Source of the DNA: Haliotis rubra
Lineage: Eukaryota
Assembly: GCF_003918875.1 (NCBI RefSeq)
Contig: NW_025767492.1
Span: forward strand, 1-64,000
DNA: 64,000 bases
Direction: 5' to 3'
Part shown: positions 1 through 64,000 of the stretch, piece after piece
How positions within the stretch are numbered: the stretch's first letter is position 1
Layout of the letters: each line of letters opens with the position of its first letter
Position numbers and translations under genes: made by a program
Notes under the pieces: generated by a model
Seen by the model: the letters and a program-made list of their open reading frames with translations, nothing else
Told to the model about the DNA's origin: nothing
Database searches by the model: none

Positions 1-287
1 TCACAAGAATTATTACCAATAATGTGGATGTGAATTTAAGTTTATAATTGGTTTTAATGTACTAGCTACATGAGGTAATATAAACTGAGTTAGCTAAACA
101 GGATATAATGTCATTCCAGAAGTTGGTGAGTTAAATAAAAGCATACGACTTTACCTTGAAAATGATGGAAGAATCCACCCTGAATCGTCGTTAACCCAAA
201 CAAGTTGTTTATAAAAAGTTGTTATCCATAAAGGTGTAAGCTTTATTAAAGTCATGTTGTTTTATCAGTGTTTAAACTACTACCTTC

Positions 288-1200
288 GTGAAGTTGTCAG
301 AAAAATTTTGCACAGTCGGTGCGCGAGTAGAGAGAGGACGCGGGTGTTTCAGGCCTCACGATGGGAGACAGCCTGTGGCCAATATAGGGCCAAAATTGGC
401 GGGTTTTCACAACCTAATAAAGCAAAAACAAGTTTTCATGGTATTTACCATGTGCTGGACACAGCTCTCTTTGTCACTGAGGCTGCTACTCTTGTTCAGC
501 GACGGAATCTTGGTGGTCGACGGAGACATTGAACAGAACCCAGGACCACGACCCCAGAGAACTCTCACACAAAGTGACACAGGCATCGTTGGATTAACAG
601 GTAGAGATGACACTGACATTGCTTCCATAGTTAAGGATATTCAGAATGAACTCCGTGAAATGAACAGTAAATCTGAAAGATTGAATGTTAAAGTCGATAA
701 AATGGCGACGGACCTGCACGTGCAAATGGAGAATGTCATGGAGGAAAACGGACAACTTAAAGTTACTGTATCTCGTTTGGAGGAAAGGTTAGAAGACTTA
801 CAGTGCAGGAATAGACGTGACAATTTGGTTTTCCGGGGTCGTAAAGGTGTCAAAGGTGAAACATGGGAGGAAAGCGAAGATAAAGTACGTGCATTTCTGG
901 AGAAAGGATTTGTTCATGGCGAGCGCTGATGAAATCCAAATTTAAAGTTTAAACCCAAGAAGAGACAGTTCACCTATAGTGGCCAAATTTATGTTCCTCG
1001 AAAGTGACAATTATAAACGTAGCCGTGAAACACTCCCGAAAGATTTCGACATGAAAGTGAGTGAAGATTTTCCACAGAAAATCAGGAGGATCGAAGGGCG
1101 TTGTCTACAATGTTTACTCGTGCTCTAAGTGAGGGCAAAGGCCGAAAATACGTGTTAACAAACTCATCGTTGATAAAGAAATTTTATATGTTTGACAGAG
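288..1200 (+). mobile_element. Non-LTR retrotransposon ORF1 (2A-like peptide, coiled coil, L1-type RRM-like region), degenerate after about 930
   Basis: ORF 288-929 has GDIEQNPGP at 522-548, a heptad-rich coiled-coil segment and the ORF1 motif RNRRDNLVFRG..GETWEESE. Similar sequence continues out of frame to about 1200. Confidence 0.7.
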
Positions 1201-2439
1201 AGAAGAACAAAGTGGTCCAAATAAATGATAAAGAAAGCAAAGGATTATAACTGTGGTGAGGACCTGTCCGGTTCTCGCTCCGGTAGAGAAAGGGAAGTAA
1301 CTCCAAGCACCATTCGTGACCAACTCGTGTTATTCAGGGACAAGCCGAATAGCGACTCGTGCCCTCTGGAAGGATTTCATATTGGCGTAGGAACATCAGA
1401 ACTACTTCAAACAGGAACGATAACTCTATTCCTGTTTGATCCCAAAAGTACTTAATATCACCTAAGTACTCATACATTGTATTGTTGTTTTGTTTTTGCT
1501 ATTTATTCTAAAGAATTAAACCTCCTTGGTACAAATAAAAGAAAGAAAAACATATTTGTTAAAGACATAGTCTGACGTAATTATTACCAGATATTCGCCT
1601 GATATTTCCAATCATATTTCTGAAAAAGGGTTCAGTAATCACAAATGGGATTTGTTTTATTGAATATGCAAATCAAATTTATAAAAAACGCAACATTAAA
1701 TCCCAAAGCAGAAACTCAAACAATGACTTTTATAATATTTCTCAAACTGGACTTACGTGTAACCTTGCTGTTATACCACAAGTGGAATTTTAACTGAATT
1801 CGCTGAAAAGTATATGAATGACCACAAGAATGTCAGACTAAAATATTCCCAGAGAAATGAAATGTATGCCCAATGTTAAAGAATAAAGTTGGTTAGTTAC
1901 ATACAGATATAATAGTATTGTTTTGAAACTCGTAGCGATATATAATTACATTTCCTAAAATTGTTGGGAAGCGCACGTACAATCTCCATAGCAAACCCGC
2001 AAGATCGTCAGAAACACCCTCAGTTGGACCCATGAGAGCCGTTATGTCAACAAACGCACGTGCATGTATTTGAATCTCACCATCAATCGCATGATTCTTA
2101 TCCAAAACTTCACATTAGACAGCAAAATCCTGTTGGCTAAGTTCTTTGTATTTTCAATAAAACGATATATACTTTTCATGATTTTTTAAACAATGACATA
2201 ATGCCATAAACGATTTAAGTACTGGGATTATTTTACCAAAGCACCGCAGTCATTTACGCGCGTTCTGATTGGTTTGTCGTATTTTCACACATAACAAGCA
2301 TCGAGAGAGGAGTCTCTTTGCAGGTTACGGAAAGGGGCGAGTGGTGACGAATGTCCAAGCACTTCACTGGACAAAGAACGAAGGAAATGAAAGCATGACC
2401 AAGGCCCGCTTGACTTCCGTATTCTATCATGGAACATCG

Positions 2440-4420
2440 AGGGAAAAAAAAATATGACAGTGAACAATCACAGGTAAATCTCTTTGCAGAAATTACGATA
2501 TCGTAGCATTGAGTGAGACTTTCGCTACGAGCCAAGCTGACTTTTCTTCGTTTATGTCCGGTTTCCGGTCATACAGCAGTGTGCGCCGGAAAACCAAACG
2601 TCGCGGAGACCTCACGGTGGACTGAGTGTTTTTATAAAAACTACTGGGTATCAAATCAGTATATATTCAGGCTGTATGATGAATTTGTAGACGTGATTGT
2701 GCTTATTCAAAACCAGCAAACTTTCATGAAACTTTGACACGATTATGATATTTGTTTACCTTTCCCCAGAAAACTCACAAATGTATCATGATAGAGAAGA
2801 TGGTATGGTTGTTCTCGAACAGCATCGGAAAACTATTGCAAAGTGACCATAATGATAAAAGATATATATGGCTGGTGATTTTAATGCCAGAACAAAAAGA
2901 CTTTGATGACTTCATGCAAGATGACAATATTAACTTTGCCTATAGGCACGGTGATGACATTGATGGATATCCATCAGACGAATTTTGTATGCCAAGAGTG
3001 AACAAAAGACACTGATTTTAATCATTACGGTATAAAACTGACCGAAATATATGTTGTACTTTTGGGATACATTTATTTAATGGCAGACTTTTAATGATAA
3101 AGATGGCAATTTTACATGTTTTACGCACAATGGTCAGAGTGTTGTCGATTATATGCTGGCATCAACAGATATATTTTCAAAGGTAACATCTTTTGTATAG
3201 CTATGCGTGATGAGTCTAACATTTTCCATTGTAATTGTTCTTTAAGAATTCAACTGGATAATGGTAATGTACAGGAAGGACGACCAGGCAGAGAGGATTG
3301 ATGTAAAATGTGTCTGAAAATGGCACTGATGATGTCAACGAATGGTCAGAATATGTATGGATAGGAAATGACAGTCAAATATTTACTGATAAATTTTTGT
3401 GTAATCTATCTGAAGTTTATGAAGATTTTGTGACCAGATTTATACGGACACAGAGAAAAGCTTTAGCATCTATTAGTAGCATCTACCAATCAGCAGCAGT
3501 TAATTCTAAAAAGGATTTATCGGAGTAGTTAGGGTAGAAGTAATAGTCAACCTCCATGGTGGGATAGGGCATTTAGAAGATCTGAAGATCTGAGTATCAG
3601 GCACTTAGAGCTCATAGAGATAATGGCAAGGATTTCTGTGAGTTCAGAACATTAAGAAATCTATTCCAAGGCCAAATTTAGAAGCAAAGGAAGTATTTTT
3701 TTCAGCTGAAAATGAAAACAGACCTAATTGAATGTAGAAATAATGCTAAATTATTTTGGAAAAGCTTAAGCAAGGTCATGTGTGTGATGGTATTTCGCAG
3801 AAAATTGGTAGTGAAGATTGGACACGTCATTTTAGCAAATCTCCTATGTGTAGATGATATTACTAGTGATTTCAGTTACGATAATTTGGAGAGTCATGGA
3901 GTTGTTAATATATTCAGTCTTAATGCTCCTATTACCCTTAAGGAAGTTTTGTTTCATATAGATAAGATTGGATTAAATAAATCACCTGGTCCTGATGGTT
4001 TAGCTGCAGAGTTTCTAAAGAAACTAAGAATTGTATTTTCATCTGTATTAGTTTTATTGTTTAATAAGATATTTGAAAGTGTCAATTTTCCCAAAGAATG
4101 GGATAAGAGTATTATATGTCCCTTTGTAAGGTAAGTCAGGGAAATAGGCATTCTCCTGATAATAATCGAGGAATTTCTGTAATCGATACAGTATGCAAGG
4201 TTTTTTTGTTCTATTCTTAACTTTAGGCTTCAGAGTTTGTGTACTAAACACATGAGTATTATTGCCGAAGCACAGTTCGGCTTCAGAGGAGGATCGTTCA
4301 ACTATTGATAGCATATTCTGTTTTGCATTCTATTGTTCGTAAGTATGCACTTAAAAGAATGGAAGATTTTATTTTCAAAGGCTTTTGATTCAATTAACCA
4401 TGATGTATTGCTGAGCTTGT
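2440..4420 (+). mobile_element. Degenerate LINE ORF2 (APE endonuclease + start of RT), RTE-X/CR1-like
   Basis: Frameshifted motifs: NYDIVALSET, GDFNART and SVVDY (APE); KSPGPDGLAAEFLK, NRGISV, QFGFR and KAFDSINH (RT). Confidence 0.75.
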
Positions 4421-4648
4421 GTAAGACTAACAAACGTTTCTCGAATTATTTTAGTTGTAAAATTCTAAGAGAAATTCTTAGCCTTTGCTCTAAGATTACC
4501 AAAACAAAATCTTATAAAGCTAAAACTAACTCTTAAGAATTATTCATAAATGGTCTAAGAGTAACTTTTTAACTAAGAATGGGAGTTCCATCCCCTCTTG
4601 TTTGTGTGGTTATCCAGTCGAAAAGGCTGTACATAATTTCTTCACATG

Positions 4649-4725
4649 CAGGGGCGGTGGGTAGCCTTGTGGATAAAGCGTTCGCTCGTCACGCCGAAGA
4701 CCCGGGTTTGATTCCCCTTTATGGG
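4649..4725 (+). mobile_element. tRNA-derived SINE head (truncated)
   Basis: A-box/B-box-like sequence GGTAGCC..GG / GGTTTGATTCCC. Same family as 7203-7362 and 21431-21589. Confidence 0.75.
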
Positions 4726-6279
4726 TAAAACCGTTGGTTTTAAAACACCACCCTTCATACAGATCGTAGTTAATGGGTACAGAAATGTTCAAAGGAAACC
4801 TTAATTGTTTTAAACGACTACGGATTCGATGACAAAATATAACATACCGTCAACTCTTCCAAGGGCCACCAGGAGTAGCGCCACCTCTATGAACCGACCC
4901 ATTGTCACAGAGCTGCGTCTGACACTGGACACTGACGCAGCGACGCTCCGTCTGTCGGGGTGTGTACGCATAACCAGGTATAAATTATTACAAGTGAATC
5001 AGATCATACTTCCAATGCTTTCATGGTTGATATCGGTGTGTTGCTTTTAATGAGCCGCTGTACTGGACCTTTTGGTGTGTTAAGCAGTTTGCCTTTATCA
5101 AGGTATTGGCGTATTAACTCTATCCACAGATATACACAAACATACATCACGTGAGTTCGAGCACCTGTTGGCCAAATGTAGAAGTTGAAATGAAACTGTA
5201 TGAATAAAATATGATTCCTTTGTCGGTATGCACTGTGTCATTTATTTTCCGGCAAGAGTTGTCACTGAGGCGTCACATCTGGAAGTTTCCTCCCCGTGTC
5301 TGCCTTAACACGTTTTGAAAGCTGTATTCAAGCTTTGATAGTTGTAAGAGTAGTATTTGCTCCTCCCATTATTCACTATCGCCGCCACGATACATTTTGA
5401 GGTACATTGCACGTGTAAATGTTCATGCCTGTATTGTACCCCTACGTCGTGTATCAAGTGTAACGGGTCCTTTACAGTACAATATCATCACTATATGTCT
5501 GTTCTAGTAAACAGTTGAACTGAGACATTAAGGCATACATCAAACACGTGATCCGCAGTTTTCATCTACTTCACATGAAAGCATATTGTGGTATTATTCA
5601 ATCTTTCCGCATAGTGTGAATCCCAGTCCTAATCTGACATTGTTCCACTAAACAGGAAAATGACAGTTACGTCATTTTACATAAACGTGCCCAGGTAACT
5701 TGGTGATTATATGGTGTGAAAATCAACACTTTGGTTGTCTCGAACTACGGATAAGTCGGCTTCTAGTTTAGGTTTTTAACAAGTGTTGATGAAATAACTT
5801 AAATCTGCTTGGCAGACCAGTGGCTCCTGATGAGAGAACTGAATCGGCTCACTGGCATAGCTGGTTACACCTGCTGATAAATATTTTTCTTAACATCATA
5901 CAAACACAATTTTACATTGAATATTTCTGACATACTGGTAATAATGAGGCATGAATTTCCCTCTATAGTTGCTATATTTAGAAACGAGGAAATCATATTA
6001 TCATTACTTTTATCCGTGGCCTCATGATCATTACGTGACCTTTTAACGTGTTATGATCACTAGTGCAGACTTATGGTAAAGAAGTAGTCAATGAATTTAA
6101 ATAATCAGTTTTTCTAACTTATGGCAAAAAAGATGTAAAGTAAAAATGAATTTAAATAATCGGTTTTTATACTTTATTCAATAATAAATACAAAAGCATT
6201 TGTGAGAACACGTGTTTGTAAAGACATATTATTATTTCTTTTATGGGTCTTCAATAAAAAAGACATTTTTAAAATATCA

Positions 6280-6530
6280 ATAATATACATACACAGACAC
6301 TTGTGGTACGATACAAAGTCCTTTGTATCAGTGTGTTACCGTTACCATGTATACTTTATATCAGATCAATAAATACACACCAGACATTTGTGAGATACAA
6401 AGGCCTTGTGTGTTACCGTACAATGTATACCATATATACTTATATCAGATCAATAAATACACACCAGACATTTGTGAGATACAAAGGCCTCGTGTGTGTT
6501 ACCGATCAATAAATACACACCAGACCATAT
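6280..6530. repeat. Degenerate tandem repeat (about 85-bp unit)
   Basis: Repeated GATCAATAAATACACACCAGACATTTGTGAGATACAAAGGCCT. Confidence 0.75.
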
Positions 6531-7202
6531 AAACCATCAGAACCAACTGAACTAGGAAGGCCTTTGATCCCTTTGGAATAATTGTGCCTTTTGAAAGATT
6601 CTGCTTTGGTGGATTTCAAATGCTGGTTATACTCTCGCAGTGAATTTTAAGATATATGTGATATTTACAGAACGGAAACACACTCAGCTGATACTGTTAT
6701 CATGTTTAAGCAGTCGTGTTTAAGGTTTAATTCAGCTCGATGAAATACGTTTAGAAACTGTGTATGAATATGATGTCAGAGTAAACTGTCCCATTTATTC
6801 TTTCAGCCAAACAACTTTTTGTAGCAACAGAATCAGCCACATTCAGTCAAACACCATGAAATGTTTTGGTAACGTTAGTCAGTGTCTGATAGAGCTAGCA
6901 CACACTGCAGTGATATATGACTGTTAAATGTAGTTCCTGCTAGGTGACCTCATTTGCATATTTATTGTAGGGTGATACCAAGTTTACCGGATACCTTTTC
7001 CTCATCGATAACACCTGATAACACTCATCTATTGAGGTAAATCTAGTTATGTTTGTTACAATTGCTTTTCTGGTGGCTATATTTGTAAATTGAAAAGAGA
7101 ATATGTGTTCATGTGAGAGATAAACAGATTTTGTTCTCGGAAATATGCTCATGTTATAAATTTTGATCTCTGGCATTGACATGTGGAGCTCTTTTCTAAA
7201 AT

Positions 7203-7362
7203 GAGTGAGTGAGGTTTTACGCCGAGTTTTGCACTATTCTAGCAATATCACGGCGGTGGACACCAGAAATGGGCTTCACACATTGTAACCATGTGGGGAA
7301 TCGAACCCGGGTCTTCGGCGTGACGAGCGAACGCTTTAACCACTGAGCTACCCCACCGGCCC
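7203..7362 (-). mobile_element. tRNA-derived SINE with (ACTC)n tail
   Basis: Reverse complement of the 21431-21589 SINE, with B-box GGTTCGATTCCC. Confidence 0.85.
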
Positions 7363-7849
7363 TTGTCTAGAATGATAATGAAATGATTTTGTAACACTGC
7401 GCCATGAAGATAAATCTGTTGCTATGAAGGCATGATTACACACGGTCATTTAGGAGTTGTCATTTACACTTTCAGTGACTTGGTTGAATGCATACCAACG
7501 AATTTTATTTGCTTCGTTGAACGCTGGTGTCAGTCAATGGATTTATCTGGTCCAGCGGGAATTTTGTGAGTGGATCCTCTCGAGTAGAAGTGTCCTGTCG
7601 TGTGGGACTAGTTAATGTTGTGTCAGGTCTGAAGGTTCTAAAACCAACCATAATTCAACATGATTCCATTTTAGCGCACATCACCAAATCTAGGTGCACC
7701 TCTCTCAGTGCGCAGTTGGCAGGTATCTTTGCTCTGGTCACTCTACTGCCGAGTATAACGGCCGCCATGATTTAGTCACTTTTGGCTGGTGAGTGTTTGG
7801 TTCCACGCCGTCGTCAACAGTATTTCAGCTTCTCAGCTTGATGTAGGAA

Positions 7850-8055
7850 AAACCCGAAGTGATGCAGGTGCTAGATATTTACCACTTTGGTAAAACACAC
7901 GTGCATGGGTGTGTGGCATATTGAGCCAACTCAGAAACATAATCAGGACAAACCGGGATTCGAACCCACCACCATACGTTTCTTACATACAGGCCACTGG
8001 ACACATACTTGTATTTGGCGATTTCTAGCGCCACAGACCACTGGGCCACCCATGC
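7850..8055 (-). mobile_element. Old tRNA-headed SINE-like fragment
   Basis: Minus strand has GTGGCCCAGTGG (A-box-like) and GGTTCGAATCCC (B-box). Confidence 0.5.
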
Positions 8056-8490
8056 GTACCTACCATGATTATATGTCATTTACAAATTCTTTATAACTGA
8101 AGCTGATTTATTCTCTTTGACGAGAGAAACTTATATTTCGGTACTAACAAGCATACCCGGTTGTGTCTGGGTCTTGAGCAGTCTAGGTTCGCTGACTTGG
8201 TGGATGTAGTCTTCATGCCATGTGTTTAGATGGATGCAAAGGATGTCTGTCAGAGGATTGCCTGATGCTGACTAGTGTGCGGCGTAAAATGACCAAGAAA
8301 CTCACACAGAAATGTTTTAATCTTATACTTTTAAAGGAAACAATCAATGGATAAACAATCACGTTCTCATAAGTCCACATGGAATGTGTATCACAGGTTT
8401 CCAAGTTTTGACTTTTCAAGCACGACTTGTCCTCGAGACCTACAACATAAACAAAATTTATATATAAACATGTGGCAATTAACTACAAAT

Positions 8491-8923
8491 TAGTGTTGGG
8501 AATTGGTTAAAATATCATAATTGATGATTGGTTCATTGCAAACCAATCAAACATCGAAAATAATTGGTTAGCATCATTTGTCAAATTTTCCTGGTTATGT
8601 TTATTAATGCATCAAAAACATATATATATATAAAACAGGTAGTTCTTTGCGTTGTTGTTTTTCAAATTGCACATCTTTAAAGGATGACTAGTATGTTAGG
8701 AACATTTTCCTGAGTCTTTAAGATAAATTCAATCATAACAAGGAACGAGCTTGTAGTGCTTCTGAAATGTAACAGATAAAACCAACCTTGTGAAAAATAT
8801 TGTTAATGCAAACAAGAGTTTCAAAATTGTTTATGTTCGATTATGAGAACACATGATCGATTGTTTGGTCGTTTAGTCATAGCGACCAATCTTCAATTAT
8901 TTAAATTAATCGGACCACCACTA
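8491..8923. mobile_element. hAT-type MITE
   Basis: Termini TAGTGTTGG / CCACCACTA with a perfect 8-bp TSD CTACAAAT (8483-8490, 8924-8931). Confidence 0.8.
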
Positions 8924-9299
8924 CTACAAATAGAGGTCAGCAGGTCAGGAAATCTTTAAACAAAGACATTCAACATAAGGGAAAGGTTAAATATGACAAA
9001 AATAATTACATATAAGAATGGAATCGTTCACGTGTCTGACTCCATCAAAACTTTCTCTTTAAGGTAATATCAAAGCTATTTTCGGTTACCAAATATACTT
9101 AGACATGTCACAAATTTGACTTTAGCACACTATGCTCAGAATATTTGCACAAGTTAAAAAATACAAAATGACCGTTATGCTAATATGAATATGAGTTTTA
9201 AATTGCAGTTTTAGTGAACAATATGAGATAATTAATGGTTTTGTGGATGTGTATCATTTCCTATTGTTGTATGCTGTTATTGTCCAGCAGTTATATACT

Positions 9300-9630
9300 T
9301 AGGAGGTAAACATACTGTCTTGGAAAATCAGAGGTATATAACGAATTATAACAGCTCTAAATTTTGTATTTGAAAACCTCATGCTACGCGTCTGGTTTTA
9401 AATCAAATTCAGAGCTACGAACGCGTAGCATGAGGTTTTAAATAGAAAAATTTAGAGCTGTTATCATTTCAGTTATATACCTCTGATTTTCCAACACACT
9501 ATGTTTATCACCATAATAACCGTTATTAAGATTTTAAAAAATATCTACACTGTGTTGGAAAATCAGAGGTATGTAACGTGATTATGTACCCCAGAATGAC
9601 TTTAATTAACCAATCACAATCCAGTATTTA
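9300..9630. mobile_element. Non-autonomous palindromic element
   Basis: Long inverted arms (about 9305-9392 vs 9420-9510) and a third direct copy of TTGGAAAATCAGAGGTAT at about 9555. Confidence 0.6.
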
Positions 9631-9734
9631 GTGAAGTCATGGTAGAATTTAAATATATTACTGAATAATAATGGTTCAGTCTTAGTGAAGGTAAAATAAA
9701 AACAGTTGTTTAAGGAAAAATAATAGAAAATATG

Positions 9735-9850
9735 GACCCCTGTAAATCCGGATCACGTCAATCTGAACCCCTGTCAATCCGACACCGTCAGACGGAACCC
9801 CTGTCAATCAGGACACTGTCAGTCTGAACCCTGTCAGTCTGAAACCCCTA
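9735..9850. repeat. Degenerate about 30-bp tandem repeat
   Basis: Repeated GAACCCCTGTCAATC..GACAC.GTCAGTCT. Confidence 0.65.
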
Positions 9851-10634
9851 AATGCATGCCAATTCCTGGATACAGTATTGAATACACGGATCAGGCTTCA
9901 GTTAATGTAGGAGGTACAGATAAGATCTGCTTCTGTAGGATGTACGAGAAGTGTAATAAATCATATTACCTTTCCGCAACACCTGAACATTACATATGGC
10001 AAGTAGATTGTGGAGAGAAGAAAATACAGTTCAATTCATGTACAACAATCTGATACAATATTATTACTGATCAAAGTGTTAAAAATGTTCAGCTTCAAAA
10101 AGACTACTTCATAATTACACTGTCCATATACTCACATTGCAAGGTAAGGTAACACAAAGCTTTGAAACATGATATGCAATTCAAATATTTGTTAGATGCC
10201 ATGTTCAACATTACTGAATGATAATATAAGTGAGAGTATAAATAATGATTGAAGCAGAGAGATCCACAGCTATGGTAGTAACATGAAGTTTGTAGTGTCT
10301 ACAATCCTGAGGCATGACAGGATGATTATTATATAAATGTATGCAATGTTCTCGGGCATCTGTCGTTGTATAAGATAATAAAAATAATAATAATTTGTTA
10401 GAAACATATTAGTGACTAGGGCAACCTTATGGTTAAGCTTCCGCTGGCCACACTGAATACGTTTACTGATAGGGTAATTCTACATGTGATGTTAAACATT
10501 TATATCTCCAGTATGCAGATATACATTGGTTTGATAAAGGCCTGTGAAGTGCTGAAAATAAACAAAATGTGAAATATTGAAGGTGTATTGCGTACACAAT
10601 CCCGTGAAGTATTGACTACTTATAGTGTAGATAT

Positions 10635-11070
10635 GTCCGACAGCCTAATGCTGCTAATCTTTGTAGCATAAATTCTTTTCAGCGAAAGTTTTCGTTGTTC
10701 TGAATATTTTCTCGTTGCTTCAAGTTTCTGTGAAAAACTGACTTGAAATTTGCTCGTTTGCTTAGAGTATTTTGACTTGTTTTTCTCGTTGCTTCGAGTA
10801 TTTCCTTGTTATTCAAGTCTTGAAACTAATTTAATTCAACTGGAAGCAACGAGGGGAAATAGTTTAGGAACGAGAAAAATAATTGCAATGAGAAAACCCT
10901 CGAAACAACTTTGAAAGAAACTAGAAGCAAGGAGAAAATACTTGATGTAACGAGAAAATAATTGAAATAACGAGAAAATAACTCCCCATGAACCAAATAA
11001 TCAAAGCAACGAGAAATGTCGCTGAAAGATATTTTATGCTACAAAAGTAGCAGCATTAGGGCTTTCGTAG
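10635..11070. mobile_element. MITE with about 45-bp TIRs and internal short repeats
   Basis: CTAATGCTGCTAATCTTTGTAGCATAAA..TTCAGCGA vs TCGCTGAA..TTTATGCTACAAAAGTAGCAGCATTAG, with internal TTCTCGTTGC / GCAACGAGAA repeats. Confidence 0.75.
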
Positions 11071-11812
11071 ATAAGCCGGTGTAGCACCGATAAATACGAA
11101 AGCTTATTTCCTTGGTTAGAGGTAAGTGACAAAGGGTGACAGACGTTGGAGTAAGTGTGTAAAGCAGAAGTTGACAGAATTGAAAAATAATGCACGCATC
11201 CTTTTCATCACTCCACAAACAAACACTTCACTCATGATGACCCTAAGGTTATTAATATATGAATATTTAATCTGCAAAACAAATCGAAAGTATCCAGGAC
11301 ACGCACAGTGACGGCAAATTGGTTTTTTAAAAGAATATTCAAAATGTGAAAAACCATTGTAAATATTCAGGACTCACATAATGACCACAGTTTAAGCATG
11401 AATGGTTCTAATTGTCCACCGAACTTAAGTTAATAACATTATTGAAAAATATTCAAATGAAGCCGTTCGTGTCTCAGATCCCGTTATACATTTACTTATT
11501 TCTTCGCTCATGCAGTTTGAATGACACATGAAATCATGCCTCAAAATATATTTCGTGTATGTTTCTCGTAGAGACTCTTGTTCATCTATGTGTATTACAT
11601 GTGTTTGCCACACGCCCCTTCTATCTATCAAACAAATATATGTGTCATGTTTCTGACAAAAAGCAACAGTTAATGTGTCGTTATATAACTACATTGTAAT
11701 TCCAGAATGCGATAAATCTACAGATTCCATAATCTTACACTGAAAAACAACGTATGTACATCTCCTGTTTAAATTGTATCTTTTTCCAAAATCAGAATAT
11801 CGTACAACTTAC

Positions 11813-12947
11813 CTGTAGTAGCAGGTGTGGTTGATTGATCAGCTGGGAAATGGTAGCCTCCTGTGATAATATCGTAGCGAAACACATACAGAGCGAATCT
11901 GTTGGTAGAGCGGACAAAGTAACTCTCGAGTAAACAAGCTGTTCCCTGTTTGTAATCACTACGAGGGATGTCCACCCAGTCCATTGTAGCAGGGTCATGT
12001 CGCTGCTAAATACTTCAATATCTGTTACGTGTTGTTTAGTCAGTATGTTTATACATTGTGCATAATGAACCTGTGCATTGTTAATAAAATATTTCAACTG
12101 GAGTTACAAACAACAAACCCATGTGGAGTGTACTAGTGCGCCGACTCTACACAAGGTTGCAATGACAGGTCTTGTGGTATTAAAATACAGTGTCTCGTTA
12201 TACACGAGGTTTTGACGATACACACGGTTGTCACCAAGAGAGAATATAGATCCATTGTTCAACATAATTTCAGCGTCGAACTGGTCACTCAACAATTTGC
12301 AGCTGGTATGCAGGGCCCCTTTCAGAGGATAAATCCTGTGTAGACAGGACAAACTCTGTACCATGATGTCGTACAGGTAATAGTTGTGCAACGGCTTTGA
12401 CATCACGTCCTTCCATTGCCCCACTGAAACACAGCTACAGCACGTGTTGTGTTGATAACAGTTCCAGTCAGGTCATAGGCGCTCTTCAACGTGAAGGTCT
12501 GATACTCATCTAGACTCACGTGAATCGTGTCTCCGTCGTTGTATGTCATGTTGTCATAGGTGAGGTTCCCCTCCAGCATCAGCGTTATGTCCACGTCCGT
12601 CTTCTGGTTGTAGTTAGCAATCACTAACACCACATAATCCGTGTAAACCAGGCAGGTGGACACTGCATACCTTGGACTGAGGGCCGAGATCGGAGGGGAT
12701 AAACGCACCATATCCACTGTATCCGTTAATACTGATGTCCTTACCGAAGACGTGGATTACGACAGCCTTAGTTTCCACACCCACCGTCACCATTACAGAC
12801 GTATCTATATTAGTATAATTCCAGCTGTATGGCGCTACAGTGGATGTGACGTTATACCCCAGCTGTGGGTAATCAACTAGGTAGAATCCCCTGTTTCCCT
12901 TGCTACCGCTGCAACTCCATGAATATTTGTCAGCAGGTAGCTCACAC
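11813..12947 (-). pseudogene. IgGFc-binding protein N-terminal domain (FCGBP-like) exon, frameshifted
   Basis: Motifs YQTFTLKSAYDLTGTVINTTRAVAVF(SG) and FALYVFRY..GGYHFPA are split over several frames. Acceptor TTTCTTCCAG before 12947 and donor CAG|GTAAGT after 11813. Confidence 0.7.
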
Positions 12948-13825
12948 CTGGAAGAAATGGACACGGTTTGTTAGTGAGTTTTGAGAATGGATAACAAACA
13001 TCACAGTCTGGCTCCTTACCATTGACAGTTTCCAGCGAATCACATATGTTAAGCTGAGGCTGAGTGATGATTTTAGCTTTTAAATGAGAAGAGTTTTAGC
13101 TTCCGAGTTAAATCTTGATAGTAACTTTGCCACCGTTGGTAGATGTTGGGATTTATTAGGCATTTTATTTCATTTTTAGATAATGGCATGTTTAAACTAA
13201 CTTCTGTGAATTTTAGGGCCAATTTGGTCCAAACATGTGTGTACTAACTCCGAACTGACCAGTCTCTGTTTTTCCCCGCAGTGTCTAGATCAAGACAGGG
13301 ACACAAGTACCATCTTTTAACGTCTTTTTATGACAAGAGCAGCGAATCAAAGCACTGACCTCTCACTCTCCCGGCTGATGGTTTCAGCAACCCCACCCCT
13401 TACCCTCCAAAGTAAGAAGACTGTAGATAGACGCCAGTATGAATTAACTTTGACTTTGTCAAGTATAACGCATATTATTGTTCCTTTGTAGTATAGATTT
13501 GTCTTCCGTCATTGCTGACAGGCCGTGATGTAACTGACGTACTGTTGAAGGCGGTGTTAAACCTAACTCACTCACTCAAAGAAGATGCGGGTATACCTAT
13601 ACCTTCTTCGTTTTCTTTGTTCACCAGTCACTGGGCTACTTTTGGATACAGATGGGCCATTTGTAGATGGTGATTCCGAGGATTGTATCATGACAGTTGA
13701 TGACCATAAACAGAAAGTGAGTTACAATATAAAGTCACATCGACATTATTTCATCTATATCGTGACTATGAGAGTTGTAAATAGAATTAGACAGTATAAA
13801 TATCTGTTAACAAAGGACAGTAAAA

Positions 13826-14077
13826 GTGAGTGAGTGAGTGAGTTTAGTCTTACGCCGCATTCAGCAATACCCCAGCTATATGGTGGGGTCTGTAAATAAC
13901 CGAGTCTGGACCCGACAATCCAGTGATCAACATCATGAGGATCGATCTGCGCAGTTTGGAACTGACGACATATGTCAACCAAGTCAGCGAGCCTGGCCAC
14001 CGATCCCGTTAGTCGTCTCCTTACGACAAGCATGGGTTACTGAAGGCCAATATTCTAACCCGGACTTTCACGGGTCG
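13826..14077 (-). mobile_element. (ACTC)n-tailed SINE nested in an older repeat (about 13780-14330)
   Basis: Same family at 27733-27970 and 53618-53853, with partial copies at 24303-24405, 31165-31335, 34580-34710, 57354-57520 and 63210-63370. Flanks match the 17103-17620 repeat. Confidence 0.8.
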
Positions 14078-15139
14078 ATTACCGTGGAAGAGACCATGTG
14101 GACTTACAGTACTTTGCTACCTGCATGGACTCTAGCTGGATGAATACCATCCCTTGAGATGTTAGCGATTTTGATGAATTTAGCCATGAAATAAATTAAC
14201 ACATATCCTACTATTAAAAACATAAATACAAATAAATAGACTGTGAATGACGTGGAAATCTTACGTACCCTCCTCAGGGTAAGTACTTTACACTACTTCA
14301 ACCCCTTTGAGGATACGTTAAGCAACAAACAATCTCAGCTATCAACATATTCGTCCAAACCTTAAAATAATTACTTGGGTGTCCCACTTCTGGTGCATTA
14401 AATCACGGATATAAGATCTAATCAAAGGTTTCTAGTCAGTGTAGGGCATCATAAGTGGTGTCACAGATTTGTTGGGAGCCGCTTTTGCAGCAACATCAAC
14501 CAATGTGTTACCACAAATGTCAACAGGTTCACAGAATTATATTTGAAACAATTTTACATAATGAATTTCACTGACACATAACAGATTAACTGCACCTCGT
14601 AAGGCACGAGGATTCATTTGATAATTGGTTACGAGTCTACCAAACAAGTTTGATTTCGAATCCAGTAGTCAAGTTCCCCAGGAAATTATGCATATTCCCT
14701 GTATCATGTATACTCTGTTCTTGTATCATATGCTCGGCGTCATTAATGAAGGGTCAAGCTATTGGTAATACTATTTCTGAGAAAAGTTGTAAAAGTTTCG
14801 CTTTGTTTGACATATATACAACTGAATCGTTTTACCTTCTGGAAAATCACACCAGGCCGTTGAAATGGCATTATAACGTTCTTTAACGTCCGATACATTC
14901 TGTTACAAAAGGCACTTTTTAATTCTAAATTGTCAATGTGGAAATCAATCTGCCACTCTATGTCAATGATTGTATGTGCAAGTCGCTCTACCCATGGAAA
15001 GTGGAGGACAATACACATGCAGCTATGCTTTTTCAATGTCGTTCACTGTCATGTTCACGTACCTGTTTGAAATCCTCAGCTTAAATTAGACGGATATTTT
15101 ACACTTGCTGAAAGGGTCAGTCTATAGGCCTTTGGGAAT

Positions 15140-16430
15140 CTGGTGAAACTCAGCAGCAGGTTGTTGTCCACTATAACGTGAGTCAGAGTGCTATTGGTAG
15201 ACTCTGTCAGAGATTTCAAGCCAATGGGTCCGTGGAATATGCACGTCGACCAGGTCACCCCAGAGTCACAACAGTCCGAGATGATAGGGTACACGATTAA
15301 CACTGCGTGACGTAATATACTTCTTAACGCAGCAGATCTTCAGACAGCACACTTCAATGTTAACAATGTAAGGATATCCAGGAGCACCGTTCGTCATCGT
15401 TTAAGGCCGTCGGATTCCGGTGTAGGCGACCTGCTGTTCGTCCACCACTAACACCACGTCACAAATGGGCGGCTTCTTTATTCTCCATGAAGTTTTTAGT
15501 TAACATAATTTTATGATAACATTAATCTTTTATGTTATTTTGCTATGTTAATTCCTATGTATAGAATCAGTTCTGAGCTAAAATGATACATGCTAATGGG
15601 TCATTCTATAGAAAAGGGCAATTTCAGCTTTTGCTCTTAAGAAATTGTATTCGTATTGTTTGTAGATTTTATGTCTTCATGTTAACTACTCACGTTTGTA
15701 TGATTGGTATATTGCATCAGCAGAGAAGTTTGGACAAGACGTTTTCTTAAAATTTATTGGGACGTTGCAACTTTAAAATCAAAATGTCATTACCGCAACG
15801 ACGGCAAAATACTGATTTGGGAAAATCTAGTCATAGATTTTGTTTAAAACAGCTTCGAAATGGAAAAAGTTGTTAGGCGTCACATAAGTATATTTGTGCA
15901 ATAAATGGTCATTCTTCTAAATTATTTCGATGCATTTATGATTTGTTTAGTTTTTAGAATGAATGTAAACATAATAACTGAGGCAACAGTAACACTTTTC
16001 TCAAATAGTTATCAGAAAAGGATAAAACTATGAATTCCTTCATCCGTCCCATAAGTTAAAAGGCTTCAAAGAAATAATTGGTTGTATAATCATAAATAAT
16101 TCGTAAAAGGTGTTTGAGTACCTACGTGAGGCAGCTAGTTTGCGTGATCTGGACTTTTCTCCACGAACAATTCAACTGGATTTCTAGATTGTACATAATG
16201 ATCGTACAAGTAATGCATAGCTTTCATGGTCGACGCTCTTTACTGCAAGACGACAACGCCAGGCCTCACAGGGCCAGGACTGACACGGAATTCCTTAGGC
16301 AGCAGGGTGTAAAGCGGATAGAGTAACCAGCATGCTCGCCAGACCTCAACCAATTTGAGCGTGTTTGGGTGAACTCGGTCGACGTGTCACACATTATCAG
16401 TGGATGTTCCAGGACTCCGCAGTGTCTCAC
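15140..16430 (+). mobile_element. Degenerate Tc1-like transposase relic split by about 750 bp of unrelated sequence
   Basis: HTH-like segment (GHPRVTT) at about 15250; QDDNARPH and a SPDLN-like motif at 16245-16370. Confidence 0.6.
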
Positions 16431-17102
16431 GTTTGTCAACACATTAAACATTATGACAATCTTAGTTCTATTATTTTATTATTAACTTTTATTATCAATG
16501 TCCTATATATCATTTGACCCTTTGTAAATGACGCCGTATGTACTTTTATAAATATTTAAGACCGATATTCCGTGCAGTCGCTGTTTTTAACCAACAAATC
16601 ATGATCAAGGACGTAGAAAGGACAACAACGAGCACTGAGAACAATGAACGCTCTGATTACATCGCCCAGACGGCAGTGTCTTTCCATTGACAGTGTGTTC
16701 AACACACCCATATTGTACTGAACATATTGCTACCTTGTCAGGCAATGGAAAGCTCTTTCACGGAGTTTCGTCTCATCTGACTGTTTTGGGTAAAAGGTAA
16801 TCATTCAGTTTCATAGTCAACTACAAAATTGACACACGTGATGATGACATGCAGGAAAACATGTACTGTTTACACCAAAGCCAGCAGACTCTTACAACTT
16901 CAATACAGAATCGTATGGTGATCAACCTTCAGTTGTTGGAGATCTACAGGTTGGTTTTATTTGTGTTGTCCTCTGTAGTTAAAATGTTTTAGATTTAATT
17001 ACTGGTTTTACTTTTCTATCTGTGATAATCTAGTTATTTCACTGTCCTTCGTCGACAGGTTTTGTAATTTTATTCCACTTATTATCAGTTGATAACATTT
17101 TA

Positions 17103-17620
17103 GTGAGTGAGTGAGTGAGTTAAGATTTTAAGTCACATCGGCAATATTTCAGCCATCATGACTAAAACCATTGTATAGATTTATAATGTTTGACAAATAA
17201 ATCATAAACACCTGTTAACGAAGGACAGTAAAACAACTAGATAATCACAGATATATATTGAAAACTAGTAATTAAATCTAAAACGGTTTAACTATAGAGG
17301 ACGATACAATATAAAAAATAGGCTATAGATCGCCAACAACAGAAGGTAGATCACCATACAAGGGACCATGGGGACTTACAGTGCCTGTGCTACCTGCATG
17401 AACCCTAGATGGATTTTACACCATCCCTTCAGCTGCTGGCGATTGTAGGAATATTTAGCCAAACTTTAAAAGAACAAAAATACTACGCTTTTAAACATCT
17501 GGGAAGTTTATATTTAGCTTTGAAAGTTTTGGAACATACGTATCCGCTCAGGAGGACAATAATAGCATACCAGTATACAATAATACTACTTTAACCCCTT
17601 CGAGGATACAGCCACCAACA
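17103..17620 (-). mobile_element. Interspersed retroposon-like repeat with (ACTC)n tail
   Basis: Reverse complement of the 42708-43008 insertion; also matches 13780-14330. Confidence 0.7.
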
Positions 17621-18179
17621 ATCGTAGTTGTTAATTTTATACTACCATGTTTAAAATATCATTTTTCATTTACAAAACATATTATTCAAAATGTATCAAG
17701 TAATTCTATTTCCTTTAAAAAATCAATTCCTTAAATGATAATTAATATTTTATAATAGATCCTTAACTGTTTTGACATTGAAATATATTATTCTTTATGA
17801 TGAAAATCAATACAGTCAAGCAGGACATGCTTGACTGTGATTCTTTCATCAGAAGGATACAAAACGGAGGATCCTCACCTTTTAACAGGTATTCATGAGC
17901 ATATCTAGTATGTACTATACGAAATCGTCGTATAATGACCTCCCTCTAATCTAGATCAATAACCCAAGTAGGTGTAACCTTCGTGTTCTCAGAAATGCCG
18001 TAAATATAACTTCTCCTTTTAAGTCAATGATATGGTTGAAATATTGCCGGATGTTACTTCATAAATCTTAACTCACTCACTCAATACAGAATCAGTTTCT
18101 TGACGTCAAGCCTAAATTCTGAAAACGGCATACAACGCAACCATTACATTAATACCCCCCCTGCTCAGATATACGCTGA

Positions 18180-19384
18180 TAAAGGGTTCGTCTAAGTGAA
18201 GCCAACCGTCATATCGCCATTGGTTTGCTTGAAGCTGGCCAGTCTTAACGTGCAGTTGCCCGATCGACGCATGAATGTTCACCAAAGCACAATTTCACGG
18301 CTCTGGAGAGATATCGCCGGCAGATTGGGGCAGAAGATGCCCTCGTGGTGGGCGACCTCGAGCGACCACTGCGGCGCCGGATCGCTACATCCGGGTACAT
18401 CATCTGATTCATCGAACAGTTACGGCGACCAATACCGCCTCGACAAATACCCGGATTGAGGAGGCTTTCTGCACAGACCGTCAGGAACAGGTTGAGAGAT
18501 GCTGGTTTACGTTCCAGAAGACCATATTTTGGCCCCGTGCTTAGACAACAACATCGTCGACATCGAGTTCAATGGTGCACCAACGTTCAGGCCTGGAACC
18601 TACCGAATTGGCGTAGAATCTGGTTCAGTGATGAATCAAGATTTCTATTGGGACGACGCGATGGAAGAATTCAGGGTGTACAGACGTCGACGTGAACGTT
18701 TCGCCGACCTCTTGCGTTCCCCAGGGGACAGATTCGGCCGCGGCAGTGTTATGATGTGGGGGTTTACCTGCCATAGGAGAAGTGATTTGGTGATGATCCA
18801 GGGCAACCTGACAGCTCAACGGTATTGTGACGAAATCCTACGCCCACACCTCTTTCCAAGCATTGATCGCCAGAGGGAGTTTTTTCAACAGGACAATGTC
18901 AGGCCCCACACAGCACCTCACACTAAAGACTTCCTCCAGAACTACAACATCAATGTGCTCCCATGGCCCTCAAGATCACCGGACTTAAACCCGATCGAAC
19001 ATCTGTGGTATGCCCTGGACAGACGGGTGCAACGCCGTAACCCTCAGCCCCAGACACTTCAGCAACTCGCACAGGCACTACAGGCACTACAGGAAGAGTG
19101 GGCTGCGATTGGGCAACACGAGATTCTGAGACTTATTCGTTCGATGCCGAGGCGATGCCGTGCAGTTCTGGATGCCCACGGTGGTCACACTTCAGCGCCA
19201 CCACACGTCTCCATGTGACACTCAGACTGACTTTCCTCGAGTTGGTGCCAAAGACGGATAAGTCTGCATTCCCAGTGTGGAATTTAGCTATATTTCATTG
19301 ACTCATAAAGCCTACAAGATGTTTCAAAATAAACATGAAGATACAGTTGAAATTCCTATCTGCGTTTCTTTTTTGGGAGAGTAT
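18180..19384 (+). mobile_element. Tc1-family transposon, frameshifted, left end not found
   Basis: FSDESRF, QDNVRPH and SPDLNPIEHLW (DDE triad). Right-TIR-like TGCGTTTCTTTTTTGGGAGAGTA followed by TA. Confidence 0.9.
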
Positions 19385-20050
19385 ATATTTGTCTACTGAT
19401 CACTTGCCTATCATTATGATAATATGGTTTTCACTCATAAAAAGTTCAACCTTTTGGGTCAATCGGTAAGAAAGTAGAACATCCTCTTGGGAGAACATTT
19501 GATGTACACGGGAATGTGTGTGATCGCAACAGACAGTATTGTGTAATTACAATTATTGAAAGGCGATAGTTGACTTACAAGCACAAAAAACAACAACATG
19601 CAGTACTTTCGGATATAAAAAGGAATATGTCCCTTATTTACACTTCATTGAAAGAACACAACTCTGGATATATGTAACTGAGGGGACGTAACACCGAGTT
19701 CAGCATTTTACCCACATATTCTATGGTAACTATTGTCAGTTGTGGCCGGCTCTCGTGTTACGGGTCCCAGGAATTAGACACGTGTCCCTCACGTGCGAGA
19801 CGTTTATTCAGTAAACGAGGCCACATTCATTCTTGCAGGTGATAAGGTGCGCCACATGGATAATGGAAATTAAACATGAGAACAGTAGGCATGCATACAC
19901 CAATAATAATCAGAGACGATGAAATTATATAAATCACAAGTGATCAATGATAACAACACATATGAACCTGATCCGAGAATTACTTTCACTGTATATCATT
20001 GTCATTCACTCCTTCAACACAATAGCTTTTCGAACGTTCCAGCAGATTTT

Positions 20051-21589
20051 TTAGGGGCGGTGGGGTAGCAACATCACACGTTTATTACTCAAAATAATCC
20101 ACCATCGGTGGTACATGAGTATAACAAAGAGGTATGTTACATACAATATGTACAACAAGATGACTAAATGATGCATCAATTAAAGTGTTTGCAAACAATC
20201 TTGATGAACTTGGATACATTTTTAAGGGTAGATATTTTACTTGAAAACAGTTGACGGAATTTCGATAAATTTGGCCAGTAACTATAAGGTTCTTTTAACA
20301 ACGATTTACGTATGTCTGCAAAATAATTACATTTAAACAAATAGTGGAACTCATCTCCGACCAAATGTGAGTCACATAAGTTACAAACTCTGTGTTCTTT
20401 TGGTATATTTTGCCATCTCCCTGTTTCTATGGGGAGTTTATGGTTGCATGTTCTAAATTTTAGGATCGGTTTAGAAATAGCATCTGAGAGAAGTAGGTAT
20501 TGTTCAAAGTTTGGAGAGCGCTTCAGAACTTTATAGTATATTCCTTTAGAGGAATTTTGCATATCGCTCGTCCACGATTGTAAAAATTGGTCCTTTAAGA
20601 TAGATTCAACATTTGAAATGATCCATGAATTTGAGTATAGATGAGGGTTGTCAAAAACGTCAGGCAATCCTCACCTACAGAGAATATCTTTAATATGACT
20701 AAGCCAGACATAGTTATTCAATGTTTTGTTTTGTTTAGTAATATATTGAAGAATGAAAGTTGCTATTTTGTTATTTGGATGTGATAATGTCAATTTACAC
20801 CAGTACGAGATAAGTCGTTTCGAAATTTGAAGCTGAATAGGTTCCCTACCAAGCTCCCCGTACACCATGAAATTAGGGGTGTTATATTTTAAACCAGTTG
20901 CTAATTTAAGAAATTTTAGATGTACTCTTTCTATCATGTCAGTCTTCTCATGTCCCCATATTTCACATCCATACATCAATATTGGTACTATTAATCTATC
21001 AAATGCAGAAAGGAGCAGGTCCAGTGGTAACTTAACATTTCTGGCACGTTTTAGTAACGCTATTGATGCCTTCATACCAAGATCGGCTATGTGTTTAACA
21101 GCAAAATTCATACGACCATTTCTGTGTAGTAGAGTTCCCAGATATTTATAAGTGTCTACAACTTCTATTCTATCATCATATAGTGTAAACAATTTCTTAT
21201 AACTAGCTGCAGGTCCGGAACCAAAAACAATAATATTAGTTTTACTAATATTTACTTTAAGTTTCCATGTGTCGCAATATACAGCGAATTTATTCGGTGC
21301 ATGTTGTAAATCATCATGAGTTTCAGCTAAGAGGACTGTATCGTCAGCGTAAAGTAGAACTAGCAATTTTAGATAAATAATAAACTCATCATTATTTGTT
21401 TTAATTCAATACCGAAACATGCTTGTTCTTTGGGGTAGCCTAATGGTTAAAGCGTTGGCTCGTCACGCCGAAGACCCGGGTTCGAATCCCCACATGGGTA
21501 CAATGTGTTAAGCCCATTTCTGGTGTCCCCCACCGTGATGTTACTAGAATATTGCTAAAAGCGGCGTAAAACCAAACTCAGTCAGTCAG
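20051..21589 (+). mobile_element. tRNA-derived SINE interrupted by a LINE fragment
   Basis: TSD TCCAGCAGATTTT at 20038-20050 and 21590-21602. SINE head GGGGCGGTGGGGTAGC at about 20054-20069 resumes at 21431. Confidence 0.85.
20070..21430 (-). mobile_element. 5'-truncated LINE (RT C-terminal part + CCHC knuckle), RTE-X-like
   Basis: LLYADDTVL, YKYLG, HKLPIETGRW and C..C..GDEFHYLFKC, with one in-frame stop. TSD TGGGGTAGC at 20061-20069 and 21431-21439. Confidence 0.88.
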
Positions 21590-21811
21590 TCCAGCAGATT
21601 TTATAAATGTACATTGAATTTGTATCCGCATTTTCAAAAAAATATCGACTTAATAAAATTCCTGTTCAAACAGGTTTTCATGAATGCACGTTTACTGATG
21701 GATCAGAAGAATGTTTCCACCAATGAGAGCAATCGAGTTATTTATATGCGTTTCACTGGTCTCTCTCTTGGTTCTCTCAGTTGAATCAGAGGTCATACTT
21801 ACACAGTGAGC

Positions 21812-23349
21812 ATGAAGGAACGGAGGATTTGTTGTTATTTGGTCGGCTATATCGAATGGCTTTTCAGTGACTATTATCCTACAGCAGAGAATATCACCAG
21901 GTACGTAATGCATTGTTATTTAGTCAATGAATGTGTGATTCAAGACTAATCTTATGGATAACAACTTCTTGATTTATTTTTCACAACGTTTCTGGGCTAG
22001 TTCTTGCCCCTTGTTCAGGTGGATCCACCTGAAAATAAATCAAGAAGTTGTTATCCATAAGATTTGTCTTGTATTACTACACCAACTTCTAAATGCCTTT
22101 GAAGAATTTGATTGTGTGATTGTTCATGTAAAATGTCAATATATCTGAACGCCCGACTGTCTGTCTCTCTCTCTGTTCATCTTGTCTTCCTACCCACCCT
22201 GCAATATAAAATTGAACGTTACATGTAACTACAATAACATAAAAAGCTTTATTTAAACATCAGAATATAGGATTATATCATATGTTTCACTGATATACCG
22301 AGGATCGGAATTTGGATCAGAGTATCTTATCACAGTCAAGTCACCGGGACACATATTTATATCCGGGTTCTACAAAAACCAACACCAGCATCACCTATTG
22401 TAACACCATCAGTACACGTGTATCCTTGATTAATCCTTTTCCGGCTATCTGCGTACAGAACATTATCCTATAGCTTAAGCAGGTCATATTTTCTGTATGT
22501 TGCATTATTTGATCAGCAATCTCGACCAATAGACATAGCAACGTTATCTCCCTTGTACCACAGATGTTGAAGGAGATTGATGACTTCAACGAGGAGACTC
22601 AAAAGAAGGATATTACAGATGAAATGCCCGATCGTGGTGTAAGTTGAGTGTAGAATACAACGGAGAATTAACCTGCCCCTGTACAGTTATGATTCGCTTG
22701 AGTGTTACAATATGTTCAATATATACATATGTATAATTCTTAAAGGTGACATTGTAGTGGACATACATGAGATGAGAATCTCGACCTCTTTTAAAGGAAT
22801 AAGACAACATAATTCTAACAATCAGAAAAGGAAAATAGTAGCCCTAAGGATTGTGAATGAGTGAAACCTGATTGGTTCATATTTACCTGCAGATAGCATT
22901 ACACATGCACAGTTTCGTATGGTTGTTTTCATTTGTTTCAAAACTGCACCATACGAATTTAATATGTACTGTGTTGAATATTCCATTTCCCTTATTTTTA
23001 CTTCAGTACATTTACTTCTCTCAAAATGAACATTTGTTTTTGTTTCAGAGGGGACGACTGGGCCAGTCATCTGACAGAAGAACAACGGATGGCTCCTGTG
23101 ACAACGAAGTCTGTGTTGCTGGTGTCGGGGTGCCTGGGCGAAAGTTGGGAGACGGTCGGACTCCGACTAGGACTGTCCTATGTTTGTGTACAGAGGTGTA
23201 AGGTGCCTCACTGTATGCTGGACAAGTGGAGGATGAAGGAGGGTGGGAAGGCTACAGTGGACGTGCTGGTGAATGTCCTCCAGGAGAGTGTGTATGCCTG
23301 TACAGTGGACATGTTTACTGTAGTCAGGTGTTTTAAACACACTGCCTAA
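21812..23349 (+). pseudogene. Death-domain gene family A copy 1 (exons 21812-21900, 22564-22638, 23049-23349); frameshifted unless exon 2 is skipped
   Basis: Exon 1 is 89 nt (paralogs 90) and the start of exon 3 lacks 14 nt relative to copy 2. Canonical GT/AG sites; the DD frame is open. Confidence 0.65.
21941..22071. mobile_element. Small foldback/MITE insertion in intron 1 of A1
   Basis: About 40-bp inverted repeat CAAGACTAATCTTATGGATAACAACTTCTTGATTTATTTT / AAAATAAATCAAGAAGTTGTTATCCATAAGATTTGTCTTG, absent from paralogous introns. Confidence 0.7.
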
Positions 23350-23601
23350 TATTCACAACGTATATCACCGGTAGGCTCGGCAAAATGAGGATTATATTTC
23401 TTCAAAACTATTGACTGTGTTGCATTTGAATCTAGAAATAACACAAAAGTCTGTTACGTCTGAGATTACTATTACTGGTCATCTCCTTTTATCAATTTCC
23501 TGCGCCTAACTAATTTGGTTCCACGGAAAAACATATATGATCAGTTTAATGATTACTCTTGGTGATGATTTGTCACTACTATTTAGAAACAAAGACTAGA
23601 G

Positions 23602-23940
23602 GTGAGGTGGAATTGGGTTTTACGTCGTGCTTGAGAATATTTCGCTCATATGACGACGTGCATGTGTATGTGTATGTGCGGCTGCTTGTACTAGCCCAGA
23701 CTTAAGCTGGTTTTATAGTGCTAGCCCACTGAGATACCATGCCGCAGTGAAGCATGAATACCCACCCCACTCAGACCCCGAGCCGACCAGTCCTTGTTGT
23801 ACCCATTAATGCCGAGCGCCAGGCAGGGACCAACAAGTACCATATTTTAACGTCTTTTTGGTATGACGCGGTCGTGGATCGAACCCGCGACCTTCCGATC
23901 TCCGGGCGGATGCTTTAACCACTACACCACGGAGGCGGAC
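23602..23940 (-). mobile_element. Full-length tRNA-derived SINE
   Basis: tRNA head GTGGTGTAGTGG..GGTTCGATCC. 13-bp TSD ACAAAGACTAGAG (23589-23601, 23941-23953). Empty site in the paralog at about 49948. Confidence 0.9.
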
Positions 23941-24679
23941 ACAAAGACTAGAGATAAAGACTTTTCTGAATTGAAAAATAATAATGTGATAAGAGTTTAA
24001 TCACTGTAAATTAACATGCCTAACACGGAATAAAAAAGTCCTTTCATAAATGTACATTGAGCATTTTGGAGTTGATGTAGTGTTAGCATGTACCGTGTGT
24101 GCAGTTCGTTTGCTTTTTCACAAGGATGTTGTTTCAATGTCACTGCCAACCAAAGATACGTATAAGTATTCCACCATTGAGCTTACGTCTTGAAACAAAT
24201 CGCAATATTGTGGAGAAGGAACATTTCTATATTTGTTTCTTGTCCAAAAATCCTGGAAATGTGAGTTTCGTATTGATATAAATAATTTGAACCATATCAT
24301 CCACCCGTGAAGATCGGGTTAAAACTGGCTTCACTGTCTGGTCCACAATCGATCATTTACAGACCACTGTCATTTAGGTGGCATAGTTCTCAGTGCAGTG
24401 TAAATAACAAAGTAGCGTCTAGTTTAGATCCGATATTTGTAGCGGATCCGAAGAATCAATGTAATATTTGGGCATGCATGTATGCACGTTACATCAGTCA
24501 TCTTTGTTGAAGGCATTTCGTGGTTAGTGAAATGATCAATACACTTAATGATAAATGAATCATTTGAACGTTCCTGAAACAAATTTAAACATTCACTTTC
24601 AAATTGAGTCAAGGCGTTAAACGTATCAATTATTCCACACAGCAACAGATGAGGTCAGATGTGTCAAAATAGCTCAAAC

Positions 24680-25013
24680 CCGGAAGTATTTCCCTTTTTA
24701 TTTTTTAAAAAAACTAGAAACGGACCACACCTTGCTTGTAAAGTTGAAGCATGTATCGTAGATTATAGTCTTCTTATCATAAAAACATTAATGTTGGGTA
24801 TGTTTCAAATTGGGCGAAATCACAATCAAGTGCAAAATTTCTATCAACAGTGATACAAACAGTTTACATGTATGAAGATGCAAAATATTTATTTGAACTA
24901 TTTCAAATTCATATTTGTTTTTCAAGAGTGGTCAGGTTAGATGCTGAGACATTTTATTGACCAAGCACTCTTTCCCAATGATAGACAGGGTTAGAATGAC
25001 GTATCTATAAATA
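24680..25013 (+). promoter_or_regulatory. Candidate family-B promoter (ETS-like CCGGAAGT, TGACGT, TATA box)
   Basis: CCGGAAGT at 24680 and TATAAATA at 25006. Both are conserved in B2 (44292, 44608); the TATA is mutated in B3 (about 50942). Confidence 0.4.
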
Positions 25014-25127
25014 GTAACACGTCAAAACTATTTCAAGTAAATCCGAAAATTGTGATCCGTTACGTTACCACAACCTGTATCGACTGCATGGGACATGCAT
25101 AACGTAACGAGCTGCCATTGAGCCCAG

Positions 25128-25758
25128 ATGTCCTATGTCTTCAGGGGAGAACTGACTGAACATGTTCCGTCGGAGATTATTTGTACAGAGGATTTTTTAA
25201 GAGACGATTATCTTTTTCTCTTCAGGGGGATTTTCTGCTGCTATGGACAGTTTGAATTTCAGGTAGGACAAACATATATGTTTATGTATTTGTTGTATTA
25301 AGATATAATTGTTATTGTGATGTTGGTCGATTTATTACATTAAGTCATTAATCGTCACAAACATCTGTACCATCATGGCATTTTCTACAAAAAGAGCGGT
25401 ACTATTATATTTATGTTTGCAGCCATTATCCAGCGATGGTGGCTCAACAATACCTCTGACTGACGCTATTCAGGACTCCTGTCTCTCGGAGCAGCTTCTA
25501 CTGCGTGTAGCTGAGCATATTGGGGAGGGATTTGAAGCAGTGGGCATAAGACTGGGCCTACCCAAGGCGTTCATAGACAGATGTAAGATGTCACACTTCT
25601 CGCATCACATGCAGGTGTTTCACATGATGTACACGTGGAGGCAGTTAGCTGGGACACAAGCTACGGTTAGGGTTCTGATGGATGTTCTGGCAGACTCTGT
25701 TCACGTGTGTGATGTTGATGTGGACGCCGTTGTATTGCTGTTGAAGACAATGGAGTAA
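25128..25758 (+). CDS. Death-domain gene family B copy 1 (exon 1 ending 25262, exon 2 25423-25758)
   Basis: Donor CAG|GTAGGA and acceptor TTGCAG|CCA. Exon 1 ends IFCCYGQFEFQ. It is open from ATG 25128; the ATG homologous to B2 (25162) is out of frame because of two homopolymer insertions. Confidence 0.65.
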
Positions 25759-26258
25759 ATGTCATGGATTTGATTTATGATGTGAGTCAAAGGAAAAGCT
25801 GTAACCAGAAGCTGCAGGAAACATGTACTTGTAAACGCTGCACGCAGGAAAGAACGTATTTTGGTCTAATATATTTCTCTTCACAGTTATATGGGCCGAT
25901 ATCATATCTACCTGCTTCACATCCTAAAAAGAACCTTATTCATGAGTGTTCTATGCTCGTACACAGATGAGGAAGGATGGCTTCAACACTATTATACTGA
26001 GAAACATTCACACCTTGTATCCATGGTGGGATTTCTGTTGTGACGAATAAGAAACATATGTGCGTCATATAAACTCAGGTCAGCATGTTACTATAACGGC
26101 CATGAGAAGAGACCAGTAAACACTCTACGTTGTAGAAACGTTGTTGTTCCTCCATCAAAAGAAAGTGATCCTTTGTGTGTCTGTGTCAGTGTTTGTCTGT
26201 ATCTAGCTTGTGAAGCTGTGTCATGGACATCTCCCTGCTGCTGAGGCTGAAATATTAC

Positions 26259-26381
26259 ACACTGAAGATACGCCTGCTAACACTGAAGATACGCCTGCTA
26301 ACACTGGAGATACGCCTGCTAACACTGGAGATACGCCTGCTAACACTGGAGATACGCCTGCTAACACTGGAGATACGCCTG
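26259..26381. repeat. 21-bp minisatellite x6
   Basis: Unit ACACTGGAGATACGCCTGCTA; x4 at about 52220, x1 at about 35433 and about 45873. Confidence 0.9.
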
Positions 26382-27732
26382 ATCAGATAACTGCTGAGCT
26401 CTCGCTGTGTATAACAGTTACACGAGTGTCGCCTCAATGACGATCCGAACATTCTGACAATATGTCAGTGACAGGTTTTACGCTGGTCATCGATAAATAT
26501 GTCAGGTCACCACTGGGAACAACAGGAATTGCCTTCATATAGTGTCCCTAGTTGAGGTCATAGCTGCAAAACGTCTTCATATAAATGTATACGTAGCCTG
26601 TATATAAGTGTTAGATTGATATATTGCTTACATATATAATTATACTTTATGTCATAGAATATGAATAAAACATCATGTACAATGAGTATTTTGTTCTTGA
26701 AAATATGCGGAAGGGTATTTATCAAAAAAATATGTCGTTGTTGCTATCCTATCGGTAGCTTTTATCAGTTGTCAGGCTCTGGTGTTAAGGATCCCAGAGA
26801 TTACACATGTGACCTTCACGAATGATCGATGATAACAACACATGTGAACCTGATCCGAAAATTACTCTCACAAACATTAGTGCTTCCATTACATATACAC
26901 GCAAGTGGAGAGGCCTCTGTAACTCGAACTCATCTCACCACCAGACAATGCATCCTTGTTGCATTATTTGTAAATGGGTGGTCACGGGGTTATGGGGATG
27001 ATCCCGAGATTCTAAATGCTTTGAGGAAGGTAAAATGATATTTTTCGGATTTCTTCACAACTCTCAGATTGCTGCTAAAATCGGAGCCATTGTTTGTATT
27101 GTGAATATATATAGTTTGTAAACTATAAACTAGATTCGTTAAGGGTAAAAGAATCATTTTCATGGACAGGTGGCTGTCTTGACAAACAAATCATGCAGCA
27201 CAAAGATTTACAGGATCCGAAACTACAACAGAACACATGACACAGGACTCGATATATGATCCGAACTTTGCGATTCCGAGTTTTTCCACAGCTGAATCCG
27301 ACGGTTGTCGCAAGCCTGACACTTGCAACCAGTCCATGAGCTGCAAATTAACTATACCTCAGAAGATGTTGACTGGAACAAGCAAAGTAGTGGCTGAAAT
27401 GACCTAAGCGGATAACGATCCATGTTGTCCTCGTGTCCATCTTACTAGATCGGAGTGATTCCAGTTTTGCAGTACTGGCCCACTTAGACACTATGCTACA
27501 GTGTAACATGGTCACACCAGTCACACACAGTAAACCAACATGTGCTTATTAACTAAATACCGGGTGCCAGCAGAATAGCAACAAGAGCCGTCTTTCAGTG
27601 TATGTCTGTATTTGGCAGATGAGGATCGAACCACTGACCATCCGCTCTCCAGGAAGACACCCTGCCCACTACACCATGAAGGCAGACATGTATAGCGACA
27701 TGAGGGACAATATAGTTTATATGGAATTATTG

Positions 27733-27970
27733 TGAGTGAGTGAGTGAGATTAGCTTTACGCCGCACTCAGCAATATTCCAGCTATATGGCGGAGGACTGT
27801 AAATAATAGAATCCGGACCAGACAATCCCGTGATCAACTGTATGAACATCGATCTACGAATTTGGATACGTGTCAACCAAGTCAGCGAGCCAAACCACCC
27901 GATCCCGTTTGTCTCCTCTTACGACAAGCATGGGTTACTAAAGACCAATTCCACCTGGATTTTCACGAGT
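27733..27970 (-). mobile_element. (ACTC)n-tailed SINE
   Basis: Same family as 13826-14077. Shared with paralog 53618-53853 and absent from the paralogous spacers at about 40845 and about 47508. Confidence 0.85.
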
Positions 27971-29252
27971 ATAGGGAATTATACTTCATATGTATTGTCA
28001 TATGGTATGACACACAGGCATCAACTGAACATCTAATAGTGCATTAAAAACCACTAAACATATACTACAATATATAGACACAAAGCAGTCGAGTCAGTTA
28101 TAAGCTCGATCCGACGAAAAAGGTAACAGGAGATAACATTATCAGAAGGGACATAGAACCCTCCAGCTTATAGCTGTCTCCAGTAGTAACTGTGACTATT
28201 GTCGTGGATAGATATGATTCATATAGGTTTTACATATTTTCTGTGAATGAATGTGCATTACACAGTTTCAGCTTGGAAGTCACATTTAAAAGCTTTAGTC
28301 CTGTCTGAAGAAACATCCAGTTTAAATGTTATCAATTGTAAGTGTTGGGGTATTTCTATTTGGCTTTCTGGGGAAATGTTTTTTTTGTGTGTGCGTACAT
28401 GCGTGCGTGCGTGTGTGTGTGTGTGCGTGTGTGTGCTGTTTGGTTCTGGCTTGGTATGTTTTTTTGTTTTGTTTATGTTTTGTATTTGTTTTGTTTTAGT
28501 TGTTTCATAAAAGTGTGTGGTTGGGGTGTGGGTGTCACGTGACGTTATGGGGAAGTTCAAGAACCCCTATCAGAATTGGAATTAACTGAAATGGTCACTG
28601 ACACGACTCGTCATGACATTACATGCTGACCCAATAAAGTAGTACATGGAAGAGATCCACTCAATTCACGGAACAAAATCAGCTGTAATAGCAAGTCCAT
28701 GTACTTCACTTCCAAAATATGGTGCTGGGATGAGATAACATCCTGCTAAGCCTGTCATGAATCATCCACGTTATCACAACAGATATTTACAGATTGGCTG
28801 TGATTAGCTGGCGGATCCGAAAATTATTTCAGTCCTGGAGTTATATAAATATGCAGACCATAGATCCCTCGAAGCACAAGCAGTCAGTTGGGAAATCCGA
28901 CAAATATGGTGCTTGAATTTACATGTAATTATTGACCTGAGTGTATATAACCGCCAATCTGTCCAGCACAATAAGTAGCTGAAAAACCTTTCAATCTTTC
29001 CGGCAGTTTTTATAAATGTTCATCAAATTTGTATCCACATTTTCAAAACACTCGACTTAATAAAAGTCCTCTTCAAAGAGGTTTTTATGTATGCACGTCA
29101 ACTGTAGGATCCGAAGAATGATTCAACCAATGAGAGCAGTGGAGTTATTTATAAGCTTTTCACAGACCCCAGTCGGCGCATGTTCACTGGGACACAAACA
29201 CTGGACAGCTACGTCGCTCTCTCAGTTGCCTCAGTGGTCTTACACAGGGAGG

Positions 29253-30600
29253 ATGAAGGAACGGAACAACTGTTGTTTATTTTGTCGGCTATGTAGGATG
29301 ACTTTTCAGTGGCTAATATGCTGTAGCCAAGCATGTCACCAGGTACGTTGTTGACATACTTATTCAGTCAATGATTGCGTGAAGTGTAATTTGTATGTAC
29401 GTAAATGTAACAAAATGCCCCAATGTCTCTGTTTATTTTGTCTTACTATCCACTCTGAACTATTAATTGATCGTTACACGTAACTACAATAACATAGTAA
29501 GCTTTATGTAACATCAGAATGGAGGATTCTATCATATTTTGTACACACAGAGTCTTCGCTGTTTTACCTCGGATCCGAATATCTTCACGAAGTACACGTC
29601 ACAGGGACACATTTTTAAATCCGGGTTCAGTGAAAAAAAATACCAGCATCACCTATTGTAACACCATCATAACACGTGTATACTTGATCAATCGTTTCCC
29701 CTTATCTGCGTATCGAGCATTTCCAATGCAGGTCATATTGTGCACATCTCGCATCATTTGTATTATGATCAGCAATCTTTACCAAGGTACATAGACATAA
29801 TTACCTCCCTTGCACCACAGGTTCTGAAGGCGACTGATGAGTTGGAAGAGGAGACTACAAGGAAGGACATAACAGATGAAATGCCCTATCGTGGTGTAAG
29901 TTTAGTGTAGAATACAGCACAGAATGTTCCTACCCCATGTACAATTATAATTCTACTGATTGTTATATGTTTAACATGTACATAAGTTTCATTGTAGTGG
30001 ACATACATAGGACATAAACCTTCATCTTTGATAGGAATTATAAGACAACATAACAACTCCAACAATCAGCCAAAGGAAAATAACAGCCCTGAGTGTTATG
30101 AATGACTTAAACGTGATATGTTCACATTTACAATCAGTTGTCACAATCAAACAGTTTCGTATAGTTATTCGCATCTGTTTCAAAACTGCATCATACGAAC
30201 TTAATATGTGCTGAACATTTCATTGCCCTTAATTTTACTTCAAAGCACATTTTCCTTTCTCAAAATGAACATATCATTGTTTCAGGACAAGTGTTCAAGA
30301 GAGGACGACTGGGCCAGTCATCTGACAGAAAAACAACGGATGGCTCCTGTGACGGAGAGAGTTGTGTTGCTGGTGTCGGAGTGCCTGGGTGAAGGTTGGG
30401 AGACGGTCGGACTCCGACTGGGACTGTCCTATGCTTGTGTACAGAGGTGTAAGCTGCCTCACTGTATGCTGGAAAAGTGGAGGATGAAGGAGAGTGGGAA
30501 GGCTACAGTGGACGTGCTGGTGAATGTCCTCCAGGAGAGTGTGTATACCTGTACAGTGGACATGTTTGCTGTAGTCAAATGTTTTCAACACACTACTTAA
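29253..30600 (+). CDS. Death-domain protein family A copy 2, 159 aa (exons 29253-29342, 29821-29895, 30286-30600)
   Basis: MKERNNCCLFCRLCRMTFQWLICCSQACHQ|VLKATDELEEETTRKDITDEMPYRG|DKCSREDDW...LGEGWETVGLRLGLSYACVQRCK..MLEKW..GKAT. All introns are phase 0 with GT/AG sites. Confidence 0.8.
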
Positions 30601-32640
30601 TATTCACAACGTTTATCACCGGTAGGCGCTGCAAACATGAGGACCACATTTGTTCAAGACCATTGACTGTGTCGCATCTGGATGTATGAAGAACATATAC
30701 AATGGAACTTAATTACGTTAGAGATTACTATTACTGATCATCTCCTGTGTTAAGTTATGTCTGAGTTATGAAGTTACTAACCTGTTCCAAACTACCCGTT
30801 GCTGCTATTTGTGTGTATATATACAGATTTTCACTTGGGTTGGTTTCATTTCCAACAACTAATTCATTTAACGTTGGAACTAATTTGGGTTCAGGGCAAA
30901 AGATATTGCATCAGTGCAGTGACCATTGCTGGTGAACATTTGTTACTATGATTTGATATATTTACGGAAACCTTCATTCGAATTAAAGACGTCTCTGAAT
31001 TGTAAAACACTTATGTGACATTTGTCAGCTTACAGACATTTCCGGAAATAAAATGTCATTTCAGAACAGATATTGAGTATTTTGAGTATAAGTGTGCTGT
31101 TGTTTGTTTTGGTTTATATCGTCAATGTCATCGTCAATGGTTTTATGTGTTGATATGAGAGATTTAGATCCGGGACTTCAGCAACCAATGCATGTCGTAA
31201 GAGGCGACTAACGGGATTGTGTGGCCAGGCTCGCTGACTTGGTTGATACATGTCCTTGTATACCAAATGCATAGATGACTCGATTATTCACAGACCACTG
31301 TCATAAAGCTGGCACATCACCGAGCGTAAACAATCAACAAAGAAGCGTTAGTTTGGATCCGATATTTGTGTCTGATCCGAAAAGTCGGTGTAATGTATGG
31401 GTACTCATGCATAGACATAGCATCTAACCCCAGACATACGAGTGCGTAGAGATTTCGCACAGCTGAAAACACTACTTTAATATGACAGAGTGATGACGGG
31501 CAGTACATGATGTCACCCAAAATATACTTCATGGATGCATGTACGTCATTTAGAATGCATACATTATTCGATCTTTTTTTAAAATCATAGATAAAAAATA
31601 AATGTTCTGATCAGCACAATTCACAATTTGTAATCTAAAGTTAATTATGGCATCTACAAAAAATATCTAATTGAGCCAAATGCATTTAACCTGACATATA
31701 CTATATTGTCGAACAAAATATTTTTATACTGAAACGGAAGTGCCCTTGGTCCTCGGATTCGATTAAAACCATAGGACCTGGATTCATGCCAATAGGCAAT
31801 ATGAATTAAAACCGTTTGGTTATTACAAAACATCAGCAGTCGCCGTATATTATCTGAAACATGTTTGTCATTTATGAAACGCACATAAGTGAAATGTTGT
31901 AGAAAAGTGTCAAAAAGCATATTAACCCAAGTTCACTACTCCAGACAAGCGGTTACCAAGATCAACAGTTGGGTTTCTGTAACATGTCGGGGCCATCATC
32001 AAAACGATAACAAAGGATGCCCAGACATTATTTTTATTTCTAAATAATGATCCACTGCATTTCACAAAGACAGCATGTGTTGTATATTACTTTTATATAC
32101 AGAGTATCTGAAACAGCAATAGTTACAAGCAAATATTACCAAAGCGGTTCTTAATCCGAATCTTATGGAAAATATTACCCAAACATTAATTGTGATCATA
32201 ACAACAAAAAAACATTATAATTCCTTAGTACAAATAATGAACTACTGATTTTCATAAACAGAAGCGACAAAACCTTTTCCACATCAATAAGAAATCTCAG
32301 CTAAAAGCAGAGTCGATTATACGATTGTGACTAAATCATGAGTATGTGTAAGCTTCAGCAGAATTCGTGCTGTACGATCTTGTTTGTGAACAATCGAGTC
32401 CGGACCAGACAATCAAGTGATTATCACCATGCGATACGATGACAGCATATGTTTATGCATTAGTATGAAATAGTGATGATACCAGGTGTTTCCTATCCCA
32501 CCCGTTATAAATATATGCAAAGTCTAGTCAATTGTTAACCTGAAAATATTTCGGGAACGTATGGTATAAGTCAAAATAGTGACTTGCATAGGACATCATT
32601 TTTGTCACTGATACGTTGAGTTGAAGTGTGAGTTAGATCA

Positions 32641-33450
32641 TCAGTGCTCCTTTAACACGGCGACGACATCCCACATGTCTGTATTGCACACCTGTAGACT
32701 CTGCTGGAGGATAACCATCAGATTCCCGGCTGTAGCCTCCTGACCTTCCTTCCTCCTCCGCGTGTTCAACATGGCAAAGATCTGCAGCACACAGGTAGAG
32801 TGAGTCATCTTGCACCTCTGTACACACACATAAGTCAGCCCTAGACGGACGCCAACCGCCTCCCAACCTTCCCCTAGGTTCTCCGACACAAGCAGCAATG
32901 TCTTTTCTGTCAGGTATACGTTCTTCTCTTCCTCCGACAACTGATTCCGCCAGTCTGTATTTGAAGGGACAGGCTAGAATATACAGTAAAAGTTCTGATA
33001 AAGTATGATCAACCCAATGTTGCATGTAATTCAGCATTACTACATGAGAAATTTGTATACCTGCTCGGCAAGTGTTACCATAATCAAACAGTAGTGTACA
33101 TAACCATAAACAGTGACACTGTTAATGTGAATGCCTCATTCAATTTACGTTTGATTGTCTTTAAGGTCCTAGGTCCTCGGGTTTTAGGTCCTCCTCGGCA
33201 AGTGCTACCATAATCAAACAGTAGTTGACAAAACCATATACAGTGACACTGTTAATGTGAATCTCTCATTCAATTTACCAATTTACCACTTGGCCAAGTC
33301 TTCAGTTGTGTTTGGTGTGTTTACAGTGTACTTTTATGAATAACCACACCAAATATACATACATTAAGTTGTTAGATTAATTAATAAAGCCAATTATCCT
33401 ACCTTGTAAATTCTTCTGAAACAACAGCAAATAGCCCCCTTCGTTTGCAT
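32641..33450 (-). CDS. Death-domain protein family C copy 1, 126 aa (exons 33450-33403, 32973-32641)
   Basis: MQTKGAICCCFRRIYK|PVPSNTDWRNQLSEEEKNVYLTEKTLLLVSENLGEGWEAVGVRLGL.. with donor AAG|GTAGGA and acceptor TTCTAG|. The conserved helix-4 Trp is replaced by Arg. Confidence 0.75.
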
Positions 33451-34729
33451 GTCGGAGAACCGTCCTGTCCCAGGGAGGAAACACTTTATACGATGATTAC
33501 CTACTGGCCACTTTTCAGCGCCTGCACGTTTTGAGATACTGACTGCTAGTGACGAGCATTTAACAGTCCCCGAAGAAGCATGCTGTATTAATAGATCCAA
33601 ATCATTGCGACGCACGGAAGTTCAAAACCTTTCAATGGATCCGAAATGTGCTGCTTCAGATATGCTTGTTAAACCATTGTGTCAACAACGAACCTAATGG
33701 CTGTCATTATCAAAACCATCCAATCATTTCCAACTTATAGTATAAATTACCAGCAGATTACCAGATGAAACTGTGTAACGATCCGAAAACACAGACACAC
33801 TGATATGCTATCTTGTGTTAACGAGCATTAACTTACACGGATCTGAACTTTAACCATATTATGTATACACCTCGTAAAGTATTAATGTTCATTGTTGTGA
33901 TACAATATATACACGTCATACAGATATGAATGATCCTCAGAGATTAATAGGGCTGGCTAAAATGATCGATAATCGGAAATATGGTAGAACTTTTTCAGTT
34001 TTAACAAATGACTTAAATCATGGTCTGCTTCTAAATTATGTTCAGAGTGATGTTTTGTTAATGATCCATGCCAAAACATGTCACCACTCACTAGCGAAGA
34101 GAAATAGTCATTTCTGGCATTTTTGCTCAAAATTCCGATATTATCGATCGATATTTAGTTAACGATTACCAATCTCTATGATCTAAATCAAGAGCCAGTT
34201 CTACACCTTAATATATACGTTTTCAACACTATTTAGCCTGGTACGTCCTTTGGAACCTGTTTGACAGCTAATCAGAAATGATTATTATCTGGTTTTATGT
34301 TTATCATCATATTTACACCTAAATGATATGCTGATATATCACCTCTTTGCGAACACATGGTGCTATCTCTATTTGATAGTGATTCATAAACACATGCTGG
34401 TGATGTAGTTGAAACCATACAAGTGACTCTGCACTTGACAGGTTTCTGGGGGATGTGGAAAGCTTTTTGTCGGAATCCAACTAGGAATATAAGTTATGAA
34501 AATTGGAGACATCATATTTTGTCTTCAGACTTGCTGACTTGCTTGACAGAGGTCCCTGAACCCCACGGTGTTGGTGATCAAGTGATCAACAGCATGAGTA
34601 TCGATCTGCGCAATTGGGAAGTGATGACATGTGTCAACCAAGTCAGCGAGCCTGACCACCCTATCCCGTTGGTCGTCTATAACGACAAGCCTGAGTTACG
34701 GAAGATCAATATTGTTTGTCAACAACAAA

Positions 34730-35210
34730 GTAATGTCTAGTTTGGATCTGATATTTGTAGCGGATCCGAAAAATCAGTGTGTAACATTTGGGCACGCACG
34801 TTATGCACGTTACGTCAGTTATCTTCGTAGAAGGCATGACATGGTTAGTGAAATGATTCATACACTTAATGATACATGAATCATTTGAACGTTCCTGAAA
34901 CAAATGTATTTCTAACCATTTATTTTCAAGTCAAGCCGTTAAACGTATCACTTAATCCACACAGCAACAGATGAGGCCAGGTGTGTCAAAACAGCTCAAA
35001 CCCGGAAGTATTACCCTTTTTATTTCAATAAACTATAGAAACATATATGTTTATGTATTCATTGTATTAAGTTATAATTGTTATTGTGATATTGCTCGAT
35101 TTATTACATAGAATCATAGAAAGTCACAAACATCTATGCGATCACAGCATTCTCTACAAAAAGAGTGGTACTATTATATCTATGGTAGAATTTCTGTTGT
35201 GACGAATAAA
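34730..35210 (+). pseudogene. Family-B relic: upstream flank and intron kept, both exons deleted
   Basis: 35040-35183 matches the B intron (25271-25415). It is joined directly to upstream flank and to sequence lying 3' of the B stop codon. Confidence 0.7.
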
Positions 35211-35699
35211 AAACGCCCGTGTAAGATATATTTTTTAGAGAATTGTGTCAGGTCAACATTTTACGATACCGGCCATAAGAAGAGACCAGAAAACACTCTA
35301 CGTTTTTAGAAACGTTGTTGTTCCTCCATCAAAAGATTGTGATCCTTTGTGTGTCCCTGTCAGTGTCTATCTGTATCTAGCTTGTGCAGCTGTGTCATGG
35401 GCATCTCCCTGCTGCTGAAGCTGAAATATTACACACTGGAGATACGCCTGCTAACTGTTGACCTCTCGTTGTGTATTACAGTTAATCACTGTAATGACGA
35501 TCCGAACATTCTGACAATATGTCAGTGACAGGTTTTATGCTCGTCATCGATAAATCAGTCATGGTCACGACTGGGGACATAAGGGATCAGCTCTAAACAG
35601 TGTCCCTAGTTGAGGTCATAGCTGCATTATGTGTACGTAACCTTTAAGCGCACAGAGCATTTATTAGTGAATGATGCGCTATATAAATGCCATTATTAT

Positions 35700-38600
35700 G
35701 TTTTACAGATTAAAGATAGTATGCAGCAGAGAGGGTTCGGGTGATCCTGGCACAGTCAGGCTGGTAAGGCTCATCATCAGCTCAGGGCCCTTGCCCCCTC
35801 TACACGCAGCCCAGACAGCGAATGGGACTTCTCCCAGGAAACACTGCCTAGTCGAACCCACCAAGAACTTTCCGGAGAATATGAAGGCTCCCCAACACTG
35901 CAGCCTTCTGCATTACCCAGAGTGTCAGAAGGGCTGTGCTCCCGGTGGAGAACCCGGGAACTCTCCGGATCTGCGCCAAGAGATCAGGAGGTACCAAACC
36001 AAGGGCACCAAGAACAATGGGGAGCCTGACGACGGTGTACTTTGGGTGCAAGCGAGACATTTCAAAGGCGAGGTCTGCATATTTATCATGCTTTTCCTGA
36101 ATCTTGCCAATCACATTGGTGTCAAAAGGGACAGAAAACTCAATGATATATATAAATTCATTGGCTTTATCAAAAAGGACAAGATCAGGTTTGTTGGCTG
36201 GAATTCTTCTGAGGCTGTATATGGGCCTATTCCACAGAAGTTTGAAAGCATCATTTTCCATGACACCCTGGACATGTTCAGGGTCGTACCACGGATGGAC
36301 CTCGGAGTCAAAGCCACAGGCATGTCAGAGACGGTAGTAAAAGCAACGAGCCATGCCATCATGTCGTTTAAGATATGCTGTTTGTGCCAAGGAAGGGCAT
36401 CCACTGACAAGGTGTTGGACAGTCTCTGTGAATTCATTGCAAAGTCGACATTTCATGTTGATATTTTCTTTAAGAATCACATTTAGGCGATTGCGAGTGG
36501 GAAGTGACTGCTCCTGAGCAGCAAAAAAGAAGCCCTCAGTTTCACATTTAAGACCAGCCGACTTCATCCAGGCGAAAGAGTCGGTGGGATTTCTATTCTG
36601 TTCAACACACTGCATGTACACACGATGCAATGGTTTCTCAGAAAGCTTCTCCACAAAAGACCGACTCTGGGCAGACTTGGTGAAGGACTTCACCTGGTTT
36701 ACTCCCATCACTGTACCGTCCAGCAGTACATCGCCATCAACAAAATCAACCTCAAATCTCAGATTCTGTCCAACAACCTTGGCACGCTTAAAATAGCTCT
36801 GGAATTCCTTGCTTTCATCATGAGTCTTCACATGCATCACCAGAGGATCATCCGATAAATAAATATGTGCAAGAGTACACAATAAAATTCTATCATGAAG
36901 AGCCTCCACATTAATCAAACCCCGACCTCCAGAATTGATTGGCATGTATAAACGGTTAAGAGAGGAACGAGGGTGGTGGGCTCTATTATCAGACATGATC
37001 CTTCTGGTCAGACGGTCAAGACTCTGGATGTCTTGTTTTGTCCAATCAACTACTCCAAAGGAATAAGAAAGGACTGGCACAGCAAAAGTATTGGTGGCCT
37101 TGACCTTGTTTCGATCATTTAGCTCTGAGCTCCAGATTTTCTTTAAACGAGATTTGTACTCAGCCCGAAGTTTGTCTTGAATCTGGGCATTCTGGAGCTT
37201 ATCTCGACCTTGCATTCCAAGATAGGTGTAGGCCTGATCTTCCACAAGATGCTCAATAACTCCTCCCCCTTGTAACTTGACCGATCCGTCATTAGTTACC
37301 TTGCCCTCGTTTCAAATGAAGAGTATTACATTTGTCGAGTCCAAATGTCATGCCAATAATCATTAGAAAAGGACTCGACAAGGAGAACCTGCTCTTTCAA
37401 ATTGGAATCTCCTTTGGCAAGGAGCTCGATGTCATCCATGTAAAGGAGATGAGTAAGCGGTGTTAGGGATCTGTGCTGAGGAGGTCCGGGATGGTAACCC
37501 TCCTCTTTATTGAGCAGAAAGGTCAAAGGATTTAAAGACAGACAAAAAAGCAAAGGACTAAAGGAATCCCCCTGAAATATCCCCCTTCTGATTGGAATAG
37601 ATTCCGAAGTCTGCACCTGCCCTTGCGAGTACATCTCAAGTTGAGTCGACCAGCAACTCATTAAAGACTTGAGTAAATCAAGTAGTCGCTCAGGGACGTC
37701 AATACAATGAAGAGACTTTAGAATCCATTCGTGAGGGACAGAGTCGTATGCTTTTTTGTAGTCAATCCAGCACATGGAGAGGTTGCGGTGATATGTTTTA
37801 GCCTCTTCCAAAATCATTTTCTGTACAAGAAGTTGATCCTTGCACCCCCAACATCCCTTTCTTGCTCCCTTCTGCTCTCTGTAAATTATATCATTTAAAG
37901 AGCAGTAAGATGACACGAGGTTTGTCAAACACCCTGTGAATATTTTGTATTGTGTATTCAAACATGTGATAGGGCGGAAGTTTTTGGGATCAGTCAAGTC
38001 TCCTTTCTTGGGGAGAAGTATTGTGCGACCTTTGCAGAACCATGGAGGAACATCACCTGTGTCCACAAGAGTACTGAAACAGTGTAGTAATGGTGTTTGG
38101 ACACAGGGGAACAGTTTCCAATAACGGTTTCGAATGCCATCAGGCCCTGGAGCTGTATTATATTTGAACTTTTTTATAACACTTTTCAGGCAAACTGGTG
38201 AGATGTAACAGACAAACGACCTAGTTACTTTCTCATGCATTGCATGGCCATAATCACGGACCCATGGTGCTTCCAGGTTACAGTTGCCGGGTATAGACCA
38301 CAACTGTTTCCAGAACCTTTCATTGGCATCCATGGGAGGCCGTTTGTCATGTTCACCATCACCCTTTGTTTTCAGTTGCCTGTAGAAGTGCTTTTCATTG
38401 TTTCTAAAAAGTTTATTTTGTTTGATGAATTTATTTTTCTTTTCCCATTTTTTCTTTCTTTCAGTCCAAACCTTTATTCTTGCCTTCAGGGAATCGACAA
38501 TTTGGAGAAGTATCTTTTCTTTCGTTGTTTTGAATTTCAGTTTTAATTTTCTCCAAATTGCCTTTTGTCGTTTAGACATTGGATTCCCTGATGATCTTAA

Positions 38601-39564
38601 CTTCAGGCAAAGCTCTATCCAGGAAATGTATTTTCTAGTTTCTGTTAGTTTCACTTGAAACCGGTTTTTCTTTGGTGTATTGTTCTTAGTATTGGCTGTG
38701 TTTTCTTTGGAAACTGTGAAGTTCCTCCAAGGTTCGAGCGGCAGCATAGACACAACAATTAACTTCATGTAATGAACAGTCCGATGAAAGTTTCATAGAA
38801 ATAATGTCATTTAATAAATTAATTTCATTTTTGGGAAAAGATTCTGTTATTTGTTTAATTGGCCTCCGTTTTTCTAAAGGTAAATCAGATATTTCGTCAT
38901 AAATAGAATGAAACAAAATATACACAGGATGTTCGGAAAGATCTGCAACTGAGGAAGAAGAAGAGTGAGGATCCAAAATTTCGGGACCAACTGGCTCCGT
39001 GCCGGAAGAGTTTCCATCAGGAAGAGGAGAGAGGTTAACATGGACGTCCATCAGAAGTTTTGGGTCTGCTGCCACTTGAGCATTCTGCTCATGCAAAGGT
39101 TCCTGACGGGCACCAGTTATGGGCTGAACTGGCTCACGGGGCATGAGATTTTAAGCCGCCGGAATTGATCTCGGAGATTTTGCTCCGTCAGGAAAGCATA
39201 CATGGGCATGGCATTGTCCCAATGCAGCTTAAGCGACTTGCCGTTTATTCGTGGATTTGCAGGCCATCCTGTCGCTCTTGCACACTCTAGTAGTGTGGTT
39301 TTCAGATGGTTTGACCAAGATATTCTTGATCGGGTGCTGTGCCTTCCCCTGGGGCAAGTCCCATCTCCAGTAAGGTTGGTTTGACTACCGGAGGAAGGCT
39401 GACCGGGCTGCGGAGTTGAATGATGATATTCTCCTTGGCTTTCGGTAACCCAGTGTAAAACCAGCTTCGGGGGGGTCAGCCCTAGCTGGGTGATGTACGT
39501 TTAGTTCAGGGAATAAAATTCCCCTATCTAGGCCCACCACGGAGAGGCGTACATCATCAGGCCC
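35700..39564 (-). mobile_element. Full-length RLE-type non-LTR retrotransposon (R4/Dong-like), frameshifted
   Basis: RT (PGPDG, IDYKKAYDSV, GIFQGDSFSP, YMDD), CCHC finger (CRLC..ETVQHLVSGC) and restriction-like endonuclease (KPDLV..IIEFSVPFD). TSD CCATTATTAT at 35690-35699 and 39565-39574. Empty site at about 46130. Confidence 0.92.
39491..39564 (-). ncRNA. HDV-like self-cleaving ribozyme at the retrotransposon 5' end
   Basis: Folds by eye as P1 GGGCCU/GGGCCU (G1-U wobble), P2 UGAUGUAC/GUACAUCA, P3 GCC/GGU, L3 UCUCCGU, P1.1 CU/AG, a P4 hairpin and J4/2 ACUAA. G1 equals the TSD-defined element end. Confidence 0.75.
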
Positions 39565-39566
39565 CC

Positions 39567-39604
39567 ATTATTATTATTATTATTATTATTAATATTATTA
39601 TTAT
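39567..39604. repeat. (TTA)n microsatellite, tail of a short LINE 3'-end fragment (about 35645-35699)
   Basis: Uninterrupted paralog at 46085-46165: TAAGCGCACAGAGC..GCGCTATATAAATGCC(ATT)n. Confidence 0.8.
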
Positions 39605-41650
39605 GTAAGTGTTATGCTGCTATATGGCTTACATATATCATTATACCTTAACGTTACGTTAAGTAAAACACCGTGTCCAATGGGTATTTTGTTCTAGAAA
39701 ATATAAGAAAGGTAATTAAAGGTGTTTAAACAAACATGTCGTAGTTGCTATCCTATCGGTAGCTTTTATCAGTTGCTTCAGACTCTTGATGTTAATAATC
39801 CGAGAATTGGAATCGAATCTGTTAATGCATTGCCAGTTACGTAAAATATATCCTTTTCTCATGGATGTTATGTAAACTGACAGGGTAAAGGGTGTTATAG
39901 TCATATCTGTTTAGTACACATTATGAAAATGTTTTGCTTATATATCATGGCGCCTCTAGACGACGCATCCTTGATGTATTATTTGTAAAGTGGTGGTCAC
40001 GGGGCCATAAAGATGAAGCCGAGATTCTCGATGCCTTTAATGTTCCTTTTCCGTTTTTTAATGACATTCTTAGTCCTATTTTGTATCGTTGTGATTCCAT
40101 TCCATGCCAATCCACTGAACCATGATCCGCGATGAACCTTGTTCGATGTACTGTGTGTAAAGTCATGTAATTAAACAGCTGAATCAAATCGAATGGTGTC
40201 TTCTATTCAAGACAGGAGTCATTGTTTTATAAACATATATTGTCTGCAAACTATTGGTTAGATTCGTGAACGCTGAAAGAAGCATTTTCATGAACAGTTG
40301 GCTGTCTTGACAAACAAGTCATCCAGCACAAAGATTTACACGATCCGAAACTACATCAGATCTCATGACACGTCACTCGATCTTAGATCCGAAGTTTGCG
40401 AATCTGGGTTTTCCCACAGCTCAAACTGACGGCTGTTGCAAGTCCGACAATTGCAACCAGTCCATGAGCCGCAAATTAATTATACCACAGAATATGTTGA
40501 TTGGAACAAGCAAAGTAGTTGGTGATATGTCCTGATCTATGCTGTCCTCATGTTCGTCATTCACCAGTTCGGACTGATTCAAGTTTTGTAGTACTGGCCT
40601 ACTTAGACACCATGCCACAGTGTAACATGGTCACACCAGCCACACACAGTATACCAACAAGTGTTTATTAACTACATGCACAGCGTCAGCAGAGTAACAA
40701 CAAGAGCCGTCTTACATTGTATTTCTATGTGTAGCAGATGAGGATCGAACCACTGACCATCGACTCTCCGGGAAGACGCCCTGTCCACTACACCATGAAG
40801 GCAGACATGTACAGCGGCATGAGGGAAAATATAGTATATAGGGAACTATACTTCACATGTATTGTCATATGAATTATGCCACAGAGACATCAACTGAATA
40901 TATATCTAATAGTACATTAAAATCCACAAAACAAATACTACAATATATAGACACAAAGCAGTCGAGTCATTTAAAAGCACGACAAATAAGGTGACATTAT
41001 ATGAGGAAATTACATTATCATAAGTGACAAAGAACCCTCCAGCCCATAGCTGTCTCCAGTAGCAACTGTAACTGTTGTCGTGGATAGATATGATGCATAC
41101 AGGTTTTATACATTTTTCTGTCAATGAATATGCATTACACAGCTTCAGCGTGGTTCGGTTATTCTTTTGCTTCGTGGGGGGAGAGGTGGGTGAGGGTTGT
41201 TGTTTTATTTCTTTGTTTCTCTTGTTTTATACATGTGTGTGATTGGGGTGTGGATGTCATGGGACGTTATGATGTAGTTCAAGAGCTCCCATCAGAATAG
41301 GAAGAAATGTTCACTAACACGGTTTGTCTTGAGATTATATGTTGACAACATGAAAGTAGTAAATGGAACAGATCCACTCACTTCACGAAACCAAATCAAC
41401 TGTAGTAGCATGTCCATGAACTTTCTGGCTTACACATCACTGCCCAAGTATGGTGCTGGGACAAGAACCATCAACCATACGCGCTATCACAACAGATATT
41501 TACAGAGTAACTGTGATTAACCAGCGGATCCGAAGTTTATTTCAGCCCTGGAGTTGTATACATGCAGTTCAAAGACTTGTCGAAGCACAATCAGTCAGTT
41601 GGGAAATCCGACAAATATGGTGCTTGTAATTAAATTCAGTTATTGACCTG

Positions 41651-42112
41651 GGTGCTGTGGTACAAAACAACCTTAGCGCTAAGACTACCGTATTAAGTCA
41701 ATGTTAAGGTATAGAGTTAAGGTCACCTTAGCGCTAAGACTACCGTATTAAGTCAATGTTAAGGTATAGAGTTAAGGTCACCTTAGCGCTAAGACTACCG
41801 TATTAAGTCAATGTTAAGGTATGGGAGTTAAGGTCACCTTAGCGCTAAGACTACCGTATTAAGTCAATGTTAAGGTATGTTAGTTAAGGTCACCTTAGCG
41901 CTAAGACTACCGTATTAAGTCAATGTTAAGCTATGGGAGTTAAGGTCACCTTAGCGCTAAGATCAATTTATACAACGGCACTCTGGGGCTCCTTTCACGA
42001 AGCAACCTTTATTAAGGTTAACCTAACACCCATTCTTTAACACTGCACTATGATCACCTTAGTGACTTACGTTCAGCTGAAGTACATGTAGTGCTTTGAA
42101 AAAGGAGGCCCA
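41651..42112. mobile_element. Two adjacent Harbinger-like MITEs, the first with an expanded 55-56-bp internal tandem repeat (x5)
   Basis: TIR pairs GGTGCTGTGGTACAAAA / TTTATACAACGGCACT and GGGCTCCTTTC / AAAGGAGGCCC with CTG junctions. The unit contains the palindrome CTTAGCGCTAAG. Paralog 48313-48551 has one unit; empty site at about 28937. Confidence 0.7.
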
Positions 42113-42398
42113 TGGGCGTATATCACTTCCAATCGCCTTTCCAACACAATAAGTACCTCAAACGCCTTTCAATGGTCCAGCAGTTTTTATGAATGTACAT
42201 CGAATTTGTATCCTCTTCAAAGAGGTTTTTATGTATGCACGTTAACTGATGGATCCGAAGAATAATTCAACCAATGAGACCTGTCGAGTTATTCATGAGA
42301 ATTTCAGACCCCTGTCGGCGCATGTCCATTGGGAAACCAACACTGGACAGCTACGTCGCTCTCTCAGTTGACTCACTGGTCTTACTTACACAGGAAGG

Positions 42399-43594
42399 AT
42401 GAAGGAAGGGAACAACTTTTGTTCATCTGGTAGGCTATTTAGGATGGCTTTTCAGTGGCTAATATGCTATAGCCAAGAATATCACCAGGTACGTTATGCA
42501 TTGTTGACCTCTTCATTCAGATATTGTGTAAAGTGTATTTATATGTGTAAATGTGTATCTTCAGTCTCAGTCCAACTTAACTGCACTGTTAATGGTCGCT
42601 ACAACTACAATAACGTATAACGTACATAAGCTTTATGTAAACATCTCAATGTAGGATTATATCATATTTTTTACATACAGAGTCTTCACTATTTTACCTC
42701 GGATCCGGTTCATGCAGGTAGCCAAAGTAGTGTAAGTCCCCATGGTCCCTAGCATGGTGATCAGCCTTCAGTTGCTGGCGAAATATAGCTAATTTTTACG
42801 TTGTATTGTCCAAAAATAGTTCTCTACTTTTAAAGATATATGCTAGCTAGTTTTAACTCATTTTGTGATAATCTAGTAATTTTACTGTCCTTCGTTGACA
42901 GGGTTTTATATATTATATGTATGTATTATGAATTTAGAACTAGTTTTAGTCACGATATGGCTGAAATATTGCCAATGTGGCTTTAAATTTTAACTCACTC
43001 ACTCACTCACCTCGGATCCGAATATCTTCACACAGTCACTTCACGGGTCACATTTACATCCGGGTTCAACAAAAACCAACACCAGCATCACCTATTGTAA
43101 CACCATCATTACACGTGTACACTTGATGAATTCTTTTCTAATTATCTGCATATAGCTGTTCGCATTTCTTTTAAAACTGCATCATACGAACTTAGTGAAT
43201 ACTGTACAGAATATTCCATTGCCCTTTCTTTTACTTCAAAGTGCATTTACCTTTCTCAAAAAAAAAGATATCATTGTTTCAGGACAAGTGTTCAAGGGAC
43301 AAATGGACCAGTCATCTGACAGAAGAACAACGGATGGCTCCTGTGACAAAGAAGTCTGTGTTGCTGGTGTCGGAGTGCCTGGGCGAAGGTTGGGACACGG
43401 TCGGACTCCGACTGGGACTGTCCTATGCTTGTGTACAGAGGTGTAAGCTGCCTCGCTGTATGCTGGACAAGTGGAGGATGAAGGAGGGTTTGAAGGCTAC
43501 AGTGGACTTGCTGGTGAATGTGCTCCATGAGAGTTTGTATGCCTGTACAGTGGACATGTTTGCTGTAGTCAAATATTTTAAACACTCTGTTTGA
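42399..43594 (+). CDS. Death-domain protein family A copy 3, 133 aa (exons 42399-42488, 43283-43594)
   Basis: MKEGNNFCSSGRLFRMAFQWLICYSQEYHQ|DKCSRDKW... The acidic exon 2 is genomically deleted and the frame is preserved. Confidence 0.75.
42708..43008 (+). mobile_element. 5'-truncated (ACTC)n-tailed retroposon in the A3 intron
   Basis: 12-bp TSD ACCTCGGATCCG (42696-42707, 43009-43020). Empty site in the paralog at about 49135. Confidence 0.85.
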
Positions 43595-44763
43595 TGTTCA
43601 CAGCATACATCACCGGTAGGCGCTGCCAAAAAGAGGATAACATTTCTTCAAACCATTCACTGTGTTGCATTTGAATCTATAAAGTCCGTCATGTCTGAGA
43701 TTACTATTACTGGTCATATCCTTTCATCAATGTCCTGCGGCTAACTAATTTGGATTCATGGAAAAACATATATGATCAGTTTAATGATAACTCTTGGTGA
43801 TGATTTCTTACTACGGTTTAGAAAAAAAGATAAAGACTTCTCTGAATTGAAAAACTCTAATGTGATAAGAGTTAATCACTGTAAATTGACAAGCCTAACA
43901 TGGAATAAAACAAGTCATTTCATAAATGTACATTGAGCATTTTGGAGTACATGTAGTATTAGCATGTATTGTGTGTGCAGTTGGTTTCTTTTTCACAATG
44001 ATGTTGTTTCAATGTCACTGCTAACCAAAGATACGTATATTTATGTAGCGGATCAGAAGTATCAATGTAATATTTGGGCACGCATGTATGCACGTTACGT
44101 CATTCATCTTTGTAGAGGTCATGTCGTGGTTAGTGAAATTATCAATGCACTTAATGATACATGAATCATTTGAACGTTCCTGAAACAAATGTATTTCTAA
44201 ACATTCACTTTCAACTTGAGTCAAGGCGTTTAACGTAACAATTAATCCACACAACAACAGATGAGGTCAGGTGTGTCAAAATAGCTCAAACCCGGAAGTA
44301 TTTCCCTTTTTATTTAAGAAAACACACTAGAAACGGCCCACACTTTGCTTGTAAAGGGAAGCATGTATCGTAGATTATTGTCTTCTTATCATAAAAAACA
44401 TTCATGTTGGGTATGTTTAAAATTGGGCGAAATCACAATGAAAGTTTCTATCAGTAGTGATACAAACTGTTTACATACATTAAGATGCAAAATATTTATT
44501 TCTACTATTTCAAATTCAATGTTTCAAAAGTGGTCAGGTTAGTTACGAAGACATTTGATTGACCAAACACTCTTTCCCAATCATAGACAGGGTTAGAATG
44601 ACGTATCTATAAATAGTAACACGTCACAACTATTTCAAGTAAATCCGAAAATTGTGATCCGTAACGTTACCACAACCACTATCGCCTGCATGGGACATGT
44701 ATAACGTAACGAGCTGCCATTGAGCCCAGATGGTCTATTTCTTCAGGGCAGGACTGACTGAAC

Positions 44764-45355
44764 ATGATCCGTCGGAGATATTTTATGCAGAGAGATTTTA
44801 AGAGACGGTTTTCTTTATTGCTGCAGAGGATTTTCTGCTGCTATGAACAGTTTGAATTTCAGGTAGGACAAACATATATGTTTATGTATTTGTTGTATTA
44901 AGCTATAATTGTTATGGTTTTATTGCTCGATGTATTACATAGAAGCATTGCGCTTCAAAAACACCGAAACCATCATGATATTTCTAGCAAAATTGGTGCT
45001 ATCATATTTATATTTACAGCCATTATCCAGTGATGGTGGGTCAACAGTGCCTCTGCCTGCTGTTATTCAGAACTCTTGTGTCTCCGAGCAGACTCCACAG
45101 TGTGTAGCTGGGCATATTGGGGAGGGATTTGAAGCAGTGGCCATAAGACTGGGCCTACCAAAGGTGTTCATAGACAGGTGTAAGATGTCTCACTCCTCGC
45201 ATCACATGCAGGTGTTTCACATGATGTACACGTGGAGGCAGATAACTGGGACACAAGCTACGGTCAGGGTTCTGATGGATGTTCTGGCAGACTCTGTACA
45301 CGTGTGTGATGTTGATGTGGACGCCGTTGTAAGGCTGTTGAAGACAATGGAGTAA
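44764..45355 (+). CDS. Death-domain protein family B copy 2, 144 aa (exons 44764-44862, 45020-45355)
   Basis: MIRRRYFMQRDFKRRFSLLLQRIFCCYEQFEFQ|PLSSDGG..IGEGFEAVAIRLGLPKVFIDRCKMSH..QVFHMMYTWRQ..GTQAT, joined by a phase-0 GT/AG intron. Confidence 0.78.
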
Positions 45356-48300
45356 ATGTCATGGATTTGATTTATGATGTGAGTCTAAGGAAAAGCTATA
45401 ACCAGAAGCTGCAGGAAACATGTACTTGTAGACGCTGCAGGCTGGAAAGGTGTAGTTAGAGTCAGAATGTATTTTGGTCAAATATATTTCTCTTCACAGT
45501 TATATGGGCCGATATCATATCTACCGGCTTCACATCCTAATGAGAACCTTATTCATGAGTTTTCTATGCTCGTACGCAGATGAGGAAGGATGGCTTCAGC
45601 ACTATCATTTCGAGAAACATTCACACCTTGTATCCATGGTGGGATTTCTGTTGTGACGAATAAGAAGCATATGGGTGTCAGATATACTCAGTTCAGCATG
45701 TTACTATAACGGCCATGAGAAGAGACCAGTAAACACTCTACGTTTCTATAAACGTTGTTGTTCTTCGATCAAAAGATAGTGATCCTTTGTGTGTCTGTGT
45801 CAGTGTCTGTCTAAATCTAGCTTGTGCAGCTGTGTCATGGGCATCTCCCTGCTGCTGAAGCTGAAATATTACACACTGGAGACACGCCTGCTAGCTGCTG
45901 ACCTCTCGTTGTGTATAACAAATAATCACTGCAATGACGATCCGAACATTCTGACAATATGTCAGTGACAGGTTTTATGCTCGTCATCGATAAATCAGTC
46001 ATGGTCACGACTGGGGACGTAAGGGATCAGCTTTAAACAGTGTCCCTAGTTGAGGTCATAGTTGCATTATGTGTACATAACCTTTAAGCGCACAGAGCAG
46101 TTATTAGTGAATGATGCGCTATATAAATGCCATTATTATTATTATTATTATTAATATTATTATTATGTAAGGGTTATGCTGCTATATGGCTTACATATAT
46201 CATAATACCTTAACGTTACGTTAAGTAAAACACCGTGTCCAATGGGTATTTTGTTCTAGAAAATATAAGAAAGGTAATTCAAGGTGTTTAAACAAACATG
46301 TCGTAGTTGCTATCCTATAGTTAGCTTTTATCAGTTGCTTCAGACTCTTCATGTTAATGATCCGAGAATTCAGACATCGAATCTCTTAATGCAATGCCAG
46401 TTACATAAAATATATCCTTTTCTCATGAATGTTATGTAAACTGACAGGGTAAAGGGTGTTATAGTCATATCTGTTTTGTACACATTATGAAAATGTTTTG
46501 CTGATATATCATGGTGCCTCTAGACGACGCATCCTTGATGTATTATTTGTAAAGTGGGGGTCACGGGGCCATCGAGATGAAGCCGAGATTCTCGATGCCT
46601 TGATGAACGCAAAATGATATTGTACGGATTATTCATAACTCTCAGATTGCTGTTAACAATCGCAGTTGTCGTAAAGTGTCAGGAAGTGTTCCAGAGTTTC
46701 GGGTATAATTCGGGTAAAATCCTATTTCGTTTTAATGTTCCTTTTCCGTATTTTTATGACATTCTTAGTCCTATTTTGTATTGTTGTGATTCCATGCCAA
46801 TCCACTGAACCATGTGCTCTGATCCGCGATGAACCTTGTTCGATGTACTGTGTGTAAAGTGATGTAATCAAACAGCTGGATCAAATCGAATAGTGTCTTC
46901 TATTCAAGACAGGAGTCATTGTTTTGTAAACAAATATTGTCTGCAAACTATTGGTTAAATTCGTGAATGCTGAAAGAAGCATTTTCATGAACAGTTGGCT
47001 GTCTTGACAAACAAGTCATCCAGCACAAAGATTTACACGATCCGAAACTACATCAGATCACATGACAAGTCACTCGATCTTAGATCTGAACCCGAATCCG
47101 GGTTTTCCCACAGCTCAAACTGAACCAGTCCATGAGCCGCAAATTAATTATAACTCAGAAGATGTTGATTGGAACAAGCAAAGTAGTTGGTGATATGTCC
47201 TGATCTATGCTGTTCTCATGTTCGTCATCCACCAGTTCGGACTGATTCAAGTTTTGTAGTACTGGCCCACTTAGACACCATGCCACAGTGTAACATGGTC
47301 ACACCAGTCACACACAGTATACCAACAGGTGCTTATTAACTACATGGACAGCGTCAGCAGAGTAACAACAAGAGCCGTCTTTCAGTGTATTTCTGTGCCA
47401 GATGAGGATCGAACCACTGACCATCGACTCTCCGGGAAGACACCCTGTCCACTACACCATGAAGGCAGACATGTACAGGGACATGAAGGAAAATATAGTA
47501 TATAGGGAATTGTACTTCTCATGTATTGTCATATGAATTATGGCACAGAGACATCAACTGAATATGTATCTAATAGTACATTAAAATCCACAAAACAAAT
47601 ACTACAATATATAGACACAAAGCAGTCGAGTCATTTATAAGCATGACAAATAAGGTGACATTATATGAGGAATTTACATTATCATAAGAGACGAAGAACC
47701 CTCCAGCCCATAGCTGTCTCCAGTAGCAACTGTAACTGTTGTCGTGGATAGATATGATGCATACAGGTTTTATAATTTTTCTGTGAATGAATATGCATTA
47801 CACAGCTTCAGCGTGGTTCGGTTATTCTTTTGCTTTGTGGGGGGAGAGGTGGGTGAGGGTTGTTGTTTTATTTCTTTGTTTCACTTGTTTTATACATGTA
47901 TGTGGTACGGCTGTGGATGTCATGGGACGTTATGAGGTAGTTCAAGAGATCCCATCAGAATAGGAAGAAATGTTCACTAACACGGTTTGTCTTGAGATTA
48001 TATGTTGACAACATGAAAGTTGTAAATGGAACAGATCCACTCACTTCACAAAACCAAATCAACTGTAGTAGCATGTCCATGAACTTGCTGGCTTACACAT
48101 CACTGCCCAAATATGGTGCTGGGACAAGAACCATGAACCATACGCGTTATCACAACAGATATTTACAGAGTAACTGTGATTAGCTAGCGGATCCGAAGTT
48201 TATTTCAGCCCTGGAGTTATATACATGCAGTTCAAAGACTTGTCGAATCATAATCAGTCAGTTGGGAAATCCGACAAATATGGTGCTTGCAATTACATTC

Positions 48301-48835
48301 AGTTATTGACCTGGGTGCTATGGTACAGAACAACCTTAGCGCTAAGACTACCGTATTAAGTCAATGTTAAGGTATGGGAGTTAAGGTCACCTTAGCGCTA
48401 AGATCACTTTATACAACGGCACTCTGGGGATCCTTTCACGAAGTAACCTTTATTAAGGTTACCCTAACTCCCATTCTTTAACACTGCACTATGATTACCT
48501 TAGTGACTTACGATCACCTTAAGTACATGTAGTGATTTGTGAAAGGAGGCCCTGGTCGTATATCACTGCCAATCGCCTTTCTTACACGAAAAGTACCTGA
48601 AAAGCCTTTCAATGGTCAGGCAGGTTTGTGAATGTACATCGAATTTGTATCCTCTTCAAAAAGGTTTTTATGTATTCACGTTAACTGATGGATCCGAAGA
48701 ATAATTAAACAAATGAGAGCTGTCAAATTATTCATAAGCATTTCACAGACCCCTGTCGGCACCTGTCCATTGAGACACCAACACTGGACAGCTACGTCGC
48801 TCTCTCAGTTCCCTCAGTGGTCTTACACAGGGAGG

Positions 48836-49868
48836 ATGAAGGAACGGAACATCTGTTGTTCATTTGGTCGGCTATTTAGGATGGCTTTTCAGTGGCTACT
48901 ATGCTGTAGCCAAGAATATCACCAGGTACGTTATGCAATGTTGACATTTTTATTCAGATATTGTGTAAAGTGTATTTATATGTGTAAATGTGTGTCTATC
49001 AGTCTCAGGCCAACTTAACTGCACTGTTAATGGTCGTTTCAACTACAATAACGTATAACGTACATAAGCATTATTTAAACATCTGAATGTAGGATTATAT
49101 CATATTTTTTACATACAGAGTCTTCACTATTTTACCTCGGATCCGAATATCTTCACACAGTCACTTCACGGATTACATTTACATCCGGATTCAACAAAAA
49201 CCAACACCAGCATCACCTATTGTAACACCATCATTACACGTGTACACTTGATGAATTCTTTTCTAATTATCTGCGTATAGTTGTTCGCATTTGTTTCAAA
49301 ACTGCATCATACGAATTTAATGAATTCTGTACTGAATATTCCATTGTCCTTTCTTTTACTTCAAAGTGCATTTACCTTTCTCAAAAAAAACATATCATTG
49401 TTTCAGGACAAGTGTTCAAGGGACGACTGGACCAGTCATCTGACAGAAGAACAACGGATGGCTCCTGTGACAAAGAAGTCTGTGTTGCTGATGTCGGAGT
49501 GCCTGGGCGAAGGTTGGGAGATGGTCGGACTCCGACTAGGACTGTCCTATGCTTGTGTACAGAGGTGTAAGCTGCCTCACTGTATGCTGGACAAGTGGAG
49601 GATGAAGGAGGGTGTGAAGGCTACAGTTGGCGTGCTGGTGAATGTGCTCCAGGAGAGTGTGTATGCCTGTACAGTGGACATGTTTGCTGTAGTCAAATGT
49701 TTTCAACACTCTGTTTCATGTTCACAACATACATCACCGGTAGGCGCTGCCAAAATGAGGATCACATTTCTTCAAACCATTCACTGTGTTGCATTTGAAT
49801 CTATAAAGTCCGTTACGTCTGAGATTACTATTACTGGTCATCTCCTTTTATCAATTTCCTGCGGCTAA
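48836..49868 (+). CDS. Death-domain protein family A copy 4, 183 aa (exons 48836-48925, 49407-49868), C-terminal read-through
   Basis: MKERNICCSFGRLFRMAFQWLLCCSQEYHQ|DKCSRDDW... Exon 2 is deleted, and the stop TGA of copy 3 is TCA here. Confidence 0.72.
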
Positions 49869-51097
49869 CTAATTTGGTTTCATGGAAAAACATATATGAC
49901 CAATTTAATGATTACTCTTGGTGATGATTTGTTACTACGATTTAAGAACAAAGACTAGAGATAAAGACTTCTCTGAATTGAAAACCACTAGTGTGATAAG
50001 AATTTAATCACTGTAAATTAACATACCTAACACGGAATAAAAAAGTCATTTCATAAATGTACATTAAGCACTTTTGAGTACATGTTGTGTTAGCATGTAC
50101 CATGTGTGCAGTTGGTTTGCTTTTTCACATGGATGTTGTTTCAATGTCACTGCCAGCCAAAGATACGTATGATTATTCCACCATTGAGCTTACGTCTTGA
50201 AACAAATCACAATATTGTGGAGAAAGAACATTTTTTATATTTGTTTCTTGTCCAACTGGCTTCACTATCTGGTCCAGAATCGAATATTTACAGACCACTG
50301 TCATTTAGGTGGCATAGTTCTCAGTGCGGTGTAAAAAACGAAGTAGCGTCTAGTTTGGATCCGATATTTGTAGCGGATCCGAAGAATCAATGTAATATTT
50401 GGGTACGCATGTATGCAGGTTACGTCAGTCATCTTTGTTGAAGGCATTTCCTGGTTAGTGAAATGATCAATACACTTAATGATACATGCATCATTTGAAC
50501 GTTCCTGAAACAAATGTATTTCTAAACAATCACTTTCAAATTGAGTCAAGGCGTTAAATGTATCAATTATTCCACACAGCAACAGATGAGGTCAGATGTG
50601 TCAAACTAGCTCAAACCCGGAAGTATTTCCTTTTTTATTTAAAACAAAACTAGAAACGGACCACACCTTGCTTGTAAAGTTGAAGCATGTATCGTAGATT
50701 ATTGGCTTCTTATCATAAAAAGATTCATGTTGGGTATGTTTAAAATTGGGCGAAATCACAATCTAGTGCAAAATTTGTATCAGCAGTGATACAAACAGTT
50801 TACATGTATGAAGATGCAAAATATTTATTTCTACTATTTCAAATTCATATTTGTTTTTCAAGAGTGGTCAGGTTAGATACTGAGACATTTTATTGACCAA
50901 GCAGTCTTTCCCAATCATAGACAGCGTTAGAATGACGTATCTATTAATAGTAACACGTCACAACTATTTCAAGTAAATCCGAAAATTGTGATCCGTTACG
51001 TTACCACAACCACTATCGACTGCATGGGACATCTATAACGTAACGAGCTGTCATTGAGCCCAGTTGTCCTATGTCTTCAGGGGAGGACTGACTGAAC

Positions 51098-51702
51098 ATG
51101 TTCCGTCAGAGATTTTTTATACAGAGAGTTTTTGAGAGACGATTTTTTTTTCTCTTCAGAGGATTTTCTGCTGCTATGGACAGTTTGAATATCAGGTGGG
51201 GCCTTTAGGAAAAAAACATATATGTTTATGTATTTATTGTATTAAGTTACAATTGTTATTGTGATGTTGGTCGATTTATTACATTGAGTCATTGTACGTC
51301 ACAAACATCTATACCATCATGGCATTTTCTACAAAAAGAGCGGTACTATTATATCTATGTTTGCAGCCACTATCCAGCGATGGTGGGTCAACAATACCTC
51401 TGACTGACGCTATTCAGGACTCCTGTCTCCCAGAGCAGCTTCTACTGCGTGTAGCTGAGCATATTGGGGAGGGATTTGAAGCATTTGGCATAAGACTGGG
51501 CCTACCCAAGGCGTTCATAGACAGGTGTAAGATGTCTCACTCCTCGCATCACATGCAGGTGTTTCACATGATGTACACGTGGAGGCAGTTAGCTGGGACA
51601 CAAGCTACGGTCAAGGTTCTGATGGATGTTCTGGCAGACTCTGTACACGTGTGTGATGTTGATGTGGACGCCGTTGCAAGGCTGTTGAAGACAATGGAGT
51701 AA
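51098..51702 (+). CDS. Death-domain gene family B copy 3 (exons 51098-51195, 51367-51702); exon 1 is 1 nt short in a T9 run
   Basis: DD exon is intact and near-identical to B1. Exon 1 is 98 nt vs 99 in B2 and the donor is altered to GTGGGG. Could be a pseudogene or a homopolymer assembly error. Confidence 0.6.
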
Positions 51703-52219
51703 ATGTCATGGATTTGATTTATGATGTGAGTCTAAGGAAAAGCTATAACCAGAAGCTGCAGGAAACATGTACTTGTAGACGCTGCAGGCTGGAAAGATGT
51801 AGTTAGAGTCAGAATGTATTTTGGTCAAATATATTTCTCTTCACAGTTATATGGGCCGATATCATATCTACCGGCTTCACATCCTAATGAGAACTTTATT
51901 CATGAGTGTTCTATGCTCGTACACAGACAAGGGAGGATGGCTTCAGCACTATCATATTGAGACACATTCGCAACTTGTGTCCATGGTGGGATTTCTGTTG
52001 TGACGAATAAGAAACATATGTGTGTCAGATATACCCAGGTCAGCATGTTACTATAACGGCCATGAGAAGAGACCAGTAAACACTCTACGTTTTTAGAAAC
52101 GTTGTTGTTCCTCCATCAAAAGATAGTGATCCTTTGTGTGTCCGTGTCAGTGTTTGTCTGTATCTAGCTTGTGAAGCTGTGTCATGGACATCTCCCTGCT
52201 GCTGAGGCTGAAATTTTAC

Positions 52220-52302
52220 ACACTGGAGATACGCCTGCTAACACTGGAGATACGCCTGCTAACACTGGAGATACGCCTGCTAACACTGAAGATACGCCTG
52301 CT
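52220..52302. repeat. 21-bp minisatellite x4
   Basis: Paralog of 26259-26381. Confidence 0.88.
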
Positions 52303-53617
52303 GAGATAACTGCTGAGCTCTCGCTGTGTATAACAGTTACACGAGTGTCGCCGCAATGACGATCCGAACATTCTGACAATATGTCAGTGACAGGTTTTAC
52401 GCTGGTCATTGATAAATCTGTCAGGTCACCACTGGGAACAACAGGAATTGCCTTCATATAGTGTCCCTAGTTGAGGTCATAGCTGCAAAACGTCTTCATA
52501 TAAATGTATACGTAGCCTGTATATAAGTGTTAAATTGATATATTGCTTACATATATAATTATACTTTATGTTATAGAATATGAATAAAACATCATGTACA
52601 ATGAGTATTTTGTTCTTGAAAATATGCGGAAGGGTATTTATTAAAAAAATATTTAAGGTGTTTATACAAACATGTCGTTGTTGCTATCCTATCGATAGCT
52701 TTTATGAGTTGTCGGGCTCTGGTTTTAAGGATCCGAGAAATTACACATGTGACCTTCACGAATGATCGATGATAACAACACATGTGAACCTGATCCGAAA
52801 ATTACTCTCACAAACATTAGTGCTTCCATTACATATACACGCATATGGAGAGGCCCCGTAACTCGAACTCATCTCACCTCTAGACAATGCATCATTGTTG
52901 CATTATTTGCAAAGGAGTGGTCTCGAGGCTATGGAGATGATCCCGAGATTCTAAATGCTTGAGGAAGGTAAAATGATATTTTTCGGATTTAATCACAACT
53001 CTCAGATTGCTGCTAAAATCGGACCCATTGTTTGTATTGTGAACATTTATTGTTTGTAAACTATAAACTAGATTCGTTTAGGGTGAAAGAATCATTTTCA
53101 TGGACAGTTAGCTGTCTTGACAAACAAGTCATGCAGCTGAAAGATTTACACAATCCGAAACTACAACAGAACACATGACACAGGACTCGTTATATGATCC
53201 GAACTTTGCGAATCCGAGTCCATGAGCTGCAAATTAACTATACCTCAGAAGATGTTGACTGGAACAAGCAAAGTAGTGGCTGAAATGTCCTCAGCGGATA
53301 ACGATCAATGCTGTCCTCGCGTTCATCTTACTAGTTCGGAGTGATTCCAGTTTTGCAGTACTGGCCCACTTAGACGCCATGCCACAATGTAACATGGTCA
53401 CACCAGTCACACACAGTATACCAGCCGGTGCTTATTAACTAAATACCGGGCGCCAGCAGAGTAACAACAAGAGCCGTCTTTCAGTGTATTTCTATGTTTG
53501 GCAGATGAGGATCGAACCACGAACCATCGACTCTCCGGGAAGACGCCCTGTCCACTACACCACGAAGGCAGACATGTATAGCGACATGAGGGACAATATA
53601 GTTTATAGGGAATTATT

Positions 53618-53853
53618 GTGAGTGAGTGAGTGAGATTAGCTTTACGCCGCACTCAGCAATATTCCCGCTCAGGTGGTGGTCTGTAAATAATCGAGTCTGG
53701 ACCAGACAATCCCGTGATCAACTGTATGAACATCGATGTACGGATTTGGATACGTGTCAACCAAGTCAGCGAGCCAAACCACCCGATCCCGTTAGTCTCC
53801 TCTTACGACAAGCATGGGTTACAAAAGACCAATTCTAGCTGGATTTTCACGGG
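53618..53853 (-). mobile_element. (ACTC)n-tailed SINE
   Basis: Same position as 27733-27970 within the large duplication. Confidence 0.85.
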
Positions 53854-55179
53854 TATAGGAAATTATACTTCATATGTATTGTCATATGGTATGACACACA
53901 GACATCAACTGAACATCTAATAGTGCATTAAAAACCACTAAACATATACTACAATATATAGACTCAAAGCAGTCGAGTCAGTTATAAGCACGATCCGACA
54001 AATAAGTTGACAGGAGATAACATTATCACAAGGGACATAGAACCCTCCAGCTTATAGCTGTCTCCAATAGCAACTGTGACTATTGTCATGGATAGATATG
54101 ATTCATATAGGTTTTACATATTTTCTGTTAATGAATGTGCATTACACAGTTTCAGCTTGGAAGTCACATTTAAAAGCTTTAGTCCTGTCTGAAGAAACAT
54201 CCAGTTTAAATGTTATCAATTGTAAGTGTTGGGGTATTTCTATTTTGCTTTGTAGGGTAATTTTGTGTGTGTGTCCGTGCGTGCGTGTGTGTGGTGTTTG
54301 GTTCTGGTTTGGTATGTTTTGTTTTTTTTTTTGTTTGTTTGTTTTACTTGTTTCATAAAAGTGTGTGATTGGGGTATGGGTGTCACGTGACGTTATGGGG
54401 AAGTTCAAGAACCCCATCAGAATTGGAATTAACTGAAATGGTCACTGACACAAGTCATCATGACATTACATGCTGACCAAATAATATAGTAGATGGAAGA
54501 GATCCACTCACTTCGCGAAACCAAATCAGCTGTAATAGCAAGTTCATGTACTTCACTTCCAAAATATGGTGCTGGGATGAGATAACATCCTGCTGATCCT
54601 AGTTCATATCACTGTCATGAACCATCCGTGTTATCACAGCAGATATTTACAGATTGGCTGTGATTAGCTGGCGGATCCGAAGAATATTTTAGCCCTGGGT
54701 TTATGTATATGCAATTTAAAGACCCGTCTAAGCACCATCAATCAGTTGGGAAATCCGACAAATATGGGGCTTGAATTTACATGTACTTATTGACCTGAGT
54801 GTATATAACCGCCAATCTGTCCAGCACAATAAGTACCTGAAAAACCTTTCATTGATGCGGCAGTTTTTATAAATGTCCATCAAATTTGTATCCATATTTT
54901 CAAAACACCTATCCATATTTTAAAAACACTCGACTTAATAAAAGTCCTCTTCAAAGAGGTTTTCATGTATGCACGTCAACTGGTGGATCCGAAGAATGAT
55001 TCAACCAATGAGAGCTGTCGAGTTATTCATATGCATTTCACAGACCCCAGTCGGCGCATGTCCACTGAGACACCAACACTGGACAGCTACGTCGCTCTCT
55101 CAGTTGACTCAGTGGTCTTACTTACACAGGGAGGTAGAAGGAACGGAACAACTGTTGTTCATTTGGTCGGCTATGTAGG

Positions 55180-56773
55180 ATGGCTTTTCAGTGGCTAATA
55201 TGCTGTAGCCAAGCATGTCACCAGGTACGTTGTTGACATACTTATACAGTCAATGATTGCGTGAAGTGTAATTTGTATGTACGTAAATGTAAGAAAACGT
55301 CCCAATGTCTCTGTTCATTTTGTCTTACTATCCACCTTGAACTATTAATTGATCGTTACACGTAACTACAATAACATAGTAAGCTTTATGTAAACATCAG
55401 AATTGAGGATTCTATCATATTTTGTACATACAGAGTATTCCCTGTTTTACCTCGGATCCGAATATCTTCACACAATCACGTCACGGGGACACATATTTTA
55501 ATCCCCGTTCTACAAAAAACAAATACCATAATTTGTTTAAACGCAAATGTGTCTCTCCCCGAAAATCTAAATGTGTCTAAACGCCCCACTGTCTCTGTGT
55601 CTGTTCATCTTGTGTCTCTGTCCATTCTGAACTATTAACTGATTGTTATACTTAACTACAATGACATTAAAGCTTTATGTATACATCAGAATGTAGGATA
55701 ATATCCCATGTTTTACATACAGAGTTTTTACTGACATACCGAGGATCCGAATATCTTCACGAAGTACACGTCACAGGGACACATATTTAAATCCGGGTTC
55801 AGTGAAAACAAATACCAGCATCACCTATTGTAACACCATCATAACACGTGTATGCTTGATCAATCTTTTTTCCCCTTATCTGCGTATCGAGCATTGTCAA
55901 TGCAGGTCATATTGTGCACATCTCGCATCATTTTATGATCTTATTGTATTATGATCAGCAAATCTTTACCAAGAGACATAGACATAATTACCTCCCTTGC
56001 ATCACAGGTTTTGAAGGCGACTGATGAGTTGGATGAGGAGATTACAAGGAAGGACATAACAGATGTAATGCCGGATCGTCGTGTAAGTTGAGTGTAGAAT
56101 ACAGCACAGAATGTTCCTACCCATGTACAATTACATTTCTACTGATTGTTATATGTTTAACATGTACTTATGTTTCAATGTGGTGGACATACATGGGACA
56201 AAAACCTTCATCTTTAATAGGAATTATAAGACAACATAACAACTCCAACAATCAGCAAAAGGAAAATAACAGCCCTGAGTGTTATGAATGACTTAAACGT
56301 GATATGTTCATACAATCAGTTGTCACAATTACACAGTTTCGTATAGTTATTCGCATTTGTTTCAAAACTGCATCATACGAACTTAATATGTGCTGAACAT
56401 TTCATTGCCCTTACTTTTACTTCAAAGCACATTTTCCTTTCTCAAAATGAACATATCATTGTTTCAGTGTTCAAGAGAGGACTGGGCCAGTCATCTGACA
56501 GAAGAACAACGGATGGCTCCTGTGACAGAGAGAGTTGTGTTGCTGGTGTCGGAGTGCCTGGGTGAAGGTTGGGAGACGGTCGGACTCCGACTGGGACTGT
56601 CCTATGCTTGTGTACAGAGGTGTAAACTGCCTCGCTGTATGCTGGACAAGTGGAGGATGAAGGAGGGTGGGAAGGCTACAGCGGACGTGCTGGTGAATGT
56701 CCTCCAGGAGAGTGTGTATACCTGTACAGTGGACATGTTTGCTGTTGTCAGGTGTTTTCAACACACTGCCTAA
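55180..56773 (+). CDS. Death-domain gene family A copy 5 (exons ending 55224, 56008-56082, 56468-56773); original start lost
   Basis: The ATG is replaced by TAG at 55135. An in-frame ATG at 55180 gives MAFQWLICCSQACHQ|VLKATDELDEE..|CSREDW.. (141 aa). Confidence 0.65.
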
Positions 56774-58584
56774 TATTCACAACATATATCACCGGTAGGC
56801 GCTGCAAAGATGAGGATCACATTTGTTCAAGACCATTGACTGTGTCGCATCTGGATGTATGAAGAACATGTACAATGGAACTTAATTACGTTAGAGATTA
56901 CTATTACTGATCATCTCCTGTGTTAAGTTATGTCTAAGTTATGAAGTTACTAACCTGTTGCAAAATACCTGTTGCTGCTATTTGTGTGTATATATACAGA
57001 TTTTCACTTGGGTTGGTATCATTTCCAACAACTAATTCATTTAACGTTGGAACTAATTTGGGTTCAGGGCACATTGATATTTGATCAGTTTAGTGACCAT
57101 TGCTGGTGAACATTTGTTACTATGATTTGATATATTTACGGAAACCTTCACTCGAATTAAAGACGTCTCTGAATTGTAAGACGCTAATGTGACAAGAGTT
57201 CAAAATTTGTCAGTTTACAGGCATTTCCGGAAATATCATGTCATTTCAGAAACAGATATTGAGTATTTTGAGTATAAAGTATGCTGTTGTTTGTTTTTGT
57301 TTATCTCGTCAATGTCAACGTCAATGGTTGTGTGCGTTGATATGAGTGATTTAGATCCGGGACTTCAGCAACCAATCCTTGTCGTTAGAGGCGACTAACG
57401 GGATTGTGTGGCCAGGCTCGCTGACTTGGTTGATACATGTCTTTGTGTACCAAATGCGTAGATGACTCGATTACTCACAGACCGCTGTCATTAAGTTTGC
57501 ACATCGCTGAGCGTAAACAACAAATAAAGAAGCGTTAGTTTGGATCCGATATTTGTGTCTCATTCGAAAAGTCGGTGTAATGTATGTGCACTCATGCGTA
57601 CACATAGCATCTAACACCAACGAAGAGATACGTAGAGATTTCGCACAGTTTAAAACACTACTTTAATATGACAGCGTGATGACGGGAAGTACATTATGCC
57701 ACTCAAAATATACTTCATGGATGCATGTACGTCATTAAGAATGCATACATTATTCGATCTATTTCAATATCATAGATGAAAAGTAAATGTTCTGATCAGC
57801 ATAATTCACAATTTGTAATCTAATGTTAATTATGACATCTACAAAAAATATGTAATTTAGTCAAATGCATTTAACCTGACATATGCTATATTGTCGAACA
57901 AAATTATTTTATACCGAAACAGAAGTTCCTTTGGTTCTGGGATCCGATTGAAACTAACACTGTTTGGTTATTGCAAAACATCAGCAGTCGCCGTATATTA
58001 TCAGAAACATGTTTGTCATTTATGCAACGCACATTAGTGAAATGTTGTAGAAAATTATCAAAAAGCATATCAACCCAAGTTCACTAACAGTTGGGTTTCT
58101 ATAACATGTCGGGGCCATCATCAAAAAGATAACAAAGGATGCCCAGACATTATTTTCATTTCTAAATAATGATCCACTGAATTTCACAAGACAGCATGTG
58201 CTGTATATTATTTTTATATACAGAGTATCTGAAACAGCAATAGTTACAAGCAAACATTACCAAAGCAGTTCTGAATCCGAATCTTATGGAAAATATTACA
58301 CAGACATTAATTGTGATCATAACAATAAAAAACAATATAATTCTTTAGAAAAAATAATGAACTACTGATTTTCATAAACAGAAGCGACAAAACCTTTTCC
58401 ACATTAATAAGAAATCTCAGCTAAAAAGCAGAGTCGATGATACAATTGTGACTGAATCATGAGTATGTGTAAGCTTCAGCAGAATTCTAGCTGTACGATC
58501 TTGTTTGTAAACAATCGAGTCTGGACCAGACAATCAAGTGATTATCACCATGCGATACGATGACAGAGCATGGGTTTATGCATT

Positions 58585-59490
58585 ATTCTAAGATGCTTAG
58601 CGCTTAGAACAATCGAACAAAAAATACATTATCAGACAATAAAGGTATAGTTTTTTGATGACGTAACAATTGAATGACGTTATCCCGTCACTGCGCTATT
58701 CTAGTGTGCCCCCTCGTAATCGAACCATTTTACATTACGTCACAATGTAAGCGACGTCACGATGCATGTCAGTTGTCATCGCCTCGTACAACCTCATACA
58801 GTAAACTACTGCGTTGCATCCCGTTTTTGGTTTGCAGTTGCTTCACTCACCTAACATCACTGGTGGAAACATCACGTTTATGTTTTCTGACGTTTTAAAT
58901 GTCTCAATTCGACTCGTAAGTTTTCAGCGACACGGTAACGTTCGCAATGTTTACATTCCACAATGCAATCGTGGAATGTCGCTAGACTACTCAGCTTCGT
59001 CTGGATGTACTGATCTAAACATACGTTGGTAGTAGAAATGCGACGTTCACATGGTTTACGTTAATCACAGATGTAATTAAAATCCTTTATAGAAGATATT
59101 TAATCCGAACGTAAACCGTCATGAAACTGTTTATCATTTGTTTTTCTGGTAACGTTCGTCTTAACGTAGGGGGGCAGACACATCAATAGAACAGCGCGCC
59201 CGTTAGCCCTGTGCGAGGATTCTTAATTTAGGTCACCGACACCGTCGTTTGTTTTCTGCCTTAAATTAATCGTAATTATCCTTAGAAAGAGTTAAATTTG
59301 CCATCTTAGAAAAGAAATACAGTTCACTCTACCACCATGTATAGTGTAATAAAACACACTTTCTCCCTGAACTATTATGACGTTAAAGCACTCGGACGCA
59401 AGCGTCCTCGTGCTTTAACTATAATAGTTCAGGGCAAAAGTGTGTTGTATTACTATACATGGAGGTAGAAACGAACTATGACTTTCTTAA
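58585..59490. mobile_element. About 900-bp non-coding insertion ending in an about 180-bp imperfect palindrome
   Basis: Absent from the paralog at about 32460. Hairpin 59312-59488 is centred on GGACGCAAGCGTCC. Confidence 0.75.
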
Positions 59491-59671
59491 AGTATGAAAA
59501 TAATTGATGATACCAGGTGTTTCCTGTCCCACCCGATATAAATATATGCAAAGCGTAGTCAAATTGGTAACCTGAAAATATTTCGGAACGTATGGTATAA
59601 GTCAAAATAGTGACTTCCATCGGACATCGTTGTTGTCACTGATACGTTGAGTTGAGGTGTGAGTTAGATCA

Positions 59672-60504
59672 TCAGTGCTCCTTCAACACGGCGACGACAC
59701 CCCACATGTCTATATTGCACACCTGTAGACTCTGCTGTAGGATCATCATCATATTCCCCGCTGTAGCCTCCTGACCTTCCTTCCTCCTCCACGTGTTCAA
59801 CATGGCAAAGATCTGCGTCACACAGGTAGAGTGAGTCATCTTGCACCTCTTTACACGCACATAAGTCAGCCCTAGACGGACGCCCACCGCCTCCCAACCT
59901 TCCCCTTGGTTCTCCGACACAAGCAGCAATGTCTTCTCTGTCAGGTGTTTTTCTCTTCCTCCGACAGCTGATTCCGCCAGTCTGTATTTGAAGGGACAGG
60001 CTAGAATATACAGAAAAGTTCTGATAGAGGTATGATCAACCCAATGTTGCATGTAATTCAGCATTACTACATGAGAAATTTTTATACCTGCTCGGCAAGT
60101 ACTACCATTATTAAATAGTAGTGGACAAAACCATATACAGTGACGCTGTTAATGTGAATCTCTCAATCAATTTACGTTTAATTGTTTTTTTATGTCCTGG
60201 GTCCTAGGTCCTCAGGGTTTAGGGACTGCTCGGCAAACACTACCATTACTAAATAGAAGTGGACAAAACCATATAAAGTGACACTGTCATTGTCAATATC
60301 TCATATAATGATTTCTTTCCGCTTTACTTCTTGTCTGGATACCGTGGCCAAATCTTCAGTTGTGTTTGGTGTGTTTAAAGTGTACTTTCATGAATAGCCA
60401 CGCCAAATATATATTCGTTAAGTGTTTAGATTAATTAATAAAGCCAATTATCCTATTTTGTAATTTCTTCTGAAACAACAGCAAATAGCCCCCATCGTTT
60501 GCAT
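59672..60504 (-). pseudogene. Death-domain gene family C copy 2 (exons 60504-60457, 60000-59672)
   Basis: Exon 1 reads MQTMGAICCCFRRNYK but the donor GT is changed to AT. A 4-nt deletion in exon 2 shifts the frame relative to C1. Confidence 0.75.
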
Positions 60505-60917
60505 GTCAGAGAATCGTCCTGTCCTAGAGATGAAACACCTTGTACGATGGTTACCTACTGGTCACCTTTCAGCGCCTGCACGTTGAGATACTGACTGCTA
60601 GTGACGAGCTAGATTCGAGATACTGTATTAATAGATCCATATCATTGCGACACACGGAAGTTCAAAACTTTTCAATGGATCCGACATGTGCTGCTTCAGT
60701 TATGCTTCTTTGACCATTGTGTCAACAACAAAACTAATGTCTGTCTCTATGAAATCCATCCATTCACATGCACCTTATAGTTTAAATTACCAGCAGTACG
60801 ATGAAACTGTGTCACGATCCGAAAACTTAGACACACTGATATGCTGTCTTCTGTTAACGAGAGTTAACTTGCACGGATCCGAACTTTAACCATATTCTGT
60901 ATACACCTCGCAAAGTA

Positions 60918-62504
60918 TACACCTGGAAAAAAGTATTGCAACACCTTCCTTTTTCAATGACATTTCGCTGCATAGATGCCGCCAATTGATGCAAATGGTA
61001 ATGCATTGTTAAAAGAGTGTGTATTTGAATAAAAAATGACGACATTAATGTCCAGTTGATATTCACTTCAATGATTTAATTGCTGTTACAAATACTGGGT
61101 AAATTGGGTAAAACGTACACTGGGAAAGTATGGGGTTAGCAAGACAGTACATGGGTTCACACACGTGTAATGCATATCTCACCCTAGGGCACGAAAGAAT
61201 TTTACCAAAACATGTGATAATGCCAGTATCGTGTGTAACCACCTCCCGCCAGGACAACCGATTGAAGACGCTCTCTCACAGAGTCCACCAGACGCTGTAT
61301 CTGTCTTCGAGGTAGGCTATTCCACTCCTGGTGGAGAGCAAGTTCCAAGTCTGCAAGATTCTGAACTGGTGGAACCCTCTCACGCTCACGGCGTCCTAAA
61401 ATGCCCCAAACTGGCTCAATTGGATTGAGATCTCGACTTCGTGCTGGCCATGGTAACGTTGTGATTGCTTCCTGGCGTAAGTAATCCGTCACTGCCCGAC
61501 TTCTATGGGGCCTTGCGTTGTCATCCATGTACACTGGCCTTGTGAGAATAGAGTGATTGTCAAAGTGTGACACAACAACCCTCTCCAAGATCTCCCTCTG
61601 GTATCTTTGGCAAGTAAGATTACCCCTCACAGAGACAAGCTGAAGCTTACAGTCGTAAGACAGACAACCTCACACCATAATCGACCCGCCAACATATGGA
61701 ACCTGCTCCGGAATGTTCCTCTGTGCATATGCCGTGTTTCTACGACGCCATACACGTGCTCTGCGATCCACCATGTACAGAAGAAAACGACTTTCATCAG
61801 ACCAGTGAACCTTTCTCCAGGATGCCAGGTTCCAGCCACGACGTGCTCTACACCAAGCTAAAGTGCGGCTTTGCGTCCATCTGTTAACAGGGGTCGTGTT
61901 ATTGGTCGTCTAGCACGATATCTCACAGCTTTCAACCGGTTTCTGACCGTCCTGTGGGAAAATTGCCTGTTTGGGCAACCAGTCCCTTTTCAACACCGTA
62001 CTTGTAGCAAATGGATTACGGCGTACATGTCTCATCAGAACTACGTCTTCTCTTGCAGATGTGCACCGGGGTCTACCTGAGCGATGCCTGTCCCTTACAT
62101 CTGCTGTTTGCTGGTGTTTTCGTACCAACCTACTGGTTGTGGAAGGATGATGACCAACTTGGATAACAATTTGTCTCAAAGACATTCCAGCATTTCTCAT
62201 GCCAATTATCTGACATCTTTTAGCATTTAACAACTGAGGGGGACCCATTTCATCAGTTATTGTCTACTCCAGTGCTTTGGTGTGATGATAACACGTTGCA
62301 ATGATGAATGGCCCAAACGTGCTTTTCAGAATAAGAAGAGTCTACGTATTCAACGGGTTGCAGCTGCAGCAGGTGTAGCGCAAATATCCATTGTGATCAT
62401 GTAGGGTGAGCATATCATATCTGTAAACCGTGCATCAGTCTGTGTAACAATATTTTATATTTCGGCAATTGATTCTGGTGTTGCGATACTTTTTTGCAGG
62501 TGTA
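60918..62504 (-). mobile_element. Full-length Tc1-family transposon, frameshifted
   Basis: 28-bp TIRs TACACCTGGAAAAAAGTATTGCAACACC / GGTGTTGCGATACTTTTTTGCAGGTGTA with TA TSDs. Motifs SGRPR, DDNARPH and SRDLNPIE. Empty site at about 33880. Confidence 0.93.
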
Positions 62505-64000
62505 TATAATTATTTATTGTTACAATATAGATTCACGTCAATGACAGTTATGAATGATCCTCAGAGATTAATAGGGCTGGCAATGATGATCGATAATCGG
62601 AAACATGGTCGAATTTCTTAACTTTTAACAAATTTAGGACTTAAATCATGGTCTGCTTCTAAATTATGTTGAGAGTGATGTTTTGTTAATGATCCATGCC
62701 AAAACATGTCATCACTCACTAGCGAAGTGAAATAGTCATTTCTGGCATTTTTGCTCAAAGTTCCGATATTATCGATTATCGATCGATACATAGTTAATGA
62801 TTATCAGTCTCTATGATCTAATTCGATAGCCCGTTCTACACCTTAATATATACGTTTTCAACACAATTTAGCCTGGTACGCCTAATGGAACCTGTTTGAC
62901 AGCTAATCAGATGATTATTCTCTAGTTTTATGTTTATCATCCTATTTACACCTAAATGATATACTGATATATCACCTCTTTACGAACACATGGTACCATC
63001 GCTATTTGATCGTGATTCATAAACACATGCTGATGATGTAGTGGAAAACATACAAGTGACTCTGCACTTGACAGAGGTTTCTGGGGGATGTGGGGAGGTT
63101 TTTGTCGGAGTCCAACCGGGAATATAAGTTATGAAAATTGGAGACATCATATTTTGTCTTCAGACTTGCTGACTTGCTTGACAGATGTCCCTGATCCCCA
63201 CGGTGCTGATGATCCAGTGATCAACAGCATGAGCATCGTTCTGCGCAATTGCGAACCGATGACATGTGTCAACCTAGTCAGCCAGTCTGACCTCCCGATC
63301 CCGTTGGTCACCTGTTACGACAAGCATGGGTTACTGAAGATCAATATTCTAACCCGGACCTTCACGGGTCCGATCCCCATGGTGTAGATGGATGCTCATA
63401 ATGTCAATCACTGGTTGTTGGTTTTCAGATTCAACTATACAAAGAACGTCATATAGCTGGAGTACTACCGAGTGTGGAATTGAATAACAAACACAAGAGC
63501 ACCAACTCCCTTGTGACTCATAGATAGTTTGTGAAGTTAATAATGCTCGGATTCCTATGTAACACACCTTCGCCACAAACCAGGTCACTGTGCTTGACTG
63601 TGATTCGATCAACAGGTCACATGATCACATTCGGTTGTATATCTAGTTAGCTGAGCCCGGTCTCATATCACAAGTGGACGACGCGTAAAGGAAGGACACA
63701 TTTCAGGAGGACAGTCAATGTTCGTTACGAGGAGTTTGTTACTGTGTTCAAAGTATACAGTGAGGAGCAATTCGACTCGTGAGGTAATACAGTGAATGTA
63801 TTAACGGATTTTATACGTTAATAATCTTGAAAGGTGAGTATTATTTTTTCAGTTGGCTGTATCTTGGGTGTAGCAAAGATTCAGTTCTCACAGAGACCTT
63901 TTAACAACACACGTTGCAGAATGATAACTCACTTGAATATGAAATAGGGTTATTTATGTTAACAAAACCAAAAATACTGCTTTTGCAGCAGAAGTTGTGC

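Follow-up and report, generated by a model that had tools for sequence, protein, structure and literature searches.

Gene Content of the Locus and Placement of the Sites

The window, that is the whole 64,000-nucleotide stretch of Haliotis rubra DNA analyzed here, carries a cluster of small death-domain genes denoted type-1, type-2, and C, throughout which the heptamer GATCCGA recurs in sites grouped into classes A to M (Table 1). Its G+C content was computed to be 39.7%, which replaces the value of about 36% estimated by eye in a preliminary description. In the type-2 proximal promoter, the word forms the best-conserved block, at approximately −70 relative to the predicted start. Alignment of these promoters revealed that TGGATCCGAAGAAT, 8 bp, CCAATGAGAGC, 7 bp, and GTTATTYATA are invariant in 7 of 8 type-2 copies from three species. 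Type-2 copy 0, which alone among these eight has a mutated word, also lacks most of the 5′UTR and is probably a pseudogene. Class F, a promoter-like duplicate, precedes site G by about 300 bp. On the other side of the gene, the type-2 stop codon is first followed by AATAAA/ATTAAA words at 30982 and 31047, and the A pair at 31356 lies beyond them. In the type-1 gene, a strong TATA box is followed 33 bp later by a variant word, AAATCCGARAAT, at the predicted start of transcription, and paralogous copies of this variant lie at 44641 and 50975; this TATA-AAATCCGARAAT arrangement (the AAATCCGA block) was invariant in an alignment of four species. Between the preceding type-2 stop codon and the type-1 TATA box, the A pair at 24427–24451 is found about 1.1 kb from the former and about 565 bp from the latter. 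Sites I and J precede the gene C TATA box by about 150 and 290 bp, are antisense to this gene, and were also found in the paralogous locus L005. A class A copy at 44.0 kb is mutated to GGATCAGA, and a class K copy has decayed to GATCCCA at 26790, beside the class C site at 26852. The RNA-like runs that were examined gave no coverage of the death-domain genes of this cluster.

Table 1. Genes, promoter elements, and word sites of the death-domain cluster (window coordinates).
Feature	Position	Strand	Remarks
Class C, solo monomer	19970–19976	+	Satellite-type context; left edge of cluster
Mutated G block GGATCAGAAGAAT	21700–21712	+	Promoter remnant of type-2 copy 0
Class A pair	24427–24451	+	A1 24427, A2 24445; 18 bp apart
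Type-1 core promoter	25006–25055	+	TATAAATAG at 25006; variant word AAATCCGAAAATTGTGA at 25039–25055
Type-1 death-domain gene, copy 1	25164–25755	+	Exon 1 25164–25262 (homology to copy 2); exon 2 25417–25755
Class B	26442–26448	+	Paralogous copies 35499, 45939, 52361
Class C	26852–26858	+	Copy at 52792
Variant word AAATCCGAAAAAT	27040–27050	−	Exception in polarity; paralogous copy at 52978
Class D pair	27214–27264	+	D1 27214, D2 27258; copies 40342/40386, 47039, 53196
Class E	28108–28114	+	Copy at 53992
Class F	28814–28848	+	GATCCGAAAATT, then TATATAAA 27 bp on; copies 41527, 48190, 54674
Type-2 proximal promoter	29090–29154	+	TATGCAC at 29090
Class G, GGATCCGAAGAAT	29107–29119	+	About −70 in type-2 promoter; paralogous sites 42252, 48691, 54986
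Type-2 CCAAT	29127–29131	+	About −52
Type-2 TATA-like box TATTTATAA	29146–29154	+	About −30
Type-2 gene, copy 1 (LOC124260713)	29253–30597	+	Exons 29253–29345, 29818–29895, 30286–30597; 100% identity to P0002
Class H palindrome TCGGATCCGA	29569–29578		Type-2 intron 1; matches both strands; copies 43012–43021, 49137–49146, 55452–55461; tandem duplicate at 55744
Class A pair 3′ of type-2 copy 1	31356–31380	+	31356, 31374
Death-domain gene C, copy 1	32647–33490	−	Death-domain exon 32647–32964; predicted exon 1 ATG 33450; TATAAAG 33490–33484
Classes I and J	33638–33786	+	I 33638, J 33780; copies 60678, 60816
Other class A copies	34763; 50358/50376; 57543		Partner of 34763 decayed to GGATCTGA; partner of 57543 decayed
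Other type-2 copies	22561–23346; 42399–43591; 48836–49715; 55138–56770		Last copy is LOC124260712
Inserted repeat at H site	42699–43021		Roughly 300 bp; inverted copy of 17103–17404
Other type-1 copies	44764–45352; about 51154–51699		First copy is LOC124260714
Class K monomer	52730	+	62 bp upstream of class C copy at 52792; class K copy 46359
Class L	57941–57947	+	Single copy in window; also in L005
Gene C, copy 2	about 59678–60500	−	
Class M	60876	+	Copy 1 decayed, reading GGATCTGA

Enrichment, Contexts, and Polarity of the Word

Exact counting in the H. rubra window gave 44 GATCCGA on the + strand, the number proposed in the preliminary description, and 5 on the − strand, all between 19970 and 60882. 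As also described there, the word was absent from 1–19.9 kb on either strand and from the LINE (35.7–39.5 kb) and Tc1 (18.5–19.2 kb) insertions. Dinucleotide shuffles of the whole window (n = 100, both strands) gave an expectation of 4.1 ± 2.1, and a total of at least 49 was reached in 0 of the 100. The suspicion that duplication inflates the count was correct, since most raw matches are accounted for by segmental direct duplications, in which 24.3–34.7 kb corresponds to 50.2–63.3 kb (about 90% match) and 39.5–44 kb to 46.1–50.2 kb (about 93% match). When every later paralogous copy was masked, the remaining 19.8 kb of unique cluster sequence still contained 10 words on + and 0 on −, against 1.3 expected from an order-3 Markov model, so that the enrichment persists after the collapse. 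GATCCGA was the top outlier among 7-mers and GATCCGAA among 8-mers of this collapsed sequence. The specificity is sharp. One-mismatch words (20 on +, 16 on −, after collapse) stayed at background level, neither enriched nor strand-biased, which does not bear out the abundance of AATCCGA/GATCCGN variants reported earlier; the CpG-decay products on + were 3 GATCTGA and 2 GATCCAA against 44 intact words.

The flanks of the site classes exhibited no similarity outside the core (z < 4.5 in 206 comparisons), except for pairs whose flanks overlap one paralogous stretch. This leaves about 14 contexts, all on +, in accordance with the dozen or more non-homologous contexts claimed initially, and indicates that the array is not one decayed repeat, although one class (C/K) is a satellite monomer. 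Information in the site alignment is limited to positions −1 to +11. The full word is (G)GATCCGA-A-R-A-A/T-T; of 16 contexts, 11 have A directly after the core, and the additional conserved letters (RRAAT) are on its 3′ side, with none on its 5′ side. The 3′ extension GATCCGARRAAT is common to A2, C, F, G, and K, and GATCCGAACTTT to D2 and M, which suggests that the 14 or so contexts descend from fewer ancestors. Copies occur about once per 0.7–1 kb, including intron 1 and the intergenic spacers. A TATA-like word was located 25–60 bp downstream in only 5 of 21 contexts, indicating that most sites are not promoters.

The reverse form had been thought to occur solely within one palindromic site. 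This is true for four of the five − matches, which are the intron-1 site TCGGATCCGA of four type-2 copies, while the fifth, at 42699, lies in a target-site duplication: a repeat of about 300 bp ending in a tetranucleotide-repeat tail was inserted into an H site, duplicating the target ACCTCGGATC. The + orientation is indeed retained beside the minus-strand genes (33638, 33780, 60678, 60816, and 60876), and the antisense position of I and J upstream of gene C means that orientation is not simply sense to the nearest gene. Overall, about 14–19 contexts are on + against 2–3 on −. Transcription-factor sites usually work in either orientation, so this ratio is more one-sided than would be expected had the contexts arisen independently. 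However, all traceable site births were direct head-to-tail duplications, comprising 12-bp, 62-bp, 101-bp, about 290-bp, and about 700-bp repeats. Examples are the H/H2 pair (55455/55744), the K/C monomers 62 bp apart, and a 12-bp microduplication that doubles the H site in loci L004, L005, and L008. Birth by direct duplication gives a single + polarity with no further cause needed, and the one-way orientation can be explained by such copying.

Conservation Among Abalone Species

The array was detected at homologous loci of H. asinina (26 on +, 6 on −), H. rufescens (43, 0), and H. cracherodii (17, 0), and at a second H. rubra locus (13, 1). The word was kept across the four species while its flanks diverged. 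Between H. rubra and H. asinina, which are about 23% diverged, 7 of 9 alignable sites were identical, including A2, both D1 and D2, and E, whereas only 14.5% of non-coding control 7-mers (p = 3.6e-5) and 15.7% of CpG-containing ones (p = 6.4e-5) were. Class B was also found in H. rufescens and H. cracherodii, and class D in H. cracherodii. A further 65.4 kb of abalone DNA from elsewhere, covering the locus of a death-domain paralogue with 47% identity, contained no site. Losses were also observed: several A and M copies have decayed, and in H. cracherodii the examined copy has lost the G promoter site through a CpG-to-TpG change. Several of the losses are of this CpG-to-TpG type, and in view of the losses the constraint is real but not absolute. 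The word is thus judged to be under purifying selection, on the basis of the 7 of 9 sites kept against the 14.5% background and the array in four species; the proposal that it is selected is upheld, and the word is locus-specific. Within the reach of the searches, the small death-domain subfamily and its word were found in one gastropod genus only.

Interpretation of the Word

These observations led us to propose, with confidence that is evenly balanced, that GATCCGAA may be a cis-regulatory word of one Haliotis subfamily of small death-domain-only genes, most likely the site of a sequence-specific transcription factor. The earlier idea of protein-binding sites is retained to the extent that a promoter position is shown for at least one site, the natural reader there being a DNA-binding protein; the locus-marking role attached to it is unsupported.

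It is unlikely, albeit not negligibly so, that the word has no function and is the slowest-decaying core of locally amplified short repeats, perhaps homogenized by gene conversion and hitch-hiking with the duplicating cluster. The class C/K unit is a 101-bp satellite with 43 copies in H. rufescens (L004:17091–21470), A-like units were amplified in H. cracherodii as roughly 700/1390-bp repeats, the shared extensions point to common descent, and copies decay by CpG-to-TpG change, all of which fit this explanation. Nevertheless, the 7-mer is exact while class flanks are unrelated, its one-mismatch decay products are at background level, and it is the best-conserved promoter block. Furthermore, the proportion of orthologous sites kept is about four times that of control 7-mers, even of those with a CpG, and gene conversion within a genome cannot yield conservation between species.

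A function of the orientation itself at the DNA level seems improbable. Here, a direction-dependent architectural or roadblock factor would stop read-through or set promoter choice. Oriented CTCF sites govern enhancer–promoter choice at protocadherin promoters, and in the Sal-box (TTF-I) terminators, oriented repeats follow each rRNA gene and one further copy (T0) immediately precedes the next promoter. The abalone layout resembles the latter, with B–F after type-1, A after type-2 beyond its polyadenylation words, and G just upstream of the next promoter, i.e., sites cluster in same-strand spacers and at about −70; the core also holds a palindromic restriction site like the Sal box, and the polarity is nearly absolute in four species and kept beside gene C. 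The Sal-box system, however, serves Pol I through a site of 18 bp that is bound by a Myb-like factor already known, whereas the abalone genes are Pol II protein-coding genes with copies also within transcription units, where a roadblock at the intron-1 site and the type-1 start variant would block the genes' own transcripts. Moreover, known insulator arrays are far less dense in sites, only 8–13 bp are conserved and by inspection do not resemble the CTCF core, a variant word occurs on the − strand at 27040 and 52978, and direct duplication accounts for the polarity with no orientation-dependent function. Like CTCF arrays, Chi, and KOPS, the short word keeps a strong strand bias across tens of kilobases; Chi and KOPS, however, occur throughout the genome and follow the direction of replication, whereas 65 kb of further abalone DNA lacks this word, and these comparisons are analogies only. 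Orientation as a functional mark of the locus for chromatin, methylation, or recombination, as first suggested, has no support.

It is highly improbable that the word acts in RNA, as GAUCCGAA carried by sense RNAs of the + genes and by read-through RNAs, either bound by an RNA-binding protein or serving as the seed match of a small RNA beginning NUCGGAUC: an exact 7–8-mer followed by A in 11 of 16 contexts resembles the 8-mer seed-match logic (7-mer plus A), every site is sense to the majority gene strand, and sites occur at the 5′UTR start, in the intron, and 3′ of stop codons, but the best-conserved copy sits at about −70, ahead of both the CCAAT and the TATA-like box and of the predicted start, the A pair lies past the first polyadenylation words, no + strand transcript is known for I and J, the extra conservation (RRAAT) is on the 3′ side, where a small RNA would not pair, and no Rfam family was found in the window. 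The microRNAs miR-10/miR-100 contain the identical eight-letter string, but the abalone sites are in the microRNA sense rather than its complement and are mostly preceded by G instead of A; with no Rfam hairpin family in the window, this identity is most likely a coincidence. The C. elegans Ruby motif, an upstream word of 21U-RNA mini-genes found on both strands, is likewise a short exact word dense in introns and spacers of a defined chromosomal region, though the abalone word has no fixed downstream start or TATA-like word.

For the proposed transcription-factor site, close parallels are homotypic clusters of sites for one factor and promoter-proximal elements common to tandem gene families, such as the conserved element of about 22 bp that each protocadherin variable-exon promoter carries. 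As in these systems, each tandem unit has a short conserved word at a fixed promoter place and in one orientation, additional copies lie close by, and the flanks drift between species, while most abalone copies lie outside promoters (spacers and intron 1) and the word is only 8–13 bp. As to the factor, the SAND-domain protein DEAF1 binds repeated TTCGGG with two CpGs 6–11 nt apart, only when unmethylated (PMC4274154), and is linked to innate-immune gene control (PMC3750155). The reverse complement of the word, TTCGGATC, contains TTCGG with the essential CpG, whereas most abalone sites have a single CpG and the invariant GATC half is outside the DEAF1 consensus; the match covering only five letters, it is a lead and not an assignment. 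The single polarity would be mainly historical, as direct duplications of all sizes enlarge the array and every newborn site would inherit the + orientation, its flanks drifting while the selected core stays. The homotypic cluster may concentrate one factor across the tandem array, by which the array members would be switched together, plausibly upon an immune or stress stimulus, as might be expected for death-domain adaptors.

Enrichment of GATCCGA in the Death-Domain Cluster

The + strand ORFs of the cluster carry Pfam Death domains, and small death-domain-only genes of three kinds (type 1, type 2, and gene C) make up its tandem array; they are listed in the table together with the matched H. 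rubra proteins (P0001, P0002, and P0014), which identify the window as Haliotis rubra DNA. Protein searches matched this small family in Haliotis alone, with remoter matches to generic death domains of crinoid, amphioxus, and coral and to one bacterial protein, and the word GATCCGA could not be traced beyond Haliotis in the distant protein relatives searched. An ENA metagenome contig (L009:10001-16525) encodes a 2174-residue protein, 11 stretches of which match an abalone death-domain protein (E = 2e-17, 34% identity); its neighbours are of bacterial type (integrase, transposase, and hydantoinase), and the protein, probably bacterial, would carry an array of death-like domains. The RNA runs gave no coverage of the cluster genes and covered only a repeat fragment, so that the transcript starts and ends used here are predictions. 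This fragment belongs to a very abundant dispersed repeat, found on hundreds of contigs from three runs at 90-95%, which continues on both sides into unlike sequence and whose loose-end consensus includes CCCGTGAAGATCCGGGTTAGAAT.

An exact search of the window, which contains no N, detected 49 copies of GATCCGA, all within 19970-60882, with 5 on the - strand and 44 on the + strand, where the preliminary description had counted about 44 by hand. None of the dinucleotide shuffles of the whole window reached 49 (4.1 +/- 2.1 copies). As had also been described, the word was absent from 1-19.9 kb, from a LINE (35.7-39.5 kb), and from a Tc1 remnant (18.5-19.2 kb). The G+C content of the cluster was 39.7%, which replaces an estimate of about 36%, and its CpG observed/expected ratio was not higher than that of the flank (0.70 vs. 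0.79).

Self-comparison identified 24.3-34.7 kb as a direct duplicate of 50.2-63.3 kb (~90%) and 39.5-44 kb as that of 46.1-50.2 kb (~93%), the single inverted match being a ~300-bp repeat. Two spacer minisatellites, with periods of 56 bp (5.3 copies, 97% identical) and 21 bp (ACACTGGAGATACGCCTGCTA, 4-6 copies), vary in copy number among the paralogous units. When all later paralogous copies were masked, 19.8 kb of unique cluster DNA was left, which retained 10 + and 0 - sites compared with 1.3 expected from an order-3 Markov model (Poisson p ~1e-6 by our own arithmetic). Low-complexity words aside, GATCCGA was the top 7-mer outlier and GATCCGAA the top 8-mer outlier of this collapsed cluster. 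The enrichment hence persists after the collapsing that had been proposed as a check, and an artefact of paralogous duplication is rejected. One-mismatch variants were at background (20 + vs. 16 -), indicating that the word is sharply defined and that the many variants noticed earlier (AATCCGA/GATCCGN) carry no signal.

Site Classes and Their Flanks

The 44 + sites were sorted by their flanks into approximately 15 classes (A1, A2, B, C, D1, D2, E, F, G, H, I, J, K, L, and M). Local alignment of the +/-120-bp flanks of the 15 classes against shuffles gave z < 4.5 over 206 comparisons, excepting class pairs that overlap one paralogous stretch. Information content anchored on the core was limited to -1 to +11 with background outside, and the extended consensus was (G)GATCCGA-A-R-A-A/T-T. 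The flanks do not align as one decayed repeat unit, an origin that the preliminary description had itself put forward for checking; a transposon or satellite relic was therefore rejected for the whole array and kept only for class C/K, the sole class that represents a short-satellite monomer. In the H. rufescens locus L004, the same C/K unit is repeated 43 times as a 101-bp satellite, every monomer containing CTGATCCGAGAATTAC, and a higher-order period of 409 bp is present. This is a species-specific amplification, the class C context in H. rubra being single monomers. Since the 3' extension GATCCGARRAAT is common to A2, C, F, G, and K, and GATCCGAACTTT to D2 and M, the classes are suggested to descend from fewer than 14 ancestors.

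All five - matches belong to class H, a palindrome in type-2 intron 1. The earlier statement that the reverse form is confined to one palindromic intron site holds for the four H palindromes but misses the fifth match, a target duplicate generated by a ~300-bp insertion into an H site. This insert, located in intron 1 of one type-2 copy, possesses a tetranucleotide-repeat tail (CTCA)n and a 10-bp target duplication, and looks like a SINE or LINE 3'-end. By inspection, we take the word itself to be one mismatch from the reverse complement of the B box; a tRNA or SINE origin was rejected, as the word lacks the flanking GG/CC and a tRNA-invariant position is changed.

Coordinates of genes, word sites, and other features of the window and the comparison loci
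Feature	Position	Strand or sites (+/-)	Remark
Type-1 genes	25.2, 44.8, 51.2 kb	+	
Type-2 genes	22.6, 29.3, 42.4, 48.8, 55.1 kb	+	
Type C genes	32.6-33.5 and 59.7-60.5 kb	-	
P0002 (LOC124260713)	exons 29253-29345, 29818-29895, 30286-30597		100% match, protein search
P0001 (LOC124260712)	55180-56770		protein search match
P0014 (LOC124260714)	44764-45352		protein search match
Type-2 copy 0	21582-23346		leftmost type-2 copy
LINE reverse-transcriptase fragment	20176-21366	-	directly upstream of type-2 copy 0
Type-2 promoter (class G)	word 29107-29119; CCAAT 29127-29131; TATA-like 29146-29154; ATG 29253	+	
Type-1 promoter, TATAAATAG	25006		
Class A			0.76-1.1 kb past type-2 stop codons
Classes B-E			between type-1 stop and type-2 promoter
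Class F	28814		
Class H, palindrome TCGGATCCGA	29569, 43012, 49137, 55452		type-2 intron 1
Target duplicate ACCTCGGATC	42699	-	
~300-bp repeat	42707-43010		inverted copy of 17103-17404, 78% identical
Classes I, J, M			150-290 bp upstream of gene C TATA box, antisense to gene C
12-mer ATGTATGCACGT	24481, 29090		23 bp downstream of class A; 8 bp upstream of class G
Dispersed repeat fragment	31176-31254		similar at 24300-24345
56-bp minisatellite	41670-41962		
21-bp minisatellite	26259-26381, 52220-52302		
Site birth, H pair	55455/55744		
Site birth, K/C monomers			62 bp
Site birth, H. rufescens satellite	L004:17091-21470		101 bp
Site birth, doubling GATCCGAATTTGGATCCGAA	L004, L005, L008		12 bp
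Site birth, H. cracherodii units	L008:4300-15500		~700/1390 bp, most with GATCCGAAAAGT
L001-L003 (21 kb each)	H. asinina	26/6	6.4-kb tandem unit
L004	H. rufescens	43/0	no sites in first 7.3 kb, site of LRR gene
L008	H. cracherodii	17/0	
L005	H. rubra second locus	13/1	
L006 (21 kb)	H. rubra	0/0	47%-identical death-domain paralogue

Location of the Word at Predicted Promoters

Alignment of eight type-2 upstream regions from three species revealed a common block of TGGATCCGAAGAAT, 8 bp, CCAATGAGAGC, 7 bp, and GTTATTYATA, followed by a conserved 5'UTR and the ATG. The 13-mer GGATCCGAAGAAT was found in 7 of the 8 copies across the three species, with CCAAT following after 8 bp and the TATA-like box after 27 bp. 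It is the longest invariant stretch of this promoter and varies only in the leftmost copy (copy 0), a probable pseudogene whose exon 1 was not found by tblastn, whose 5'UTR is mostly deleted, and whose promoter word is mutated to GGATCAGAAGAAT. With a transcription start assumed ~30 bp downstream of the TATA-like box, the position of the word would be about -70. In the type-1 promoter, TATAAATAG is followed 33 bp on by AAATCCGA(A/G)AATTGTGA, of which the AAATCCGA block is invariant in four species. The word variant AAATCCGARAAT stands 33 bp past the TATA start in all four, which places it at the predicted transcription start. Such a fixed distance to the TATA box or predicted start, kept in orthologues and paralogues, is consistent with a promoter-proximal cis-regulatory element. 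Class F, with TATATAAA 27 bp downstream, looks like a duplicated promoter.

The classes near gene C are antisense to it, as expected from the earlier observation that the + orientation is maintained around the minus-strand genes. Of 21 contexts, 5 had a TATA-like word 25-60 bp downstream and 2 had one upstream, and the A+T profile was flat; most sites are hence not promoters, and a Ruby-motif-like mini-promoter at every site was rejected. Two explanations fit the 12-mer ATGTATGCACGT of classes A and G: a further regulatory word common to both, or the remnant of an ancient tandem unit that was circularly permuted. TATGCAC, located beside A and G, was not enriched in the window (11 found vs. 10.3 expected).

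MicroRNA seed-match sites lie in mature mRNA, usually in the 3'UTR, and past the seed match, on its 3' side, they need no conservation. Four observations count against a seed-match or RNA-binding-protein site here: the best-conserved copy is located upstream of the CCAAT and TATA boxes and the predicted start, the class A pair is situated past the first poly(A) words, the extra conservation is found 3' of the core, and the window contains no Rfam family. GAUCCGAA is present also in miR-10/miR-100; this match was treated as a coincidence because the sites share the microRNA's own sense and the flanks differ, and a relation was rejected from the site position and conservation pattern.

Conservation and Specificity of the Word

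The H. rubra unit at 24300-30760 showed 77% identity with the H. asinina unit, in which 7 of the 9 alignable non-exonic H. rubra sites were identical, compared with 14.5% of non-coding 7-mers (binomial p = 3.6e-5) and 15.7% of CpG-containing ones (p = 6.4e-5). Relative to the surrounding non-coding DNA, the word is under purifying selection, which bears out its initial description as selected. Classes B, D1, D2, E, G, and H were recognisable in H. rufescens and/or H. cracherodii, where their flanks are only 40-60% identical; these sites were compared one by one, since the 3.4-kb spacer gave too many gaps when the four species were aligned globally. On the + strand of the cluster, 44 intact words were counted vs. 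3 GATCTGA and 2 GATCCAA, the products of CpG decay. The constraint is not absolute, as the H. cracherodii promoter copy examined reads GGATCTGAAGAAT and decay has affected several copies of A and M, in some cases through CpG-to-TpG change.

The comparison loci were those encoding the closest homologues, and their site counts are included in the table (the L004 sequence includes 100 N). The - sites of H. asinina represent two species-specific contexts per 6.4-kb unit, one of them in coding exon 1. In DNA beyond the clusters, taken from window 1-19.9 kb, from L006, and from the flanks of L004, L005, and L008 (65.4 kb in all), the word was absent from both strands; within this sample, it therefore appears specific to this death-domain subfamily and not genome-wide. 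A literature search for its string retrieved cloning primers only. In H. cracherodii, ~700- and 1390-bp tandem units lie upstream of and within an annotated 9-kb type-1 gene model, and most of them bear GATCCGAAAAGT, then a TATA-like word and a GTGAGT donor-like word. This gene model looks doubtful because its annotated first exon (L008, 10001) has such a word on one side and a long (GA)n tract on the other.

Single Polarity of the Array

Every traceable birth of a site was a direct duplication, and sites duplicated in inverted orientation were not observed. Copying in direct orientation, with the core under selection and the flanks drifting neutrally, would generate a one-strand array, for which no orientation-dependent function is needed. 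The orientation may nevertheless carry function: a new abalone DNA-binding protein could read GGATCCGAA one way only, making the word a directional roadblock, insulator, or promoter-selection element along the tandem death-domain array. The + sites beside the minus-strand gene C fit such a roadblock or architectural element, as does the pattern of several copies after a gene and one before the next promoter. This would resemble the protocadherin CSE/CTCF and rDNA Sal-box/T0 arrays, although polarity is the only feature seen here. We regard it as improbable; direct duplication also explains the polarity, and more simply.

With respect to the factor, the reverse complement of the word, TTCGGATC, includes TTCGG of DEAF1 sites. 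The preference of DEAF1 is for a pair of TTCGGG units whose CpGs are separated by 6-11 nt (PMC4274154), whereas most sites here contain one CpG, paired sites have CpG spacings of 12, 18, or 44 bp, and DEAF1 does not account for the invariant GATC half. DEAF1 is hence a weak lead based on motif resemblance.

Implications for the Abalone Death-Domain Family

The preliminary observation is confirmed overall: the array survives the collapsing of paralogues, and its flanks do not belong to a single repeat. We regard the word as a selected candidate cis element of an abalone death-domain subfamily, so far of Haliotis only; it lies within the core of at least two predicted promoters. Invertebrate innate immunity is characterised by expanded death-domain families. 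To our knowledge, their regulation is unexplored, and very little has been learned of the cis-regulatory codes of molluscs. This locus provides a sharply defined word of 8-13 bp, conserved in four abalone species at ~1 copy/kb and confined, in the DNA sampled, to one gene subfamily. With these properties it is a ready bait for a DNA pull-down aimed at the regulator, and reporter assays could make use of it as well. The array is also a clean example of how a homotypic site cluster can expand through direct microduplication and the formation of satellites without losing its single polarity. If that polarity is functional, the cluster would be a directional genome architecture built on a non-CTCF word and, being unrelated to CTCF, a separate invertebrate counterpart of the oriented site arrays named above.

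What the first reader, a model, noticed from the sequence alone, without database searches (positions are those of the whole stretch)
21812..60504. Hidden cluster of small, probably lipid-anchored death-domain-only genes in three families
Seen: ten copies share one architecture, a short N-terminal exon plus a terminal death-domain exon. The phase-0 acceptor falls in the same register in the three divergent families: the conserved (L/I)G is residue 33-34 of the exon in A3/A4, B and C1. That strongly supports the spliced models. Known: the pattern LGxxWExVGxxLGLSxxxVxRCK..Q...ML..W....G.xAT resembles PIDD1 and RAIDD/CRADD death domains, and death-fold-only proteins (COPs/POPs, viral decoys) act as signalling modulators. 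Inference: an expanded, lineage-specific set of membrane-tethered DD nucleators or decoys with no CARD, TIR, kinase or transmembrane domain. The cluster is evolving by birth and death.
Basis: partly seen in the sequence, partly recalled or inferred. Interest (0 to 1): 0.85.

Follow-up and report, generated by a model that had tools for sequence, protein, structure and literature searches.

The report
Abalone cluster of small death-domain genes
This stretch of blacklip abalone DNA holds ten tandem copies of small genes that encode only a CRADD-like death domain behind a short, cysteine-rich N-terminal exon. Four are already in RefSeq as uncharacterised proteins and several others are decaying, so it is a real lineage-specific family of probable cell-death or immune-signalling modulators whose function is untested.

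Summary
The window is Haliotis rubra contig C2602, and it carries ten death-domain (DD) terminal exons in three families: A x5, B x3, C x2. All ten match Pfam Death, and each has a short upstream ATG exon.

The cluster is therefore not "hidden".

An AlphaFold model has a confident six-helix DD. Its best structural match is RAIDD/CRADD DD (Z 12, rmsd 1.6 A). No CARD, TIR, kinase or transmembrane domain is present.

Of the other six copies:
- C2 is clearly broken, and A1 is broken unless its middle exon is skipped.
- B1 and B3 have exon-1 frameshifts in homopolymer runs, which could be assembly errors.
- A3 and A4 lack the middle exon and evolve without detectable constraint.

Against the H. rufescens orthologues, A2, A5 and all three B copies show purifying selection (dN/dS 0.2-0.3).

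A di- or tri-cysteine cluster lies 6-7 residues before the exon-1 donor in five Haliotis subfamilies (A, B, C, D, F). This fits S-acylation, but nothing here tests it.

I could obtain no RNA evidence, and a CRADD-binding prediction gave no verdict. The scan has noted a similar cluster elsewhere in this genome.

Verdict: a real, partly annotated, lineage-specific DD-only family; a new variant of a known kind.

The parts
21812..23349 (+). A1, probably a pseudogene. Exons 21812-21900, 22564-22638, 23049-23349.
   Evidence: A 1-nt deletion in exon 1 (about 21836) shifts the frame into a stop in exon 2. A 14-nt deletion sits at the start of the DD exon. The ORF stays open only if exon 2 is skipped. 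The DD ORF is intact and hits Pfam Death at 8e-6. dN/dS against H. rufescens is 0.55, not significant.
25162..25758 (+). B1. Exon 1 at 25162-25262 is frameshifted; the DD exon is 25423-25758.
   Evidence: Two 1-nt insertions in T and G runs give a TAA at codon 13. They could be assembly errors, because a similar homopolymer difference was seen at 44393. The DD exon is intact (Pfam 2.5e-5), with dN/dS 0.25 against H. rufescens.
29253..30600 (+). A2, intact, 159 aa, identical to RefSeq LOC124260713. Exons 29253-29342, 29821-29895, 30286-30600.
   Evidence: The spliced translation is identical to P0001. Introns are GT-AG and phase 0. The AlphaFold DD has pLDDT above 90. dN/dS is 0.30, P=0.003.
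32641..33450 (-). C1, intact, 126 aa, identical to RefSeq LOC124260715. Exons 33450-33403 and 32973-32641.
   Evidence: The spliced translation is identical to P0173. Exon 1 encodes MQTKGAICCCFRRIYK.
35600..39500 (-). Non-LTR retrotransposon that splits the cluster.
   Evidence: ORFs at 37326-38768 (RVT_1, 3e-23) and 36325-37245 (zf-RVT, 1.5e-7).
42399..43594 (+). A3, a two-exon copy (42399-42488, 43283-43594) giving a 133-aa ORF. No protein model was found for it.
   Evidence: No exon-2 homologue was found. It is in frame, but the conserved CC is lost (ICYS). dN/dS is 0.87, not significant. A very high-copy repeat lies in its intron at 42655-43047.
44764..45355 (+). B2, intact, 144 aa, identical to RefSeq LOC124260714 isoform X2. 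Exons 44764-44862 and 45020-45355.
   Evidence: The spliced translation is identical to P0006. dN/dS is 0.28, P=5e-6.
48836..49868 (+). A4, a two-exon copy (48836-48925, 49407-49868) that has lost its stop codon, giving a 183-aa ORF.
   Evidence: dN/dS is 0.57, not significant.
51098..51702 (+). B3. Exon 1 at 51098-51195 is frameshifted; the DD exon is 51367-51702.
   Evidence: A 1-nt deletion in a T run at about 51143-51151 could be an assembly error. The DD exon is intact (Pfam 2.3e-6), with dN/dS 0.30.
55135..56773 (+). A5, 141 aa, identical to RefSeq LOC124260712. Exons 55180-55224 (from Met16), 56008-56082, 56468-56773.
   Evidence: The ancestral ATG at 55135 is now TAG, and RefSeq starts at the next Met. 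dN/dS is 0.20, P=0.0002.
59672..60504 (-). C2, a pseudogene. Exon 1 at 60504-60457; DD exon at 60000-59672.
   Evidence: The donor GT has become AT. A 4-nt deletion in the DD exon shifts the frame, and the conserved LG is now QG.

Best explanation
The region is a tandem, Haliotis-specific cluster of small genes of two or three exons. Each encodes a 126-159 aa protein with three parts: a short N-terminal exon carrying basic and hydrophobic residues and a di- or tri-cysteine cluster, a linker with an 'EDW' motif, and one CRADD-type death domain. Shown: domain identity and fold; exact agreement of four models with RefSeq; segmental duplication; decay of several copies; purifying selection on A2, A5 and the three B copies; and conservation of the Cys cluster at a fixed distance from the exon-1 donor in five subfamilies. 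Inferred: the Cys cluster is S-acylated and holds the DD at a membrane, where the protein takes part in homotypic DD assemblies as an adaptor, nucleator or competitor in apoptotic or innate-immune signalling. CRADD is one candidate partner, since it is reported as the only CARD-bearing caspase activator in molluscs. Whether the proteins activate or inhibit is unknown. Copy number changes by birth and death.
For: Pfam Death on all ten copies and as the only domain in the RefSeq proteins. AlphaFold model of LOC124260713: residues 62-159 have pLDDT above 90 and form six helices. Best structural match is RAIDD DD: Foldseek TM 0.78, VIA-align Z 12.0, rmsd 1.6 A. Best PDB sequence hits are CRADD, PIDD and RIPK1 DDs. 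Four spliced models are identical to RefSeq proteins. Orthologues exist in H. asinina, H. rufescens and H. cracherodii, and H. rufescens keeps a B-A-B order. dN/dS against H. rufescens is 0.20-0.30 for A2, A5 and B, with P from 0.003 to 1e-6. Families A, B, C, D and F form one clade apart from CRADD, with support 93/90. In exon 1 of A, B, C, D and F, and in two other species, only 6-7 residues separate the CC(C) cluster from the donor, with basic and hydrophobic neighbours. Molluscs are reported to lack APAF-1 and PIDD and to keep CRADD (PMC11463336). H. rubra has a canonical CARD-DD CRADD gene.
Against: No transcript evidence was obtainable. No listed run that holds the stretch is on record as RNA, and those laid behave as DNA. 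No transcriptome-derived protein turned up in the protein searches. S-acylation is inferred from a motif only. The N-terminal 60 residues are modelled at low confidence. Recent paralogue pairs have a pooled dN/dS of about 0.75, and up to six of the ten copies are damaged or unconstrained. The CRADD-DD with B2-DD complex prediction gave no verdict. Pfam scores sit close to the cut-off because the DDs are divergent, and family A lacks 8 residues at the start of helix 4.
Confidence: 0.6

Rival explanations
1. The proteins are real DD-only proteins, but the Cys-rich N-terminus is not a lipid anchor. It might instead be a redox or metal-binding peptide, a degron, or a tolerated leader, and the proteins act as soluble cytosolic DD modulators in the manner of COP/POP proteins.
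For: No acylation test was possible. The N-terminus is modelled as a low-confidence helix. A2 has a CCxxCxxC pattern. A5 (RefSeq) starts at Met16 and lacks the first Cys pair, and A3 has lost the CC.
Against: The only Cys feature kept across five subfamilies and three species is one CC(C) next to hydrophobic and basic residues at a fixed position. That is typical of S-acylation motifs (my own knowledge, for example GAP-43) and not of a metal site. A sister subfamily in other Haliotis species begins MGNYVSC, which looks like a myristoylation plus palmitoylation motif.
Confidence: 0.22
2. The array is mostly or wholly non-functional: duplicated relics of a DD gene carried along by segmental duplication, with the RefSeq models being predictions from open frames rather than expressed genes.
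For: No RNA evidence was found. Four to six of the ten copies are damaged or unconstrained. The neighbourhood is dense in transposable elements. Pooled dN/dS for recent pairs is about 0.75.
Against: There is significant purifying selection against H. rufescens for A2, A5 and B. Exon 1, the splice sites and the CC motif are conserved across species. Independent annotations predict the same models in four species.
Confidence: 0.12
3. The DD exons are alternative 3' exons of one or more larger multidomain genes.
For: DDs usually sit at the C-terminus of larger proteins, and multi-DD proteins are the best non-Haliotis hits.
Against: Every copy has its own ATG exon 160-950 nt upstream with a phase-0 donor and its own stop codon. 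C copies lie on the opposite strand. RefSeq models are small and separate. No other domain-coding exons lie between copies.
Confidence: 0.03

Closest known systems
CRADD/RAIDD death domain (PDB 2o71, 2of5)
   Same: It is the best sequence match (E 1e-9) and the best structural match (Z 12.0, rmsd 1.6 A, 27% identity). Both share the 'EDW' lead-in before helix 1. Both genes place an intron just upstream of the DD.
   Different: There is no CARD. The small genes form their own clade apart from H. rubra CRADD. Their intron is phase 0 and 4-8 codons before the W, whereas the CRADD intron is phase 1 and 2 codons before it. Family A lacks 8 residues at the start of helix 4.
Death-fold-only regulators (CARD-only COPs, PYD-only POPs, viral decoys)
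   Same: A single death-fold domain with no effector domain; lineage-specific and tandemly duplicated.
   Different: The fold class is DD, not CARD or PYD. They are not recent copies of the gene they might regulate. They carry a conserved Cys-rich N-terminal exon. No inhibitory activity has been shown.
Acylated sorting adaptors and N-terminally palmitoylated proteins (TRAM/TICAM2, GAP-43); comparison from my own knowledge
   Same: A short N-terminal lipidation-type motif attached to a small homotypic-interaction domain. The motif is hydrophobic-CC(C)-basic in the window's families, and MGxxxSC in a sister subfamily.
   Different: TRAM has a TIR domain and is myristoylated. Acylation is unproven here. 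None of the window's proteins starts with Met-Gly.
Lineage-specific DD expansions in invertebrates (amphioxus, coral, starfish and oyster multi-DD or small DD proteins)
   Same: The best non-Haliotis profile hits are such proteins. The ESM Atlas holds clusters of DD-only proteins of about 100-120 aa in Cnidaria, Chordata and Mollusca.
   Different: Among the relatives whose sequences I read, the Cys-exon plus DD architecture and the A/B/C/D/F clade occur only in Haliotis.

Membership tests
Death domain superfamily (Pfam PF00531) | Significant match to the Death HMM | tested here: met
   All ten exons score E 5e-7 to 1.4e-4. Eight are at or above the 22.6-bit cut-off and two are at 22.4-22.5. 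The RefSeq proteins score the same way.
Death domain superfamily (Pfam PF00531) | Six-helix antiparallel bundle | tested here: met
   The AlphaFold model has six helices at pLDDT above 90. The top 17 VIA-align matches are all DDs, led by RAIDD at Z 12.
CRADD/RAIDD | N-terminal CARD joined to the C-terminal DD | tested here: not met
   No CARD appears in any model. The true H. rubra CRADD, with CARD and DD exons, lies on contig C480.
CRADD/RAIDD | Orthology, meaning it groups with CRADD in a tree | tested here: not met
   Families A, B, C, D and F form a separate clade (93/90), while H. rubra CRADD groups with H. asinina CRADD.
PIDD1 | LRR, ZU5 and UPA domains before the DD | tested here: not met
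   Only Death was found. ZU5 loci lie on other contigs.
Death-fold-only regulators (COP/POP-like) | A single death-fold domain with no effector domain | tested here: met
Death-fold-only regulators (COP/POP-like) | Binds and modulates a death-fold signalling partner | tested here: inconclusive
   The CRADD-DD with B2-DD complex prediction gave no verdict. This needs experiments.
N-terminally S-acylated (palmitoylated) proteins | Cys cluster flanked by hydrophobic and basic residues near the N-terminus | tested here: met
   The CC(C) cluster lies 6-7 residues before the exon-1 donor in A, B, C, D and F and in H. rufescens and H. asinina. It is lost in A3.
N-terminally S-acylated (palmitoylated) proteins | Thioester-linked fatty acid and membrane association | not testable with these tools
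   Needs acyl-biotin exchange or click chemistry, and localisation studies.
N-myristoylated proteins | Met-Gly start with Ser/Thr at position 6 | tested here: not met
   A starts MK, B starts MI and C starts MQ. Only the sister subfamily E in H. cracherodii and H. rufescens starts MGNYVSC.

The most novel reading that the evidence does not exclude
These are S-acylated, membrane-tethered DD-only 'sorting adaptors'. In molluscs, which are reported to lack PIDD and APAF-1, they would supply the missing upstream DD platform that recruits CRADD and so activates CARD caspases at membranes. The alternative is that they tune that recruitment as competitors. Rapid birth and death of copies would be driven by pathogens.
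Probability: 0.12. Interest if true: 0.8.

Novelty: new variant of a known kind. Interest (0 to 1): 0.45.

Why it matters
Death-fold assemblies drive apoptosis and innate immunity. Molluscs are reported to lack APAF-1 and PIDD yet keep CRADD (PMC11463336), so what engages the CRADD death domain in these animals is unknown. A conserved, expanding family of DD-only proteins with a CRADD-type DD and a probable membrane-anchor motif is a concrete candidate for that role, or for a decoy layer acting on it. Abalone also suffer severe viral and bacterial disease in aquaculture. The genes are already in RefSeq, but as 'uncharacterized' proteins. This report gives them an architecture, a family structure and testable hypotheses.

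Tried and rejected
RNA evidence: two run searches found no listed holder on record as RNA. Runs X1 and X2 covered exons, introns and intergenic DNA alike with no splice joints, so they are DNA. X14 and X10 held only a high-copy repeat at 42655-43047. Expression is therefore untested, not refuted.

Complex prediction of H. rubra CRADD DD with B2 DD gave no verdict, with a score of 0.00. It is not evidence either way.

The first AlphaFold run used a 13-sequence alignment and gave pLDDT 60.6. It was superseded by the 70-sequence run.

The look-up of encoding contigs has no record for the window's own proteins.

Literature searches for abalone DD, CRADD-like, DD-only or palmitoylated DD proteins found nothing on this family.

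The Rfam scan of the window found nothing at gathering score.

Cluster look-ups of small non-Haliotis DD hits were mostly unnamed metagenome or Logan fragments.

Rejected readings: a recent CRADD-derived decoy (the tree separates the family from CRADD); DD exons of a larger gene; and a metal-binding CCxxCxxC motif, which is not conserved beyond A2.

No N runs occur in the window. An N gap in the H. rufescens locus L007 was left as it is.
Full report
**Identity of the window.** A protein search with the A2 terminal exon returned a 100% identical, 159-aa RefSeq protein of Haliotis rubra, the blacklip abalone (LOC124260713). The genome tool places the window at contig C2602:1-64000 of a 1.38-Gb assembly. 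The window contains no N.

- Ten ORFs with the LGxxWExVGxxLGL...RCK pattern lie at the reported places.
- All ten hit Pfam Death, at E 5e-7 to 1.4e-4.
- They fall into three families: A1-A5, B1-B3 on the plus strand and C1-C2 on the minus strand. Identity between families is about 35-50%. Family A has an in-frame 8-residue gap at the start of helix 4.
- Every copy has a homologous ATG exon upstream. A1, A2 and A5 also have a 75-nt acidic middle exon, which A3 and A4 lack.

**The cluster is not hidden.**

| Copy | RefSeq gene | Length |
|---|---|---|
| A2 | LOC124260713 | 159 aa |
| B2 | LOC124260714 isoform X2 | 144 aa |
| C1 | LOC124260715 | 126 aa |
| A5 | LOC124260712 | 141 aa |

Relatives are annotated in H. 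asinina, H. rufescens and H. cracherodii, some as "death domain-containing protein CRADD-like".

**Fold and nearest relatives.**
- Death is the only Pfam domain in the full-length proteins.
- With a 70-sequence alignment, AlphaFold models LOC124260713 with residues 62-159 at pLDDT above 90 and six helices. The first 60 residues are at low confidence.
- Foldseek ranks RAIDD DD (2o71) first, with TM 0.78 and rmsd 1.6 A. VIA-align gives it Z 12.0 over 82 residues, followed by RIPK1, TRADD, FADD and ankyrin DDs.
- A profile search of PDB sequences ranks CRADD (1e-9), PIDD (9e-8) and RIPK1 (2e-6).
The proteins are still not CRADD orthologues. H. rubra has a canonical CARD-plus-DD CRADD gene on contig C480, and in a maximum-likelihood tree it sits apart from the small genes.

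**Family structure beyond the window.**
- The genome holds at least 38-40 related DD exons in further tandem clusters on contigs C136, C1052, C2853, C72, C2430, C777, C238 and others.
- Families A, B and C, together with D (P0009, C136) and F (C1052 and others), form one clade with support 93/90.
- The orthologous H. rufescens locus carries B-A-B in the same orientation. The mixed A/B arrangement therefore predates the split of these two species.
- Outside Haliotis, the best hits are multi-DD or small DD proteins of amphioxus, coral, starfish and oyster. The ESM Atlas holds clusters of DD-only proteins of about 100-120 aa in several phyla.

**Duplication and decay.** Three stretches are related by segmental duplication:
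- 22.1-34.7 kb (A1-B1-A2-C1) matches 49.3-63.3 kb (A4-B3-A5-C2) at 87-90% identity.
- 43.0-45.9 kb (A3-B2) matches 49.1-52.2 kb at 90-93%.
- A non-LTR retrotransposon lies between them at about 35.6-39.5 kb.

State of the ten copies:

| Copy | State |
|---|---|
| A2, B2, C1 | Intact |
| A5 | First ATG changed to TAG; RefSeq starts at Met16 |
| A4 | Stop codon lost, giving a 183-aa ORF |
| A3, A4 | Two in-frame exons; A3 has also lost the conserved CC |
| A1 | 1-nt deletion in exon 1 and 14-nt deletion at the start of the DD exon; stop in exon 2 unless that exon is skipped |
| B1, B3 | Exon-1 frameshifts |
| C2 | Donor changed from GT to AT, a 4-nt deletion, and LG changed to QG |

One caveat applies to A1, B1 and B3. 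Their single-base indels lie in homopolymer runs. Short-read contigs disagree with the assembly at just such a run (A6 at 44393). These three lesions therefore need read-level confirmation. The C2 lesions, and the 14-nt deletion in A1, are not of that kind.

**Selection.**
- Nei-Gojobori dN/dS between recent paralogues is noisy, ranging from 0.3 to 1.9, with a pooled value of 0.75.
- Against the H. rufescens orthologues it is 0.30 for A2 (P=0.003), 0.20 for A5 (P=0.0002) and 0.25-0.30 for B1-B3 (P<1e-4).
- It is 0.55-0.87 and not significant for A1, A3 and A4.
- Among the A and C copies, the ones RefSeq annotates are those with intact frames, and A2 and A5 also show constraint. All three B DD exons show constraint, although B1 and B3 have frameshifted first exons.

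**The N-terminal exon.**
- Exon 1 ends in phase 0 in A, B, C, D and F.
- It carries a CC or CCC cluster with only 6-7 residues between it and the donor, next to hydrophobic and basic residues. Examples are WLICC-SQACHQ (A), RIFCC-YEQFEFQ (B), AICCC-FRRIYK (C), CGCC-FYRRYQ (D) and KKKLCCC-GWPGYQ (F).
- The motif is kept in H. rufescens and H. asinina.
- This fixed position across DDs that are only 35-50% identical argues that the exon is homologous and the cysteines matter.
- By analogy with N-terminal palmitoylation motifs such as GAP-43 (my own knowledge), S-acylation is the most likely role.
- A sister subfamily in other Haliotis species starts MGNYVSC, which looks like a dual-acylation motif.
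- None of this is a test. No transmembrane-length hydrophobic stretch is present.

**Mechanism.**
- Shown: small DD-only proteins of CRADD-type fold, conserved in the genus and evolving by birth and death.
- Inferred: membrane tethering through acylated cysteines, and participation in homotypic DD assemblies.
- A published survey reports that molluscs lack APAF-1 and PIDD and keep CRADD as the only CARD-bearing caspase activator (PMC11463336). CRADD's DD is therefore one candidate partner.
- A structure-based test of CRADD DD with B2 DD gave no verdict.
- Whether the proteins nucleate or compete cannot be told.

**Expression.**
- No listed run that holds the stretch is on record as RNA. The runs that could be laid are DNA, because they cover introns and intergenic sequence evenly and show no splice joints.
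- The only support for transcription is indirect: the RefSeq models, conservation of the splice sites, and purifying selection.

**Verdict.** The genes are known to RefSeq as uncharacterised proteins, but I found no paper describing this family. I rate it a new variant of a known kind, namely death-fold-only adaptors or regulators within an invertebrate DD expansion. Its distinguishing feature is the conserved Cys-rich N-terminal exon. Interest is moderate.

Noticed in passing
window 12104-12964 (-): Exons of an unrelated gene with an IgGFc-binding-protein N-terminal domain (PF17517, E 1.2e-12 for 12403-12717).
   Followed up: partly
window 18499-19218 (+); 20176-21366 (-); 288-929 and 3712-4134 (+): Transposon remains upstream of the cluster: a DDE_3 (Tc1/mariner-type) transposase ORF and several reverse-transcriptase or LINE fragments.
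   Followed up: partly
window 42655-43047 (also 17103-17404, inverted): A very high-copy repeat, with summed contig depth of 1e5 or more in the DNA runs, sits inside the intron of A3. It is the only part of the stretch held by the small runs X10 and X14.
   Followed up: no
window 26259-26381 and 52220-52302; 41670-41962: A 21-nt tandem repeat (5.9 and 4.0 copies) lies downstream of B1 and B3 and differs in copy number between the duplicated units. A 56-nt tandem repeat (5.3 copies) lies at 41670-41962.
   Followed up: no
window 44393: Short-read contigs lack one A of an A6 run that the assembly has. This is either an assembly homopolymer error or a polymorphism, and it bears on the single-base frameshifts in A1, B1 and B3.
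   Followed up: partly
An Rfam scan of the whole window at gathering score found no family.
   Followed up: partly
G000:C480:1056614-1057579 (L005, L006): The canonical H. rubra CRADD gene: a CARD exon and a DD exon separated by a phase-1 intron two codons before the 'DW' motif.
   Followed up: partly
G000:C238:111000-120999 (L004); G000:C1197: Further A-C units. C238 holds LOC124265383, an A copy with a C-terminal frameshift, next to an intact-looking C copy. These may be paralogues or haplotigs.
   Followed up: partly
G000:C136 (L002), C1052 (L001), C2430 (L003), C777, C2853, C72: Other tandem clusters of small DD genes. Subfamily D has CGCC in exon 1, and subfamily F has KKKLCCC. Subfamily E has several copies with in-frame stops.
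   Followed up: partly
L007:4225-4320 (H. rufescens): An assembly gap (N run) interrupts the first B copy of the orthologous H. rufescens locus. It was left unfilled.
   Followed up: no

What the first reader, a model, noticed from the sequence alone, without database searches (positions are those of the whole stretch)
33403..60504. Acylation-type N-termini in all three families, including a MGAICCCF myristoyl/palmitoyl-like motif
Seen: exon 1 peptides are otherwise unalignable, but all are basic and aromatic with Cys residues, usually a CC cluster. A: MKERNNCCLFCRLCRMTFQWLICCSQ. B: MIRRRYFMQRDFKRRFSLLLQRIFCCY. C1: MQTKGAICCCFRRIYK. C2 has an ATG at 60495 in strong context (ACGATGG) giving MGAICCCFRRNYK. 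Known: Met-Gly plus nearby Cys and basic residues is the SH4-type dual-acylation signal. Inference: the exon is a swappable membrane-addressing module. The Arg-rich B leader might instead target mitochondria.
Basis: partly seen in the sequence, partly recalled or inferred. Interest (0 to 1): 0.7.

Follow-up and report, generated by a model that had tools for sequence, protein, structure and literature searches.

The report
Cysteine-cluster leaders on abalone death-domain genes
A tandem cluster of tiny abalone (Haliotis rubra) death-domain genes each starts with a short first exon carrying a conserved double or triple cysteine next to basic and aromatic residues, most likely a fatty-acid (palmitoyl) membrane anchor, but the eye-catching MGAICCCF "myristoyl" start lies in a broken copy, behind another start codon.

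Summary
The window is Haliotis rubra DNA with a birth-and-death array of 126-159 aa death-domain (DD)-only genes in three families (A, B, C). The quoted exon-1 peptides are all present and match NCBI gene models.

**The leaders are coding and constrained.**
- A leader: ATG, frame and 90-nt length are kept in four Haliotis species, with no indels although the flanks have many.
- B leader: kept in H. rufescens and H. cracherodii.
- C leader: as conserved among three H. rubra paralogs (94-98%) as the DD exon, while the intron and upstream are about 86%.
- An adjacent Cys pair 6-7 residues before the exon end is retained everywhere.
- The AlphaFold model puts residues 1-12 outside the DD fold.

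**The MGAICCCF headline fails in this window.**
- C2 has a destroyed splice donor (GT to AT) and a 4-nt frameshift in the DD exon.
- An in-frame ATG lies 9 nt upstream (MQTMGA...).
- Intact C1 reads MQTKGA.
- An intact third copy (C3, another contig) does carry MQTMGAICCCF.

A related abalone DD-only family starts with a canonical MGNYVSCW or MGNIVSYW.

Verdict: palmitoyl-type anchoring is plausible but untested. SH4-type myristoylation is at most a minor isoform. No RNA evidence could be obtained. Another first-stage note of this scan reports a tri-cysteine DD-only cluster elsewhere in this genome.

The parts
29253..29342 (+). A1 exon 1 (30 codons, MKERNNCCLFCRLCRMTFQWLICCSQACHQ), donor CAG|GTACGT
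   Evidence: Equals the N-terminus of P0005, LOC124260713.
29821..29895 (+). A1 exon 2 (25 codons, acidic linker with an in-frame Met)
30286..30600 (+). A1 death-domain exon
   Evidence: Pfam Death hit; translation
33403..33450 (-). C1 exon 1 (16 codons, MQTKGAICCCFRRIYK), donor AAG|GTAGGA
   Evidence: Equals the N-terminus of P0004, LOC124260715.
32641..32973 (-). C1 death-domain exon
   Evidence: Pfam Death on P0004. AF2 model. Foldseek top match RAIDD DD.
44764..44862 (+). B2 exon 1 (33 codons, MIRRRYFMQRDFKRRFSLLLQRIFCCYEQFEFQ). An out-of-frame upstream ATG lies at 44730.
   Evidence: Equals the N-terminus of P0001.
45020..45355 (+). B2 death-domain exon
60457..60504 (-). C2 exon 1 (MQTMGAICCCFRRNYK, internal ATG at 60495). 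The donor is mutated to AAA|ATAGGA.
59672..60000 (-). C2 death-domain exon with a 4-nt deletion between 59947 and 59946. This gives an in-frame TGA at 59943-59941.
55135..55224 (+). A4 exon 1. The first codon is TAG instead of ATG, and the NCBI model P0006 starts at the internal MAFQWLICCSQACHQ.
56466..56773 (+). A4 death-domain exon (intact)
48836..48925 (+). A3 exon 1 (MKERNICCSFGRLFRMAFQWLLCCSQEYHQ). The A3 copy has no exon 2.
42399..42488 (+). A2 exon 1 (MKEGNNFCSSGRLFRMAFQWLICYSQEYHQ). One Cys of the pair is lost.
51098..51195 (+). B3 exon 1: 98 nt with a 1-nt deletion, so the conserved ATG is out of frame with IFCCY. The DD exon at 51367-51702 is intact.
25128..25262 (+). B1 exon 1. The conserved ATG (25162) is frameshifted by two 1-nt insertions. 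An upstream ATG at 25128 reads into ...GIFCCYGQFEFQ and is used in NCBI isoform X1 (P0003). The DD exon at 25423-25758 is intact.

Best explanation
The stretch is a tandem, segmentally duplicated array of small death-domain-only genes in Haliotis rubra. Each has a short 5' coding exon of 16-33 codons spliced in phase 0 to a RAIDD/PIDD-like death domain.

The leader is an unstructured N-terminal tail. Its one feature shared by all families is an adjacent Cys pair or triplet preceded by hydrophobic residues and surrounded by Arg/Lys and Phe/Tyr/Trp. It lies 6-7 residues before the exon junction.

Most likely (inferred, not shown) this is a membrane-anchoring module of the GAP-43 / Cav-beta2a kind. 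Basic-aromatic residues would give first contact with an acidic membrane, and DHHC enzymes would then S-palmitoylate the Cys cluster. That would hold the death domain at the cytosolic face of a membrane, where it could nucleate or block death-domain assemblies under receptors.

N-myristoylation is not the mechanism for any intact gene in this window. MGAICCCF needs initiation at a second ATG, and here it occurs only in the broken copy C2. The intact paralog C3 on another contig could make a myristoylated minor isoform by leaky scanning.

Shown: gene structures, coding constraint, conservation of the Cys cluster, the DD fold, and a disordered leader in the model. Inferred: lipidation, membrane location and signalling role.
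For: **Identity**
- H. rubra; the A1, B2 and C1 models equal NCBI proteins.
- DD: Pfam PF00531 above cut-off for A, B and C. Nearest PDB sequences are PIDD DD and CRADD. The AF2 model has pLDDT 87, and Foldseek's top match is RAIDD DD at TMt 0.85.

**Leader lies outside the fold**
- Residues 1-12 have pLDDT below 50.

**Coding constraint**
- A exon 1 has 0 indels in 90 nt against asinina, rufescens and cracherodii. The upstream 200 nt has 5-6 gap events and intron 1 has 18.
- A exon 1 identity is 0.81 and 0.74, against introns at about 0.75 and 0.59.
- ATG and frame are kept.
- B leader ORF is kept at 99 nt in rufescens and cracherodii, with the pattern M-F/I-R-R-R...K-x-R...F-C-C.
- C exon 1 is 0.94-0.98 identical among C1, C2 and C3, like the DD exon (0.94-0.95). 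Intron and upstream are 0.85-0.88. My Poisson estimate: 3 substitutions seen against about 10 expected, p about 0.01.

**Cys cluster retained, with positional turnover**
- ICCS, LCCS, SCCC and SGCC in A. IFCCY, FFCCC and IFCCC in B. ICCCF in C. CGCCF in the 43%-identical paralog P0010.

**The start codon must come from exon 1**
- B and C DD exons have no in-frame Met before mid-domain.

**A sister family has a true acylation start**
- An abalone DD-only family has canonical N-myristoylation starts, MGNYVSCW... and MGNIVSYW..., on a 14-codon exon 1. Lipid-type leaders are therefore a theme of these genes.
Against: - No RNA or protein evidence was obtained. The only runs holding the stretch are DNA, with even intron coverage and no exon joints. 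Transcription start sites and the start codon used are therefore unknown.
- B2 has upstream out-of-frame ATGs.
- dN/dS of the A and B leaders is 0.3-1.1 on very few sites. Apart from the CC-containing 3' half, the peptide is only weakly constrained.
- Leaders are the damaged part in A4, B1 and B3, whose DD exons stay open.
- One H. cracherodii B paralog (P0002) has a leader without Cys (MAKEES), so the anchor is not obligatory.
- S-palmitoylation has no strict consensus and cannot be predicted reliably from sequence.
- No C ortholog outside H. rubra was found.
Confidence: 0.5

Rival explanations
1. SH4-type dual acylation. The C-type leader would be translated from the internal ATG, giving MGAICCCF. 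Gly2 would be N-myristoylated and the Cys residues then palmitoylated, as in Lck or Fyn.
For: - The internal ATG has the best context (caaacgATGg).
- By my own reading of PROSITE pattern PS00008, recalled and not run as a tool, G-A-I-C-C-C fits G-{EDRKHPFYW}-x(2)-[STAGCN]-{P}.
- The same MQTMGAICCCF leader is in the intact paralog C3, with a GT donor.
- A sister family has true MGN starts.
Against: - An in-frame ATG lies 9 nt upstream in C2 and C3. Ordinary scanning would then give MQTMG, which NMT cannot use.
- C1, the only intact C gene in the window, has Lys instead of that Met.
- C2 has no usable donor and a frameshifted DD exon.
- The A and B leaders have no Met-Gly.
Confidence: 0.12
2. 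The leaders have no addressing function. They would be short N-terminal extensions supplied by whatever promoter-proximal exon carries an ATG, evolving almost freely, with the Cys-rich look a by-product of TGY-rich sequence.
For: - dN/dS is 0.3-1.1 in the A and B leaders.
- Leaders are broken in A4, B1 and B3 while their DD exons stay intact.
- P0002 and P0009 are modelled without the leader.
- Exon 1 is far less conserved than the DD exon in A (0.74-0.81 against 0.92).
Against: - No indels in the A leader across three lineages, despite indel-rich flanks.
- The C leader is as conserved as the DD exon, while its flanks drift.
- The adjacent Cys pair is kept in every intact leader of four families, at a fixed distance from the junction.
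- The CCF-RR-Y motif is shared by C1 and P0010 at only 43% overall identity.
Confidence: 0.18
3. The Arg-rich B leader is a mitochondrial or other organelle presequence, or a nuclear/nucleolar basic signal, rather than a lipid anchor.
For: - Net charge is +5 (B2) and +8 (rufescens), with few acidic residues.
- Hydrophobic moment is moderate, 0.36-0.55.
- The M-F/I-R-R-R start is conserved.
Against: - The leader is very aromatic, with 7-8 Phe/Tyr.
- It ends in the same FCC(C/Y) cluster as the A and C leaders, which are not presequence-like.
- B2 carries Asp11, Glu28 and Glu31.
- No targeting predictor could be run here.
Confidence: 0.12
4. The Cys clusters serve metal binding, a disulfide or redox switch, or partner binding rather than acylation.
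For: A1 has 7 Cys and a His in 30 residues.
Against: Only one to three Cys are conserved across species: asinina A keeps C14, C23 and C24. There is no conserved CxxC or CxxH spacing. The cluster shifts position (SGCC against ICCS), which suits acylation better than a metal site.
Confidence: 0.06

Closest known systems
GAP-43 (MLCCMRRTKQ) and calcium-channel beta2a (MQCCGLVHRRR) N-terminal dual-palmitoylation motifs (from my own knowledge)
   Same: A short N-terminal tail with adjacent Cys, flanked by hydrophobic and basic residues. There is no transmembrane helix and no Gly2. The C1 leader MQTKGAICCCFRRIYK looks very much like these.
   Different: Here the cargo is a death domain. In A and B the cluster sits 23-26 residues from the N-terminus, after a basic-aromatic stretch. 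Acylation is untested.
SH4 domains of Src-family kinases (Lck MGCGCSS, Fyn MGCVQC)
   Same: Cys and basic residues close to the N-terminus. The hypothetical MGAICCCF form and the sister family MGNYVSCW would fit myristoyl plus palmitoyl anchoring.
   Different: No intact gene in the window starts Met-Gly. In C2 and C3 the MG is preceded by an in-frame ATG. C1 has Lys in place of that Met.
TRAM/TICAM2, the N-myristoylated TIR sorting adaptor. See the MyD88-family adaptor review found (PMC13564108).
   Same: A small adaptor made of one homotypic-interaction domain plus an N-terminal lipid anchor that sets where signalling complexes form. This is the role proposed here.
   Different: TRAM carries a TIR domain, not a death domain, and is myristoylated, not palmitoylated. 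There is no sequence relation.
RAIDD/CRADD and PIDD death domains (PDB 2o71, 2of5)
   Same: Best sequence and structure matches of the DD part. NCBI names some relatives 'CRADD-like'.
   Different: The abalone proteins have no CARD, ZU5 or UPA part, only leader plus DD. Identity is 23-34%. Family A lacks about 9 residues between helices 3 and 4.
MARCKS effector domain (basic-aromatic membrane-binding cluster; from my own knowledge)
   Same: The B leader alternates Arg/Lys with Phe (RRRYF..RDFKRRF). This composition binds acidic lipids.
   Different: The B leader is shorter, N-terminal and followed by a Cys cluster. No phosphorylation switch is evident.

Membership tests
Death domain (Pfam PF00531, death-fold superfamily) | Profile match above the curated threshold | tested here: met
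   P0004 scores 24.2, P0005 23.0 and P0001 24.3 bits against a cut-off of 22.6. P0010 scores 44.7. Exon ORFs were tested.
Death domain (Pfam PF00531, death-fold superfamily) | Helical bundle fold that superposes on solved death domains | tested here: met
   AF2 model: pLDDT 87, with residues 24-125 above 90. Foldseek: RAIDD DD 2o71 at TMt 0.85 and rmsd 1.8; PIDD DD at 34% identity.
SH4-type dual acylation signal (N-myristoyl Gly2 plus palmitoyl Cys) | Gly directly after the initiator Met of the translated protein | tested here: not met
   C1 starts MQTKG, A1 MKERN and B2 MIRRR. In C2 and C3, MG follows an in-frame ATG 9 nt upstream.
SH4-type dual acylation signal (N-myristoyl Gly2 plus palmitoyl Cys) | The gene that carries the motif is expressible | tested here: not met
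   C2 has donor AT instead of GT and a 4-nt deletion that gives a stop. This applies to the window copy only. C3 on L009 is intact.
SH4-type dual acylation signal (N-myristoyl Gly2 plus palmitoyl Cys) | Small or uncharged residue at position 3, Ser/Thr/Ala/Gly/Cys/Asn at position 6, and Cys within the first 10 residues | tested here: inconclusive
   By eye, MGAICCCF would satisfy the PROSITE-type pattern, but only if the internal ATG is used. No NMT predictor was available.
N-terminal S-palmitoylation cluster (GAP-43 / Cav-beta2a type) | Adjacent Cys in an N-terminal tail, flanked by hydrophobic and basic residues, with no TM helix | tested here: met
   Sequences. Composition: net charge +1 to +8 and mean hydrophobicity about 0. 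By eye no leader has a hydrophobic stretch long enough for a TM helix. The leader is disordered in the model.
N-terminal S-palmitoylation cluster (GAP-43 / Cav-beta2a type) | Cys cluster conserved in orthologs and paralogs | tested here: met
   A: four species and six H. rubra copies. B: three other species. C: three paralogs plus P0010.
N-terminal S-palmitoylation cluster (GAP-43 / Cav-beta2a type) | Thioester-linked fatty acid shown on the Cys residues | not testable with these tools
   Needs acyl-biotin exchange or click-chemistry labelling.
Mitochondrial presequence (B leader) | Positively charged amphipathic helix with few acidic residues and a processing site | tested here: inconclusive
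   Net charge +5 to +8 and muH 0.36-0.55. B2 has three acidic residues. Cleavage motifs and predictors were not run.

The most novel reading that the evidence does not exclude
Abalone have evolved a whole class of lipid-anchored death-domain-only adaptors. A short exchangeable first exon would supply either a palmitoyl CC/CCC cluster (families A, B, C and P0010) or a true myristoyl MGNxxS(C) start (the 'CRADD-like' 138-aa family). This would pre-position RAIDD/PIDD-like death domains on membranes, as a natural death-domain counterpart of the myristoylated TIR adaptor TRAM. Rapid gene birth and death and leader swapping would tune where death-domain signalling complexes form.
Probability: 0.4. 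Interest if true: 0.6.

Novelty: new variant of a known kind. Interest (0 to 1): 0.42.

Why it matters
Death-domain signalling depends on where oligomers nucleate. Known DD adaptors reach membranes through receptors or lipid-binding partners, not through their own lipid anchor.

A lineage-specific, rapidly duplicating set of self-anchoring DD-only proteins would be a new way to wire or damp immune and apoptotic signalling in a mollusc of aquaculture importance. Abalone also have unusual antiviral signalling components (highlights of PMC11103948, found).

It also offers a simple test system: 16-33-residue leaders fused to a reporter. As it stands the claim is sequence-based, and the most striking motif in the window sits in a pseudogene-like copy.

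Tried and rejected
1. **RNA evidence.** The look-up of sequencing runs found only three holders from one study. Laid on 28700-33700, they cover introns and intergenic DNA evenly with short contigs and show no exon-exon joints, so they are DNA. The guessed RNA run held only a high-copy repeat.
2. **C orthologs.** A word-based search with the C1 DD exon found only C1 itself. The exhaustive search gave the H. rubra paralog P0010 and then the A and B families. No C exon was found in the H. cracherodii, H. rufescens or H. asinina loci fetched. The tools offer no eukaryote DNA search.
3. **Common origin of the C leader and the MGN leader.** The DNA alignment of exon 1 plus flanks is poor, at 64% mean column identity with few invariant columns. 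I treat this as unproven.
4. **Loss of TATAAA upstream of C2 as a pseudogene sign.** Rejected, because intact C3 also has TACAAG there.
5. **L009 as an allelic copy of the C2 block.** Rejected, because identity is only 87-92%.
6. **The 50-codon upstream extension in the NCBI model of C3.** It evolves like intron (0.85-0.87). C1 has no ATG there.
7. **Zinc-finger reading of the Cys-rich A1 leader.** Rejected, because most of its Cys are not conserved.
8. **Literature searches for lipid-anchored DD-only proteins.** Nothing relevant turned up.
9. **Spliced models.** Exons were searched by reference, and full-length proteins were taken only as returned by the database.


Full report
**What the stretch is**

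The window is Haliotis rubra (blacklip abalone) DNA. Exon translations match NCBI proteins from a 507,806-bp contig at 100%.

From about 21.8 kb to 60.5 kb it holds a tandem array of small death-domain (DD) genes.
- Families A and B lie on the + strand and family C on the - strand.
- Repeat units are about 6.3-7 kb, and a segment of about 26 kb is duplicated: B1-A1-C1 against B3-A4-C2.
- A non-LTR retrotransposon interrupts the array. Its reverse-transcriptase ORFs are at 36325-38768, - strand.

Pfam scores every DD exon as Death (PF00531) just above threshold. The nearest solved sequences are the PIDD and CRADD death domains. An AlphaFold model of C1 (P0004, 25-sequence alignment) has mean pLDDT 87. 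Its best Foldseek match is the RAIDD DD, at TMt 0.85 and rmsd 1.8.

**Gene models**

| Gene | Strand | Exons | Product |
|---|---|---|---|
| A1 | + | 29253-29342, 29821-29895, 30286-30600 | P0005, 159 aa |
| B2 | + | 44764-44862, 45020-45355 | P0001, 144 aa |
| C1 | - | 33450-33403, 32973-32641 | P0004, 126 aa |

All introns are phase 0 with GT-AG ends. The B and C DD exons have no in-frame Met before the middle of the domain, so exon 1 (or another upstream exon) must supply the start codon. A exon 2 does hold an in-frame Met, and one H. rubra paralog (P0009) is modelled from it.

**Check of the observation**

All four quoted peptides are present at the stated places. The A example lies at 29253, outside the given span, but other A copies are inside it. 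The leaders are Cys-rich, with 12 Cys in 79 residues for A1, B2 and C1 together. They are basic (net +3 to +5) and aromatic.

In fact the Cys pair sits 6-7 residues before the exon end in every family:
- A: LICCSQACHQ|
- B: IFCCYEQFEFQ|
- C: ICCCFRRIYK|
- P0010: CGCCFYRRYQ|

MAFFT places these in the same columns.

**Are the leaders coding and constrained?**

*Family A*
- The ATG, the frame and the exact 90-nt length are kept in H. asinina, H. rufescens, H. cracherodii and H. rubra A1, A2 and A3, and in A5 on another contig.
- Against asinina and rufescens, exon 1 has no gap events. The 200 nt upstream have 5-6 and intron 1 has 18.
- Exon 1 identity is 0.81 and 0.74, against about 0.75 and 0.59 for introns and 0.92 for the DD exon.
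- dN/dS is 0.3-1.1 on about 16 synonymous sites, so the peptide as a whole is loosely constrained.
- The 3' half, F-x-W-L-x-C-C-x-Q-x-x-H-Q, is nearly invariant. Every lineage keeps two adjacent Cys even where the position shifts (ICCS, LCCS, SCCC, SGCC).

*Family B*
- The conserved ATG opens a 99-nt ORF in H. rubra B2 and in rufescens and cracherodii: MFRRRVFKQRGIKGRCSFFLRKFFCCCGHLEYQ.
- The H. asinina copy has a stop three codons before the exon end, and a 124-nt deletion in its DD exon.

*Family C*
- No ortholog was found outside H. rubra. Three paralogs could be compared: C1 and C2 here, and C3 on contig QXJH01001211.1 (locus L009).
- Exon 1 is 0.94-0.98 identical, like the DD exon (0.94-0.95). 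The intron and the 150 nt upstream are 0.85-0.88.
- By my estimate that is three substitutions where about ten are expected, p about 0.01.
- The H. rubra paralog P0010, only 43% identical overall, still has ...CTLCGCCFYRRYQ|.

In the structure model, residues 1-12 have pLDDT below 50 and the DD starts near residue 24. The leader is therefore a free tail.

**The MGAICCCF motif**

The letters are right, and the context caaacgATGg is strong. But C2 is not a working gene as it stands:
- The donor after exon 1 is AAA|ATAGGA, where C1 and C3 have AAG|GTAGGA.
- The DD exon lacks 4 nt, which gives TGA at 59943-59941.
- No protein model for C2 turned up in the search with the C1 DD exon.

An in-frame ATG also lies 9 nt upstream (60504), so ordinary scanning gives MQTMGA..., which N-myristoyltransferase cannot use. 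The intact C1 has Lys (AAG) in place of that Met.

New here: C3, a third paralogous block and not an allele (87-92% identity), is intact and carries the same MQTMGAICCCFRRNYK. The motif therefore exists in a live gene, but again behind the upstream ATG. A myristoylated form is possible only through leaky scanning. I rate that at about 0.1-0.15.

The NCBI model of C3 starts another 50 codons upstream. That stretch evolves like intron, and C1 has no ATG there.

**Support from a sister family**

The exhaustive protein search found abalone DD-only proteins of 138-149 aa, named 'CRADD-like' by NCBI for some H. rufescens and H. cracherodii members. They begin MGNYVSCWSGFGYR| or MGNIVSYWSRFRYQ|, encoded by a 14-codon first exon. 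By my reading, these are canonical N-myristoylation starts (Gly2, Ser6), one with Cys7.

One member exists with and without this exon (P0054 and P0015). Those isoforms are predictions that I could not check with reads.

**Most likely mechanism**

The leader is a membrane anchor. Basic and aromatic residues would give electrostatic and hydrophobic contact, and the hydrophobic-flanked Cys pair or triplet would be S-palmitoylated, as in GAP-43 or the calcium-channel beta2a subunit (my own knowledge). That would tether a RAIDD/PIDD-like death domain to the cytosolic face of a membrane.

Shown:
- the gene structures
- the coding constraint on exon 1
- the conservation of the Cys cluster
- the DD fold
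- a disordered leader in the structure model

Inferred:
- acylation
- membrane location
- an adaptor or decoy role

Confidence is about 0.5.

**Evidence against, and rivals**

- No RNA data could be obtained. The runs that hold the stretch are DNA.
- B2 has upstream ATGs, including an overlapping out-of-frame one at 44730.
- Leaders are the damaged part in A4 (ATG replaced by TAG), B1 (two 1-nt insertions) and B3 (a 1-nt deletion), while their DD exons remain open.
- A4 can still start at MAFQWLICCSQACHQ (P0006), which keeps the conserved half.
- One H. cracherodii B paralog uses a Cys-free MAKEES exon.
- The B leader could be an organelle presequence (net +5 to +8).
- A neutral-extension reading is weakened, but not excluded, by the indel-free A exon and the C exon conservation.

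**Novelty**

I found no paper on lipid-anchored DD-only proteins. The nearest known analogy in function is the myristoylated TIR adaptor TRAM. I class this as a new variant of a known kind, resting on sequence evidence only.

**Limits**

- I searched exons by reference and used database proteins as returned.
- An N run (assembly gap) in locus L005 was left as it is.
- Another first-stage note of this scan (s1-352143) reports a tri-cysteine DD-only cluster on another piece of this genome. I reached P0010 (locus L006) through my own search and cannot say whether it is the same locus.

Noticed in passing
window 35200-39600 (- strand ORFs 36325-37245 and 37326-38768): A non-LTR retrotransposon (RVT_1 and zf-RVT hits) is inserted between C1 and the next A unit.
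   Followed up: no
window 18499-19218 (+) and 61202-61630 (-): DDE_3 transposase fragments flank the death-domain array on both sides.
   Followed up: no
window 32633-33037 (-) and 59672-60064 (-): In C1 an alternative frame is open for 134 codons across the whole DD exon, starting at an ATG in the intron. In C2 the 4-nt deletion joins the start of that ORF to the DD frame. The result is a 130-aa ORF with a Pfam Death hit but without the Cys leader. This could be chance or a rescue of the copy.
   Followed up: partly
window 32752-32760 (- strand, C1 residues LNTRRRK): C1 has Arg where nearly all relatives, including C2 and C3, have the near-invariant Trp of the DD (LNTWRRK; W88 column in alignment A3).
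   Followed up: no
window 31038-31371 and 32207-32707: In the DNA runs these bins reach summed contig depths of 10^4 to 10^6, against a few hundred elsewhere. They are very high-copy repeats between A1 and C1 and in the 3' flank of C1. The first also appears in the small run guessed to be RNA.
   Followed up: no
window 25128-25262 joined to 45020-45355: NCBI isoform X1 of LOC124260714 (P0003) joins the B1 first exon to the B2 death-domain exon about 20 kb away. It skips the B1 DD exon, A1, C1, the retrotransposon and A2. It is either real long-range splicing or an artefact of paralog mis-mapping.
   Followed up: partly
alignment A3; A-family DD exons such as window 30286-30600: Family A death domains lack about 9 residues between helices 3 and 4 relative to B, C and other relatives (KLPH---------CML).
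   Followed up: no
L002-L004 (H. asinina, 6.4-kb tandem units): H. asinina has many near-identical A genes in a 6.4-kb tandem array. Each unit also holds a dead B copy, with a leader stop and a 124-nt deletion in the DD exon.
   Followed up: partly
window 42399-43594 and 48836-49868: The A2 and A3 copies have no counterpart of the 75-nt acidic exon 2, so they would be two-exon genes like B and C. The A3 DD ORF runs on past the usual stop (49281-49868).
   Followed up: partly
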